Source: Kineococcus radiotolerans SRS30216 = ATCC BAA-149 (GTDB taxonomy: Bacteria; Actinomycetota; Actinomycetes; Actinomycetales; Kineococcaceae). Taken from it: a stretch of 32,000 bases of DNA. Below the pieces are notes generated by a model. That model ran no database searches and was not told the origin of the DNA. It saw only the letters and a list, made by a program, of their open reading frames with translations. The stretch lies in assembly GCF_000017305.1 (NCBI RefSeq), contig NC_009806.1, forward strand, positions 150,573 through 182,572. Reading direction: 5' to 3'. Made by a program: the position numbers and the translations under genes. How positions within the stretch are numbered: the first letter of the stretch is position 1; every line of letters starts with the position of its first letter. Of the stretch, positions 1 through 32,000 are shown piece after piece.

Positions 1-324
1 CTCCAGCGACACACGAAGGTGCCGTTCGGCCCGTTCATGCTTGTGGGCGCGTGGACCGCGGTGGGGCTGCACGCCGTGGCATTTCTGTCGGCGTCGGGAG
101 TGAGCTCGAGCTTCTCGCGCGCCACCGGCGTGATCGAGACCCTTTCCGCCTGGGCAGGCCCTGCTCTGCTGCTGACCGCACTCGCTGTGGCGGTGTGGAC
201 GACAAGGGAGGTGGCTCAGCGTGCCGGGGGCCTAGGCCCGGTGGTGTACCCGCAGCCGATGACGGCGACCGCGCCCGGCGTCGTGGTCAGAGAGGACGGT
301 TGGCCGTGGCGCTCCTCTCGATGA
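1..324 (+). CDS. C-terminal fragment of a prepilin (A24-type) peptidase-like membrane protein; 5' end lies outside the window
   Basis: The frame is open from base 1. VPFGPFMLVGAWTAVGL resembles the conserved PFGPF C-terminal motif of prepilin/Flp peptidases and is followed by hydrophobic segments. Stop at 322-324. Confidence 0.4.
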   Translation, partial: LQRHTKVPFGPFMLVGAWTAVGLHAVAFLSASGVSSSFSRATGVIETLSAWAGPALLLTALAVAVWTTREVAQRAGGLGPVVYPQPMTATAPGVVVREDGWPWRSSR

Positions 325-388
325 CTTCGGGCTGGCTCCTCGAGCAGGCACCTGCACGCGATGTAGCCGCTACCCCGGCGACCCCAAC

Positions 389-492
389 GGCTCGCACGCA
401 GGCTCGCACGCAGGCTCGCACGCAGGCTCGCACGCAGGCTCGCACGCAGGCTCGCACGCAGGCTCGCACGCAGGCTCGCACGCAGGCTCGCG
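389..492. repeat. Perfect 12-bp tandem repeat GGCTCGCACGCA, 8 full copies plus a partial copy
   Basis: Units counted directly at 389-400, 401-412 ... 473-484, then a degenerate unit. It generates the artefactual ARTQ, ACEP and LRAS repeat ORFs in all frames. Confidence 0.95.
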
Positions 493-872
493 ACGGCGCG
501 ATGCTGGAGCCCTTGAGGGAGTGGCGGCCGCACCACCACCTGGGCGCTGTCTCGGCCGAACCGCGGGCGAAGTGGTTGACTGTGTCCTCAACGCGACGTC
601 ACGCCCGCCGACCAGGCCAGCGACAGGTCAGGCGCGAAATCTTCTGCTGCGTCCTGTCACATGGGCGCTTGTGCAGGCACCTACCTGGACGTGAAGACCT
701 ACAGCCTCCGCCCTCCAGCTTCACCGCGCCCTGGATCCTCGCCGCGCCGGCGCCTCCAGCGTCATCCGTCTCGAGTCGGCGACTCGACCTCGGCCACGGA
801 CATGATCGCGGTTCTCCGCGTGTCGCGGCGAGTCTGCCTGATACAGCATCAAGACTGCGGTAGGACTAGCGC

Positions 873-1109
873 ATGCCTGAACGCAGGAAGCCAGGAACGC
901 CGTCACGCGGGGATCGCAAGCCGATCATCACTCGCGTGCCCACGGACCAGGCCGCTCACTACGAGCAGTGCGCAGCGGCTCTGGGGCTACCGCTCTCGGA
1001 CTACATCGCGCTCTGTCTCGCTGAGCGGCACGGCAAGCCCGTGCCCTCCTACATCAAGGTGCGCAAGCCCGACGAGTCTCACCAAGAGGAGCTGCGCATC
1101 AGCGCCTGA
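873..1109 (+). CDS. Small ribbon-helix-helix (MobC/CopG-like) DNA-binding protein
   Basis: 78 aa. KPIITRVPTDQAAHYEQCAAALGLPLSDYIALCLAERHG fits the beta-strand/helix/helix pattern of RHH relaxosome or repressor proteins (xxxRVxxxxxxxLxxxAxxxGxSxSxYI). Confidence 0.5.
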   Translation: MPERRKPGTPSRGDRKPIITRVPTDQAAHYEQCAAALGLPLSDYIALCLAERHGKPVPSYIKVRKPDESHQEELRISA

Positions 1110-1427
1110 CTCCGACGCGGCCGGTCTCTCCACGGCCTGCACGCCACCATCCAGAATCGACGACGGCGGCTTCGCCGATCGGGAGTTCGCCGCTCCCGTG
1201 CTGACCGACTCCGCCGCCGTCGTGCTCCACCCTGCTGAAAGTCGAAATGGAGCACTCATGAGCGTAGACGCTCAAGCGCGTCCTTGTGCACCCCAGGACG
1301 CTCAACACGCCCATCTGACGGTCGGCCACCCGACCGCCGGCGCATCACCTGTCACTTCCGTCTCACGCCCCGTGCACATGGCCTGTGCACTCCGGCGAGC
1401 TCGCCCGGTGAAGTGCGAGGTCGCGTC

Positions 1428-2606
1428 GTGAGCATCGAAGCCACCCTGTGGGCCTTGAACCTGGCACCCGTTCCGATCGACGTCAGCAAGACGAAGCAGT
1501 CCCCGTCGAGCTCGTGCGGCTTCGTGCTGGTGGCGCTGGCCAACCACGCCGACCCGGAAGGTCTGAACGCCTTCCCCTCCGTGGAGACGATCTGCCGCTA
1601 CACCCGCCTGTCGGAGCGCACCGTTCGCAGCTGCCTTGACCGGCTCGAGGCCGAAGGCATCATCCGTCCCTGCGACCCCGCCATCGTCGCCGCGAAGATC
1701 AAGCGGGGTGACAGACGACCCAATGGGTACGACCTGATGGTCGACCGCTTCCGGGAGGACCTGTCGGACGAAGAGCTGGTCAACATCGCCAGGAGCAACA
1801 CTCTGCTGCGTCCGTTCATCGCCAGCTACCGCCCTGACCTGGGCATTTACCCACGGGGTGCAACGGCTGCACCCCGTGAGACGCCAGCGCCACGGGGTGC
1901 AATGGCTGCACCCCGTGCGATGACGCCGAAGACACGGGGTGCAATGGCTGCACCCCGTGAGGAGGCGCTTCAAGCCGACGGGGTGCAAGTGTTTCCGTCA
2001 CGGGGTGCAGCCATTGCACCCGAACCGTCCTTGAACCCCCCTACTGAAGACAGCTACGTAACGTCCACGTCGGAACGTGGCGGGGCTGTGGATAACTCAA
2101 GCGGACAGCGCATCGGTGATGACCCGGCACACCCTCCAGCGACAGCTGCTCTCGAGGGCAGCTCGCCGGCCGCCGGTGACGTGGTCTTCGTCGCGATCGA
2201 CGAGGACGAGGTCGAACGCACGTTGCTGCACCTGCCAGACCGCCTCCGCCCAACCCTGGCCGAGGCAATGCGTCTGCGGCAGCTCATCGTCCAGCGGATG
2301 CAGCGCGGCTGGACCAGGGAAGCGATCCTGGCGGCGGTCGAAAGACGCCTTCGCCCAGGGGGGACGTTGAACAACCCCTGCGGCTTGTTCGCCAGGATCC
2401 TGGTGCCGCTGGACGAGCCACCATCGCAGCAGACTGCTCCGGAGGCCGTCTCGGTTGCGGTCGAGGAGGACCCCTGGTGCGGGGAGTGCGACAAGACCAG
2501 CCGGCGCGTCCTGGACGACCAAGGCTTCCCCGACTACACGCTGCCCCCGTGCACTGACTGTGCCCAGCTGAGCTTCGCCCACCACATGGAGCGAGGTGCA
2601 TCGTGA
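1428..2606 (+). CDS. Helix-turn-helix replication-initiator-like protein of an integrated or plasmid-like element
   Basis: GTG at 1428 with GAGG upstream. The N-terminal winged HTH (FVLVALANHADPEGLNAFPSVETICRYTRLSERTVRSCLDRLEAEGII) resembles HTH_36/Rep-type domains. The C-terminal PWCGECD...PPCTDC Cys cluster is recalled from actinobacterial element proteins. The part of ORF 1284-2606 upstream of 1428 looks non-coding. Confidence 0.6.
   Translation: MSIEATLWALNLAPVPIDVSKTKQSPSSSCGFVLVALANHADPEGLNAFPSVETICRYTRLSERTVRSCLDRLEAEGIIRPCDPAIVAAKIKRGDRRPNGYDLMVDRFREDLSDEELVNIARSNTLLRPFIASYRPDLGIYPRGATAAPRETPAPRGAMAAPRAMTPKTRGAMAAPREEALQADGVQVFPSRGAAIAPEPSLNPPTEDSYVTSTSERGGAVDNSSGQRIGDDPAHPPATAALEGSSPAAGDVVFVAIDEDEVERTLLHLPDRLRPTLAEAMRLRQLIVQRMQRGWTREAILAAVERRLRPGGTLNNPCGLFARILVPLDEPPSQQTAPEAVSVAVEEDPWCGECDKTSRRVLDDQGFPDYTLPPCTDCAQLSFAHHMERGAS
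1852..2022. repeat. Array of 27-bp perfect palindromes CACGGGGTGCA-N5-TGCACCCCGTG inside the rep-like CDS
   Basis: Copies at 1852-1878, 1891-1917 and 1933-1959, a half-site at 1978-1988 and a degenerate copy at 1999-2022. Arms are 11 bp and the spacer is 5 nt. Confidence 0.9.
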
Positions 2607-3850
2607 CCCTCGACGCCAACCGTCTCGAACCGGTCGACTCCCTTCAACCCGGGGGCGCGGCTGAGGAAGTCCGCGACATCGTGCTGCTGGGATCGACTGG
2701 ATCCGTTGGCACGCAGGCCGTCGACGTCGTAGCGCGCAACCGCGACCGCTTCCGGGTCGTCGGCCTCGCCGCCGGCGGCCGCCGCCTGCAGATCCTGGCC
2801 GAGCAGACCCTGGACCTGCAGCCCGCGGTGGTCGCCGTGGCCCGCGGCGGGGCTGAGGAGGACTTCCGCGCCGCCCTCCAGCAGGCCGCAGATGCCCGGG
2901 GTCTGCGCGCGGGCCAGTGGCCCGCTCCCGAGGTCCTGACCGGTGCGGCGGGGGTCGAGCAGGTCGCGGCGTGGCCGGCGCACACCGTGCTGAACGCCGT
3001 TGACGGCGCCCTGGGTCTGGCCTCCACGATGGGCGTCCTGCGCGCTGGCAGCGTCTTGGCCCTGGCCAACAAGGAGTCCCTGATCGTGGGGGGCCGCTTC
3101 GTCACCGAGGCTGCCGCTCCGGGGCAGATCGTGCCGGTCGACTCCGAGCACTCCGCGATCGCCCAGGCGCTGCGTTCTGGGACCCGCGCCGAGGTCGCTC
3201 AGCTGGTCATCACCGCCACTGGCGGTCCCTTCCGCGGCCGCACCCGCGCGCAGCTGGCCGACGTCAGCGTGGCGCAGGCCATGGCGCACCCGACGTGGTC
3301 GATGGGTCAGGTCATCACCATCAACTCCTCCACCCTGATCAACAAGGGCCTGGAGGTCATCGAAGCCCACCACCTCTTCGCCCTGGACTTCGACCAGATC
3401 GCCGTGGTGGGGCATCCGCAGTCCCGCATCCACTCGATGGTCGAGTTCGTCGACGGCTCCACCATCGCCCAGGTCAGCCCCCCGGACATGCGCCTGGCCA
3501 TCTCCCTGGGCTTGGGCTGGCCCGAGCGGGTCCCCGCCGCGGCGCAGACCTTCGACTGGACCCAGCCCGAGACGTGGGACCTCTTCCCGCTGGATCACGA
3601 GACCTTCCCCGCGGTGCAGCTGGCCTACCAGGTGGGCCGGGCCGGGGGCAGTGCGCCGGCGGTCTACAACGCGGCCAACGAGGTCTGTGTGCGGGCCTTC
3701 ATCGATCGGCGTCTGCCGTGGCTGGGCATCGTCGACACCGTCGCGCGGGTGGTCGCTGACCTTGGCGACCCGGCCGTGGCCAACCTCGACGACGTCTTGG
3801 CCGCTGATGCGTGGGCGCGGCGACGCTCTAATGAATTCGTGGAGGTATGA
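2603..3850 (+). CDS. dxr: 1-deoxy-D-xylulose 5-phosphate reductoisomerase
   Basis: LLGSTGSVGTQAVDV (NADPH site), LANKESLI, PVDSEHSAI, TATGGPFRG and HPTWSMGQVITINSSTLINKGLEVIEAHHLF are all canonical Dxr motifs. The GTG start overlaps the preceding stop (GTGA); the exact start is uncertain. Confidence 0.9.
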   Translation: MTLDANRLEPVDSLQPGGAAEEVRDIVLLGSTGSVGTQAVDVVARNRDRFRVVGLAAGGRRLQILAEQTLDLQPAVVAVARGGAEEDFRAALQQAADARGLRAGQWPAPEVLTGAAGVEQVAAWPAHTVLNAVDGALGLASTMGVLRAGSVLALANKESLIVGGRFVTEAAAPGQIVPVDSEHSAIAQALRSGTRAEVAQLVITATGGPFRGRTRAQLADVSVAQAMAHPTWSMGQVITINSSTLINKGLEVIEAHHLFALDFDQIAVVGHPQSRIHSMVEFVDGSTIAQVSPPDMRLAISLGLGWPERVPAAAQTFDWTQPETWDLFPLDHETFPAVQLAYQVGRAGGSAPAVYNAANEVCVRAFIDRRLPWLGIVDTVARVVADLGDPAVANLDDVLAADAWARRRSNEFVEV

Positions 3851-3982
3851 CCGGCAGGTCGGACTTATCGTCAACGAAGTGAGTGACTACCCCGCTGTGC
3901 CTCAGGCGTCCTGGAAAGCATGAACGCACCCACCGCACCCATCTGAGTGATCACGTCTTAGGTTCAATGCAGCGCCATTCCG

Positions 3983-4561
3983 ATGCAGCAGGGCATGACC
4001 CCACTCGCCCGCCGCCTAACTGCCGCGCTTGTGACCGCTGCTGGCATAGGTGCAGTGATGCTGTCGCCAGCTAACGCTGCCGCACCAGATCCTCGATGGG
4101 AGACAGCGCGTCTCATCAACGTCGACCGCGCAGCCCACGGCCTGGCGTCGCTGCAGCGCGAGGCGCACGTGGACGCGCTAGCCCAGGAGTGGGCTCAGCA
4201 CATCATCGAGACCGACGACTACAACCACCGGACCAACCTTAACGACGACATCATCCCGGGCATGTGGATGGGCGGAGAGACGCTGGCCATGTTCTGGGTA
4301 CCCAGTGGTGAGCCCATCAGCCCTTCCAGGACCGTCCAGGCGTGGATCGACAGCGAGCGCCATCATCATGTCCTGCTCCACGACCAGGCCACCTTCATCG
4401 GAGTCGGGGTGAGCTGCTCCTGGGAGTGGTGCGTCTACGTGGCCAACGTCTCTAGGGTCAACCCCTACTGGAAGGGCGCTCCGTTGACGGTCCAGATTGT
4501 GCCCGACCCCACCATGAAGCCCGTGGTCGTCCAGCGCGGTGCCCGGAAGGTCCGTCACTGA
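3983..4561 (+). CDS. Secreted CAP/SCP (PR-1-like) domain protein
   Basis: N-terminal signal peptide (LTAALVTAAGIGAVMLSPANA-AAP). The body resembles bacterial CAP-domain proteins (INVDRAAHGL..L.....L...A..W........H). Confidence 0.55.
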   Translation: MQQGMTPLARRLTAALVTAAGIGAVMLSPANAAAPDPRWETARLINVDRAAHGLASLQREAHVDALAQEWAQHIIETDDYNHRTNLNDDIIPGMWMGGETLAMFWVPSGEPISPSRTVQAWIDSERHHHVLLHDQATFIGVGVSCSWEWCVYVANVSRVNPYWKGAPLTVQIVPDPTMKPVVVQRGARKVRH

Positions 4562-4604
4562 GAGCTTCCTGCGGACTGTCCGGGGCTGGTGACAGACTCA
4601 GATC

Positions 4605-5453
4605 ATGAGCACAGAGCCCGCTGAGTCCGCAGAGCCCTCCTGGGAGGAGCAGCTCACTGACCCGGTCGGCTACGGCCTGTCGGAGACAGAGGCTCAGCAG
4701 ATCCGCAACGAGATCATGATCGGCAAGACCGCGATGCTCCTGCAGAGGCGCGGTCAAGACCAGGCAGCGGCTCTGATGCTCGACGTGCAGGGCATCGATT
4801 ACTACTCCTACTTCCTCGACGGGCGAGACCCCTGGGACGACAAGGCCCATGTGACGGTGGCTCAGATCGATGTCGAGACCTACCTCCTGCCGAAGTTCAG
4901 CGAGGATCTGCAAGAGCAGATCCGTGAGGCCATGCACGTCGTGGCTACGCGGGAGCACCGGTCCGTGAATGCCCTGGAGCTGCGCGAGGTCCTTCCGGAG
5001 GTCGGTGAGGACTGGCGCCAGCAGCTCTCCCGTGAGCTGGCCACGGAGCGGCCCACCAACCAGGCGCGCAAGGTGCGTCTTGAGTCTGGTGCTATCCAGC
5101 GGGACGGGCTCTTCTTGACCAACCTCTGGGAGCAGCGCATCTATACGACGTTGCTGCAGGTGCAGGCGGAGATGCCAGACACCGAGACCATCAACATCGC
5201 GCCCCTGGTGGGGATGCGGGTCAAGGGCCACACCTACGAGCCGGACGTCTTGATCACCTACAAGGGCTTCGCCGGGGTCATCGAGGTGGATGGTCCTCAC
5301 CACTCCGGCAGGCGCGCTGCTGACGGCTCCCGAGACCGCCTGCTCAAGAAGGGCGGCATTAAAGTCCTTGAGCGCATCACGGTGGAGGACCTGGAGACGC
5401 GGGAGTCCGCCAGGAAGTTCGTGGACGATTTCCTGGCACAGCTCGGCCGGTGA
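4605..5453 (+). CDS. Hypothetical protein with a C-terminal PD-(D/E)XK (DUF559/Vsr-like) nuclease-fold domain
   Basis: YEPDVLITYKGFAGVIEVDGPHHSGRRAADGSRDRLLKKGGIKVLERI matches the D...E-x-D-G...H...D..R...L...G..V.R pattern of DUF559-type endonuclease domains. Confidence 0.5.
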   Translation: MSTEPAESAEPSWEEQLTDPVGYGLSETEAQQIRNEIMIGKTAMLLQRRGQDQAAALMLDVQGIDYYSYFLDGRDPWDDKAHVTVAQIDVETYLLPKFSEDLQEQIREAMHVVATREHRSVNALELREVLPEVGEDWRQQLSRELATERPTNQARKVRLESGAIQRDGLFLTNLWEQRIYTTLLQVQAEMPDTETINIAPLVGMRVKGHTYEPDVLITYKGFAGVIEVDGPHHSGRRAADGSRDRLLKKGGIKVLERITVEDLETRESARKFVDDFLAQLGR

Positions 5454-5473
5454 ACGCAGAAAACACCCCACCC

Positions 5474-5507
5474 AACCCGTGAGGGTCGAGTGGGGTGCTT
5501 TCATCTG
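5474..5507. terminator. Bidirectional stem-loop between convergent genes
   Basis: CACCCCAC (5474-5481) pairs with GTGGGGTG (5500-5507), with inner ACCC/GGGT pairing, followed by CTTTCATCT. Confidence 0.5.
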
Positions 5508-5518
5508 AAAGACGATCT

Positions 5519-6502
5519 CTAGCGCCCTGCGCCAGTAAGCGTAGGAGTAGCTCCGCCTTCAAGGGTCAGGGTGGTGGATCGATACTGGACGTCGGAACTG
5601 GTGAGCTGCATGAACGCTTCCTCTAGTGAAGCGCGCACCGGACTCAGCTGGTGCACGCGAAGCCTCGCCTCGACCGCGGCCTCCCCGATGAGCTCAGCTG
5701 AGAGCCCTTCCACGTGAAAACGCCCGTCGGCGTCCTCGGTGATGTCCACCTGCTCTCCTCGAGCGGACGCCTCACCGGCCAGCCTGCGCAGCAGAGCGGC
5801 CAGGTGTTCCACGTCCGGGGAGTAGACCGTCAGCCCCACGGTCTCGACCCGGGCAAGGAAGGCATCCAGGGATTCGTCAGCGATGAGACGCCCGCGGCCG
5901 ATGACGATGAGGTGATCAGCGGTCTGGGCCATCTCGCTGAGCAGGTGAGAGGAGACGAAGACGGTGCGTCCCTGGGCGGCCAAGGTGCGCATGAGGTGCC
6001 GCATCCAGCGCACGCCTTCAGGGTCCAAGCCGTTGAGGGGCTCATCGAGCATCACCGTCGATGGGTTGCCCAGCAGTGCGGTGGCCAAGCCCACCCGCTG
6101 GCCCATCCCCAGCGACAGGCCACGGATGCGGGTGTCGGCGGACTCGGCTAGGCCCACCAGGTGCAGCACGTCGTCGACCTGGTGTGGGGGGATGCCGCAC
6201 GTGGCGGCCAGTGCCTGCAGGTGTCGGCGCACGCTGCGGCCGGGGTGCACGGCCTTCGCCTCCAGGAGGACCCCCAGGGTGGACATGGGCGCCGCGTGCT
6301 CAGCGAAGGGGCGTCCGTCCACCAGGACACGTCCCGACGTCGGCCGCTCCAGACCGGCGATGGCCCGCATGGTCGTCGTCTTCCCGGCCCCGTTTGGCCC
6401 CAGGAAGCCGGTCACTTGACCCGGACGGGCTACGAACGAGACCCCGTCGACGGCCACCTTGCCGCCGCGGTAGGTCTTGCGCAGGTCCTGCACCTCGAGC
6501 AC
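5519..6502 (-). CDS. ABC transporter ATP-binding protein (ABC-2/DrrA-like) with a C-terminal extension
   Basis: Walker A GPNGAGKTT, signature LSLGMGQR, Walker B VMLDEPLNGLD, H-loop SSH. GTG start at 6502. Confidence 0.85.
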   Translation of the reverse strand: MLEVQDLRKTYRGGKVAVDGVSFVARPGQVTGFLGPNGAGKTTTMRAIAGLERPTSGRVLVDGRPFAEHAAPMSTLGVLLEAKAVHPGRSVRRHLQALAATCGIPPHQVDDVLHLVGLAESADTRIRGLSLGMGQRVGLATALLGNPSTVMLDEPLNGLDPEGVRWMRHLMRTLAAQGRTVFVSSHLLSEMAQTADHLIVIGRGRLIADESLDAFLARVETVGLTVYSPDVEHLAALLRRLAGEASARGEQVDITEDADGRFHVEGLSAELIGEAAVEARLRVHQLSPVRASLEEAFMQLTSSDVQYRSTTLTLEGGATPTLTGAGR

Positions 6503-6622
6503 GTTGCGGTCCCCTCTCGTTGCCCTCTCCGCGACGTCACCCTGTCCTGTCCTGAGCCGGGGGACAAGCCGCGCACGACGGGGGTAGTCGATCGCGCCGG
6601 AGGACCGGTGAGCTGGCCCGGC

Positions 6623-7234
6623 TCAGCCGGCGGCGATCTCCTGGAGGACCTCGGCCAACGAGCGGCAGTCACCGACCGCGCGGTGCCGGGCTCCAGGCAG
6701 ACGCGACGCGCGAAGGTGCCGGCCTCGGCTGTCCACGCGTCCTCGAAAGCGGGTGTAACAGTGCATGCCGCATCCCCACCGCGTGGAGCTCAACAGGTCC
6801 ACGCCGATGCGCTCGCCCTCGCGGCGCAGCAGCCCCCGGTCGAAGCGTGCGTTGTAGGCGATGACGTGGCGTCCTGCGAGCGCTGCGCGCAGCTGCGGGG
6901 CCACCATGAGCAGGTCGGGTGCGTCCTGCAGCTCCTCGTCGCCGATGCCGTGCACGGCGCGCGCGCCCGGGTCTACCGGTGTCGTGGGGCGCACCAGGGA
7001 GCTGAACAGCGGCGCGCCGTGAACGTCGGTGATCGCGATCTCCACGAGCTGGCCGTCGAGGGCGGTGGACTCGGTGTCCAGCAGGACCGAGGACTCATCG
7101 GCCAGCCACCGCTGGGCTTGGCGGACGGCCTGGCGTCGGTGGGTGGCCGGCGCCAGGCCGCCCAAGGGGACTCGTGCTGGGTGTGCGGTGCGGACGGGCT
7201 GCAGAGTGGTGCATCGCAGTACCTCTGACGTCAC
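6623..7234 (-). CDS. DEDDh 3'-5' exonuclease (DnaQ/epsilon-like)
   Basis: ExoI LLDTESTAL, ExoII AYNARFD and ExoIII HRAVGDC are present. The GTG start overlaps the upstream stop (GTGA at 7231-7234). Confidence 0.75.
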   Translation of the reverse strand: MTSEVLRCTTLQPVRTAHPARVPLGGLAPATHRRQAVRQAQRWLADESSVLLDTESTALDGQLVEIAITDVHGAPLFSSLVRPTTPVDPGARAVHGIGDEELQDAPDLLMVAPQLRAALAGRHVIAYNARFDRGLLRREGERIGVDLLSSTRWGCGMHCYTRFRGRVDSRGRHLRASRLPGARHRAVGDCRSLAEVLQEIAAG

Positions 7235-7917
7235 GACTCCTCCTTCGGCGCGTACAGCGGCCGGTTGCCGTGGCGGGGCCGGTGGCTGCGGAAGTCAGGG
7301 TTGAGCAGCTGCCACACCCGCTGCTCCGAGATGCCGGCGGCCTGGGCCAGCATCGGCTGCGTGATGCCCTGCGGGTTGAGCACCGACGCGCTGTAGAGCG
7401 AGCGCACGAGCTCGTCGCGCACCTCGCGGACCGCCGAGGCCCACTCCTCGGCCTGCACGTGGGCATGCGCCAGCTGCGGCAGCGTCTCGAGGGCGTCGGG
7501 CACCTCCACGATGCCGAGCTCACGTGCGCGCTCGGCGACCTGGGCGGGGGAGGCGGTGCGCAGGAACGGGCTGGTCTGGCTCTTCAGTGCGCGCCGGCGC
7601 AGCTGCAGCCAGCTCTGGTCGTTGGCGGCCAGGACCTTGTGCAGCCCCTGGGCGCCGGCGTAGAAGGACGCCGACAGGGCCGCGTCGTAGGCGGCCTGAC
7701 GGGCGGTCTTCGCCTCGGCGGTGGCCTGGGTCGCGGCGTGCCCCACCCGCTCCAGGCGTGCCAGGCCCTCGAGACCGGCGAGGTCCTGCAGGAACGCCTG
7801 CAGGCGCTGACGAGCCTGCTCCCGCAGCTGGTTGCGGTCGGTGGGGGGAAGGGTGGGGTCGGCCATGAGGAAGCTCCGGGGCAGGGTGGGAGGTGGTCGT
7901 TCGAGGAGGGTGAACAT
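7231..7917 (-). CDS. Hypothetical protein with a C-terminal helix-turn-helix
   Basis: The C-terminal GITQPMLAQAAGISEQRVWQLLN is HTH-like. It is the first gene downstream of module copy A. An alternative start lies at 7866. Confidence 0.5.
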   Translation of the reverse strand: MFTLLERPPPTLPRSFLMADPTLPPTDRNQLREQARQRLQAFLQDLAGLEGLARLERVGHAATQATAEAKTARQAAYDAALSASFYAGAQGLHKVLAANDQSWLQLRRRALKSQTSPFLRTASPAQVAERARELGIVEVPDALETLPQLAHAHVQAEEWASAVREVRDELVRSLYSASVLNPQGITQPMLAQAAGISEQRVWQLLNPDFRSHRPRHGNRPLYAPKEES

Positions 7918-7955
7918 GAGGGTCTTCCGTTCTGGTTGAAGGTGTGCGTGTCGTT

Positions 7956-7996
7956 GTCGCTGCGCACGACACGCCCCGAAAACCTAGCACACTAGG
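7956..7996 (-). promoter_or_regulatory. Conserved promoter/leader module, copy A (degenerate)
   Basis: Minus strand reads CCTAGTGTGCTAGGTTTT...GCAGCGAC. The core is palindromic here (CCTAG-N4-CTAGG). Confidence 0.4.
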
Positions 7997-8079
7997 AGTT
8001 GGTGCAGGCGGGAGCGTGGCGTCGCCGTGGGGCCGGTTGACCCCTGATGGTGGTGCGGTGAACGGGTGGTCGGTGATCT

Positions 8080-8430
8080 TCAGATCTCGTTGCGTCGGGA
8101 GAAGGTGGCGCAGGCGACGAGCTGGGAGGACTCGCTGCCGGGGATGAAGCGGATGTCGTAGAAGCAGCCGCTGAGCTCGTCTAGCGCGGTCAGGGGAGGG
8201 GCTCCGCAGGACCTGGTGACCAAGTCGGTCATGTCCTTGGCGTTGACCCGCAGCTTCACGAACGGGGTCCTTGGTGTCAGTGCTTCACCTACGGGACACA
8301 GGTAGGCCAGGAAGAAGGAGCCTGGCTCCGAGGCCAGGCCCGTGCGCGCAGCCGCCCCGCCAGCGGATGTCGAGGTGCTCGCGGGCGGGTTAGCGCGCTC
8401 GCCGCGGCCGCGGCGGTCGAAGAGGCTCAT
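8080..8430 (-). CDS. Hypothetical protein, translationally coupled to the WhiB gene
   Basis: ATG at 8430 overlaps the WhiB stop (ATGA). Only the last 116 aa of track ORF 8080-8787 look coding. Confidence 0.5.
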   Translation of the reverse strand: MSLFDRRGRGERANPPASTSTSAGGAAARTGLASEPGSFFLAYLCPVGEALTPRTPFVKLRVNAKDMTDLVTRSCGAPPLTALDELSGCFYDIRFIPGSESSQLVACATFSRRNEI

Positions 8431-8717
8431 CGTGTGCCCTCCCGCCGGTCCTTCTTCAGGCGCCGGCGCTCGCGCTCGGACAGCCCGCCCCAGATGCCGA
8501 AGCGCTCGTCGTGGGCCAGGGCGTACTCGAGGCACTGCTGGCGCACGTCGCAGGACTGGCACACCGCGCGCGCCGTCTTCGATGGTCCGCCCTTCTCGGG
8601 GAAGAAGACTTCGGGGTCGGTCTGGGCGCACAGTCCTGCCTCGCGCCAGGACGACGACGTGCCGTCGTCCGGCTCGGGGGTGGGGGTCTCGAAGCGGTGA
8701 AGTGTGTCGAGGGTCAT
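8427..8717 (-). CDS. whiB: WhiB-family (Wbl) iron-sulfur transcriptional regulator
   Basis: Four Cys in C-Xn-C-X2-C-X5-C (LCAQTD...AVCQSCDVRQQC), a GIWGG turn and a basic tail. ATG at 8717 with AGGAGGA 7 nt upstream. Confidence 0.85.
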   Translation of the reverse strand: MTLDTLHRFETPTPEPDDGTSSSWREAGLCAQTDPEVFFPEKGGPSKTARAVCQSCDVRQQCLEYALAHDERFGIWGGLSERERRRLKKDRREGTR

Positions 8718-8756
8718 GACGTTGTCCTCCTGCTGGTTGGGTGGTGGCCGGTTCCG

Positions 8757-8798
8757 GTCGCTGTCGGTGCCGAGCAACTAGAACCATAGCACGCTAGG
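8757..8798 (-). promoter_or_regulatory. Conserved promoter/leader module, copy B
   Basis: Minus strand reads CCTAGCGTGCTATGGTT...GACAGCGACCGG. The -10-like hexamer lies 66 nt upstream of the whiB ATG. Confidence 0.6.
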
Positions 8799-9060
8799 TC
8801 TGTCGTCGCAGCAATCCTCCTTGTGTCCTGTCTTACCCAGGTAGGTGCCGCTGACGGCACTGCTGTGACAGGTGCAGCACCCAATCTCGGCATTGGGTCG
8901 GCGGTGCACGGTCATCGGCCGGGTTGTCCGGTAGGGCCCTGTCGCTTCTACCGGCCAGACTGGCCAGCCCTCGCCTCTGCCGTGGTGGCCCGTCGTGAAC
9001 GCCCCGTGTGCGCTGTCCACAGGCGGATCGCGCCGTCACTCGAGGCGAAGGTCATCCGCG

Positions 9061-9303
9061 ATGATCGGCCGCGTGCAGAAGATGGCCGTCGAACAGTGGT
9101 GGACTCAGGCCGACCCCGTCACTCGGATCCGTGCGCTGCGACTCGAGGCAGCGGACTTGCTGCCCGAAGACATGCAGGTCGACCTAGCGATGGCCGGAGT
9201 CACGGTGAGCGCCATCGGTTGCGGATGGGACCAGCAGCCTGAGGGGTACTGGGTGCCTCAAGTCCTGTGGGACTTCTTGCGAGCCCGTGACCACGACGAC
9301 TGA
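9061..9303 (+). CDS. Hypothetical small protein (one of the few plus-strand genes in the island)
   Basis: Coding-like sequence MIGRVQKMAVEQWWTQADPVTRIRAL...; GAAGG upstream. The start is uncertain (9061 or 9082). Confidence 0.4.
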   Translation: MIGRVQKMAVEQWWTQADPVTRIRALRLEAADLLPEDMQVDLAMAGVTVSAIGCGWDQQPEGYWVPQVLWDFLRARDHDD

Positions 9304-9315
9304 CCGGCCACTGGA

Positions 9316-9337
9316 GGGAAACCGCCGCGGGCTTCCC
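9316..9337. terminator. Stem-loop between convergent genes
   Basis: In GGGAAACCGCCGCGGGCTTCCC, GGGAA/TTCCC pairs and an inner CC/GG pair extends the stem. Confidence 0.35.
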
Positions 9338-9396
9338 GACGGTCCGCGAAGACGTCAGGAAGTCCGCTTCATCCTCGATGGGAGAACCTGAGCAAC

Positions 9397-10446
9397 TCAC
9401 TCGTTCGGGGCCGGAAGCGGCGGCTGGGAAGGAGGGACGGTTGTGAGAGCCGCCTTGGCCTCGCACCGGTCTGGTTCGTTCTCGGCCCACACCTGGTCGA
9501 AGTCGGGTCCGACCCAGGCCGTCACACAGGTCCGAGAACGAAGCATCAGCGCTGCTGTCGCGTAGCGCTCATCTGATGCCACCTGGATGCCGGCGGCGGA
9601 CGGCGACGCGGTCGAGCTCAACGCCTGACGGAGCCGCTCCTGAGCTGTCCACGACGCAGAAGCGTTGGCCCGCAATGCATCCTGCAAAGCGGCGACCTGC
9701 AGCTGCCCAACCCCCGACCACGGCCAGCCGATCTGATCGATCTGGCGCAGCGATGCAGCCTTGAGGTCAGAGCTGAGCTGCTCACCGGTGTTCAGATCAA
9801 CATCGCTCGACCGGGCTGCACAATCACGAGCCCAGGCCGCGTTCCGCTTCTCCTTGCTCATGAAGGAGGCGGGGGAGAACAGGCCGTCGTCCAGGCTGGG
9901 CTTCGTGTCGGGATCCAAGGTGCTGACGCTGACGGTGCGGGCACCGTCGATCCCCTTCGTCGTAGCGGGAGTCACGGTCAAGAGCCGGCAGACGTGCACC
10001 GTCTCGGTGGGTTGCCACGAGTGCAGGGTGAGGCGCTGCCACCACTTGACGTCGTGATCGTTGGCCACCGTGAAGTCCAGCACCGCGCGAAATCCCCGCG
10101 CTGCAGCTGGAGCATCCGCGCCGCTGTACCCCGGGGCCACGACTTCGGACAGCGACACGCTTGCGCCAGACGCGGCGAAGGTGGCCTGCTGATCCGCACC
10201 GCCCGCCCCGGCGACGACGCGTGCCGCGGCTGCCCCCGCCACCTCATCGAACCTGCTGGTCGCAGGCTCATGGAAGGACGCAGTCGGACCGGCGATGAAG
10301 GCGACGCCCGCGAGGAAGAGACCCACGGCTGCGGCGCCGGCCGCGACAAGAGCAGCGTCGCCCGAGACGCTAAGTCTGCTGCCTCGCTTCCGGTTCTGGG
10401 GGGCGGACTTGCTGAGGTCGGTTCGTTCCACGGGCTGATCGATCAC
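9397..10446 (-). CDS. Membrane-anchored hypothetical protein (single N-terminal TM helix)
   Basis: AALVAAGAAAVGLFLAGVAFIAG is a TM segment followed by a large extracytoplasmic-looking domain. The GTG start overlaps the upstream stop (GTGA at 10443-10446). Confidence 0.6.
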   Translation of the reverse strand: MIDQPVERTDLSKSAPQNRKRGSRLSVSGDAALVAAGAAAVGLFLAGVAFIAGPTASFHEPATSRFDEVAGAAAARVVAGAGGADQQATFAASGASVSLSEVVAPGYSGADAPAAARGFRAVLDFTVANDHDVKWWQRLTLHSWQPTETVHVCRLLTVTPATTKGIDGARTVSVSTLDPDTKPSLDDGLFSPASFMSKEKRNAAWARDCAARSSDVDLNTGEQLSSDLKAASLRQIDQIGWPWSGVGQLQVAALQDALRANASASWTAQERLRQALSSTASPSAAGIQVASDERYATAALMLRSRTCVTAWVGPDFDQVWAENEPDRCEAKAALTTVPPSQPPLPAPNE

Positions 10447-10793
10447 AAGTCTTCGGGTCCTTCCGTGCTCTTGACGTCACGACTCAGGTAGCGGTGGAGC
10501 ATCTGCCGATCCAGTTCGCGGATCGGCTTGGTCACCGCCGCCGTTTCACGGGGGAGGTTGACGGCGTCGGGCCATCCGGTCAGGCTCACCGGCGCAGCGC
10601 CTCCAGGGCCACCGCCGGCCGCCGTGACCGCCGGTTCTCTGAGGTGCCGGTCTTGATCGGTGCACTCGCTGCCGCTGGGAGCATGGTGGGTGAGGATGCG
10701 GTGGCCCATCGAGGACGCCTCGTCTCGTCTGCAGGGGGTGGTATCGATGGAAGGTGTCGGTGCAGGTGGCGGCGAGCGGTGCGCGCCGCTCAC
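10443..10793 (-). CDS. Hypothetical protein, coupled at both ends
   Basis: GTGA overlaps at 10790-10793 and 10443-10446. GC3 counted by hand is about 70-85%. No recognisable domain. Confidence 0.4.
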   Translation of the reverse strand: MSGAHRSPPPAPTPSIDTTPCRRDEASSMGHRILTHHAPSGSECTDQDRHLREPAVTAAGGGPGGAAPVSLTGWPDAVNLPRETAAVTKPIRELDRQMLHRYLSRDVKSTEGPEDL

Positions 10794-11407
10794 GTCGAGC
10801 GCGGTTCCTTGGCTGCCGCCTGAGCGGCGGACACCCCGTCGTCGTAATCGTCGATGTGGATCCCGCCCGTGGGGTCATAGCGGCCGCCGACGTGGTCGGG
10901 GTCGTAAGCCATGAAGACCACGTCGGGGCGCCCGCCGTTGTAGGCGGAGTAGGTCTCGTAGCTCCACCCGTCGGGGGCGTACTCGTCGTTCCACCGCAGC
11001 CTCGCAGTCGGGACGAAGCCGGCAGCGGAGTAGACGCGAGGGAGGACGGTGTCGAAGCAGTCCAGGCGTCGGCCCCCGGCGGCGACGGCGGTGGCGAGCA
11101 TGGACTCAGCGCACCCGCGGTGCTCTCCGTCGGCGCGGGAGAACACCGAGACGATCTCGTCGCCCTTCAAGGCCACGCCGGAGCGGCCGTCGTCGGTGAC
11201 CAGCAGGCGCATCTGGGCGTACTCCTGCTCGGAGTAGACGTAGACCGACGCCGCGTAGGGAGTGCTCGACGCCAGTGCCGCGATCGAGTCGCGGTAGGCG
11301 CCGGCGTCCGCTGGCGCGAGCTCGTGCAGGGTCGGAGTGGACTTGCCCTGGGCGCGCAGCCGTGCGGCGAGGTCTTCAGGCGGTTGGTGCACCGCGATGG
11401 GCTGCAC
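10790..11407 (-). CDS. GNAT-like acetyltransferase-fold protein (C-terminal part of track ORF 10790-12046)
   Basis: GVALKGDEIVSVFSRADGEHRGCAESMLATAVAAGGRRLDCFDTVLPRVYSAAGFVPTARLRWNDEYAPDGW resembles the GNAT core. The frame becomes high-GC3 only below ~11425. Start is GTG 11407, or CTG 11425 overlapping the upstream stop. Confidence 0.45.
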   Translation of the reverse strand: MQPIAVHQPPEDLAARLRAQGKSTPTLHELAPADAGAYRDSIAALASSTPYAASVYVYSEQEYAQMRLLVTDDGRSGVALKGDEIVSVFSRADGEHRGCAESMLATAVAAGGRRLDCFDTVLPRVYSAAGFVPTARLRWNDEYAPDGWSYETYSAYNGGRPDVVFMAYDPDHVGGRYDPTGGIHIDDYDDGVSAAQAAAKEPRST

Positions 11408-11421
11408 CGATCGCCCGTCGA

Positions 11422-12016
11422 TCAGAAGCCGATCAGGAGCGCCTCCTCGATCGCCCCGTCCGACCACTGCGCCTCGATCGTCTCCCGCTGCGCCTGGGGC
11501 AGCTCCGGGCGCCAGCCCTGCCGCCGCAGGAACGCCTCGCGCTCCTCCGGCGTCAGGCGACTGGCCGCGGGACGGTGCTGCGGGCTGGTGGGTTCGGTCA
11601 CGGTCGTTTCCCTGCTCTCTGGTGTCGGTCGTGCTGCTGGCTGTGCTGCTGGTCGTGCCGCTGGGCGACTCGGTGCTGGTGGTCAGGGTGGAGGAAGACT
11701 CCGGCTGGGTCACCTCGGCGGCAGCAGCTCGCGCTGCAGCGCGTCGCTGGCGACCCTCCGCCAGGCGCTGCCGCAGGTGCTCCCGCTCTGCCGCTGTTCC
11801 CTCGACGTCGCCGTGCTCCAGTCGCTGCTGCAGGTCACGCTGCCCGGCGGGGGTGGAGTCGAAGTCCCGTTGGGCGTCCCGGTGACGCTGCAGCGCCTGC
11901 TGCCGTGACGGACCGTCGACACCGGCCTCCTCCAGCTCCTGTAGGCGCGCAGCAGCGGCCTCCAGGCGGTGCCGCCCATGGGCTGAGCAGCGCGGCCCAG
12001 GCTTCTTCTGACACAT
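11422..12016 (-). pseudogene. Frameshifted gene: Cys/His-containing N-terminus, coiled region, S/T-rich linker, then a 59-codon tail in the +1 frame
   Basis: ATG at 12016 with GAGGAAGGG upstream. Frame 0 is coding down to about 11615. Below that, the +1 frame has 56/59 G/C at third positions (...LTPEEREAFLRRQGWRPELPQAQRETIEAQWSDGAIEEALLIGF, stop 11422-11424) versus about 55% in frame 0. Total length is 595 nt, not a multiple of 3. Confidence 0.5.
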
Positions 12017-12125
12017 CGTCTTCGCCCTTCCTCGGTCTCGGTTCACCTCGGTAGGTGCTCCTGGGCCCTCGGGTGTGACAGGAGAAGGCCGCGGCCCATC
12101 ACCGCGTCGCTTGGCCAGCTCGTTC

Positions 12126-12157
12126 GAGCCGCGAGCCGCGAGCCGAGAGCCGCGAGG
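12126..12157. repeat. Heptamer tandem repeat GAGCCGC, 4 copies plus a partial copy
   Basis: Reads GAGCCGC GAGCCGC GAGCCGA GAGCCGC GAGG, within a 300-bp non-coding gap. Confidence 0.8.
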
Positions 12158-12262
12158 TGCTGAGGGAGGGGTGCCGCCGGTGGCGGGGGTGCGTCAGGTC
12201 TGGTGGGCAGGTGCTGGCGCCTGGGGCGGGGCGCTGCCCTCCTTCCGCCGGGGCTGGCGGTA

Positions 12263-12301
12263 GGTGCAGCGGGGGGCTGGTCGTCCGCCTGCCGCTGCAC
12301 C
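12263..12301 (-). terminator. 10-bp perfect stem-loop downstream of gene 12353-12601
   Basis: GGTGCAGCGG (12263-12272) pairs with CCGCTGCACC (12292-12301). The loop is 19 nt and there is no U-tract. Confidence 0.4.
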
Positions 12302-12352
12302 TGGCGTTGACCTCCGGGAGGGGAGTACCGCGGGGTAGCCGTTGCTGCCTGG

Positions 12353-12601
12353 TCACGGCCTCGGATGGCGCCACGCGGCGCTCGCGGCCCGGTAGGCCGC
12401 CTCCAAACGCCGCGCGAGGTCGTCAAGTGCTGGTTCGACGGCTCGGTCGAGGGCGATGCCGGCGAGGGTCACCAGCGTGAGCAGGAGGAGGAGGGCGGCG
12501 AGCGCGATCAGGCGGCGACGCCGGTACATGCGCTGACGCTCGAGGCCGGTGGGGCTGGCCAGCAGGTAGGGGTGGGCGGCGGGTCGGGTGGGCTGGAACA
12601 T
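12353..12601 (-). CDS. Small membrane protein
   Basis: 82 aa. RRRRLIALAALLLLLTLVTLAGIAL is a TM helix. GC3 is very high and AGGAG lies 9 nt upstream of the ATG. Confidence 0.6.
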   Translation of the reverse strand: MFQPTRPAAHPYLLASPTGLERQRMYRRRRLIALAALLLLLTLVTLAGIALDRAVEPALDDLARRLEAAYRAASAAWRHPRP

Positions 12602-12764
12602 GGGAGCGGTCTCCTGACCTGAGGGGTGGGTCGGCCTACGGGGGGTGGGGAGCAGCTGGGCGTCGTGCGAGGACGACGTCGCCGGGAGCAGGGGCCCGCG
12701 CGGTGGTTGCGGTGAACGGGTCTGGCTGTGGGGGCTGGTCTCGCCGGGTCAGCGGTCCTCGGGG

Positions 12765-13070
12765 TCAGCGGTCCTTAGGGAGAAGGACGGTGGTGACCGA
12801 ACGGTCGGCCTCGGTGATGACCCAGAAGGTCTGGTCGTCGATGTCGTAGGCGGAGAACAGGAGCTGACCGCTGTGGACGGCCTGCTCGTTCATGGCGGCG
12901 TACTCCGCGCTGATGCTGCCCCAGTCTCCGCTGGCGTGGCGGGTGAGCAGTCCAGCGATGTCGGTGGGGCCGTGCTGGCGGGTGCGGAGCCAGCGGCGGA
13001 CGCTGGCCGTCATCACCAGGTGTCCGGTCTGCACTCGCGGGGTCGGGGTGCTGGGGGCGGTGGCGTCCAC
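12765..13070 (-). CDS. Small plasmid-type protein with GDWG and ITEADRSxTTxLLPxx motifs
   Basis: LLTRHASGDWGS...FWVITEADRSVTTVLLPKDR matches, from memory, a small-protein family common on conjugative plasmids. GTG at 13070 with AGGAGGA 5 nt upstream. Confidence 0.6.
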   Translation of the reverse strand: MDATAPSTPTPRVQTGHLVMTASVRRWLRTRQHGPTDIAGLLTRHASGDWGSISAEYAAMNEQAVHSGQLLFSAYDIDDQTFWVITEADRSVTTVLLPKDR

Positions 13071-13107
13071 GGTGTCCTCCTGGTTGATGGTGCCGGGTGA
13101 CGATCGG

Positions 13108-13146
13108 GTCGCTGTCCGATCGACCTGTAAACCATAGCACGCTAGG
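13108..13146 (-). promoter_or_regulatory. Conserved promoter/leader module, copy C
   Basis: Minus strand reads CCTAGCGTGCTATGGTTT...CGGACAGCGACCCG. It ends 2 nt short of the stop codon (13148-13150) of the upstream gene. Confidence 0.65.
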
Positions 13147-13147
13147 T

Positions 13148-13726
13148 CTAGGCGAGGAAAGAGTGCCCGGTTGACGCGGCCTTTGCTCGCAGCGCGTCGC
13201 GTGTTCCTTCGATGTCCCGCCCGCCGGCCAGGCGCCGGTCCGGGTCGAGCGCCAGCAGCTCCAACAGCGCAGTCGCAGCCCCCGCGTGGTCACCGCCTCG
13301 GGCGGCCGTCAGGGCGGCCGCCTCCAGTTGCGCTGCGGCGTGCGAGCGCCGCTCTGCCCGCCGGGCCCTTTCTGCCTCGGTGAGGGTGAGCAGGTCGACG
13401 TGCTCGCTGAGGTAGGCGGCGGCGACCGACGTCACGTCCTGGGCGCTGAGTCCCGTCGGCGCTTGACGCCCCCACGCGTTGCCCACGGCCGCCGCAGCGT
13501 CGTAGAGCGCGGCGTGGCTGAGGTGGTCGGCCTCGAGGTGGCCCGGCTTCGTCTGGGCGCTGTCCAGGGCATCATCGTTGCCGGCGTCGTTGCCGGCGTC
13601 GTTGCCGGCGTCGTGGTGGCTGGCGTAGCTGGGTGCAGCGTGGGTCTCGGCGAGGATCGCCAGCCGTGCCCGGGCCTTGGGGGACAGGCTGGGCAGCAGG
13701 CACTCGCCTATGGGGAAGCGGGACAC
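13148..13726 (-). CDS. Hypothetical protein with an in-frame DAGN x3 repeat
   Basis: GTG at 13726 with GGAGG 5 nt upstream. Alanine-rich helical sequence. Contains the 12-bp triplication at 13576-13614. Confidence 0.55.
   Translation of the reverse strand: MSRFPIGECLLPSLSPKARARLAILAETHAAPSYASHHDAGNDAGNDAGNDDALDSAQTKPGHLEADHLSHAALYDAAAAVGNAWGRQAPTGLSAQDVTSVAAAYLSEHVDLLTLTEAERARRAERRSHAAAQLEAAALTAARGGDHAGAATALLELLALDPDRRLAGGRDIEGTRDALRAKAASTGHSFLA
13576..13614. repeat. 12-bp tandem repeat CGTTGCCGGCGT, about 3.2 copies, in frame (DAGN)
   Basis: Units at 13576-13587, 13588-13599 and 13600-13611. Confidence 0.85.
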
Positions 13727-13835
13727 GGTGACCTCCGGGGTGTGATGGGGAGTAGATCAGCGGTGGTGGGCGCCTGGGGGAGTGGGCGCGCAGGTCGCGG
13801 CGAGCCCGACCTGTTGGTGCCGACTGGCGGAGAGT

Positions 13836-13871
13836 CACCCGGCGGCCGCGGGACGCCGCGGCCGCCGGGTG
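13836..13871 (-). terminator. 16-bp perfect GC-rich palindromic stem-loop directly after gene 13879-14292
   Basis: CACCCGGCGGCCGCGG-GACG-CCGCGGCCGCCGGGTG. It begins 8 nt past the stop and has no U-tract. Confidence 0.55.
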
Positions 13872-13878
13872 GGGCCGG

Positions 13879-14292
13879 TCAGTAGGCCGCTTGCGTCACG
13901 TCGGCGCCGAGGGCGCCGGCCTGCTCGTAGATGTCGCTCAGGCTGACCGTGCGTTCCTCGCCGCGGCTGTTGATCGCCACCGTATAGCCGATGAAGTAGC
14001 GCAGGTTCTCGGCACTGACCTCCATGAAGATCGCCACCGATCCTTCGGCCAGCCACTGCGAGACGTGGGCCGGCACTTCCAGGTCGATCACTTCGTCGGA
14101 GCCCTCGACGGCGATGCTGCTCGGCCAGCTCCCGTCGGGGCTGTTGCTCACCAGACCCGCCCGCAGGGGGTTGTCGTCGGTGGTGATGACCTCCATGCCG
14201 GTGGCCGCGGCGAAGTCGGCGAGCGCGCTGCGAGCGGCCTCATCACGCAGGAGGAAGTAGTTGCTGCGTGCCTTGGCGTGGTAGTCGGCCAT
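13879..14292 (-). CDS. Hypothetical protein
   Basis: ATG at 14292 (MADYHAKARSNYFLLRDEAARS...). The N-terminal extension in track ORF 13879-14373 comes from reading through the conserved module. Confidence 0.6.
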   Translation of the reverse strand: MADYHAKARSNYFLLRDEAARSALADFAAATGMEVITTDDNPLRAGLVSNSPDGSWPSSIAVEGSDEVIDLEVPAHVSQWLAEGSVAIFMEVSAENLRYFIGYTVAINSRGEERTVSLSDIYEQAGALGADVTQAAY

Positions 14293-14340
14293 GAGGTGCC
14301 GGTCCCTTCGGGGGTTCTGGTTGGAGTGGGGTGCTGGAGG

Positions 14341-14379
14341 GTCGCTGTCCCCCAACACCTCAAACAATAGCACACTATG
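14341..14379 (-). promoter_or_regulatory. Conserved promoter/leader module, copy D
   Basis: Minus strand reads CATAGTGTGCTATTGTTTGAGGTGTTGGGGGACAGCGACCC. Confidence 0.65.
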
Positions 14380-14462
14380 TACGTCGTGAGGTCAGTTCAG
14401 CGAACTCACTGCGTGCGCTCCTTGTGAGCGCCGGCGCACCGCGAGAGGGGTGCTCGGCCAGC

Positions 14463-14579
14463 TCAGGTAGCGCGACGGGCCAGCTCGGCGGCGACGTCAC
14501 GGGCCAGGACGCGCAGCGCGGCGACCGACAGGTGCGCCACCTCGGCGGTCTCTCCCACCGTCAGGCAGTAGGAGTTCAC
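14463..14579 (-). CDS. Mini helix-turn-helix protein (excisionase/MerR-like HTH), 38 aa
   Basis: The GTG start overlaps the upstream stop (GTGA at 14576-14579). LTVGETAEVAHLSVAALRVLARD is HTH-like. Very short, so tentative. Confidence 0.35.
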   Translation of the reverse strand: MNSYCLTVGETAEVAHLSVAALRVLARDVAAELARRAT

Positions 14580-14917
14580 CCCTGCTCGGCGAGCGGGGTG
14601 AACTCCTGGGGGCCGGCGACGACCAGGACCAGGCCGCTCGCCTCGTCGTGCTGGGACTGGTCGAACACCCGCCCGCACCGCTGGCAGGCGAAGTGCTTCC
14701 CGTCCCATCCGTGGTCCATTTCGACCGCGTTGGTGTCGGAATTGGCGAACCCGTCACCTCGGCCGATGTCGGTCCCGCACACGCACGTCATGCTCTCCAG
14801 GTCGTCCGGGATCTCGCACCGGCCGTACTCGGCCTCCTGGACGGCGGCCGCGGCTGCGACCGCGTCGCCGGCGCTGGCGAGAATGGCGGCGCGGGGGATG
14901 GGGGTCTCGGTGCTCAT
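14576..14917 (-). CDS. Hypothetical Cys-rich (possible zinc-ribbon) protein
   Basis: The CEIP...CVCG...CQRCG cysteine pairs are present. ATG at 14917 with GAGGAG 6 nt upstream. Confidence 0.55.
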   Translation of the reverse strand: MSTETPIPRAAILASAGDAVAAAAAVQEAEYGRCEIPDDLESMTCVCGTDIGRGDGFANSDTNAVEMDHGWDGKHFACQRCGRVFDQSQHDEASGLVLVVAGPQEFTPLAEQG

Positions 14918-14999
14918 CGGGTGCTCCTCGTGTTCGTGCCGGGTGGTGCGGGGTGCCCGGTCCGCGTCGGCGCGGGTCGGGCAAGGGGTGGAGCTGTGG

Positions 15000-15185
15000 T
15001 CAGGCGACGGCCGGGCCGATGATCCATGCGCTTGGGCCGTGCTCGGCGTACGGGGCGAGGTCCGCGTAGGTCACGCCGTGCGCGGCGAGACCGCGGCGGG
15101 TGACCCGGCCCTCGTCGACTGCGGCGGCCAGGGCTGCGAGCTGCTGCGAGGCGGCGGCGGGGGCCTTGTCCAGGGCGGTGGTCAC
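15000..15185 (-). CDS. Hypothetical small protein
   Basis: GTG at 15185 with AGGAG 6 nt upstream. The upstream part of track ORF 15000-15254 looks non-coding. Confidence 0.45.
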   Translation of the reverse strand: MTTALDKAPAAASQQLAALAAAVDEGRVTRRGLAAHGVTYADLAPYAEHGPSAWIIGPAVA

Positions 15186-15238
15186 GGCGTGCTCCTGACT
15201 CGGGGTCGTGCGCGGGTGTGGGGCGGCAGTGCGATCCG

Positions 15239-15266
15239 CCGGCCGCCGCGTCACCGCGGCGGCCGG
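15239..15266 (-). terminator. 12-bp perfect GC palindrome with a 4-nt loop, after gene 15277-16116
   Basis: CCGGCCGCCGCG-TCAC-CGCGGCGGCCGG, 10 nt past the stop codon. Confidence 0.5.
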
Positions 15267-15276
15267 GGCGTGCAGG

Positions 15277-16116
15277 TCAGTGGTCGTCGCGGTCCGCGTC
15301 GACGTACAGGTCGACGGTCAGGCGGGCCGGGCCGCGGCCGGACTCGCGTGCCCACTCCTCGACCATGCTGGCGGCGACTCCTTCGGCCTGCTCGATCGTC
15401 GTCGCGCCAGCCTCGGCCCACGTCATCGCGGCGACGTACGCACCGGAGTCGATCGGAAGGGTGTGCTCGGGGTCGTAGATGGCGATGACGCGGCGGTCCA
15501 GGTCGGGAAGTGTCCTGCCGTGCAGATCGTCCGCGACGGCGGGCTCGTCGTCCTCGCCGTCGTCCTCCTCTTCGTCGTCGTTTTCGTCCTCGTCCCAGCC
15601 CTCGGGCTCCGCACCCAGTCGCATGGCCTCAGGACTCACGCCGTCTTCGGCGGCAGCGAACTGGATGCCGTCATGGTGGGAGAGCGCGTCGATCAGGTCG
15701 CTTGCGGCATCGCCCCGCACGACGGTGACGACGGTGATGTAGGCGGGTTCTCCATCCTGCGTGGCGTCCGGGTCATGCACGTCGTCCCCACATCCGTCCC
15801 CGGCCGTGGCATCCACCCAGGCGCCCTGCAGGTCCTCGTGGACGGTTGTGCCGCACCGCCCGCACGGCTTCTCGGGGGCCTGGCGGATCGTGACGGTCTC
15901 GGTGGAGGGGAGGGGCTCGCCGTTCTCGCGGAGCACGATCGTCCAGGTGTCGTCCCCGTCGTCGGTGATGGTCACCTCGTCGTAGGTGGTGGGCGGGTAG
16001 ACCTCGGCGCGCATCTCACTCCACGCGGTGAGGGCGGCCTCGCGGGTGGGGTGCTGCTCTTCGTGGAGCGTCGCGTTGAACGTGTCCGCGTCCGAGACGG
16101 TGAGCGTGTGGGTCAT
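15277..16116 (-). CDS. Highly acidic hypothetical protein
   Basis: ATG at 16116 with GGAGG 7 nt upstream. Contains EGWDEDENDDEEEDDGEDDEP and many further D/E residues, plus a CGRCG...C...H cluster. Confidence 0.65.
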   Translation of the reverse strand: MTHTLTVSDADTFNATLHEEQHPTREAALTAWSEMRAEVYPPTTYDEVTITDDGDDTWTIVLRENGEPLPSTETVTIRQAPEKPCGRCGTTVHEDLQGAWVDATAGDGCGDDVHDPDATQDGEPAYITVVTVVRGDAASDLIDALSHHDGIQFAAAEDGVSPEAMRLGAEPEGWDEDENDDEEEDDGEDDEPAVADDLHGRTLPDLDRRVIAIYDPEHTLPIDSGAYVAAMTWAEAGATTIEQAEGVAASMVEEWARESGRGPARLTVDLYVDADRDDH

Positions 16117-16139
16117 GGTTTGCCTCCGGTGGATGGGGG

Positions 16140-16178
16140 GTCGCTGTCCTCCAACGCAACAAACCATAGCACACTAGT
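16140..16178 (-). promoter_or_regulatory. Conserved promoter/leader module, copy E
   Basis: Minus strand reads ACTAGTGTGCTATGGTTTGTTGCGTTGGAGGACAGCGACCCCCC. The -10-like hexamer lies 47 nt upstream of the ATG. Confidence 0.7.
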
Positions 16179-16249
16179 AAAGACGGTGAGCGGCGCCCGC
16201 GAAGCAATCCCCGCGTTGTGCCCCGTACGAAGCAGGCATGTTCAAGCTT

Positions 16250-16292
16250 CCGCGTTCGCGGTCATCCCGCGTTGATGGTGCGTTCTGGCGGT
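16250..16292. repeat. Dispersed CCGCGTT repeat element, copy 2 (two half-sites 17 bp apart)
   Basis: Sequence CCGCGTTCGCGGTCATCCCGCGTTGATGGTGCG. A related single site, CCCGCGTTGTG, lies at 16210-16220. Confidence 0.7.
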
Positions 16293-16308
16293 CACCAACT
16301 GGACGTGG

Positions 16309-17298
16309 TCATCGCCGCGGCGTGGTCAGCCGTTGCTCCAGCCAGCGCAACGTCTGCAGCCCCTGCTCGCGCTGCATCACGCGCAATCCAGGGATCGCCG
16401 CTACCTCCGGCAGGTGGCCCTCACGCCAGCACCGCCCCGCCAGACCGGCGAGAGCCACGTTCACGGCGTCGGCAGGAGCATCCGCCCAGCAAGAGGTCTC
16501 CAGCAGCTCCTGTGGGTCGTGCCCGTCCGCGGCCACGTCGGGAGCCAGGCGCACCAGGTCCAGCCAGCCCGGAGCACTCCACCGGTGCGTCCAGTCCACG
16601 ATGCGCAACCGCCCACCCGGCTCGCGCATCACGTTGTCGCGGCGCAGGTCCCCGTGGTGCAACGCCGCCCCAGCCATGAGGGTCGGCAGCCAGCGGCTCT
16701 CCAGCTCTGCCAGCTGCTCCACCGCCACGTCGACGGGCAACGGACGCCCCCGCACGTGCTCGACGGTTACCGCGCCCGGGTCACCGGGGGCAGGACCGGC
16801 GGCCAACGCCTGCCATGTGCCCAGCAACGGTGTGAACGCCTCGGCGAAGGGCGTGATCCCTGGCGTGGGGGAAGGGTCGAGGCGCGCACGCATCCGCTTC
16901 ACCACCTTCAGCAGAGCTGGGAGGTCCTCACTGCGCCAGGTGCTGACGGTCGCACCGTCCAGCACCTCGTAGGCGGCGACCCGCCAGGAACCGCACGCCA
17001 TTGATCCCCGCAGCTGCGGCCCGAGGTCGCCGACGACGTTGGCGAGCGCCGCACCCGCTTCGACGGCCTCACCCATCCCATCGCCGAGGGCAGCAGCCTT
17101 GATGAAGAGCCGCCGTCCGCGGGCGTCGACGACGGTGGAGGCGATGGAGGCGGTGAACCCCGCCGCCGCAGGGAGCTCCACCACGGGTGGGCCGCCGAGG
17201 AAGCCGGCCACCGCCTCACGGACCTCGGCCGGTGCAGCGGCCAGGGTCGGTCGCAGGACAGCAGGACCCTCAGCTCTCACGACGCCATGCTCCCGCAC
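16309..17298 (-). CDS. Aminoglycoside/choline-kinase-type phosphotransferase (APH family, protein-kinase-like fold)
   Basis: HHGDLRRDNVM (Brenner HGDxxxxN motif) and RIVDWTHRWSAPGWLDL are present. Start is uncertain (GTG 17298 or 17280). Confidence 0.7.
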   Translation of the reverse strand: MREHGVVRAEGPAVLRPTLAAAPAEVREAVAGFLGGPPVVELPAAAGFTASIASTVVDARGRRLFIKAAALGDGMGEAVEAGAALANVVGDLGPQLRGSMACGSWRVAAYEVLDGATVSTWRSEDLPALLKVVKRMRARLDPSPTPGITPFAEAFTPLLGTWQALAAGPAPGDPGAVTVEHVRGRPLPVDVAVEQLAELESRWLPTLMAGAALHHGDLRRDNVMREPGGRLRIVDWTHRWSAPGWLDLVRLAPDVAADGHDPQELLETSCWADAPADAVNVALAGLAGRCWREGHLPEVAAIPGLRVMQREQGLQTLRWLEQRLTTPRR

Positions 17299-17309
17299 GC
17301 CTCCCCGGC

Positions 17310-17340
17310 GACTTCACGGTCCTCCCGCGTTGTGCGCGCT
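17310..17340. repeat. Dispersed CCGCGTT repeat element, copy 3, in the divergent kinase/HAD intergenic region
   Basis: Sequence GACTTCACGGTCCTCCCGCGTTGTGCGCG. GACTTCAC recurs at 17357-17364. Confidence 0.6.
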
Positions 17341-17413
17341 GCCGCGGGCAGTCGGTGACTTCACTCATCTGCCGATCTCCGGGCGGTCGAGCACCGTCCT
17401 CTAGGGTCGCCCG

Positions 17414-18073
17414 ATGGTTCAGCAGCAGTGCGTCGTCTTCGACCTCGACGACACCCTGGTGGCCTCCGACTCCTTCGCCCGCTTCCTGGCCTACCTGCTG
17501 CGCCGCTCCCCACCACGCCTGGCCTTGGTGGCACTCACTGCCCCGGGGTGGGTACTGCTCGGCGCCCGCCGCTCCAGTCGACTGCACGCGGATCGCCTCC
17601 TCACCTGGGCCGCCACCGTGGGCCTCAGCCCCGCCCGCTTCGAGGCGCTCCTGCGCACCTTCGCCGCCCAGCACGCCGCCGTCGAAGGCGGTCGACGCAT
17701 CACCATCGCGCTGCAGCGCCTCCACGAGCACCTGGCCGCCGGGGACCGAGTCGTCATCGCCACCGCCTGTGCTGAGCCCTTAGCCCGGGAAGTCTGCAAG
17801 GTCCTGAACCTACGAGGCGTCGAGGTCGTTGCCAGCACCTTCACCGCCCACCGCTGGCGCCTGCCCCACGCCGCGCCCGCCCGCGGCCAGCAGAAGGTTC
17901 AGGCCTTGCAGGACGCCGGTATCCAGCTACCCGTCGATCACGCCTACTCCGACAGCGTCAACGATCTGCCGCTGCTGCGCGCAGCACGCACCGCCCACCT
18001 GGTGCGCCCCTCGAGACGTCACCTGCCCCTGCTGCTGCGCGAGCTGGGCCCAGAAATTGAGGTCCTCAGATGA
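17414..18073 (+). CDS. HAD-superfamily hydrolase (subfamily IB-like phosphatase)
   Basis: Motif I is VVFDLDDTLV; motif IV is YSDSVNDLPLL. Confidence 0.8.
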   Translation: MVQQQCVVFDLDDTLVASDSFARFLAYLLRRSPPRLALVALTAPGWVLLGARRSSRLHADRLLTWAATVGLSPARFEALLRTFAAQHAAVEGGRRITIALQRLHEHLAAGDRVVIATACAEPLAREVCKVLNLRGVEVVASTFTAHRWRLPHAAPARGQQKVQALQDAGIQLPVDHAYSDSVNDLPLLRAARTAHLVRPSRRHLPLLLRELGPEIEVLR

Positions 18074-18089
18074 GTACCAGCCGCCGATG

Positions 18090-18132
18090 CCGCGTTCGGG
18101 GTCAGCCCGCGTTGTGTGCGGTCCCTAGCGGT
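18090..18132. repeat. Dispersed CCGCGTT repeat element, copy 4 (two half-sites 17 bp apart)
   Basis: CCGCGTTCGGGGTCAGCCCGCGTTGTGTGCGGTCC aligns closely with copy 2. Confidence 0.7.
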
Positions 18133-18325
18133 TGGCGACGACCTCACATGCCGAAAGGCGCGCAATCGCGTGGACTGGGCAGCGCCCGCCCTGCGGGGAC
18201 GAGATGGTCCAGCTTGGGGGGCGCCTTCGGGTACGTAGTCAATCAGGACAACAATGTGACGAAACCATTGCAACCCTCGGTCAGGCAGGCATACGTCGCG
18301 TCGAGATGGACAATGGGGTGGAAGG

Positions 18326-19114
18326 CTAAGCCTTCTCGTAGGTCGTGATTTCTAGGCCCAGGCCAGTGTTGTCCCTCCCGTAGACGCGAAGAACCGAATA
18401 TCGACCGTCACTCGTGTAGACGCACATCCATGCGCCAGTCGCGAGGTCAGCTGCCTTAACGTAATTGAATGTGTATGTTCGAGTCGACGAACAGCTCTTG
18501 TAATCGGCCACAGTGTTGCCGAGGTAGGCAATCTTGGCTGGGCTGGCGATGCGGAGGTCACCGTCAACGTTGGTGTAAGCGATGTCCTGGGCTTCCTGCA
18601 GTAAAGGATTCCACCCATAAATAGATTCTTTTACGTCCAAGTCCAGCCCAGAATTGTCGGGGCGTAGGACAGCCTGACCGGTGTGCCGGATCGCAGGATC
18701 CATTGAGATGCTCTCTGGTGCAGTACCGACGACAGCATCCACTTGGGCTTGCAAAGTTTCGTTCGCCGCGGTCAGGGATGAAACACGGGTCGTCAGGTCA
18801 CCGACTTGGTTTTTAAGATCGTCGATGGTCGTGCGCTGGCCCGCGATGGTGTCGTCGCGCTGTTGAACAGTCTGATTGCGCTCGGTGAGCTGCGTCTGAA
18901 GCCGCGATGCGTCGTCAGACTTATCCTTAATCACCCAGCCGAGCACGATCACGATTACACCTAGCCCGGTGGCGACCCATTGGATCCACTTGCCGCTCTC
19001 GTCACGCATCCCCGCAATGCGTGCGTACCAACGTGGTCGCGGCGCTGGCGTGGGAGGCGTGGGAGGCGTGGGGGTGGGGGTAGGTGTACCGCCCGTGCCG
19101 CCAGCTGTGCTCAT
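18326..19114 (-). CDS. Membrane-anchored coiled-coil protein with a P/T-rich N-terminus; low-GC gene
   Basis: ATG at 19114 with AGGAG upstream. PTPTPTPPTPPTP precedes the TM helix WVATGLGVIVIVLGWVI, a heptad-like region and a beta-rich C-terminal domain. Hand counts give 43-57% GC in 60-nt blocks. Confidence 0.6.
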   Translation of the reverse strand: MSTAGGTGGTPTPTPTPPTPPTPAPRPRWYARIAGMRDESGKWIQWVATGLGVIVIVLGWVIKDKSDDASRLQTQLTERNQTVQQRDDTIAGQRTTIDDLKNQVGDLTTRVSSLTAANETLQAQVDAVVGTAPESISMDPAIRHTGQAVLRPDNSGLDLDVKESIYGWNPLLQEAQDIAYTNVDGDLRIASPAKIAYLGNTVADYKSCSSTRTYTFNYVKAADLATGAWMCVYTSDGRYSVLRVYGRDNTGLGLEITTYEKA

Positions 19115-19326
19115 CGTGCTCCTGTTGCTCCATGTGGGTGTGCTGAGCACACGGTAGGGGACGGGTCCGACGCGACCGCGCGGTTACGTGAATCTGCATA
19201 CGAAGGTGGCAGCAGGTAGGCGGAAGCGGTCGCGAGGCATAACCGGACCGTAGCGGGACAGTTGCCCGCGTCCACCACATCGCCGGCGCGGCCGAGACGG
19301 CCTCCGGATGTCGTTGCAGTGGCAGG

Positions 19327-19827
19327 GTGGCTGCCATGTCGAAGCGGGTGCCGCTCAGGGGCGAGGAGAAGGCGAGCCTGCACATCAGCCTCGACCGTCA
19401 CCGCGACGCCGTCTTGTGGAAGCTGGAAGGGCTCGACGAGGAGCAGTTGCGCCGGCCCATGACACCGACAGGCACCAACCTGCTGGGGCTGGTGAAGCAC
19501 CTCGCCGGGGTCGAGTACGAGTGGCTGCCCAAGACCTACGGCCGAGCGACCGAGCCGCTGGAGACCGACGTCGTCGCCGACATGAACGCCGGCCCGCACG
19601 AGTCCACCGCCGACATCGTCGCTTTCTATGGACGCGCCCGGGCCGCGTCCGATGCGGTGATCGCGGAGCATGGCATCGATGACGTCGGCACGGCGTGGTT
19701 CGGTGAGCAGGTCAGCCTGCGTCGGGTTCTCATCGGCTTGGTCGAGGAGACCGCTCGCCACGCCGGGCACATGGACATCCTGCGCGAGCTCATCGACGGA
19801 GCCATCGGAAGCCACCGGCCGGACTGA
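19327..19827 (+). CDS. DinB-family (DUF664/mycothiol-transferase-like) protein
   Basis: LLGLVKHLAGVE and ETARHAGHMDILRELIDG are typical DinB_2/DUF664 His-containing motifs. Start is 19327 (GTG) or 19336 (ATG). Confidence 0.75.
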   Translation: MAAMSKRVPLRGEEKASLHISLDRHRDAVLWKLEGLDEEQLRRPMTPTGTNLLGLVKHLAGVEYEWLPKTYGRATEPLETDVVADMNAGPHESTADIVAFYGRARAASDAVIAEHGIDDVGTAWFGEQVSLRRVLIGLVEETARHAGHMDILRELIDGAIGSHRPD

Positions 19828-19873
19828 GCATTGGGCGCGGCTTGACACACCTGTCTGTTGATCGCACGGCCAT

Positions 19874-19897
19874 GCCGCCGTCCGCGCTATCGGCGGC
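19874..19897. terminator. Stem-loop between convergent genes
   Basis: GCCGCCG (19874-19880) pairs with CGGCGGC (19891-19897). Confidence 0.35.
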
Positions 19898-19944
19898 CAG
19901 CTCGCGGACGCGGAGCGTGACATGCCGGGCGGGCGGGGGCACCC

Positions 19945-20255
19945 CTAGATGCGCGCGCCGGGGTCGTCTGGCAGGGCATCGAGCATGGCGATGCCGTCTT
20001 CCGGGGTGACCTGCAGCCGCCCCATCTGAGCGGCGTCGTCCCAGACCAGAAGACCGAAAATCTCGAAGTCAGCCAGGCACTGCGCGGCGGCGAGGTCGTC
20101 GACCTGCCCCTCGACGTGGAAGCTATGCAGCGACTCCCAGTAGGGCGGGACGCCGGGTTGCGCCATCCGCCACGGCGTGATGCCGAAGCGCGGTACTCCT
20201 CGAAAGACAGGCCGAGGGTCTGTGCTGGGAGGTCGATCGTCGGGCTGTCGCTCAT
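19945..20255 (-). pseudogene. Frameshifted small gene
   Basis: ATG at 20255 has AGGAG 10 nt upstream, and the first 22 codons have 19/22 GC3 (MSDSPTIDLPAQTLGLSFEEYR). From about 20190 the high-GC3 frame is the one ending at 19945 (...FGITPWRMAQPGVPPYWESLHSFHVEG...). Length is 311 nt. Confidence 0.5.
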
Positions 20256-20295
20256 GGCACAAGTCTCCTGGTCGGATCGGTGCTGGCGTGGTTGA

Positions 20296-20487
20296 TCAAC
20301 GGCGCGCGTCGCGGCGGCGCCGTTCCTCTTGGACGAGGTCCGTGGTCCCCACCAACAGGAACGGGATCCCGAACACGATGGGAATGACGAACAGGACCTG
20401 GGCGGGGCTGGTGATGGTGAGGTGCCAGAAGACGCCGAATGCGGTCAGGGCGAGTCCAGCGACGGCGAGTAGGGCGTGGCGCTTCAC
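20296..20487 (-). CDS. Small two-TM membrane protein
   Basis: LLAVAGLALTAFGVFW and VLFVIPIVFGIPFLLVG are hydrophobic helices. GTG start with AGGAG 5 nt upstream. Confidence 0.5.
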   Translation of the reverse strand: MKRHALLAVAGLALTAFGVFWHLTITSPAQVLFVIPIVFGIPFLLVGTTDLVQEERRRRDARR

Positions 20488-20517
20488 GAGAGCTCCTGGG
20501 TCTGTGCGGGTGGGCGG

Positions 20518-20733
20518 TCAGATGATCGCGGCCTGGACGATGCGCCGGCATGCCGTCAGGACGGCGCCGGCGGCGTTCTGGTCGGGCAGGCGCGTCCCGG
20601 GGTCAGCGTCGTCCTTGGCCGCGGTGTAGAGGGTCTCGGCGTACTCGGTCACCAGCTCAGCCTGCTCGGCGGTGACACGGATGACTCGGGACCCGTCGGC
20701 GCGGCGGTTGGCGACGTCGAGGGCGTCGAACAC
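20518..20733 (-). CDS. Hypothetical small protein
   Basis: High-GC3 frame. GTG at 20733 has no clear RBS, so the start is uncertain. Confidence 0.4.
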   Translation of the reverse strand: MFDALDVANRRADGSRVIRVTAEQAELVTEYAETLYTAAKDDADPGTRLPDQNAAGAVLTACRRIVQAAII

Positions 20734-20878
20734 CGCGGAGTGGACGACGTCGAGGGGAGCCTGTGGCGCGGGCGGGGATGCGGAGCTGGTGTGTAGTCAC
20801 GCTGGGCTCCTCGCTGTCGATGCCGACGGGTGCGGTGCCGCGCCAGAGCTCGTCGGCCCCGGCGCGGCGGTCAGGCAG

Positions 20879-21322
20879 TCAGTGGACGAGACGCCAGCCG
20901 AACCCGTAGTCGATGTCCGCGCGGCCCTGCTTCTGGAGCTGGAGGAGACCGGCGCGGAGGGTGTCGACATCGATGCCGGTGCGCTCGACCAGTACGCCGA
21001 ACGCGATGGGGTCACGATGCAGGCACCCGACGATGCGGTCGAGGGTGTCGGCGGGCAGGGGCGCGGCGGGCGGCTCGAAGGTGCCGCGTGCGCCTTCCGG
21101 CTCGACGACCTCGACGAGCGCCCATCCTTCGTTCACCTCGTCCTGGGAGTGCTGGGGGGACCACTGCTCGATGCCGCACGACCTGCCGGTGCGCTTCACG
21201 ACGCGGCGCGCGGCGGCCTTCGTGTTGGCGCGGGTGTCGTAGCCCCTGGATTCGCCGTCGGCGGTGAGGGTGCGCCACACCCTGCTGGGGGCGGCGGTGT
21301 TGGTGGCGGTCTGAGCGGTCAC
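20879..21322 (-). CDS. Hypothetical protein with a C-terminal winged-helix-like domain
   Basis: LDRIVGCLHRDPIAFGVLVERTGIDVDTLRAGLLQLQKQGRADIDYG resembles a wHTH. GTG at 21322 with GGAG 9 nt upstream. Confidence 0.55.
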   Translation of the reverse strand: MTAQTATNTAAPSRVWRTLTADGESRGYDTRANTKAAARRVVKRTGRSCGIEQWSPQHSQDEVNEGWALVEVVEPEGARGTFEPPAAPLPADTLDRIVGCLHRDPIAFGVLVERTGIDVDTLRAGLLQLQKQGRADIDYGFGWRLVH

Positions 21323-21404
21323 GATAGGGCTCCAAGGGCTCGCTGGCGGGCGTTGCGGGATGCGATGAGGTTGAGGCCGGTGTCGGCCAGGCCGTCCGGA
21401 GGCG

Positions 21405-21716
21405 TCAGAGGGAGAAGACGCGGTTGACCAAGCCGGGGTCGTCGCAGGCGGTCACCCTTGCCTCATAGGTCGCGTCGTCGCAGCGGCCGGTGCCGGTGAA
21501 GGGGTAGATGTGCTCCATGACCCACTCGTCGTACTCGGCGGCCCTCTCGTCGAGGGTGGGCGGCGCGGGGATCGTCTCGTCGTCGACGGTGGTGACGACG
21601 ACCTCGTCGGCGTAGGCGTTCTCGACGCGCAGGCTCACGGTGATCGTCCGAGGCGGCAGGACGCTCCGCGCGGTGCCGGTGGATGCCTGCTCGGCGGGGG
21701 TGGTCGGGGTGGTCAT
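21405..21716 (-). CDS. Hypothetical protein
   Basis: ATG at 21716 with GGAGGA upstream. It is the first gene after module copy F. Confidence 0.6.
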   Translation of the reverse strand: MTTPTTPAEQASTGTARSVLPPRTITVSLRVENAYADEVVVTTVDDETIPAPPTLDERAAEYDEWVMEHIYPFTGTGRCDDATYEARVTACDDPGLVNRVFSL

Positions 21717-21737
21717 GGTTCCTCCGGTAGATGGGGG

Positions 21738-21776
21738 GTCGCTGTCCTCCAACACCACAAACCATAGCACACTAGT
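21738..21776 (-). promoter_or_regulatory. Conserved promoter/leader module, copy F
   Basis: Minus strand reads ACTAGTGTGCTATGGTTTGTGGTGTTGGAGGACAGCGACCCCCC. It is nearly identical to copy E down to the start codon. Confidence 0.7.
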
Positions 21777-21862
21777 AGTGTGTCGGCATCTCATCGACAC
21801 CCACGAAGCGGGCACCAGATGCAGACGACCGGCGCTCGCTGTCGCGCCCCGGGTGGAGCCGC

Positions 21863-22489
21863 TCAGCGGCCGTCGCGCAGGATCTGGCGCTCGAAGACCA
21901 TGTGCAGGTCGGCCTCGGTGTTCGCGGCCGTCTCGGTGGCCTCGGCGGCGTCCGCCGTGACCGGCTGCTCCTCGTCAGCTTCACCGGCTTCCTCGGCGGC
22001 GGGGTGGTCCGCACACCACCCGTCGTCGTCCAACGTCCCCGGCGCCACCTGCTCGAAGCACCCCTGGCACTCCGGCTCCGTCGCGTGGAGCTCGGGCAGC
22101 TCACGACCCGTAGCGAGCCTGAACCGCTCCCGGTAGGACCAGGCTCGATCCCCGTCGGCCACGCTCGGGCGGTTGGAGACCGTCAGGATGCTCGCCACGC
22201 TGCCCAGGAAGTCCGCGCCGCCGTCCCAGGTCGGGGTGGTCCCCAGCAGGGCCGCGAGGTGGTCCACGGTGAGGCGGTCGGCCAGGAGGGCGGCGTGCTC
22301 GTCGGCGGGGACGGTCACCACACCGCCGGCGACGCGGGCCGCGACGGCGTGCGTCGCGTCGTCCACCACTCGGTCAGCGTCGGCCACGTCGGCGGGCAGC
22401 GCACCCACGTCGGCCAGGGCGGCGCGGATCGCGTCGTTCAGCGCGGCGAGTTGGTCGGAGGTGAAGACGGGGGAGGTGGTCGTGGTCAC
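21863..22489 (-). CDS. Hypothetical protein with an acidic C-terminus
   Basis: GTG at 22489. The translation is coherent, with a CQGC...WC motif and an EEAGEADEEQP tail. Confidence 0.55.
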   Translation of the reverse strand: MTTTTSPVFTSDQLAALNDAIRAALADVGALPADVADADRVVDDATHAVAARVAGGVVTVPADEHAALLADRLTVDHLAALLGTTPTWDGGADFLGSVASILTVSNRPSVADGDRAWSYRERFRLATGRELPELHATEPECQGCFEQVAPGTLDDDGWCADHPAAEEAGEADEEQPVTADAAEATETAANTEADLHMVFERQILRDGR

Positions 22490-22566
22490 GGCGGGGTGTG
22501 CTCCTGTCGGGTGGGGGGTCGGGGCCGGCTACGCGGTCCGGGATGAGGTGGTGCGGGCGGGGGGCG

Positions 22567-23181
22567 TCAGGCGGTGGGGGCGTACACGCGGTCGTTGCGG
22601 CACGCGAAGTCGTGCGCGGCCTGGTCGTCGTGACCTTCGGCGCGGTGCGCGACGTAGGCGCACTGGAACCCGACCCACCTACGGAACTCGGCCACGGCGT
22701 CGTCGTGCGGCTGCCCACCCCACCGGCCGACGAACGCGATGCCCTCGGACACGTCCGCGTCGTCGTGCGGGTCCAGTGCGGCCTTGACCGCGTTCAGCCG
22801 CAGCTTGGCGTCCAGCTCGGCGCGCGGGACGTACCGATACGACGACGTGCTGCGGTGCGAGCCGTCCGGGCGGATCGTGATGGACTGCCACGACGGGCCG
22901 TCCGCCTCCGGGGCCAGCCACGCCACCGTGGTCCATCCTCGCAGGGTGACGGTCACTGGGGTCATCCCCTCGGTCTGCGCGGCGGCGGCCCACGTCGTGA
23001 CCTGCTCCGCGACGGCCTCACGCGCTTCGGCGGCGGTCTTGCGGGTCGCGACGAAGGGGCCGAACCGCACCTCCGAACCGGTGACCTGGCTGGTGTAGTC
23101 GGGGGCGAGGGTGGTCTTGCCGCGCTCGTGGACGGCCTCGACGGTGAGCTTCACGGCGTTGCGGGAGGTGGGGAAGTACAT
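22567..23181 (-). CDS. Hypothetical protein
   Basis: ATG at 23181 with AAGGAG 7 nt upstream. The translation is coherent. Confidence 0.6.
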   Translation of the reverse strand: MYFPTSRNAVKLTVEAVHERGKTTLAPDYTSQVTGSEVRFGPFVATRKTAAEAREAVAEQVTTWAAAAQTEGMTPVTVTLRGWTTVAWLAPEADGPSWQSITIRPDGSHRSTSSYRYVPRAELDAKLRLNAVKAALDPHDDADVSEGIAFVGRWGGQPHDDAVAEFRRWVGFQCAYVAHRAEGHDDQAAHDFACRNDRVYAPTA

Positions 23182-23230
23182 GGTGTGCTCCTTCGTGTCG
23201 TGGTGGCCCGGTTCGCTGCGGGCGGTGGGG

Positions 23231-23257
23231 CCGCCCCGGTCGTCTGTGCCGGGGCGG
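23231..23257 (-). terminator. 9-bp GC stem-loop after gene 23269-24030
   Basis: CCGCCCCGG-TCGTCTGTG-CCGGGGCGG. Confidence 0.4.
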
Positions 23258-23268
23258 GGTCGAGCTAG

Positions 23269-24030
23269 TCAGGCGGCGCGGAGCTTGCCGGCCTTCTTGC
23301 TCGCCTTCGCCTGAGCGGCCGTCAGCAGCTCACGCGCATCTGTCCCCTGCTTCGCGGCCAGGGCCAGCGCGGCGCGGCCAGCGAATGCGGACCATCCGAC
23401 GGCGTAGGGGTGGTCCTCGCCGTACCAGGCCAGGTCGAACAGGACTTCGGCGAGCTTGCGCTGCGCGGCGACCGCGGTCTTGACCGGGCGGCCCTCGTCA
23501 TCCAGCAGCGGGGAACCGTCGGCTGCGGTGATGGTTTTCTCGGCGGCCTTGGCGCGCTTCGCGGCCAGTCCGGCGGCGCGTTCAGCCTGCTCGGCGCGGT
23601 CGCGCAGCTCGTCGGCGGTGAACACGGTGCGGGGGGTCACCGGGGCGCCGGGGAAGCAGACGGTGCAGGCGTCCTCCCCGATCACGTTGACCACGGCGTC
23701 GTGGTCGAGGCCGGATAGGTCCGCCAGGACGGCGAACCGGGTGGTGACGTAGCAGGTGGAGCACGAGGTGGAGGCGTGGACGTGACCCTTGCCGTTGGTG
23801 ATCGCCAGGTAGGTGCGGGTCCAGCCGCTGCGGCGGTCCCATTCGCCGCGGTACGGGGCCTCGGCGGCGGTGGCGACTGCGACTGCGGCCTCGCGGCGGG
23901 CGATGACTGCCTCGGTGCCGTGGATGCTCTGGCGGGCGACGGACAGGCCGGTCTCGGCGTTCTGAGTAGCGGCCATGAGGGGGAACCATGCCGCGTCGAT
24001 CTCGGCGGGGGTGGCGGTGGTGAGGTTCAT
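23269..24030 (-). CDS. Hypothetical protein
   Basis: ATG at 24030 with GGAGGA upstream. Contains a Cys cluster (CSTC...CTVC) and a basic alanine-rich C-terminus. Confidence 0.6.
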   Translation of the reverse strand: MNLTTATPAEIDAAWFPLMAATQNAETGLSVARQSIHGTEAVIARREAAVAVATAAEAPYRGEWDRRSGWTRTYLAITNGKGHVHASTSCSTCYVTTRFAVLADLSGLDHDAVVNVIGEDACTVCFPGAPVTPRTVFTADELRDRAEQAERAAGLAAKRAKAAEKTITAADGSPLLDDEGRPVKTAVAAQRKLAEVLFDLAWYGEDHPYAVGWSAFAGRAALALAAKQGTDARELLTAAQAKASKKAGKLRAA

Positions 24031-24056
24031 GGTGGTCCTCCGTGGTGCGGCCCGGG

Positions 24057-24094
24057 GTGACGTCCTCCAACACCACAAACCATAGCACACTAGG
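24057..24094 (-). promoter_or_regulatory. Conserved promoter/leader module, copy G
   Basis: Minus strand reads CCTAGTGTGCTATGGTTTGTGGTGTTGGAGGACGTCAC. Block 2 is partly replaced. Confidence 0.6.
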
Positions 24095-24174
24095 CTAGAG
24101 GCCACTAGGCACATCCCGAACCGTCGAGGTGGGCGTGGGTTGTCGTCCCGGCGGGACCGCGAGCACCGCCTCGG

Positions 24175-24846
24175 TTACGCGCTGGAGCCGAGCAACGCGT
24201 CTGCCCGGCGGGCCGTCTCCACCTCACGCGCCCACGACGGCCAGGCTGAACTGCAGGCCGCGCACGACGGCATCCGACGGGCTGCGACCTCACGGAACGG
24301 GCGACCGACATGGCGGCCGCACTCGGTCAACGCATCCCCCACCCGCACCGCGTGCACGCGCGCTGGCTCCTCAGCGTGCTGGACGTAGCGCCAGGTCGGC
24401 AGGTCCGGCAGCAAGGCCACCAGACTCGCCGGATCCATTCTCCACGCCGCCAGACGCGCGAGCTGCTCCCCGATGCCCCCGGTTCCCGCCAGGGCGTCCA
24501 GGGCTCGCGGCCAGACGGCGCCCACCTTGCGGGCGTAGGCGCTCCCGGCCAGGACGATGACGTGGGCGGTGTCGAGCAGGTCGGCGCGCTTGGCCTGCTC
24601 CCGCACGATGCGCTCAGGAACCGCGATCGGAGAGTCCATGCGCAGCTCGTACGGGGCGACCTCGGCGTCGAGGGTCAGCAGGCCGTGCTTGGCGGACAGG
24701 ATGCGAACGCGGTCCGCAGGGCCGACGGTCAGCGCCGTCGCCAGGCAGGCGCGGAAGTAGCTGCCGATGTAGAGGTCTCGCGCCGGCCTCAGAGAGTCCG
24801 CCTTCTTCCCTCCGCAGGGGATGATGACGAGGGGCTGCGTGGTCAT
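24175..24846 (-). CDS. DUF6884-like protein (recalled family; function unknown)
   Basis: VIIPCGGKKADSLRPARDLYIGSYFR...ILSAKHGL resembles the N-terminal signature I recall for DUF6884 proteins of actinophages and mobile elements. ATG at 24846 with AAGGAG upstream. Confidence 0.5.
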   Translation of the reverse strand: MTTQPLVIIPCGGKKADSLRPARDLYIGSYFRACLATALTVGPADRVRILSAKHGLLTLDAEVAPYELRMDSPIAVPERIVREQAKRADLLDTAHVIVLAGSAYARKVGAVWPRALDALAGTGGIGEQLARLAAWRMDPASLVALLPDLPTWRYVQHAEEPARVHAVRVGDALTECGRHVGRPFREVAARRMPSCAACSSAWPSWAREVETARRADALLGSSA

Positions 24847-25054
24847 GGGTCTCCTTCGTCTACCGGGCCCGGCTGCCGCCCCTTCAGGGCGGTACCTGGC
24901 ACCGCGAGCGCGGGGTCGGTCCACCAGGCTGGTTCGTCTGCTGGTCCATCTGGCCGGTCTGCCCAGGCGAGGGCTTCATCTCTGCGAGCTGCTGCCAGCC
25001 GCGCGGTCCTGGCGAGGCGCTCGCCACTGTCTTGGGCGACTGGACCTGCTGTGG

Positions 25055-25429
25055 TCAGAGGTCGATGACGAGGCCATCGGGTTCGCCGGCGCTGTCGTAC
25101 TTCGCCTTCGTAGCGAGCGGTTCGTCCAGAGCCTCGCCCAGGTCCACCGGCCCCAGGGCTGTGCCGTCGGAGAACTGCACGTGGCCGTTGCGGTCGTAGA
25201 AGTGGCCGTTGTCCCACTCCGTCGTCCAGAAGGTCACTCGTGTCGCGCTGGTTCCGGGGCGGGCGAGCAGATGCGCCTGCACCGGAGTCGAGGCGGCTAC
25301 GGCAGTGCGGACGAGCTGCCCGAGCTTGGTGTCCAGACGGCGGGCCTGCTCGGCGTAGACGGCGCGGTCCAGGGCGTCAAGGTCGGCGTCGTCTAGGCCA
25401 GCAAGGGTGTCGATGAGAGGGCTGGTCAC
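25055..25429 (-). CDS. Hypothetical protein
   Basis: GTG at 25429 with AGGAG 7 nt upstream. Only the last 124 aa of track ORF 25055-26107 look coding. Confidence 0.5.
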   Translation of the reverse strand: MTSPLIDTLAGLDDADLDALDRAVYAEQARRLDTKLGQLVRTAVAASTPVQAHLLARPGTSATRVTFWTTEWDNGHFYDRNGHVQFSDGTALGPVDLGEALDEPLATKAKYDSAGEPDGLVIDL

Positions 25430-25488
25430 GGTGAGCTCCTGCTGGTGCTTGCGGGGTGGGGTGCTGTCGTGGGGTGGCGTCAGCTGGC

Positions 25489-25526
25489 GCCGGGTGCCGT
25501 CCGCCTCCTTGCGGGCGGCACCCGGC
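25489..25526 (-). terminator. 16-bp stem (1 mismatch) immediately after gene 25531-26175
   Basis: GCCGGGTGCCGTCCGC-CTCCTT-GCGGGCGGCACCCGGC, starting 5 nt past the stop. Confidence 0.5.
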
Positions 25527-25530
25527 AGGG

Positions 25531-26175
25531 TCAGGCCGGCACGCCGCTGGCGGCGCGCACCCGACGGGCCAGCTCGATCAGCTCGTGCTGGCGCGCGGAC
25601 AGTTCGGCGCCGTCGGCGCAGTCGGCCAGAGTGCGGATGATGCCCTCGACGTCGCAGGGGGTCAGGTCGACGGGCGTGGCCTGCTCGGCGGCCACCGCCT
25701 CCAGGCGTGCGGCCTGAGCGGCGTACCGGGCCGAGGGCAGTTCCCCGCGTCGCATGGACTCGTTCTCGGCTTCGAGCGTCACGTACCGGGCGGCCACCTC
25801 GCGCAGGCGGGCAGCTTCGGTGGCGGGCTCGTCCGTCGTGATGGTGCCGCCGTACGGGGCGTACCGCTCGTCCCACAGGTTGTAGCTGTAGGTGGACCAG
25901 GTGACCGTTGTGTGCTCGGCCAGGTCGGGGCGGTGCTCGGCCGAGGAGGCGGTGAAGACACGGTTGACGCGGTAGGTCTCGGTCAGGACGGCGTCGATGC
26001 GGGCACGGACGTAGTAGGCGCGGGGGGAGTCGGCGGGAACGGGGTGGCCGTTGATGGTGACGACCTCGACCTCGTAGGTGCCGGGCAGGATCGTGTACTT
26101 GTCCCACCAGGACGCGGTGGCGAGGGTGCGGTCCACGTACTCCGTCGCGGCGGGGATGGTCAGTGTGAGCGTCAT
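25531..26175 (-). CDS. Hypothetical protein
   Basis: ATG at 26175 with AGGAGGA upstream. The translation is coherent (MTLTLTIPAATEYVDRTLATASWWDKY...). Confidence 0.6.
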   Translation of the reverse strand: MTLTLTIPAATEYVDRTLATASWWDKYTILPGTYEVEVVTINGHPVPADSPRAYYVRARIDAVLTETYRVNRVFTASSAEHRPDLAEHTTVTWSTYSYNLWDERYAPYGGTITTDEPATEAARLREVAARYVTLEAENESMRRGELPSARYAAQAARLEAVAAEQATPVDLTPCDVEGIIRTLADCADGAELSARQHELIELARRVRAASGVPA

Positions 26176-26200
26176 CGGGATCCTCCTGGTCGGGGGTTCT

Positions 26201-26236
26201 GTGCGTCCTTCACGGCTTAAACCATAGCACACTAGG
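26201..26236 (-). promoter_or_regulatory. Conserved promoter/leader module, copy H (block 1 only)
   Basis: Minus strand reads CCTAGTGTGCTATGGTTTAAGCCG. The GGACAGCGACC block is absent. Confidence 0.55.
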
Positions 26237-26345
26237 CATGAGGTAGGTAGGTGGACTTGGTTCGTGCTTCTGGCGGGCGCGCCGGCTCGGTCGGCGCCTC
26301 AGGGGATGCGCGGAGGTGAGCTGGCTCCGGCGGACCCGCGCGTGT

Positions 26346-26534
26346 TCAGGTCGCCGGTTCGATGGCGGTGACGTTGTAGGAGGTGGTGCGAGAGCTGATT
26401 TCCTCGCCCGCCAGGTGCTGGTCGTCGGCTTCGTCCTCTGAGTCGGCCTCGACCTCGAAGACGATGACCTCGGATCTCTCGACGACGACGCGGTACTTCA
26501 CGGGGGAACGCCCTTCACTGGAGGTGGCGGGCAC
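26346..26534 (-). CDS. Small acidic hypothetical protein
   Basis: High-GC3 frame (VKYRVVVERSEVIVFEVEADSEDEADDQ...). Start is uncertain (GTG 26534 or 26501). Confidence 0.4.
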   Translation of the reverse strand: MPATSSEGRSPVKYRVVVERSEVIVFEVEADSEDEADDQHLAGEEISSRTTSYNVTAIEPAT

Positions 26535-26589
26535 CGTGGGTGGCGGTCCATGGCGCTCGCGGCCGACGTCGTGCGGGTGCTTGGGTGGC

Positions 26590-26623
26590 GGGTCGGGCGG
26601 CGGGGGGAGTCGCCGCCCGACCC
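26590..26623 (-). terminator. 13-bp perfect GC stem-loop
   Basis: GGGTCGGGCGGCG-GGGGGAGT-CGCCGCCCGACCC, located between genes 26722-27108 and 26346-26534. Confidence 0.45.
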
Positions 26624-26721
26624 GTTCCGCCGTCCTTCAGCTGTCGGCGGTGGAAGGGGGGGCTTGGAGCGGGTGCACCGGGGACGGTGGTGCCGCCCCC
26701 GGCGCAGCAGTCGTGGGCTGG

Positions 26722-27108
26722 CTACAGCTCCCCGGCCAGCTGCGGCCGGTACTGGTAGGCCCCGCAGGCGGCGAGGCTCTCGAAGTCCTCACCGACGGCG
26801 TCGGCCAGGTGGTGCAGGCTGGCCAGGAGGTCGGTCAGGGCCGTCCCGAGGTCGACGTCGGCTCCGGTCTGCTCCCAGAATGCCCGGAGCGCTACCGCTG
26901 CCGCTCCGGCGCGCCGGGTGTTGTCGTGGGCGACGTCCTCGGCGCTCGTGCCGTTGCGGAAGCGTCCGTCGCCGTCGGCGAGGGTGAGCGCGGCGGTGAG
27001 GTCCGTCAGGTTCGCCTCGACGGTGAGGGGCAGGCTGGCGGGGGCGATGACGTCGGGGGTGACGTCAGGGGTGACGTGGGCAGCGGGAGTGGAAGTGGTG
27101 GTGGACAT
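26722..27108 (-). CDS. Hypothetical protein
   Basis: ATG at 27108 with GGAGG upstream. The N-terminus contains an HVTPDVTPDV repeat. Confidence 0.55.
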   Translation of the reverse strand: MSTTTSTPAAHVTPDVTPDVIAPASLPLTVEANLTDLTAALTLADGDGRFRNGTSAEDVAHDNTRRAGAAAVALRAFWEQTGADVDLGTALTDLLASLHHLADAVGEDFESLAACGAYQYRPQLAGEL

Positions 27109-27151
27109 GGCCGGTACCTCCGGTGCTGGTTGGTCTCGTGGTGTCGACGGG

Positions 27152-27190
27152 GTCGCTGTCCCGCCAACACGAGAACCATAGCACACTAGT
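27152..27190 (-). promoter_or_regulatory. Conserved promoter/leader module, copy I
   Basis: Minus strand reads ACTAGTGTGCTATGGTTCTCGTGTTGGCGGGACAGCGACCCC. Confidence 0.7.
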
Positions 27191-27265
27191 AGCACGTGAG
27201 GAAGAGGTTGGCCTCGACGTCATGCGGTCACGCCGCTGCCGCGCCCGTGTGCGCGGAGGTGCACG

Positions 27266-27613
27266 TCACCGGCGCGAGATCGCCCGCACAGCGTCGGCCC
27301 GTCCCGCCTCAGTCGGCGCGCCCCAGTCGTAGGCCGGCAGAGCGGGCATGGTCTCCCCGTCGGCGTCGAAGTTGATCCAGTGGATGTCCTCGCCCAGGGA
27401 GCGGGCGTAACGGCTGACGGCGAGGAGGTTGGGGAAGCCCGCGGCCCGCATCGCCTCGTCGTGCTCCTCGACGTCGTCGTGCTGCACGTTCACGAAGAGC
27501 CCGTACTCGTGGGCGATGACGCGCGGGCCGTCGAGCTGGAAGACGGACTCAGCGGTGTCGACTTCGCGCTGGGTGAGGTGGCAGGTGGACAGGTCCAGGT
27601 ACTTCGCGATCAC
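27266..27613 (-). CDS. Hypothetical protein (N-terminal YLDLSTCHLT motif)
   Basis: GTG at 27613 with GGAGGAG 7 nt upstream. The translation is coherent. It resembles small accessory-region proteins, but I cannot name the family with confidence. Confidence 0.6.
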   Translation of the reverse strand: MIAKYLDLSTCHLTQREVDTAESVFQLDGPRVIAHEYGLFVNVQHDDVEEHDEAMRAAGFPNLLAVSRYARSLGEDIHWINFDADGETMPALPAYDWGAPTEAGRADAVRAISRR

Positions 27614-27754
27614 GGGTGACTCCTCCGGCGAGGGCTGGGCAGGTGGTATGAGGGCTGGCGCACCCGTGGGGGCCCACAGGGCGCGGTGGGTCGAGGCAGG
27701 GAGGGGCGCCGCGTCGGGGCCGGCGCCCGCCTCCGGCGCTCCGGCAGGGGGGGC

Positions 27755-28060
27755 TCAGGACGTGCCCATCTCGGGGTACAGGCGGCGCACCTGGGCGTCG
27801 GCCCATGTGCGCCGGTCCTCGGCGTCGTCGGCCTCGTCGAGGGCGTAGGCCCAGTGCTCGGTGCCACGGGTCCGAAGCCCCGCGCGCACCGCGAGCTCGG
27901 CTCCGGCGCGGCTAATCTGGGCCTCAGGGCGCTCACCGTAGTCGGTGGCCGCGTCGTAGGACTCAGCGGCCAGGATGTTGACCAGGTCCAGGCGGTCCAG
28001 GGCTACCCGCACCTGAACCGTGACCATGTGGCGCCCATTGCGGCGCAGGGTGGGCTGCAT
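27755..28060 (-). CDS. Hypothetical protein
   Basis: Coherent translation. Start is 28060 or 28027. Confidence 0.5.
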   Translation of the reverse strand: MQPTLRRNGRHMVTVQVRVALDRLDLVNILAAESYDAATDYGERPEAQISRAGAELAVRAGLRTRGTEHWAYALDEADDAEDRRTWADAQVRRLYPEMGTS

Positions 28061-28136
28061 GCTTCCTCGTCTGGTCGGGGGCTGGTCCGCTAGCTGCTGG
28101 CGGTGTAGTGGACGGTCGAGAGCGTCGAGGTTGGGC

Positions 28137-28433
28137 TCAGCCGACCACCTCCCGCACGGGCACGTAGACGGCCAGGCCCCCGACGTGCAGGCTGGAGAAG
28201 GTGCCCTGTGCCATGGGCACCAGGCCGTCGTATCCCTGGGGGTACTGGGCCTTCAGCGCGAACGCCTCAGCCTCGGTGTAGCCGGGGAAAAGCACCCCGC
28301 CTGCCTTCTCGACCTTGCGGGCTTCTGCCGCGGTGACGGCCTGCGACTCGAGGCCGGCCTCGAAGGTGGTGTCGCCCTTGACGCCATAGGCGCTGTGCTG
28401 AGCGACGGTGTACTGGTCCTTGGCACTGCTCAT
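28137..28433 (-). CDS. Hypothetical protein
   Basis: ATG at 28433. The translation is coherent (MSSAKDQYTVAQHSAYGVKGDTTFEAG...). Confidence 0.55.
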   Translation of the reverse strand: MSSAKDQYTVAQHSAYGVKGDTTFEAGLESQAVTAAEARKVEKAGGVLFPGYTEAEAFALKAQYPQGYDGLVPMAQGTFSSLHVGGLAVYVPVREVVG

Positions 28434-28529
28434 GTGCTGCTGTCCTCTCGGGTGGTTGCGTGGGTTCGTTCTGCTGCCGCTGGCGGTCGGCGCCGGTGCG
28501 ACCAGCTCGCGGTCTGCGGGCGGGCCGTG

Positions 28530-28769
28530 TCAGAGCCGGGTGAGCGAGCTGGTCGGGATGATCGTGACGTCGCCGTCGGCGCGGATGACGCGGGTGTGCG
28601 GGGTGAGGTTGGGGGTGCGCCGGGTGCAGCGGCGGGTGTGCTGGTGCCGCGAGAGGTAGGTGCTGTCGCTGGCGCAGCCGACGTACTCGACCCGGTCCGG
28701 GACGATGAACTTCTGGTCGGTGGCGATGGTGACCGTCTCGCCGGTGGTGGTCCAGGTGGCCTGTTCCAT
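28530..28769 (-). CDS. Hypothetical small protein
   Basis: ATG at 28769 with GGAGG 7 nt upstream. It is the first gene after module copy J. Confidence 0.5.
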   Translation of the reverse strand: MEQATWTTTGETVTIATDQKFIVPDRVEYVGCASDSTYLSRHQHTRRCTRRTPNLTPHTRVIRADGDVTIIPTSSLTRL

Positions 28770-28782
28770 CGGGTGCCTCCGT

Positions 28783-28825
28783 GTCGCGGTGCCTTCAACT
28801 TGTGGCTAAACCATAGCACACTATG
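28783..28825 (-). promoter_or_regulatory. Conserved promoter/leader module, copy J (block 2 degenerate)
   Basis: Minus strand reads CATAGTGTGCTATGGTTTAGCCACAAGTTGAAGGCACCGCGAC. Confidence 0.55.
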
Positions 28826-28894
28826 TACGCGAGAGGTACACGGATCCCGTGACGTCGCATCCCAGAAGCCGCAGCGCACGGAGACGGCGCCGGA

Positions 28895-29479
28895 CTACAG
28901 CTCCAGAGCGGTGACACGAGCTCGGCGTCGACCGCGGTGATCGCGGTCGACGACCACCCGCAGCGCCATTGCCGTGAACCGAGCGCCTGTCCGCAGGATG
29001 ACGGCCGCCTCGTAGACACCGGCCCCGACGTGGTGCAGGTGCACGCTCTTGACGACCGGCGTCACCAGTCCCGCCATGGGCTGAGCGACCCCAGGAGCGC
29101 ACAGCCGGCGCTCGCGGGCGGCCAGGAGCTGCTGACGCCGCGAGACCGTCTGGTAGACCTCCGGACTGCACCAGCGCAGGAGCTGCTGGCGGGGGCGGCG
29201 GCTGGCGAAGACCCCCAGGTAGACGATCATCCATCGCCGCACCCAGTGCTCGACCTCTTCCATGTCCTGAGACGCCACGCCGGCCCCCGGTGGACGAGCA
29301 GGCGCCACGTCCATCGAGAGCACGAACTGCCCCTCGCACTGGGAAGCCTCGCCGAGCGGAGACCTCTCCTCACGAGGTGCTCTGCGGTGGACGTCGCTGA
29401 AGACGACCTGTCGGCTCTCCTCCCGCTGCTTGTCCTGCTGCCTGACGTACTGGCGAGCTGTGCTCTGGATCGTGTCCAC
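28895..29479 (-). CDS. Rv3235-like (DUF6459-type) protein
   Basis: YLGVFASRRPRQQLLRWCSPEVYQTVSRR...AAVILRTGARFTAMALRVV...RARVTALEL follows the GxRPxxQLxRWxxPxVY ... AxAxRLE ... ctaLEL pattern I recall for the Rv3235 family. GTG at 29479. Confidence 0.5.
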   Translation of the reverse strand: MDTIQSTARQYVRQQDKQREESRQVVFSDVHRRAPREERSPLGEASQCEGQFVLSMDVAPARPPGAGVASQDMEEVEHWVRRWMIVYLGVFASRRPRQQLLRWCSPEVYQTVSRRQQLLAARERRLCAPGVAQPMAGLVTPVVKSVHLHHVGAGVYEAAVILRTGARFTAMALRVVVDRDHRGRRRARVTALEL

Positions 29480-29621
29480 GAGCTACTCCCTGGATCGGTT
29501 GGATCGGTGCCGAAGCCGGCTGTCTGGGGCGCGGCCCACGGCCGCGGAGCGGGCTGGAGAGCCACGCAGAGCCGTGAGGCCGGAAGCACGCGCCTCCTGG
29601 CCCCACGAGGGAGCGAGAAGG

Positions 29622-30110
29622 TCAGACCGCGGCGTGCGCGTCGCGCCGCTGGAAGGACCAGGTAGCGGCCTCGTCGTAGCCGGGGAGCCGGTTGATGGCG
29701 GCCCGCTCGATGGCAGCAACCCAGGTCGCCGCTCGGCTCGAGGCCCAGCCCGGGTGCTCGCAGCTCTGGTAGACGTAGCCGCGCGCGGCCTTCAGGATGG
29801 CGACGGTGACGTCAGCGCCCAGGCCGGCGAGCTCTGCGGGCCGCACCGGCTGCCAGCGGTAGGAGAAGACGAGCGCCGCGTACTCGGCGCGCTCGGAGTC
29901 CTCCATCGAGGAGTAGCGGTGCTGGACGCTGAGCACGTTCTCGGCCAGCAACTCCTGGCCCAGTGCATCGGCGCTGATGACGCGGGAGTCGAGGCACACA
30001 GTGTCGATGGGGTTCGTCCCCGGCGCGTGGTGGTAGGCGATGACCTGCCACTGGCGAGCGAAGGTCACCAGCAGGTCGATGTGGTCGTTCGACTGCACGT
30101 AGGCGCTCAC
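29622..30110 (-). CDS. Hypothetical protein
   Basis: GTG at 30110 with GAGGAG 8 nt upstream. The translation is coherent. It is the first gene after module copy K. Confidence 0.6.
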   Translation of the reverse strand: MSAYVQSNDHIDLLVTFARQWQVIAYHHAPGTNPIDTVCLDSRVISADALGQELLAENVLSVQHRYSSMEDSERAEYAALVFSYRWQPVRPAELAGLGADVTVAILKAARGYVYQSCEHPGWASSRAATWVAAIERAAINRLPGYDEAATWSFQRRDAHAAV

Positions 30111-30150
30111 GGTGGTGCTCCTCTATCGGTACCGGTTGTGTGCTGGCCGG

Positions 30151-30189
30151 GTCGCTGTCCGTCCAACACTCAAACCATAGCACACTAGT
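30151..30189 (-). promoter_or_regulatory. Conserved promoter/leader module, copy K (rightmost)
   Basis: Minus strand reads ACTAGTGTGCTATGGTTTGAGTGTTGGACGGACAGCGACCCGG. Confidence 0.7.
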
Positions 30190-30221
30190 AACGAGGTGGG
30201 GAAGGTGGTAGTTTCTCCGTC

Positions 30222-30749
30222 ATGAACTTCTCGGGTGACTACCTCGCCAGCCACTCACGGGAGCTGTGGGAGCAGAACGCGAACGACTGGCTCGGGTTCG
30301 AGCACTTCCCGCAACCGGTCATCGGATGCGAGCCGCCACCCACCGCCGACGAGGTGAGCCGACGTCTGGCGACGGCAGGCTTGCAGGTGGCGCGAGAGGT
30401 GCAGGAGCTCGTGGCGCTGCCCGCCGACCAGCAGGAGGGAGGGGCTGCGCAGGCGTGCCGTGCTCGGTTGGAGAAGTTGCAGGCCGAGATGGCGATGCTG
30501 AGTGAGCTACGGGAGGAGATGGTGAGGGCGGGCGCTCCGTGGTTCACTCGCCACGACATCGTGGTGGGCGATGAGGTGCTGGCGGACGGTGCCTGGTGGG
30601 AGGTCGCCCGTGTGAACCAGAGATCGCTCCGGGTGTGCCCGCTCGATGCCCGGCCGTGGCGCTGGGTGCGGGGGATCGTGCTGGGTTCAGAGTTGGTCGA
30701 CCTGGACCGGGTGCAGGCGCGTCGCACTGCGGCCCACTCGCCACGATGA
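30222..30749 (+). CDS. Hypothetical protein, divergent from module K; possibly leaderless or short-leader
   Basis: High-GC3 frame. TAGTTT (TAnnnT) ends 7 nt before the ATG and no SD is visible. The C-terminal part (IVVGDEVLADGAWWEVARVNQRSLRV) looks like an SH3-like beta domain. Confidence 0.55.
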   Translation: MNFSGDYLASHSRELWEQNANDWLGFEHFPQPVIGCEPPPTADEVSRRLATAGLQVAREVQELVALPADQQEGGAAQACRARLEKLQAEMAMLSELREEMVRAGAPWFTRHDIVVGDEVLADGAWWEVARVNQRSLRVCPLDARPWRWVRGIVLGSELVDLDRVQARRTAAHSPR

Positions 30750-30750
30750 A

Positions 30751-30776
30751 GACCCCCAGCGTGGCCTAGGGGGGTC
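30751..30776 (+). terminator. Stem-loop directly after the stop of gene 30222-30749
   Basis: GACCCCC (30751-30757) pairs with GGGGGTC (30770-30776), followed by ACTGTTGTG. Confidence 0.45.
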
Positions 30777-30982
30777 ACTGTTGTGCTGGATGCGCTGAGG
30801 ACGGCCAACGCGTGCCGTTCGGGCGGGGACGCCCCGGTCAAACAGCGGCATGGCCCGCGGGGGTGGGGTCGACGCATACAGTAATGACGCCACTTACCCA
30901 GCGCTCCGAGGTGTGCCCGGGGCAATGAGGCGCTGGGATTGGAAGCGGACAGCGGGGGGTGAGTCCCACTACGCTCCGCGTC

Positions 30983-31792
30983 ATGAGCTGGGCTGACATC
31001 GACTGGGGCAACGCTCCAAGCTGGGCTGCCTTCGCGGCAGCCAGCATCGCGGCAACCTTCGCAGCACGAGCCTACCGGCGCGAGGAGCGACGAGACCGGC
31101 TCAAGACGACGCTTGAGATCAGGGAACAAGCGTCGAAGGTGGGAGCCTGGGTGGAGAAGAACCAGGGGTCCGACCTGGTTGTGCGCATCATGAACACGAG
31201 CGATCTGCCCGTGACGCAGGCGCGCCTTCGGGTGCATGTGACGTGGGAGCCATGTTCTGCGTACCGCTTCCACACCGTGCGTCACGATGGCGTCCGAGTG
31301 GGCAGCGGCTATGAAGACTTCGAGCTCGGGACGCTTTCGCCTAAGCATGATCAGATGTTCCCAGTCTCGCTCGAAGCTGAGCTCGCACTCGCTACGGCTC
31401 GATCTGCAACGTTGGAGCTGCAATTCGACGACGCTCAAGGGGTCTCGTGGACTCGAGATAATGGGCGTCTTGAGTCGGTGAAGCTCGGCCTCCAACCGGA
31501 GTGGCTCGCGGAAGTCCTCCGCTGGCAGGTAGAGAAGGAGCCAGGGCCGGTCAGCCAGTTCGTCCGCGACTATCAAAGGTGGGTGCCGTACTGGTTCAGG
31601 GAGGTGCGCCGGTGGATGCCTGATGCCGTTCGTGGCAATCGACGTCCCTTCCCGCAGATGCCTCGTAGGCAGCGGTCGGAACCACCCAGGATGCTTTCCT
31701 TGCGGGAGCGACGCATTCCCGACAAACGGGTCGACCTCACCAAGCCGCCTCTTGAACCGGGTGACCAGGGCCGGCCTCAAGAGCACGAGTGA
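30983..31792 (+). CDS. Hypothetical membrane-associated protein with atypical (lower GC3) codon usage
   Basis: Contains the N-terminal hydrophobic segment PSWAAFAAASIAATFAA. The translation is coherent. The alternative GTG at 30959 is in frame. The antisense 567-aa ORF is rejected. Confidence 0.55.
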   Translation: MSWADIDWGNAPSWAAFAAASIAATFAARAYRREERRDRLKTTLEIREQASKVGAWVEKNQGSDLVVRIMNTSDLPVTQARLRVHVTWEPCSAYRFHTVRHDGVRVGSGYEDFELGTLSPKHDQMFPVSLEAELALATARSATLELQFDDAQGVSWTRDNGRLESVKLGLQPEWLAEVLRWQVEKEPGPVSQFVRDYQRWVPYWFREVRRWMPDAVRGNRRPFPQMPRRQRSEPPRMLSLRERRIPDKRVDLTKPPLEPGDQGRPQEHE

Positions 31793-32000
31793 GTTTGGGG
31801 CTACCGCCTCCAGGTGTTTTCGAGGCTGCGAGCCGTTGCTGTGGCTTGACGTTTGTGCGTCAGAGCCGGCGTATCGGGCCGTCAGGCCCGGGTACGCGGT
31901 GTTGCGTGGTGAGCGCGAAGCGCGACAGCAGTCGAACTTCATGACTAAGAACTCTGAAACTTAGTGGGTTTCGATTCGCGCCAGCGGAGCGAGACCCACT

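Follow-up and report, generated by a model that had tools for sequence, protein, structure and literature searches.

The three 27-bp palindromes embedded in a replication-initiator-like gene of Kineococcus radiotolerans are most likely binding sites of a plasmid origin that lies within the coding sequence of the initiator. The array they form is probably the initiator-binding part of a theta-type, DnaA-assisted origin inside the initiator's own gene, arranged as in lambda O and situated on the linear plasmid pKRAD01. Such an in-gene origin adds a well-supported case to a design that is already known; it introduces no new principle and leaves the general picture of how replication starts unchanged. 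It gives a concrete prediction for where pKRAD01 starts to replicate and for its initiator; pKRAD01 is a 182.6-kb linear plasmid (PMC2587704) for which no origin is described in the genome paper passages searched (PMC2587704). The stretch of DNA analysed (the window) covers 32 kb of this 182-kb plasmid, so a second replication locus may lie elsewhere on it.

Results

The initiator and its palindrome array

The features of the locus, numbered from the first letter of the window, are listed below.

873–1109, + strand: conserved 78-aa ORF, the syntenic partner upstream of the initiator gene, also at this position in Kineococcus loci L086 and L087
1428–2606, + strand: initiator (Rep-like) gene, 392 aa, GTG start, matching Pfam HTH_36 and PHROG replication initiation and O-like families
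1428–1847, + strand: N-terminal winged-helix DNA-binding domain (approximately aa 1–140), from AlphaFold2 and HTH_36
1852–1878, no strand assigned: iteron 1, perfect palindrome CACGGGGTGCA-ACGGC-TGCACCCCGTG
1891–1917, no strand assigned: iteron 2, perfect palindrome with spacer ATGGC
1933–1959, no strand assigned: iteron 3, perfect palindrome with spacer ATGGC
1977–1987, + strand: lone half-site GACGGGGTGCA, with one mismatch, 22 bp ahead of the terminal palindrome
1999–2021, no strand assigned: terminal palindrome CACGGGGTGCA-GCCAT-TGCACCC, with inverted spacer and shortened right arm
2022–2041, + strand: GAACCGTCC (2022–2030) and a degenerate second copy, GAACCCCCC (2033–2041), a family-wide short repeat adjoining the last iteron
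2054–2080, no strand assigned: ACGT-rich block separating the iterons from the DnaA box, with four ACGT in 27 nt
2087–2095, + strand: DnaA box TGTGGATAA, reverse complement of TTATCCACA, the only match in the window
2193–2603, + strand: C-terminal domain, helical at aa 256–325 with a CxxC...CxxC zinc-ribbon-like end at aa 348–388, from AlphaFold2

The initiator has the same sequence (100% identity) as a ‘helix-turn-helix domain-containing protein’ of K. radiotolerans. It matched Pfam HTH_36 (E 7e-10, aa 33–79) and no other Pfam family, with HTH_29 below threshold. PHROG matches were to ‘replication initiation protein’ and ‘O-like’ families, those to the latter being weak (E 1e-6 to 1e-7) and confined to the HTH region. 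An NCBIfam scan of the protein gave no match, and a sequence search of the PDB returned nothing meaningful. Structural comparison of the model with Foldseek gave generic winged-helix matches only in the PDB, and many phage HTH proteins among viral models, including ‘Escherichia phage Min27 replication protein O’.

The AlphaFold2 model has two well-defined ends, with a pLDDT of about 90 over aa 1–140 and of 80–95 in the C-terminal domain. Between them the pLDDT falls below 50 across most of aa 151–251, which is therefore predicted to be a disordered linker. The array encodes aa 142–199, at the start of this linker and mostly inside it, in agreement with the earlier suggestion that the protein tolerates the repeats as a low-complexity linker. 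No variation is seen at W350, C351, G352 and C354 of the C-terminal domain, and next to none at C375 and C378; this domain is presumed to be a replisome-recruiting module.

Iterons 1 to 3 share the form CACGGGGTGCA-N5-TGCACCCCGTG, and start 39 and 42 bp apart at 1852, 1891 and 1933, exactly as the first-pass annotation had placed them. The exact 11-mer arm occurs seven times within 1852–2009 and nowhere else in the 32-kb window, and three of the four perfect 11-N5-11 palindromes in the entire window are inside the array. The palindromes are thus far above chance expectation. The two further elements reported earlier are also present, and their descriptions can be improved. The half-site spans 1977–1987, with one mismatch, rather than 1978–1988, and what had been called a degenerate copy at 1999–2022 is more accurately an inverted copy at 1999–2021 with a shortened right arm. 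Its spacer, GCCAT, reads ATGGC on the opposite strand; together with iteron 3 this copy gives a 24-nt perfect inverted repeat. Most family loci have a counterpart of this terminal palindrome, with GAACCGTCC directly 3' of it.

As described previously, the repeats are in frame within the ORF and translated as PRGA(T/M)AAPR-like units. The peptides are PRGATAAPR, PRGAMAAPR, TRGAMAAPR, DGVQ and SRGAAIAPE, and the lone half-site (GVQ) is read in another frame from the palindromes (RGA).

The half-site is conserved as DNA

The search for related loci was built on type-A sequences only, and the resulting comparison covers 80 homologous loci. Across these homologues the half-site array was found to recur: GGGGTGCA was clustered at the equivalent position in the gene in approximately 40 of the 80, and was roughly 38-fold enriched there. 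The exact sequence was absent from about half of the loci, most of which had variant half-sites, and the few loci without any half-site were truncated copies. The 7-mer GGGTGCA or its complement occurred at 5.3 per kb within +300 to +750 of the gene start, compared to 0.14 per kb elsewhere in the 80 loci.

The half-site was translated as GVQ (54), RGA (33), LHP (18), GCN (11) and xAP (approximately 30), which means that all three frames and both orientations are in use, and it was read differently even within a single gene. The linker segment has no conserved peptide beyond that dictated by the DNA motif. Successive sites of the same orientation mostly lay 21–22, 32–33 or 44 bp from one another (the distance was 22 bp in 88 and 33 bp in 30 of approximately 190 cases). 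These spacings come close to multiples of the helical repeat and are mostly not divisible by 3, in keeping with helical turns and not with codons. Lone, non-palindromic half-sites were conserved in sequence, orientation and 22-bp phasing, and among relatives they changed together with the palindrome arms. Half-site variants also showed a suggestive link to recognition-helix residues, although this is confounded by phylogeny. Judged by these comparisons, selection acts on the DNA of the array and not on the peptide, as had been proposed from the window alone; homologues use the same half-site in either orientation and in all three frames, which argues for this. The 39 and 42-bp spacings of the upstream palindromes in the window are multiples of 3 and depart from the 22/33-bp phasing of the family, and therefore resemble recent in-frame duplications.

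The N-terminal domain and the repeats vary together

Two other Kineococcus loci have arrays at the same in-gene position with different repeats. L087, on a syntenic Kineococcus replicon, has 4–5 copies of GACCTACCGG-N9-CCGGTAGGTC, one every 36 bp, and L086 has three copies of CCGGTGGCGGA-AAA-TCCGTCACCGG. The C-terminal parts of the encoded proteins are 60% (L087) and 54% (L086) identical to that of the window protein, with similarity starting at approximately aa 189–220, just past the array. Their N-terminal parts are either unrelated to the window protein or share just a 47-aa HTH stretch with it. Of the parts of the protein, just the N-terminal domain changes along with the repeat type. The 78-aa protein encoded upstream is 94% identical between the window and L087 despite the unrelated iterons of L087, and is therefore not an array-specific binder; it had no Pfam, PHROG or NCBIfam match.

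These comparisons suggest that the N-terminal domain and the iterons would form one exchangeable specificity cassette, which would be an incompatibility determinant. Exchange of such a cassette suggests a route by which incompatibility types diversify on one plasmid backbone. The original proposal that the repeats are iteron-like plasmid-origin sites, probably bound by the HTH protein, gains support from this co-variation, from the plasmid replicon and from the conserved DnaA box nearby.

A DnaA box and a short repeat follow the array

The DnaA box TGTGGATAA has a single match in the window, with 0.11 expected. It lies inside an invariant 13-mer, CTGTGGATAACTC, common to the three Kineococcus types. 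Across loci, TGTGGATAA was found 24 times inside the linker region and 5 times outside it, and TGTGGACAA 31 times inside and 7 outside, giving 55 TGTGGAYAA inside compared to 12 outside in approximately 1 Mb of loci. The base preceding GTGGAYAA is T in 51 of 52 cases, compared to 6.6% T at third codon positions, and the codon ahead of GTGGAYAA encodes 9 different amino acids. This pattern indicates that the DnaA box is under DNA-level constraint. With the T so consistently kept and the half-site read in three frames, the locus offers an unusually clear computational example of a cis-element superimposed on coding sequence.

The short repeat GAACCGTCC was found 78 times inside +250 to +800 and 14 times outside, in 54 loci and always on the + strand. 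Its copies are 10–12 bp apart and are translated in three frames, as NRP, EPS and RTV. The repeat also occurs on a Thermobispora plasmid and in gp46 of Arthrobacter phage Kepler. It is a candidate unwinding or single-strand-recognition element. The ACGT-rich block is kept in a DNA alignment of the three Kineococcus replicons, which have differing iterons. G+C in the window dips to only about 60%, at 2001–2100, and the AT-richer stretch is short; at the matching site L086 and L087 have clearer A-rich short repeats.

A bolder proposal, which we offer tentatively and judge to be doubtful, is that the DnaA box, the phased initiator sites and the short repeats constitute an ancient, portable origin design carried by plasmids, phages and chromosomal islands of Actinomycetota. 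Iteron specificity changes (GGGGTGCA, GAGGGGCA, GGGGGGCA) but the short repeat does not, and so it could be an unwinding or single-strand-recognition element of a new kind. Its role might resemble that of DnaA-trios or of the oriC 13-mers; either a host factor or a conserved portion of the initiator would recognize it, and it would be kept though translated in three frames. The portable version of the module would have three copies of (G)AACC(G/A)TCC, 10–12 bp apart, directly after the last site.

Replicon context and wider occurrence

The genes 3' of the initiator are dxr, then a CAP-domain gene and then a DUF559-like gene. No helicase or helicase-loader gene adjoining the initiator was found in the window, and in L087 the initiator is followed by a 174-aa ORF without a Pfam match. 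The window contains no tRNA genes, no ParA/ParB genes were identified in it, and no integrase family was matched by those of its ORFs that were run against Pfam. To the right of the locus (5.5–30 kb), genes mostly point towards it, and would be head-on to forks leaving the proposed origin. GC skew follows gene orientation and is thus uninformative on the position of the origin. A promoter and terminator scan gave nothing useful, and positions 800–2700 had no nucleotide match in PLSDB (megablast). An upstream operator was considered and rejected: the promoter regions of the three paralogous systems have no cognate sites, and a lone TGCACCCC at 1287–1294 has no counterpart in the paralogues or the family.

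Relatives of the initiator occur on actinobacterial plasmids, in phages and on chromosomal islands. The N-terminal domain has 2603 relatives (E<=1e-3, 50%-identity representative proteins), so the finding extends to a sizeable family. On a 145-kb plasmid of Thermobispora, the homologue immediately precedes dnaN and carries this array too, together with three copies of GAACCGTCCTAT. Gp46 of Arthrobacter phage Kepler, annotated as ‘replication initiation protein’, is encoded by a gene with AAACGGGGTGNCA at 22-bp spacing and two copies of GAACCGTCCTT. The related chromosomal locus in Lentzea shows an accessory island (DUF2637, DUF3644, GTPase) beside core genes, with no integrase within 6 kb.

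Discussion

A model for initiation within the gene

How might such an origin work? We propose that dimers of the N-terminal winged-helix domain would bind the 27-bp palindromes, with one arm per monomer, and that further subunits would occupy the helically phased half-site and the terminal palindrome. A complex resembling the ‘O-some’ of lambda could thereby form on the DNA that encodes the initiator's own disordered linker. Host DnaA would bind the conserved DnaA box (2087–2095), 66 bp past the array, and the duplex would open in the less G+C-rich segment at 2022–2085, which contains the 11–12-bp repeats of the GAACCGTCC type and the ACGT block. The C-terminal helical and zinc-ribbon domain may then recruit the host helicase or primase, and replication would proceed bidirectionally. 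A minimal replicon of the pKRAD01 kind could be a vector origin for genetically difficult actinomycetes.

Alternative roles for the array

Could the HTH protein bind these sites for control only, either in autoregulation, by obstructing transcription through its gene, or in plasmid pairing that limits copy number or causes incompatibility, with the origin elsewhere on pKRAD01? We regard this as improbable, though it deserves more weight than any other alternative. Co-variation of domain and repeats speaks to binding specificity and not to initiation, just 32 kb of the plasmid has been examined, and a regulatory role has been suggested for the in-gene sites of RepAM from pMEA300 (PMC2440964). 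However, the DnaA box conserved as DNA and the phased short repeat are features of origins, not of operators, and cognate sites are missing from the promoter regions of the three paralogous systems. The homologue adjoining dnaN on a plasmid and the phage homologues annotated as initiators also argue against a purely regulatory role. In addition, iteron replicons normally use the same sites for control and for initiation, so the two readings are not exclusive.

It is very unlikely that the array is instead a partition (centromere-like) site and the HTH protein a segregation adaptor rather than an initiator. Helically phased arrays bound by small DNA-binding proteins do also typify plasmid centromeres, and the window holds no identified ParA/ParB gene that would define another such site. 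Nonetheless, no partition ATPase gene adjoins the array, PHROG and fold similarities point to replication initiators, and the DnaA box and dnaN adjacency point to replication.

We give next to no weight to the idea, raised in the first-pass annotation, that the palindromes are extruded as hairpins and make up either a single-strand origin or a double-strand origin, with a nick site, of rolling-circle type. As a single strand the array does fold much more stably than shuffled sequence (-74.9 kcal/mol, z = -10), and a 24-bp stem can arise between its third and fourth copies; the only Rfam matches, miRNA-like and far below threshold, are caused by these hairpins. In-gene hairpins with a pC194-like nick site have also been proposed for RepAM elements (PMC2440964). 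Against this, lone half-sites cannot form hairpins, yet they keep their sequence, orientation and 22-bp phasing and vary with the palindrome arms. The protein matches HTH_36 only in Pfam, and neither a rolling-circle (HUH) Rep family nor DUF3631, and the replicon is a linear plasmid of 182 kb, where rolling-circle replication is considered unsuitable above approximately 10–20 kb (PMC2440964).

Selection of the repeats purely as protein or RNA, as a slippage-expanded PRGAxAAPR linker or as mRNA hairpins that affect translation or stability, without any DNA-level function, is just as hard to credit. It would account for the in-frame distances of the upstream units (39 and 42 bp), which Tandem Repeats Finder reports as a 42-bp repeat in 2.8 copies, and strong hairpins are expected in the mRNA. 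It is at odds with a single nucleotide motif that yields GVQ, RGA, GCN, LHP and xAP, even within one gene, with typical spacings that are not multiples of 3, with the conservation of non-palindromic half-sites, and with a segment that is predicted to be disordered and has no conserved peptide beyond the residues that the motif dictates. Finally, the integrative-element origin that had been suggested is unlikely, given that no tRNA gene lies in the window and no integrase was matched among its Pfam-scanned ORFs.

Comparison with known systems

An in-gene, DnaA-assisted origin, which we prefer, shares parts of its organization with several known replicons. Like the iteron theta plasmids (Rep_3/RepE/TrfA-like), it has a DnaA box associated with iterons. 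Unlike them, its protein has no Rep_3 match and its repeats are inside the ORF and are not direct repeats outside it. Plasmids with an HTH_36 Rep (Paracoccus pAES7, pMARC3 and pMOS2) combine iterons, a DnaA box and a region of lower G+C (PMC3832669). The window shares with them both the Pfam domain in the initiator and this logic. The predicted origins of these plasmids lie upstream of rep and contain direct repeats, whereas that of the window is inside the ORF and contains palindromes and half-sites.

RepAM of the integrative element pMEA300 binds multiple identical 8-bp repeats, in inverted arrangement, within its own coding sequence (PMC2440964), and belongs to DUF3631/PF12307 (PMC3218068). 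As in the window, an actinobacterial initiator gene has inverted repeats inside its coding sequence, with binding shown for RepAM and predicted here. The window protein differs in having no DUF3631/PF12307 match. The sites of RepAM occupy the 3' end of its gene, in a hairpin with a putative rolling-circle nick site, unlike the array described here. RepAM elements are also integrative and 13–23 kb in size, in contrast to a linear plasmid whose window has no tRNA gene and no integrase match among its Pfam-scanned ORFs.

In the RepA_N replicons of Firmicutes, such as that of staphylococcal pSK41 RepA, the iterons are central in repA and are bound by an N-terminal winged helix, and the C-terminal domain recruits host replisome proteins. 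Foldseek gave weak matches of the initiator to structures of the RepA N-terminal domain (4pql, 4pt7 and 5kbj; E 0.04–0.26). The initiator has no Pfam RepA_N match, however, the likeness is that of a generic winged helix, and the host phylum differs.

The iterons of the actinobacterial linear plasmids pSLA2 and pSCL1 lie within rep1. Plasmids of this type have an internal iteron origin with a DNA-binding Rep1 (PMC2974207, PMC11707576, PMC3583192). pKRAD01 is likewise an actinobacterial linear plasmid with internal iterons, but unlike the rep1-rep2 arrangement, no rep2-like helicase gene adjoins its initiator. A tblastn search of PLSDB gave 10 records, none from Streptomyces clavuligerus or S. 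rochei.

Lambdoid O genes are modular, with an N-terminal domain that binds the iterons and co-varies with them, and a shared C-terminal domain. The lambda origin lies in the middle of gene O and has 19-bp inverted-repeat iterons and an AT-rich tract, with extra iterons adding residues to O (PMC7466680). The window differs from lambda in several respects. Its protein matches HTH_36 only and not Phage_rep_O in Pfam; dxr is found downstream in place of a P-like helicase-loader gene; 27-bp perfect palindromes and lone half-sites replace the four 19-bp imperfect repeats; and a conserved DnaA box lies within the ORF, on a replicon that is a G+C-rich, linear actinobacterial plasmid. The likenesses concern the overall design. 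As in lambda O, repeats with dyad symmetry lie inside the initiator ORF, between the N-terminal DNA-binding and C-terminal domains; a linker that tolerates change is encoded by the iterons, whose number differs from relative to relative. Lambda has a less stable tract past its last iteron; in the window G+C falls only to about 60% at the corresponding place (2001–2100). Lastly, in the three Kineococcus types, as in the lambdoid genes, the N-terminal domain and the iterons vary together and the C-terminal domain is shared.

The repeat array and its neighbouring elements

The rep-like gene carries, within its reading frame, a series of sites that we read as a candidate replication origin of the lambda O type, with the iterons lying inside the gene of their own initiator:

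1428-2606, rep-like open reading frame, GTG start, 392 aa, repeats in frame; Pfam HTH_36 at aa 33-79
1852, 1891 and 1933 (starts), perfect 27-bp palindromes CACGGGGTGCA-N5-TGCACCCCGTG, spacing 39 and 42 bp
1977-1987, lone half-site GACGGGGTGCA
1999-2021, terminal copy, spacer GCCAT, right arm shortened to TGCACCC
2022-2030, short repeat GAACCGTCC
2033-2041, degenerate short repeat GAACCCCCC
2054-2080, ACGT-rich block preceding the DnaA box, with ACGT present four times in its 27 nt
2087-2095, perfect DnaA box TGTGGATAA, the sole one in the window (0.11 expected)

The three palindromes reported by the first-pass annotation were confirmed at these starts and spacings. The half-site it placed at 1978-1988 is present but lies at 1977-1987, while the copy it described as degenerate (1999-2022) is better seen as an inverted unit, as GCCAT, its spacer, is the ATGGC spacer read on the opposite strand. 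The 32 kb hold seven exact copies of the 11-mer arm, all of them in the array. Perfect 11-N5-11 palindromes number four in the window, and three belong to the array. The fourth (GTCGACCGCGG-N5-CCGCGGTCGAC, 28926-28952) is unrelated in sequence and lies within a DUF6459-family gene. G+C-rich hairpins at 13841-13868 and 15240-15267 have the appearance of intergenic terminator-type structures.

The sites may be purely regulatory or may serve copy control, although such a role generally coexists with initiation in iteron replicons.

Selection on the DNA across the family

A protein search returned 241 homologues, and their linker alignment shows short peptides such as GVQxxHP, TGCN and RGAxxAPEPS. 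These are one nucleotide motif translated in different frames. Motif counts cover 80 loci homologous to this one, all taken from actinomycete genome sequences. The motif (GGGTGCA or TGCACCC) was found 187 times within +300 to +750 of the gene start, compared to 122 times in the other 888 kb (5.3 and 0.14 per kb, respectively). It is read as GVQ (54), RGA (33), LHP (18), GCN (11) or xAP (about 30), and is used in all three frames and both orientations, often inside a single gene. Neighbours in the same orientation are spaced by 22 bp (n = 88), 21 bp (n = 16), 33 or 32 bp (n = 44) or 44 bp (n = 9), near-multiples of the helical repeat of which the majority are not divisible by three. Both the use of frames and orientations and the mostly non-codon spacing bear out the earlier suggestion that selection acts on the DNA. 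The comparison of homologues proposed with it found the array at homologous loci, with a copy number that varies between close relatives.

The commonest layout is one palindrome, two lone half-sites 22 bp apart and a terminal palindrome, which the half-site at 1977 and the terminal palindrome 22 bp further on match. The three upstream palindromes look like in-frame duplications. They can be likened to the two extra iterons of Stx phages, which lengthen the O protein by 13 residues (PMC7466680).

Elsewhere in the family the half-site takes the forms CGAGGTGCA, CGAGGGGCA and CGGGGGGCA, and at these loci lone half-sites and palindrome arms change jointly. This is expected under protein binding; a model in which the array acts through hairpins does not predict that lone half-sites should vary along with the arms.

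Half-site variants GGGGTGCA, GAGGTGCA, GAGGGGCA and GGGGGGCA loosely track presumed recognition-helix variants (homologous loci L030-L083), for instance, SERSVQYALR is found alongside GGGGTGCA, whereas loci with SERSVRYALR have GAGGGGCA. The relation, which is confounded by phylogeny, may be a readable recognition code. At L019, L020, L023, L024, L038 and L062 the gene encodes the N-terminal domain alone, or stops early after it, and is without a half-site array; such loci may represent decayed copies, or derivatives that bind DNA on their own. A 206-aa member on a Lentzea sp. chromosome (L042, 5968-6588) consists of the N-terminal domain and array only, and sits at the border where core genes, uvrA among them, give way to an island encoding DUF2637, DUF3644 and a GTPase; no integrase was found within 6 kb. 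Several genomes hold two or three family copies. Such multi-copy members, and those of the Lentzea type, may be integrated elements or remnants.

Conserved elements beyond the terminal palindrome

At most loci the terminal palindrome is directly followed by (G)AACC(G/A)TCC in three copies, spaced 10-12 bp. Counts for GAACCGTCC are 78 inside the region against 14 outside, in 54 loci and always on the coding strand; the repeat is translated as NRP, EPS or RTV. It is unchanged where the iteron sequence differs. At the equivalent place, the Kineococcus replicons L087 and L086 have three GAACTCC-type 12-mers and two A-rich 16-mers, respectively.

The DnaA box lies inside a 13-nt block, CTGTGGATAACTC, that is invariant in the three Kineococcus types (window, L086 and L087) despite diverging flanks. 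Over about 1 Mb of loci, TGTGGATAA was found 24 times inside the linker region and 5 times outside, and the Streptomyces-type box TGTGGACAA 31 times inside and 7 outside. The box is mostly read V-D-N. Of 52 cases, 51 have T as the preceding base, compared to a third-position T frequency of 6.6% in these genes, and the codon to which that base belongs encodes nine different amino acids. These counts argue that the short repeat and the DnaA box are also selected at the DNA level. The ACGT block is likewise kept at the DNA level in all three types, though their iterons differ, and could either be bound by a second factor or be sensitive to methylation.

The N-terminal domain varies with the repeats

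The window is syntenic with both L086 and L087. These each have a Tad-type pilus cluster, the conserved 78-aa ORF and a rep-like gene. L087 additionally has a prepilin peptidase gene, and also the genes for the ABC ATPase, the exonuclease and WhiB that the window has behind rep. At the same position as the window array, the L087 rep gene carries 4-5 copies of GACCTACCGG-N9-CCGGTAGGTC with a 36-bp period, and that of L086 three copies of CCGGTGGCGGA-AAA-TCCGTCACCGG. In BLASTP, similarity to the window protein begins at about aa 189-220, just past the array, and runs to the end (60% identity for L087, 54% for L086). The N-terminal domains are unrelated or have only a 47-residue HTH stretch in common. 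The 78-aa protein cannot be the specific binder, as the copies in L087 and the window share 94% identity although the arrays there are unrelated. The sole component that varies with the repeats in the three types is the N-terminal domain, and thus domain and repeats behave as one exchangeable cassette, as do the N-terminal domain and iterons of lambdoid O genes. The comparison suggests a conserved plasmid backbone in which the replication specificity cassette was swapped.

Directly upstream of the rep module, L086 (1-7600) and L087 (1-8900) have a Tad/type-II-secretion-like cluster (T2SSE or T2SSF, TadE). In the position taken in L087 by a prepilin peptidase A24 gene, the window has the end of a membrane-protein gene (1-324), which by synteny possibly encodes the same enzyme.

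The putative initiator protein

The rep-like protein matches the PHROG families 'replication initiation protein' and 'replication initiation O-like', and has no Pfam match to Phage_rep_O, RepA_N, RepAM (DUF3631) or Rep_3. An AlphaFold2 model built from 60 homologues is confident for a winged-helix domain at the N-terminus (aa 1-140, pLDDT about 90) and for a helical domain towards the C-terminus (aa 256-325), followed by a CxxC...CxxC end (aa 348-388) in which W350, C351, G352 and C354 are invariant among homologues. Between them, pLDDT is <50 across most of aa 151-251. The array (aa 142-199) falls in this linker, together with the short repeat and, at aa 220-223, the DnaA box; the linker's N-terminal edge (aa 142-150) is still of moderate model confidence. 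Fold matches in the PDB were generic winged helices only, with weak ones to staphylococcal RepA N-terminal domains. Among predicted viral structures, many phage HTH proteins match, including 'replication protein O'.

Plasmid surroundings

pKRAD01 (CP000751) is given as a linear plasmid of 182,572 bp in PMC2587704. The DNA examined was 32 kb of these 182 kb, and a second replication locus may lie elsewhere. Besides dxr, an ABC ATPase, an RNase_T-type exonuclease, WhiB and a few enzymes, the window encodes mostly proteins that lack a Pfam match, a content typical of actinomycete plasmids. The 32 kb have no tRNA gene. Against the origin reading, no helicase or loader gene adjoins the initiator, the G+C dip near the array is modest, and genes to the right are mostly oriented towards the locus; GC skew merely mirrors gene orientation.

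The rep stop is overlapped by the dxr GTG start (GTGA, 2603-2606). A complete dxr gene and genes for a CAP-domain secreted protein and a DUF559-like protein (2603-5453) separate rep from the ABC-ATPase/exonuclease/WhiB block, where L087 has just a 174-aa ORF without Pfam match; the segment looks like an insertion that gave the plasmid its own dxr copy. Between the upstream membrane-protein gene and the 78-aa ORF is a 12-bp tandem repeat (GGCTCGCACGCA, 389-491, 8.6 copies, 100% matches), near which short-read assemblies of the K. radiotolerans strain break. L086 has a different perfect 12-mer in the analogous place (GCCGCCGCCAGC, 5.8 copies). The window repeat could be an array that binds proteins, for partition or another purpose, or a sequence prone to slippage. 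A half-site core (TGCACCCC, 1287-1294) is found 134 nt ahead of the start codon of rep. We set it aside as an operator: it is probably a chance occurrence, as L086, L087 and the 80 family loci have no counterpart.

Proposed mechanism and comparison with known systems

From the observed anatomy of the array and its comparative constraints, we infer protein binding, melting, DnaA dependence and origin activity at this site. Rep would bind the palindromes and half-sites as dimers and monomers along one face of the helix, and DnaA would bind its box. The duplex would melt in the less G+C-rich interval with the short repeats, and the C-terminal domain would bring in components of the host replisome. 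From there replication would run bidirectionally in theta mode, as reported for Streptomyces linear plasmids, whose origins are internal (PMC3583192).

On a 145-kb circular Thermobispora plasmid, a homologue directly upstream of dnaN has ACGGGGTGCGAC palindromes at 22-23 bp spacing, then three copies of GAACCGTCCTAT. Arthrobacter phage Kepler gp46, annotated 'replication initiation protein', has AAACGGGGTGNCA at 22-bp spacing, then two GAACCGTCCTT. The in-gene design is also that of RepA_N replicons and of pSLA2/pSCL1 Rep1. Our limited literature search found no description of this actinobacterial in-gene origin module. HTH_36 Rep proteins of Paracoccus are recognised plasmid initiators, but their predicted origins lie upstream of the gene (PMC3832669), whereas the candidate origin in the window is inside it. 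RepAM of pMEA300 also binds repeats within its own gene (PMC2440964), but belongs to a different family (DUF3631, PMC3218068, rather than HTH_36). The same design is found in ori-lambda, inside gene O (PMC7466680). The in-gene origin is therefore a known design, of which the window holds a candidate actinobacterial example that is well supported computationally.

Follow-up and report, generated by a model that had tools for sequence, protein, structure and literature searches.

A putative promoter-hairpin cassette at the heads of 11 operons in a mosaic island of the Kineococcus linear plasmid pKRAD01

What holds together some 24 kb of small genes, most of them unrecognisable and nearly all on one strand? 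The question is raised by positions 6623-30189 of a 32,000-nt stretch of DNA (the window) from pKRAD01, which we take to be the linear plasmid of Kineococcus radiotolerans SRS30216 with a published length of 182,572 bp. A sequence-only reading had likened this island to a conjugative leading region or a phage early region enriched in anti-defence genes, an interpretation that is partly supported by the analysis described here.

A same-strand array on a linear plasmid

GC3-based gene calling yields about 38 ORFs in the ~24-kb island, a set concordant with the genes called independently on short-read contigs of identical sequence. One minus-strand array, running from 30110 down to 6623, accounts for 34 of these in 11 operons, in agreement with the roughly 40 short ORFs described earlier. 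Between 16309 and 19827 the array is broken by 3.5 kb in which orientation is mixed and GC partly low, a block that contains none of the cassettes described below. That most ORFs are unrecognisable also holds: Pfam matches just six in the array (WhiB, DEDDh exonuclease, DUF6884, DUF5983, DUF6459 and a winged helix, the first three already named in the sequence-only reading), NCBIfam adds nothing to these assignments, and PHROGs places five further ORFs in phage families of unknown function and one, weakly, in an HTH family. The acidic proteins, the GNAT-like domain (at the level of fold) and the plasmid-type GDWG/ITEADRS protein are likewise confirmed, as listed here; an ORF given with no other basis comes from gene calling, with charge where acidic or basic is stated.

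30222-30749 (+): 175-aa protein, divergent from cassette 1; same position in sister island, 42% identity
29622-30110 (-): 162-aa first gene; confident model that matches no solved structure; invariant YQSCEHPGW motif
28895-29479 (-): 194-aa DUF6459 (Rv3235-like) protein, basic; Pfam
28530-28769 (-): 79-aa ORF
28137-28433 (-): 98-aa ORF
27755-28060 (-): 101-aa ORF
27266-27613 (-): 115-aa DUF5983 C-terminal-domain protein (DUF5983_C), acidic; Pfam
26722-27108 (-): 128-aa acidic ORF; phrog_3963 match (unknown-function family)
26346-26501 (-): 51-aa ORF, very acidic
25531-26175 (-): 214-aa ORF
25055-25429 (-): 124-aa ORF, acidic
24175-24846 (-): 223-aa DUF6884 protein, YaaA-like; Pfam; CxxxK and LSAxxG motifs present
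23269-24030 (-): 253-aa protein (Krad_4685 in a longer annotation); phrog_15500 match
22567-23181 (-): 204-aa ORF
21863-22489 (-): 208-aa strongly acidic ORF; net charge -26
21405-21716 (-): 103-aa acidic ORF; phrog_37099 match
20879-21280 (-): 133-aa protein, C-terminal winged helix (DprA_WH-like); Pfam
20518-20733 (-): 71-aa ORF; weak phrog_2761 match
20296-20487 (-): 63-aa hydrophobic (membrane-like) ORF
19945-20166 (-): 73-aa ORF, acidic
19336-19827 (+): DinB/mycothiol-S-transferase, interrupting block
18326-19150 (-): 274-aa membrane/coiled-coil protein, interrupting block, 59% GC stretch
17414-18073 (+): HAD-IB hydrolase, interrupting block
16309-17211 (-): APH-like kinase, interrupting block
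15277-16116 (-): 279-aa extremely acidic protein; net charge -54, D/E-rich tract
15000-15185 (-): 61-aa ORF
14576-14917 (-): 113-aa ORF, acidic, Cys-rich
13879-14292 (-): 137-aa acidic ORF; homologues in sister island (60%) and on a Mycobacterium avium plasmid (30%)
13148-13726 (-): 192-aa ORF; kept in sister elements
12765-13070 (-): 101-aa GDWG/ITEADRS protein; homologues on 171 plasmid records
12353-12601 (-): 82-aa basic ORF, membrane-like
11422-11601 (-): 59-aa ORF; always directly upstream of the GNAT-like gene, Rhodococcus pNSL1 included
10790-11407 (-): 205-aa divergent GNAT-fold protein; pLDDT 96, top Foldseek matches all GNATs
10443-10709 (-): 88-aa ORF, weak coding signal
9397-10446 (-): 349-aa ORF, N-terminal membrane segment, lower GC3
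8427-8717 (-): 96-aa WhiB-family regulator (Pfam); four Cys, GIWGG turn; closest solved relative 8dy7_H
8080-8430 (-): 116-aa ORF downstream of WhiB; kept in sister island
7231-7866 (-): 211-aa protein, C-terminal HTH; 78% identical in sister island
6623-7234 (-): 203-aa DEDDh 3'-5' exonuclease, RNase_T family, ExoX-like; Pfam
5519-6502 (-): 327-aa orphan ABC-type ATPase directly downstream of the last operon; uncertain as an island member

Ten of the proteins encoded in the window match K. radiotolerans SRS30216 proteins at 100% identity, and a source labels four of the latter "(plasmid)". The island lies on a mobile element, as had been supposed.

A repeated box and its leader hairpin

The box CTAGTGTGCTATGGTT, with up to two mismatches allowed, occurs 11 times, always on the minus strand in gene orientation and 39-70 nt ahead of the ORF that opens a gene run, as opposed to 0 occurrences in 100 shuffles. 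Repeated, strong-looking promoters had been proposed earlier; the repetition stands, but a simple sigma-70 -35/-10 consensus scan does not match the boxes, and a comparison of 21 cassettes from three elements shows no conserved -35. Since the consensus (C/A)TAG(T/C)GTGCTATGGTT resembles an extended -10 (TGnTAnnnT), we infer that the box is most likely a promoter.

Each box is followed, 14-18 nt after the -10-like element and about at the predicted transcription start, by a hairpin in gene orientation, present only at operon heads and not between every gene. The loop, ACAGCGAC, is conserved, while the covarying stem of 7-11 bp is variable in sequence, and RNAfold places CAGCGAC in the hairpin loop in most cassettes. 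In an anchored ungapped alignment, 83% of positions are paired, whereas shifted registers give 37-55% and shuffles 64%, and none of 2000 shuffles reached the observed level. A model-based alignment of 22 distinct copies gives 89.5% paired versus 63.3% when shuffled, with both-side changes in 11 of 11 pairs and slid controls at 29-50%, pairing counts that are inflated by the fitting of this alignment to the structure. A covariance model search of the window matched the cassette copies and nothing else. The hairpin is degenerate in three of the 11 cassettes (24093, 26235 and 28824), and that of cassette 11 has an unrelated stem and a larger loop, CGCAGCGACAA. Together, box and hairpin make up a new element, the hairpin being absent from the sequence-only reading.

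30138-30188 (-): cassette 1, box CTAGTGTGCTATGGTT and leader hairpin (loop as above); 73.5 bits
28790-28824 (-): cassette 2, box ATAGTGTGCTATGGTT, degenerate hairpin; 21.5 bits
27139-27189 (-): cassette 3, box and 11-bp hairpin; 74.7 bits
26187-26235 (-): cassette 4, box, degenerate hairpin; 25.3 bits
24055-24093 (-): cassette 5, box, variant leader; 30 bits
21725-21775 (-): cassette 6, box and hairpin; 53.9 bits
16128-16177 (-): cassette 7, box and hairpin; 46.6 bits
14328-14378 (-): cassette 8, box ATAGTGTGCTATTGTT and 11-bp hairpin; 67 bits
13095-13145 (-): cassette 9, box CTAGCGTGCTATGGTT and hairpin, different stem sequence; 66.8 bits
8742-8797 (-): cassette 10, upstream of WhiB, box and two-tier hairpin, same loop; 34.8 bits
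7942-7995 (-): cassette 11, upstream of the HTH/exonuclease operon, variant box CTAGTGTGCTAGGTTT; 33.1 bits

Cassettes are kept while cargo turns over

A related metagenomic contig of 105 kb carries a sister island, which shares both ends and has 8 copies of the cassette around largely different cargo. At one end it carries the divergent 175-aa gene and the 162-aa first gene, and at the other WhiB, the 116/138-aa gene, HTH and exonuclease, both as in pKRAD01. The island is accessory and mosaic: its sister keeps ends and cassettes and exchanges most of the cargo. A second relative, whose GNAT-like protein is 94% identical, has inserted TetR, SDR and IS cargo. Moreover, several island genes are common to actinobacterial plasmids and phages, and homologues of the GNAT-fold protein that are 55-62% identical occur on many Rhodococcus plasmids.

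A proposed shared regulon and its alternatives

On balance, we lean towards a Kineococcus-type family of linear plasmids in which this island is the variable accessory region, organised as one 11-operon regulon with a shared cassette. The ~50-nt cassette at the head of each operon would provide a -35-less promoter followed by the leader hairpin. A conserved loop on arms that can change freely points most probably to recognition of the hairpin as RNA by one common factor, with recognition as single-stranded DNA less likely; if one factor reads them all, the 11 operons would therefore be switched, stabilised or read through together. What might that factor be? Wbl proteins act through sigma-A region 4, and the island's WhiB-like protein is a candidate that could substitute for the -35 element. 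The conserved divergent 175-aa protein and the 211-aa HTH protein are further candidates, both as putative regulators; no RNA-binding protein was identified.

A conjugative leading region would be the first DNA into the recipient, zygotically expressed and carrying anti-restriction, anti-CRISPR and SOS-inhibition genes (Samuel et al. 2024). Leading regions are reported with T-strand orientation and dedicated promoters, and a unidirectional, co-regulated array of small genes on a plasmid, many of them encoding acidic proteins, survives from that comparison. Furthermore, the GDWG/ITEADRS protein corresponds to the C-terminal domain of a 481-aa DUF6094 protein encoded on the conjugative Pseudomonas element pKLC102 beside a helicase, within an array of small genes that share a strand, and DUF5983 adjoins CbtA toxin modules in E. 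coli. Transfer genes, however, were not seen: the search for an oriT, relaxase, T4SS, T4CP or FtsK-type translocase found none in the window or in the 10 kb upstream of the sister island, TraB was not found in the window, and a weak NikA-like match (E=0.01) is the window's only hint. Nor are the boxes of Frpo or ssi type, as no Frpo-like ssDNA promoter was found and no long hairpin embeds the promoter, and the ArdA, KlcA/ArdB, ArdC, PsiB, SSB and methyltransferase families were not detected with Pfam, NCBIfam or PHROGs. The related Rhodococcus linear plasmid pNSL1, which has an analogous same-strand array with repeated intergenic motifs of its own, carries an FtsK/SpoIIIE-type gene and is typed non-mobilizable. 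Actinomycete plasmids of this kind transfer double-stranded DNA, and we know of no leading region defined for them; we regard a leading region as unlikely here. Less likely still is the early or immunity-proximal region of a plasmid-resident prophage or phage-derived satellite, in which the boxes would be early promoters and the hairpins nut-like antitermination sites. The genes shared with phages do favour it: 8 ORFs match PHROG families, the GNAT-like protein has homologues on 32 viral contigs (GC 0.39-0.69), the fold of the 162-aa protein is matched only by uncharacterised phage proteins, and both DUF6884 and the 253-aa protein are found in actinophages, the latter in Gordonia, Mycobacterium and Streptomyces phages as well as on Mycobacterium plasmids. 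WhiB genes are also common in actinophages (PHROG WhiB families), and Cluster K phages are known for repeated oriented motifs. Against this, the 32-kb window contains no capsid, tail, portal, terminase, lysis or integrase family by Pfam, NCBIfam and PHROGs, as already noted for structural and integrase genes, and no tRNA; none of 50,697 phage records is syntenic with it, IMG/VR contains no exact copy of the box, and the flanks carry functions of plasmid type (an HTH_36 protein with iteron-like palindromes, dxr and the ABC ATPase).

Could the hairpins instead act at the level of DNA, as attC-like or ssi-like recombination or priming sites, making the array a platform for cassette capture and exchange rather than primarily a transcriptional regulon? 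A folded single strand would be expected to have variable, covarying arms around an unpaired centre that is conserved, and cassettes stay constant between sister elements with different cargo. Yet the fixed distance from the -10-like box, the gene orientation and the restriction to operon heads do not fit, the window yielded neither an integron-type integrase nor any other recombinase, and switches between shared and unshared genes do not fall strictly at cassettes, which makes such a platform very unlikely. We give equally little credence to ordinary plasmid cargo, where box and leader would be a strong host-type promoter spread by segmental duplication, with no dedicated regulator or special role for the genes. 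Promoters of the -35-less TGnTAnnnT type are said to be common in actinobacteria, most of the cargo has no predicted function, and the genes of the interrupting block (16309-19827) are plain cargo of metabolic or resistance type. However, the sister element, in which orthologous proteins share only 42-78% identity, preserves the loop octamer and the box over its full 16 nt, beyond the hexamer alone; compensatory changes are seen in the stems, and the 9.9 kb on the upstream side of the sister island lack a copy of the cassette.

The mosaic, exchangeable cargo combines small, often very acidic proteins with DNA-directed enzymes and regulators (the DEDDh exonuclease, YaaA-like DUF6884 protein, GNAT, WhiB and winged-helix proteins). 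Several of these circulate among plasmids and phages of actinobacteria, which would suit functions in establishment, in manipulating the host or in counter-defence; no defence system was found in the window. An enrichment in anti-defence genes may be suggested by analogy, and the island may be a promising source of genes for anti-defence or for plasmid establishment, with the 279-aa protein (15277-16116) as a possible DNA-mimic candidate.

Array layout and the box-hairpin cassette

The window has a G+C content of about 70% and 0 tRNA genes, and is dominated by an array of 34 ORFs of 51-349 aa that runs on the minus strand from 30110 down to 6623. As there are some 38 ORFs in all, the roughly 40 short ORFs of almost uniform orientation described in an earlier, sequence-only reading of this DNA were counted correctly. 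These ORFs come from a GC3-based gene call, with which independent gene calls on identical short-read contigs agree. Pfam recognises six of the array proteins, which are listed below together with the block that interrupts the array.

Recognised products of the minus-strand array and the interrupting block
6623-7234, minus strand, RNase_T/DEDDh exonuclease (Pfam)
8427-8717, minus strand, WhiB (Pfam)
16309-19827, mixed orientation, interrupting block of 3.5 kb, partly of low G+C (0.59)
20879-21280, minus strand, DprA-type winged helix (Pfam)
24175-24846, minus strand, DUF6884 (Pfam)
27266-27613, minus strand, DUF5983 C-terminal domain (Pfam)
28895-29479, minus strand, DUF6459 (Pfam)

Within the interrupting block are genes for an APH-like kinase and a HAD-IB hydrolase, followed by those for a membrane/coiled-coil protein and a DinB/mycothiol-S-transferase, and a 31-nt repeat beginning with TTCnCGGTCnnCCCGCGTTG is found in three of its intergenic gaps (16255-16285, 17313-17343 and 18095-18125).

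A repeat search identified a 16-nt box, CTAGTGTGCTATGGTT in minus-strand reading, which at two or fewer mismatches occurs 11 times, always in the orientation of the genes, compared to 0 times in 100 shuffles. From each copy it is 39-70 nt to the start of the gene run that follows, and as such the boxes divide the array into 11 operons. The sequence reads as an extended -10 element (TGC-TATGGT, conforming to TGnTAnnnT), while no conserved -35 is seen among 21 cassettes, the units of box and downstream hairpin, from three elements, and a simple sigma-70 consensus scan gave 0 sites in the region. Based on its position, orientation and -10 likeness, we infer that the box is a promoter. The repeated promoters proposed earlier are thereby borne out as a motif, with their promoter role being a prediction from sequence. 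An exact-motif scan of IMG/VR gave no box match, and 120 metagenome loci obtained by exact-motif scanning were discarded as chance matches or an unrelated low-GC repeat.

Downstream of the box follow two more conserved blocks, GGACAGCGACCC and CAACCAG. When the leaders are folded, CAGCGAC forms the loop of a hairpin, overlooked in the earlier reading, that starts 4-6 nt past the box, at about the expected transcription start. The stems vary among copies while the loop is kept, as in GUGUUGGCGGG/CCCGUCGACAC, GUCGAUCGG/CCGAUCG(U)C and GCGUGUCGUG/CGACACGC. Due to MAFFT alignments of the hairpin being structurally wrong, anchored and covariance-model alignments were used. With 13 copies in an anchored alignment without gaps, 83% of the positions pair, compared to 37-55% in shifted registers and 64% after column shuffling, and the observed pairing was attained by 0 of 2000 shuffles. 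A covariance model was built on seven cassette copies; in the corresponding alignment of 22 distinct copies 89.5% of the cells pair, against 63.3% when shuffled and 29-50% in slid controls, and all 11 stem pairs have changed on both sides. Since this second alignment is fitted to the structure, the anchored test is the more conservative of the two. Within the window the model returns exactly 11 cassettes and no further site, three of them (at 24093, 26235 and 28824) with a degenerate hairpin. Rfam holds no family for the hairpin, nor did the cassette sequences have a match in the literature searched.

Two other strong hairpins lie within operons, between consecutive genes, at 13836-13871 and 25489-25526. 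One has a perfect 16-bp stem, the other a 16-bp stem at 94% complementarity, and they may serve as terminators within the operon or as sites of processing.

Gene products and related elements

Most of the recognisable proteins named in the sequence-only reading withstand closer analysis. The WhiB-family regulator matches PF02467 (E=1.3e-24), has a Streptomyces WhiB as its closest solved structure (PDB 8dy7_H, E=2.3e-29), and carries the Wbl signature of four Cys (C-x22-C-x2-C-x5-C) and an FGIWGG turn. The exonuclease at 6623-7234 matches PF00929 over its full length (E=2.9e-11), with ExoX (4fzx, E=2.3e-9) as closest solved structure, and both the DxE (LDTES) and H-x4-D (HRAVGD) motifs of a DEDDh enzyme are present. 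The DUF6884 protein (PF21818, E=2.8e-20) likewise contains CGGKK and LSAKHG, corresponding to the CxxxK and LSAxxG motifs described for this YaaA-like family (PMC11701544). The several acidic proteins are indeed numerous, the extremes being products of 279 aa with a net charge of -54 and of 208 aa with a net charge of -26, both candidate DNA mimics.

For the GNAT-like protein (10790-11407) agreement is at the level of the fold. Pfam and NCBIfam gave no match, and a 48-sequence profile search of PDB sequences was also empty. An AlphaFold2 model from that 48-sequence alignment (pLDDT 96.1) retrieved exclusively GNAT-type N-acetyltransferases among its top 50 Foldseek PDB matches, the best at E=2.6e-4, with TM-scores normalised to the target of about 0.4-0.57; some homologues carry the name GNAT in their source annotation. 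Homologues are found on 32 viral contigs with a G+C of 0.39-0.69, which indicates that the family moves widely among mobile elements. The original GenBank annotation has a long ORF here (10790-12046, 418 aa), which overlaps, in a different frame, a 59-aa ORF. On the Rhodococcus linear plasmid pNSL1 and in the sister islands discussed below, the products of 59 aa and 205 aa are both conserved, each in a frame of its own, and coding signal is weak in the approximately 150 codons upstream (window 11601-12046).

The GDWG/ITEADRS protein (12765-13070), earlier called plasmid-type, lives up to that description with homologues on 171 plasmid records, chiefly of Vibrio and Pseudomonas. In the conjugative element pKLC102, the GDWG domain forms the C-terminus of a 481-aa DUF6094 protein, whose gene stands beside a helicase and within a same-strand run of small genes. 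The first gene of the array encodes a 162-aa protein (29622-30110, minus strand) with a confident model (pLDDT 94.7) and belongs to a family with an invariant YQSCEHPGW motif. A structure search with this model matched no solved structure, and a profile search of PDB sequences was empty; the fold does resemble uncharacterised proteins of uncultured phages. In the genome collection its relatives are only 32-40% identical (three from Nocardia, one from a Pseudomonadota MAG), and show no synteny.

An NCBIfam scan of the array ORFs added no family to the Pfam set. PHROGs matches were obtained for 8 ORFs in total, including phage families of unknown function for 10790-11407, 21405-21716, 23269-24030 (E=2e-40) and 26722-27108, weak matches to such families for 20518-20733 and 26346-26501, and a weak HTH match for 7231-7866. 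Both the 253-aa protein encoded at 23269-24030 and DUF6884 occur in actinophages. Serglycin and FEA1 matches in the Pfam and NCBIfam scans were rejected as artefacts of Gly-Ser linkers in the queries.

Through a 76%-identical copy of the GNAT-like protein, a sister island was found on a 105-kb metagenome contig (Ga0160427_10000055). At about 20 kb it is shorter than the island in the window, and it carries 8 box-hairpin cassettes, with 2 more on the ENA contig k141_100478. The sister island starts with a divergent 175-aa gene (42% identity to its counterpart at 30222-30749, plus strand) and the 162-aa first gene (69%), and ends with WhiB, a 116/138-aa gene, the HTH protein (78%) and the exonuclease (72%); the GDWG, 59-aa and GNAT-like genes are common to the window and the sister elements as well. 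Overall, amino acid identity to the window is 42-78% for the 105-kb contig and 73-93% for the ENA contig. For about half of the sister cargo there is neither a counterpart in the window nor a Pfam family. The combination of a conserved cassette and conserved end genes with cargo turnover argues against a core-genome region, as well as against chance duplication. The 9.9 kb upstream of the sister island contain ECF-type sigma, LuxR-type and sugar-modification genes, and neither a cassette nor, within approximately 10 kb, transfer genes or a relaxase or oriT-associated family. On the ENA relative, of which the GNAT-like protein is 94% identical, TetR, SDR and IS cargo is inserted between the GNAT-like gene and WhiB. 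The sister island also harbors an opposite-strand gene of 1426 aa (locus L171, 12696-16976, minus strand) with a weak STAND NTPase match, which may be a defence-type insertion.

Comparison with known systems and a possible regulon

The closest analogues of the island are the leading-region islands of conjugative plasmids, the start-associated sequences of mycobacteriophages, lambda-type nut hairpins and the array of pNSL1, and it differs from each. Anti-defence islands in the leading regions of conjugative plasmids (Samuel et al. 2024, PMC11541004) are, like the island studied here, plasmid-borne, and consist of a long co-oriented run of small genes with repeated dedicated promoters and a variable, mosaic content in which many genes have no assigned function. 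To this extent the leading-region proposal in the sequence-only reading is supported: here, too, a unidirectional array of small genes is located on a plasmid. The predicted promoters of the island are of a different kind. While leading-region promoters are contained in Frpo/ssi hairpins of about 300 nt, the cassette has a short, double-strand-type -10 box followed by a small hairpin, and none of the 11 boxes is covered by a long inverted repeat, the hairpin being located downstream and excluding the box. The gene content differs too, as ArdA, KlcA/ArdB, ArdC, PsiB, SSB, methyltransferase and Acr families were not detected at E<=0.01 in any ORF with Pfam, NCBIfam and PHROGs; remote fold-level comparison covered two proteins, the GNAT-like and the 162-aa protein. 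PADLOC found no defence system, only generic DEDDh, ABC and DUF6884-like matches. Moreover, no oriT or relaxase was found within the 32-kb window, and the replicon is a linear actinobacterial plasmid, unlike the leading-region plasmids compared.

The other proposal, a phage early region, is favored by the 8 ORFs with PHROG matches, genes which the island has in common with phages. What was not found in the window are virion, lysis, terminase and integrase genes, and the island has no synteny with any phage record. In line with the statement that structural phage genes, a relaxase, a T4SS and an integrase are not visible in the window, scans with Pfam, NCBIfam and PHROGs found no relaxase or oriT-associated, T4SS, integrase or virion family at E<=0.01 in these 32 kb. 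The sole hint of mobilisation is a 78-aa protein (window 873-1109) with a weak NikA-like RHH match (E=0.01). When phages and plasmids were searched for DNA nearly identical to the island, only a 180-bp whiB match came up, and a tblastn search of concatenated island proteins against both gave single-gene matches without synteny, with the exception of a partial pNSL1-type match. The protein concatenate of 6623-13034 has, in some part, matches on over 3000 plasmid records, for the most part conjugative plasmids of enterobacteria, with over 2000 enterobacterial plasmids among them. This match lies outside the first 809 concatenate residues, and the GDWG protein accounts for only 171 records; the matching part is probably the DEDDh exonuclease.

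The array on pNSL1 (NC_010850) comes close in setting, being a 20-kb same-strand array of small hypothetical genes on a linear actinobacterial plasmid. It has in common with the island the exonuclease (37% identity) and the pair of 59-aa (49%) and GNAT-like (62%) genes, and also has an HTH protein; GNAT-like homologues of 55-62% identity are found on many Rhodococcus plasmids. Like the island, pNSL1 has its own repeated intergenic motifs, in 10 and 6 copies, yet these are unrelated in sequence to the cassette. The gene order differs as well, and the pNSL1 array starts with FtsK/SpoIIIE and ParA-like genes, while no FtsK/SpoIIIE gene was seen in the window. Within the pNSL1 array (locus L133, 9071-20792), the 10-copy motif is a 27-nt sequence ending in CACGTCCCGG, and the 6-copy motif is promoter-like (TTGCAA...TATAGT) with an internal inverted repeat.

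As a repeat, the cassette resembles the start-associated sequences SAS and ESAS of Cluster K mycobacteriophages (Pope et al. 2011, PMC3203893). In both cases a short asymmetric motif is repeated in one orientation, 11-19 times, before genes of different families, is kept across related elements whatever gene follows, and is accompanied by an inverted repeat, in SAS at about half of the copies. However, SAS is a 13-bp sequence, GGGATAGGAGCCC, located immediately upstream of the start codon (PMC3203893), whereas the box is unrelated in sequence, -10-like, and 39-70 nt away from the start codon. In ESAS the arms are conserved and the spacer is variable; in the cassette, the arms vary and the loop is conserved. 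Furthermore, SAS and ESAS belong to phages, the cassette to a plasmid.

Like the nut sites of lambda-type phages, of which the boxB hairpin is bound by N just past the early promoters, the cassette places a small hairpin with a conserved loop past the promoters of a mobile element, and by analogy it could couple the operons to one factor. In contrast, there are 11 copies instead of 2, and loop sequence and size are unrelated. An N-like protein family was not detected in the island, and terminator-like sites in the region are at chance level.

The -35-less boxes, the covarying hairpins with a fixed loop, the element-specific distribution and the conservation in diverged relatives are most economically read as one plasmid regulon, in which the box, the hairpin loop or the two together would let a single factor act on every operon. 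Conservation of the loop, next to arms that vary freely, suggests that what is recognised is a folded single strand, which would most simply be the 5' end of the mRNA, and such recognition could affect stability, translation or read-through. Since Wbl proteins act through region 4 of sigma-A, the WhiB-like protein of the island would be a plausible activator of promoters without a -35; further candidate factors are the 175-aa protein, which is divergently encoded and conserved, and the HTH protein of 211 aa. A more specific version is speculative, and we consider it rather unlikely as it stands: an undescribed module of actinobacterial linear plasmids, in which a WhiB-served, -35-less promoter and a 5'-terminal RNA hairpin with a conserved ACAGCGAC loop, bound by an element protein, would fire or antiterminate 11 operons at the same time, e.g. 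on entering a new host, with the interchangeable cargo forming a reservoir of new actinobacterial anti-defence and host-takeover proteins.

With its regulators, its enzymes directed at DNA, its small and very acidic proteins and the genes it has in common with phages and plasmids, the cargo fits a role in establishment, host manipulation or counter-defence. The interpretation given in the sequence-only reading has partial support, in that the region is an accessory regulon of a mobile element and a sensible place to search for anti-defence genes. Anti-defence and establishment regulons are well charted for the conjugative plasmids of proteobacteria and for some phages, but hardly for actinobacterial linear plasmids. 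Here, the island offers a set of about 34 genes with clear limits and predicted co-regulation, the majority of which belong to no known family and in which the sister element separates core genes from swappable ones, and the box with its covarying hairpin is a compact cis-element that can be assayed in reporter constructs and can serve as a query to find further regulons of this kind. If the cargo counters restriction, CRISPR or other systems, the leading-region concept would extend to a different transfer biology; if it does not, the cassette would still be a new example of a plasmid synchronising many operons. The interest, which we consider moderate, comes mainly from the cassette of promoter-like box and hairpin, and from the clear limits of a gene set that is largely without known families.

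Probable location on pKRAD01 and flanking sequences

For ten window proteins there are exact counterparts among the proteins of K. radiotolerans SRS30216, four of them labelled "(plasmid)" and one being Krad_4685; the divergent 175-aa protein is also 100% identical to a K. radiotolerans protein. Judging from these sequence matches, the window appears to be part of the linear plasmid pKRAD01 rather than a chromosomal island. This plasmid (CP000751) measures 182,572 bp and has been reported to be linear (PMC2587704). A position of the island at its very end, suggested by locus-tag numbering, was dropped, with Krad_4702 being RadA. Window 31963-32000 and the next 65 nt (locus L012, 4260-4363) contain three small palindromes with a common GCCA centre (CGC-GCCA-GCG, GGCCGC-GCCA-GCGGCC and CGCGC-GCCA-GCG), and the only contig that reaches them stops there. 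They may be telomere-related, locus-tag numbering in itself being no proof of a terminal position.

In its gene content the left flank resembles plasmid maintenance and cargo sequence: it has dxr and an orphan ABC ATPase gene, and also encodes the 78-aa, weakly NikA-like protein, a 392-aa HTH_36 protein, a CAP-domain protein and a DUF559-like protein. The 27-bp perfect palindrome CACGGGGTGCAATGGCTGCACCCCGTG is present in four copies at window 1841-2021, with spacings of 39, 42 and 66 nt. These copies lie inside the HTH_36 ORF (1428-2606), which overlaps the start of dxr, and have the appearance of iterons or of an origin; at this point short-read assemblies are interrupted. A 12-mer, GGCTCGCACGCA, occurs in about 10 tandem copies (window 365-508), where several short-read contigs stop. 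The plasmid-borne dxr (DXP reductoisomerase, 2603-3850) is full-length and located outside the usual dxr neighbourhood, and adjoins the CAP-domain gene (4058-4561); the neighbouring CAP gene differs in length in two other samples. Finally, the ABC-type ATPase (5519-6502, minus strand) has no permease and converges on a 282-aa protein (4605-5453) with a DUF559-like endonuclease C-terminus, and gives generic matches to the defence-ATPase models mad3 and AriA.

Follow-up and report, generated by a model that had tools for sequence, protein, structure and literature searches.

The promoters of phages T7, T3 and SP6 are alike within an element and different between elements, matching their polymerases. 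In ssoA origins, the loop has the consensus TAGCGT, and the CS-6 element reads TAGCG(T/A). In the leading regions of conjugative plasmids, several ssDNA promoters are found (PMC11541004). In one actinobacterium, TAnnnT lies 3–11 nt upstream of 97% of the mapped transcription starts, and the weak −35 was ascribed to extended −10 elements (PMC3890552). The window analyzed here, a stretch of 32,000 nucleotides, is carried by pKRAD01, a 182.6-kb plasmid of Kineococcus radiotolerans (PMC2587704). The regulatory repeat found in this window, made of near-identical copies of what looks like a strong promoter, is real, and the module had no match in Rfam, PLSDB or phages.

The original prediction placed 11 co-oriented copies of the module in intergenic DNA, and this was borne out by a core search, shuffles, a repeat search and a covariance model; its copy coordinates were accurate. 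When the 13-mer AACCATAGCACAC was searched as the module core with ≤2 mismatches, 11 matches were obtained (7980, 8782, 13130, 14363, 16162, 21760, 24078, 26220, 27174, 28809 and 30173), all on the plus strand, so that the module reads on the minus strand. The chance expectation from shuffles was 0.14, and none of 100 shuffles reached 11. An unbiased repeat search returned the identical set as its largest family (D1), and a covariance model trained on nine copies and run over the whole window with filters off found exactly those 11 copies and none beyond. All of them are intergenic and occupy the side of the gap nearer to the gene. A start codon with a Shine–Dalgarno sequence follows 40–71 nt after the hexamer ends. 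Table 1 lists the modules and the genes that they serve. Cargo genes on the plus strand (HAD, mycothiol S-transferase) break the array at approximately 17.3–19.9 kb. Several of the presumed cassettes contain strong GC hairpins, so that the expression units may be shorter than assumed.

Table 1. Modules (M1–M11), downstream genes and neighboring features in the window; bits, covariance-model score; z, single-sequence hairpin z-score.
Feature	Coordinates	Strand	Description	Bits	z
M1	30135..30189	-	array head; invariant block 30188-30173, hexamer TATGGT 30179-30174	74.6	
M1 hairpin	30169-30140	-	loop ACAGCGAC; predicted start near 30167		-3.64
M1 downstream gene	29622-30110	-	162 aa		
M2	28801..28825	-	promoter block (putative) alone, no hairpin, no AACCA box	23.1	+0.61
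M2 downstream gene	28530-28769	-	79 aa		
M3	27131..27190	-	block and 14-bp hairpin 27173-27135	73.2	-3.56
M3 AACCA	starts 27131, reads down to 27127	-			
M3 downstream gene	26722-27108	-	128 aa		
M4	26188..26236	-	promoter block (putative); leader divergent and unstructured	26.1	-0.26
M4 downstream gene	25531-26175	-	214 aa		
M5	24041..24094	-	block and degenerate hairpin, loop ACGTCAC	27.5	-0.33
M5 downstream gene	23269-24030	-	253 aa		
M6	21720..21776	-	block and mismatched 'short-variant' hairpin (GGAGG/CCCCC)	47.3	+0.45
M6 AACCA			overlaps ATG of downstream gene		
M6 downstream gene	21405-21716	-	103 aa		
M7	16120..16178	-	57 nt at 95% identity to M6 (repeat family D2)	43.1	
M7 downstream gene	15277-16116	-	279 aa		
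M8	14322..14379	-	block with hexamer TATTGT and 11-bp hairpin 14362-14327	51	-3.06
M8 AACCA	starts 14322, reads down to 14318	-			
M8 downstream gene	13879-14292	-	137 aa		
M9	13085..13146	-	block, hairpin with other stem (CGATCGG/CCGATCG), AACCAGGAGG	66.7	-1.92
M9 downstream gene	12765-13070	-	101 aa		
M10	8738..8798	-	block, weak hairpin with loop ACAGCGAC, AACCAGCAGGAGG	35.9	-0.66
M10 downstream gene	8427-8717	-	WhiB (Pfam Whib)		
M11	7937..7996	-	block with hexamer TAGGTT; AACCAG present	30.3	-2.39
M11 hairpin		-	9 bp, unrelated stem sequence GCGTGTCGT/ACGACACGC, loop GCGCAGCGACA		
M11 downstream genes		-	228-aa gene, then DEDDh exonuclease, then AAA_21 ATPase		
Gene array	5519..30110	-	about 35 co-oriented small genes, mostly orphan, served by modules		
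Divergent gene beside M1	30222..30749	+	175 aa		

Thirteen further copies were obtained from other assemblies, in the syntenic arrays of four related elements (L161, L149, L151 and L160); they occupy orthologous positions in relatives with 60–90% protein identity, and in L151 the module is predicted to drive a LigA homologue. Together with the window copies, a set of 24 was compared. The invariant block, TAGTGTGCTATGGTTT, spans −20 to −5 in all 24 copies from the five sources, with T-15/G-14 and T-12/A-11/T-7 intact throughout; thus, the conservation of about 15 bases claimed earlier stood, while the length was corrected to 16 nt. TGnTAnnnT is kept in 11/11 window copies (TGCTATGGT nine times, TGCTATTGT and TGCTAGGTT once each), and at each consensus position the block likewise agrees with TGnGnTAnnnT, the longer Gram-positive/corynebacterial form. 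No conserved −35 was found among the 24 copies, and extended −10 promoters are expected to lack one. M1 lies within a 111-nt divergent intergenic region, where no co-directional gene stands upstream and the block is 32 nt from the divergent start codon, and the first L161 module likewise heads its array in a divergent gap of approximately 110 nt. Because both head their arrays in divergent gaps, a promoter has to be there. In a more distant relative (L163), the orthologues of the 162-aa and 103-aa genes, which have the window-type module here, are preceded by a different promoter and AGCGAC-loop-hairpin module, which keeps TTGCGn, 17 nt and TGTTAGTRT and has changed at other positions. Consensus match, missing −35, divergent gaps and the L163 module support the extended −10 proposed for the block, and the promoter assignment, based on sequence match and position, is a predicted one. 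The earlier claim that the near-invariant bases exceed what a −10 element needs was sound and has become stronger, as the block is invariant despite diverged leaders and is swapped as a whole in the L163 lineage before orthologous genes.

A linear second box had been described about 10 nt after the block. The recurring sequence was confirmed, but not the linear motif, since the box is part of a covarying stem-loop: it consists of the 8-nt loop ACAGCGAC and the closing pairs of a 9–13-bp hairpin, whose 5' arm accounts for "(TTGG)n". The box GGACAGCGACCC is exact in six window copies only, where it follows GGTT after 12 nt, and is recognizable in 8/11; it is degenerate in M5 (24090) and absent from M2 (28821) and M4 (26232). 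With a gap-free alignment, RNAalifold predicted the hairpin with compensatory pairs at 4/9. A pairing count gave 86.9% of cells paired, compared with 28–47% with a slid partner. In a 20-row alignment, which was fitted to the model and contains two antisense rows, 85.8% were paired compared with 16–55%, compensatory pairs made up 8/11, and 500 shuffles never came up to the alignment itself in percentage paired, number of compensatory cells or covariation score. Moreover, stems of unrelated sequence flank the same loop in M9 and M11, the M9 stem differs from its L161 orthologue by a compensatory change (read from the sequences), and the arm length varies through paired insertions and deletions. 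The opposed G·U (12) and A·C (7) weakly favor the sense strand. The hairpin begins near the predicted transcription start; stems of up to 13–14 bp begin 1–3 nt past the hexamer (1 nt in M3), and thus their outermost pairs would lie upstream of a canonical start. As the hairpin is strong in five window copies (z from −1.9 to −3.6), weak or degenerate in four and absent in two, it is not required for expression. A third box, AACCA(G), which the original prediction had missed, follows GGTT at 34–44 nt in 13/24 copies, the background chance of its occurring anywhere in 75 nt being approximately 6%; AACCA(GCAC) and (GTGC)TGGTT are reverse complements of each other.

The divergent 175-aa gene beside M1 has its own promoter-like sequence of leaderless type (TGGTAGTTT, 7 nt, ATG; 30206–30214). 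Its product shares 42% identity with an L161 homologue and has no homologue in L163, and the family has five representatives among 1.84 billion proteins. Since the gene is confined to elements with the window-type module, the protein is a candidate partner or regulator of the modules. Pfam revealed no DNA- or RNA-binding domain in it, giving a faint PUA_3 match only, and its AF2 model had a pLDDT of 55. The family of the first gene of the array is present on 70 plasmids. On pMSPYR101, its homologue lies in a co-oriented small-gene array approximately 6 kb from a MobF relaxase, and that array has repeated upstream modules of its own. Through this one shared gene family, a leading-region context may be suggested for the window array by analogy; no relaxase or oriT was found within the window.

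These results are best read as a regulon of the plasmid in which extended −10 promoters are combined with a stem-loop in the 5' leader, a reading to which a probability of approximately 55% was assigned. The 11 modules, each of 55–70 nt, would split the small-gene array of pKRAD01 into expression units. As double-stranded DNA, the 16-mer would serve the primary sigma factor of the host as a −10 promoter that has a TGnGn extension and needs no −35, and transcription would start where the stem-loop begins, approximately 7 nt past TATGGT. In 8/11 copies, the mRNA would open with a 5'-terminal hairpin showing the loop, followed by the AACCA(G) box and the Shine–Dalgarno sequence. The hairpin most likely acts in RNA, where it would shield (stabilize) the 5' end or let a factor dock, and would give the hairpin-bearing units a common post-initiation control, which M2 and M4 would escape. 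As 16 positions are invariant despite diverging leaders and another lineage has another block, a plasmid-specific DNA-reading factor probably also reads the block; the simplest would be a repressor with an operator overlapping the −10.

It is unlikely that the 16-mer is instead recognized by a sigma factor or RNA polymerase encoded on the element, in the manner of the 23-bp T7-type promoters, and matches the host extended −10 partially or coincidentally. Its 16 invariant positions without a −35, the co-oriented arrays and the likeness of copies within one element, with a different block before orthologous genes in a related lineage, a pattern shared with the T7, T3 and SP6 promoters, would suit such machinery, as would an ECF-type sigma gene 3 kb upstream of the L161 array. 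However, this gene has no counterpart beside the window array, ECF promoters look different, and no polymerase or sigma gene was found in the window. In addition, the block fits TGnGnTAnnnT throughout, the TTGCGn of the L163 variant adds a −35 at 17 nt, giving a primary-sigma look, and the promoter layout of the neighboring divergent gene is ordinary. An intercistronic RNA element was considered quite unlikely: the whole module would lie in read-through RNA as a processing or insulating hairpin (RNase III type), similar to the processing sites between T7 early genes, and would not be, or not only be, a promoter. In its fold, the block would pair with AACCAGCAC and the apical stem would be enclosed in a long bipartite hairpin. 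The complementary AACCA(GCAC) at a fixed distance suits this fold, and full-module folds are bipartite in several copies (e.g., M3, L161_16958 and L160_1787), the block partner being either AACCAGCAC or AACCATG. The block is too invariant for covariation to be usable. The block/downstream duplex, at a mean of −10.2 kcal/mol, was no better in energy than random same-strand 32-mers (−9.7 kcal/mol; p = 0.18), and for M1, with no co-directional gene upstream and 32 nt to the divergent start codon, the promoter must be within the module.

Folding of the sense strand during conjugative entry or lagging-strand synthesis is very unlikely. Here, the hairpin would resemble a promoter in its basal duplex, A-11/T-10 being bulged out, and a short primer made by RNA polymerase would end in the loop, similar to Frpo/ssi or ssoA origins. 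The known ssDNA promoters of leading regions were counted for this, along with the conserved loop on variable stems, the AGCGA in the loop, which resembles ssoA CS-6, and the MobF relaxase near the first-gene homologue on pMSPYR101. However, at ≤2 mismatches the block has no inverted partner (all matches are on one strand), and it pairs with the AACCA region no better than background. When the intergenic regions were folded as DNA, the pairing of the block varied by copy. The template strand has no gene-facing −10-like element and thus cannot make mRNA from ssDNA, while the constant gene-proximal position with the Shine–Dalgarno sequence directly after would be needless for a priming site. Still less probable is a DNA operator only, in which the inverted repeat is the palindromic site of a dimeric repressor, the loop a non-contacted spacer, and no RNA structure forms. 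In many copies, GTGTTGG/CCARCAC, the outer arms, show good conservation, and the site, at about +1 to +30, is where a repressor could block elongation; yet the loop or center is most conserved and the arms most variable, the opposite of a palindromic operator. The arms of M9, M11, L151 and L160b are unrelated in sequence and still pair, arm length shifts by paired insertions and deletions, and compensatory changes occur at 4–8 pairs. That the copies are MITE remnants or IS terminal repeats, their promoter likeness being incidental, is hardly credible. They are short (approximately 65 nt) with GGTT...AACC ends, and IS110 copies lie inside the repeated intergenic modules of a mycobacterial analogue, but no transposase domain was found in the window proteins scanned or the contig annotations, and the block has no terminal inverted repeat. 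Orientation and position relative to start codons are strict, and the orthologous positions in relatives indicate that the copies are old and not recently mobile. The check for an IS or MITE origin found no features of either, and no support was found for Frpo-like ssDNA promoter and MITE readings.

The module is apparently undescribed; the early-gene regions of other plasmids and of phages already offer examples of its kind. The array would form one regulon if a plasmid-specific factor reads the block, and by analogy it may be compared with regulons that act early or during establishment on other plasmids.

The repeated module was confirmed. The original prediction had placed eleven co-oriented copies in the window, and the same sites were recovered by core search, repeat search and covariance model. 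At a G+C content of 69%, the core AACCATAGCACAC, with up to two mismatches allowed, gave 11 matches, all on the plus strand (the modules themselves are read on the minus strand), while 0.14 were expected from shuffled sequences and none of 100 shuffles reached 11. These copies also formed the largest family in an unbiased repeat search of the window, and a covariance model of the module, run with filters off, found exactly these 11 in the window. Each of the 11 is intergenic and lies at the gene-proximal end of its gap, and a start codon preceded by a Shine-Dalgarno sequence, as had been claimed, follows 40–71 nt past the hexamer. The copies are numbered M1, at the head of the array, to M11; all have a 16-nt promoter block, which most of them combine with a leader hairpin and some also with an AACCA(G) box.

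The module was found to be real, strongly non-random and undescribed as far as the searched libraries reach, in agreement with the earlier statement that no equivalent was known. It is missing from Rfam, from PLSDB plasmids and from GenBank phages; blastn with the 56-nt module gave no match in the latter two, and megablast of 24 kb of the window against plasmids and phages matched only a WhiB fragment. In the Rfam covariance-model search the sole match with E ≤ 1 was the sub-threshold Scr3920, away from the modules, and neither tRNA genes nor Rfam families were found at them. The 15-mer TAGYGTGCTATGGTT gave only single hits in viral contigs, and in a scan of a genome collection the matches listed were single chance hits, nearly all in unrelated non-actinobacterial genomes. 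Literature searches for the motif strings returned only unrelated primer sequences, and those for mobile promoters with Kineococcus returned nothing. The genome paper describes pKRAD01, which carries the window, as a linear plasmid and is silent on these repeats (PMC2587704).

To characterize the promoter block, the 11 window copies were aligned with 13 copies found in related DNA, 24 in all. Positions −20 to −5, counted from the predicted start, hold an invariant TAGTGTGCTATGGTTT, the exceptions being C at −17 in two copies and the variant hexamers TATTGT and TAGGTT; upstream of −20 there is no conservation, and hence no conserved −35 element. The hexamer has the form TAnnnT in all window copies (TATGGT in nine, TATTGT and TAGGTT in one each) and in the 13 copies of the relatives, with T−12, A−11 and T−7 invariant throughout the alignment. 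TGTGC at −17 to −13 is likewise invariant except for the two copies with C at −17. Within the block, TGC followed by TATGGT fits the extended −10 form TGnTAnnnT, which all 11 window copies match as predicted, and the fuller reading of TGTGC followed by TATGGT also fits the longer TGnGnTAnnnT or TRTGn form known from corynebacteria and other Gram-positives. A TGn extension (TGnGn or TRTGn) directly 5' of the hexamer makes a −35 element dispensable. In Corynebacterium glutamicum, TAnnnT lies 3–11 nt upstream of 97% of mapped starts, and the weak −35 has been attributed to extended −10 elements (PMC3890552).

The position of M1 is also informative: the divergent gap in which it lies measures 111 nt, the start codon on the opposite side is 32 nt away, and there is no room for another promoter. 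The TGGTAGTTT of the divergent 175-aa gene is only 28 nt from the M1 hexamer, and an equivalent divergent layout heads the array on a related contig (L161). The best-supported reading of these sequence features is an extended −10 promoter that needs no −35 element and is recognized by the primary sigma factor of the host; transcripts would then begin at the foot of the hairpin. The reading of the block by a dedicated sigma factor or polymerase was considered unlikely, with no supporting gene within the window. All 16 positions stay invariant where the leaders have diverged, and between lineages one block is exchanged for another. This argues for an additional DNA reader that is specific to the plasmid; the simplest candidate would be a repressor with an operator overlapping the −10. 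Public contigs of the same strain end inside the window or no more than 65 nt from its right end. Those that end at modules break at 31-mers common to M5 and M6, and these ends were rejected as transcript ends because the breaks are caused by repeated k-mers.

Downstream of the block, the original prediction had described a second box as a linear motif. The box GGGTCGCTGTCC does occur, and is exact in only six window copies, but its description as a linear motif was wrong: GG-ACAGCGAC-CC makes up the closing pairs and the 8-nt loop of a 9–13-bp stem, which starts 1–5 nt after the hexamer, about at the expected transcription start. Five window copies fold far better than shuffled sequences (z from −1.9 to −3.6). 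On a gap-free alignment RNAalifold predicted the stem independently, with four of nine pairs compensatory; on the mixed MAFFT alignment A2 it found no structure because the short and long stem variants, between which a paired position has been lost or gained, are out of register there, and the gap-free set was used instead. In nine copies, 86.9% of the cells pair, compared with 28–47% when the partner is slid by 1–3 columns. In 20 rows aligned to the covariance model, two of them antisense, 85.8% are paired versus 16–55% when slid, double changes occur at 8 of 11 pairs, and in 500 shuffles the observed values were never reached, be it for the percentage paired, the count of compensatory cells or the covariation score. 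M9 and M11 carry unrelated stem sequences around the same loop, and the orthologous leaders of M9 and the module at L161 position 18139 differ by an A-U to G-C exchange. Thus, the compensatory changes, although drawn from few and related hairpin copies, support a conserved secondary structure of the leader.

The hairpin is not uniform along the array: M2 and M4 lack it, M5 has a degenerate form, and that of M6, M7 and M10 is weak and contains mismatches. Scores of the model are far higher on the sense than on the antisense strand, mainly through the asymmetric loop; the oppositions comprise 12 G·U versus 7 A·C, and thus support sense-strand specificity weakly. An intrinsic terminator was also looked for, but A/C-rich sequence follows the hairpins instead of a U run, and the terminator scan did not pick them. 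A 5'-terminal stem-loop is a known stabilizer of mRNA, and the hairpin, at the predicted 5' end of its transcript, might act in this way. The conserved loop suggests a docking site for a factor. Further downstream, AACCA(G) lies 34–44 nt after GGTT in 13 of the 24 copies, against a background of 6% for an occurrence at any place within 75 nt. The box keeps its distance from the block and not from the start codon, with which it overlaps in some copies (AACCATG).

Other readings of the same structure were weighed. A bipartite hairpin that includes the block, serving as an RNA processing site or as a single-stranded DNA promoter mimic, looked attractive, and a basal helix of the −10 block with AACCAGCAC was convincing by eye. 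However, the block-downstream duplex was no better than random, the block has no inverted partner, and the DNA folds were inconsistent among the copies. An Frpo-type single-stranded DNA promoter was not supported by these observations either, the hexamers not lying within a long intrastrand duplex. A palindromic operator is contradicted by the pattern of conservation, in which the centre is conserved and the flanking arms vary yet still pair. A MITE or IS remnant is contradicted as well: orientation is strict, copies occupy orthologous positions in relatives, the block has no inverted partner, and no transposase domain was found in the proteins scanned or annotated. The possibility that the motif is a terminal repeat of such an element, which the original prediction had named as an objection, is thereby made very unlikely.

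The module was compared with known repeated elements. The CUP repeats in the leading region of IncN pKM101, and in the establishment region of IncW R388 the promoters under ArdK control, are near-identical co-oriented promoter repeats like the copies here. Each stands ahead of a single small gene or a few of them with early or establishment roles, and the repeats form one regulon, as is proposed for the array here. CUP repeats are about 150 bp long and proteobacterial, and their repressors are known, whereas the Kineococcus module is 55–70 nt long, actinobacterial and unrelated in sequence, with an extended −10, no −35 and a covarying leader hairpin. One plasmid repressor acting on operators that overlap many −10 elements, the mechanism proposed here for the extra invariance, is found in the KorA/KorB regulon of IncP RK2. 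The RK2 Kor operators are palindromes overlapping the −10 of many promoters, and their repressors are known; the block here is at best a weak palindrome (TAG-N4-CTA). Asymmetric oriented repeats in a gene array of an actinobacterial mobile element are also represented by the stoperators of Cluster A mycobacteriophages. Stoperators are 13–16 bp long, are not promoters, occupy many intergenic sites and block elongation when bound by the phage repressor, whereas the repeat here itself has promoter anatomy. T7 promoters with RNase III sites resemble the modules in that conserved promoters along a co-oriented array are followed by an RNA hairpin, and boxB of lambda nut shares the conserved loop with variable stems. 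There is no sign here of a phage-type polymerase, an N-like protein or a boxA, and the stems of 9–13 bp are shorter than typical RNase III substrates.

The Frpo/ssi single-stranded DNA promoters are repeated, structured and oriented, lie upstream of early plasmid genes and have the hairpin as part of the element, as in the module (PMC11541004; Masai and Arai 1997). In Frpo, both −35 and −10 are inside an intrastrand duplex of ~300 nt, while here the −10 block is outside the hairpin and has no significant partner. The SAS and extended SAS of Cluster K mycobacteriophages, with 11–19 oriented copies upstream of a gene subset, about half with an adjacent imperfect inverted repeat, are kept ahead of genes from different families; SAS lies across the ribosome-binding site, at a constant distance from the start codon, and is thought to act in translation (PMC3203893). 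The oriented short repeats, the adjacent inverted repeat and the actinobacterial mobile element are shared. Membership in SAS/ESAS was rejected, as the start-codon distance varies over 40–71 nt here while the parts of the module keep a constant spacing from the −10 block. Among the repeated promoter modules by which plasmids and phages organize early or establishment genes, the module is best placed as a new actinobacterial form. It brings a candidate new leader RNA hairpin, and its reader is a putative factor.

The genes behind the modules are mostly small, and Pfam domains were found in few of the array proteins, namely WhiB, DEDDh/RNase_T exonuclease, AAA_21 ATPase, DUF6459, DUF5983, DUF6884 and a DprA-type winged helix. 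The array is interrupted at ~17.3–19.9 kb by plus-strand cargo genes (HAD, mycothiol S-transferase), which are flanked by three copies of a 31-nt repeat (TTCrCGGTCmTCCCGCGTTG...). The last unit ends with the DEDDh exonuclease and the AAA_21 ATPase, which matched PADLOC defence-component models (the exonuclease DEDDh and PDC-S48, the ATPase mad3 and AriA) and may be a defence or counter-defence pair. Adjoining the array, the plasmid carries a full-length gene for DXP reductoisomerase (Dxr), whose neighbours encode an HTH_36 protein, Cys-rich at its C-terminus, and a CAP-domain protein. The window also contains a perfect tandem repeat of the 12-nt unit GGCTCGCACGCA (8.6 copies), and a 42-nt repeat (2.8 copies) inside the HTH_36 gene, encoding repeated PRGAMAAPR-like segments.

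Terminators ahead of the modules were not supported, the gaps being not notably structured (mean z = −0.22). Strong GC hairpins instead follow genes directly inside the presumed cassettes; they are near-perfect, with stems of up to 16–17 bp and no U tract, an example being GGGTCGGGCGGCG-ACTCCCCC-CGCCGCCCGACCC, and could be terminators, attenuators or 3' stabilizers. As these hairpins lie inside the presumed cassettes and not ahead of the modules, the reach of each unit is only presumed. The coordinates of the features are listed in the table.

Coordinates of the modules, genes and other features (window coordinates unless another sequence is named)
Feature	Location	Strand	Remark
Module M1	30135..30189	−	head of the array
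Module M11	7937..7996	−	last module
162-aa first gene	29622-30110	−	behind M1
175-aa gene	30222..30749	+	divergent neighbour of M1
Promoter-to-ATG stretch of 175-aa gene	30206-30224	+	TGGTAGTTT, 7 nt, ATG
WhiB gene	8427-8717	−	behind M10
Gene of DprA-WH-like protein	20879-21322		
End of the M11 unit	5519-7234	−	exonuclease and ATPase
Dxr gene	2603-3850	+	
12-nt tandem repeat	389-491		
42-nt repeat	1851-1961		
31-nt repeats	16255-16285, 17313-17343, 18095-18125		
Intra-cassette GC hairpins	13727-13878, 15186-15276, 23182-23268, 25430-25530, 26502-26721, 29480-29621		
Example of a GC hairpin	26588-26625		
Scr3920 match	11316-11419		sub-threshold
M2 unit and its remnant in L160	27266-28825 (window); L160:1866-1890 (remnant)		
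L163-type module copies	L163:2264-2338, 5069-5143, 7695-7770		ENA ERZ23579015 NODE_2698, uncultured element
pMSPYR101 repeated intergenic module	L159 = NC_014811.1 151705-170133		260–300 nt, five to seven copies, one ahead of each small gene; differs from the window module

The array begins at a divergent gene pair. Homologues of the 162-aa first gene occur on 70 plasmids, with none in the phage collection and more distant ones in prophage-like contigs; the family, spread over plasmids of Actinobacteria and Proteobacteria, has an invariant YxYQSCEHPGW motif. Its AF2 model is confident (pLDDT 91), but neither by fold nor by sequence did the protein match the PDB, and it belongs to no Pfam or PHROG family. 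The 175-aa gene is restricted to the module-bearing lineage, and its protein, for which the AF2 model is poor (pLDDT 55), gave no evidence of a nucleic-acid-binding fold. With 7 nt between TGGTAGTTT and the ATG, its mRNA is probably leaderless; the L161 homologue has TGATAGGTT, 6 nt and ATG.

No relaxase or oriT was found within the window. On Mycolicibacterium gilvum pMSPYR101, the homologue of the 162-aa gene belongs to a co-oriented run of small genes that is transcribed in the direction of a MobF relaxase, ~6 kb away. The repeated module of that run has a GCCCGCC-TGC-GGCGGGC hairpin and a conserved stretch ending at the ribosome-binding site, and three identical IS110 copies are inserted in its module-bearing intergenic regions. 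Repeated single-stranded DNA promoters and anti-defence genes are documented in conjugative leading regions (PMC11541004). The pMSPYR101 array has the layout of such a region, and by analogy the Kineococcus array may be one as well.

Relatives of the module were sought in metagenomic and viral sequences. A strict two-box pattern matched five metagenome stretches and no viral contig, and two further stretches (L160 and L161) were added by way of the homologues that the first and the divergent gene have there. L161, a contig of ~105 kb, carries six modules in a partly syntenic array; L160 has four, L149 has two, and L151 has a single module ahead of a LigA homologue. The match in L147 is low-scoring and may be due to chance. 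In L160, a close relative (about 80–90% protein identity), the four genes of the M2 unit are missing while the M2 promoter block, leader and first five codons are kept and M3 follows 75 nt later, which suggests that units are lost or gained.

A more distant pair of stretches (L163/L164) encodes a first-gene protein 61% identical to that of the window and gave no match to the covariance model of the window module. L163 has its own three-copy module, in which TTGCGn, 17 nt and TGTTAGTRT are followed by a hairpin, GGGG-ACGGAAGCGACCG-CCCC. Two of these copies precede orthologues of the genes behind M1 and M6; thus, the architecture and the AGCGAC-containing loop persist, while the block is exchanged as a whole. 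In two L163 copies, the beginning of the leader and the Shine-Dalgarno region together form a helix (CUUCAG/CUGAAG in one copy, UUCUC/GAGAG in the other). In the L163 leaders upstream of 6221 and 8254, CAGCGAC was seen by eye in would-be hairpin loops without a promoter block; minimum-free-energy folds of these leaders did not put it in a loop.

A wider reading, which we regard as tentative and rather unlikely, is that the module forms the cis part of an expression system complete in the plasmid itself. The 16-mer would be read by a protein specific to the element, while the ACAGCGAC loop of the nascent 5' hairpin would be bound by a second factor, which would turn the early or establishment gene set on or off after initiation. 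The divergent 175-aa protein, or a factor encoded outside the window, could be the reader of the 16-mer, and the switch might operate by antitermination, translational gating or controlled decay. Co-evolution of block and loop with their readers would explain why a different block but a similar loop stands ahead of orthologous genes in a related plasmid. If such a system exists, it would represent a new actinobacterial RNA motif and a new regulator class.

Large actinobacterial plasmids are full of small orphan genes, and a portable module of ~60 nt driving a dozen units would provide a handle on their expression logic. As the module defines a candidate regulon, it marks orphan genes that would be co-expressed. 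It is also a candidate strong −35-independent promoter for high-GC hosts, and its leader is a candidate cis-regulatory RNA hairpin absent from Rfam. Since a mycobacterial MobF plasmid and a second uncultured lineage have modules of their own in a homologous array, module-punctuated early-gene arrays may be general in actinobacterial plasmids, in parallel with the CUP and Frpo arrays of proteobacterial leading regions.
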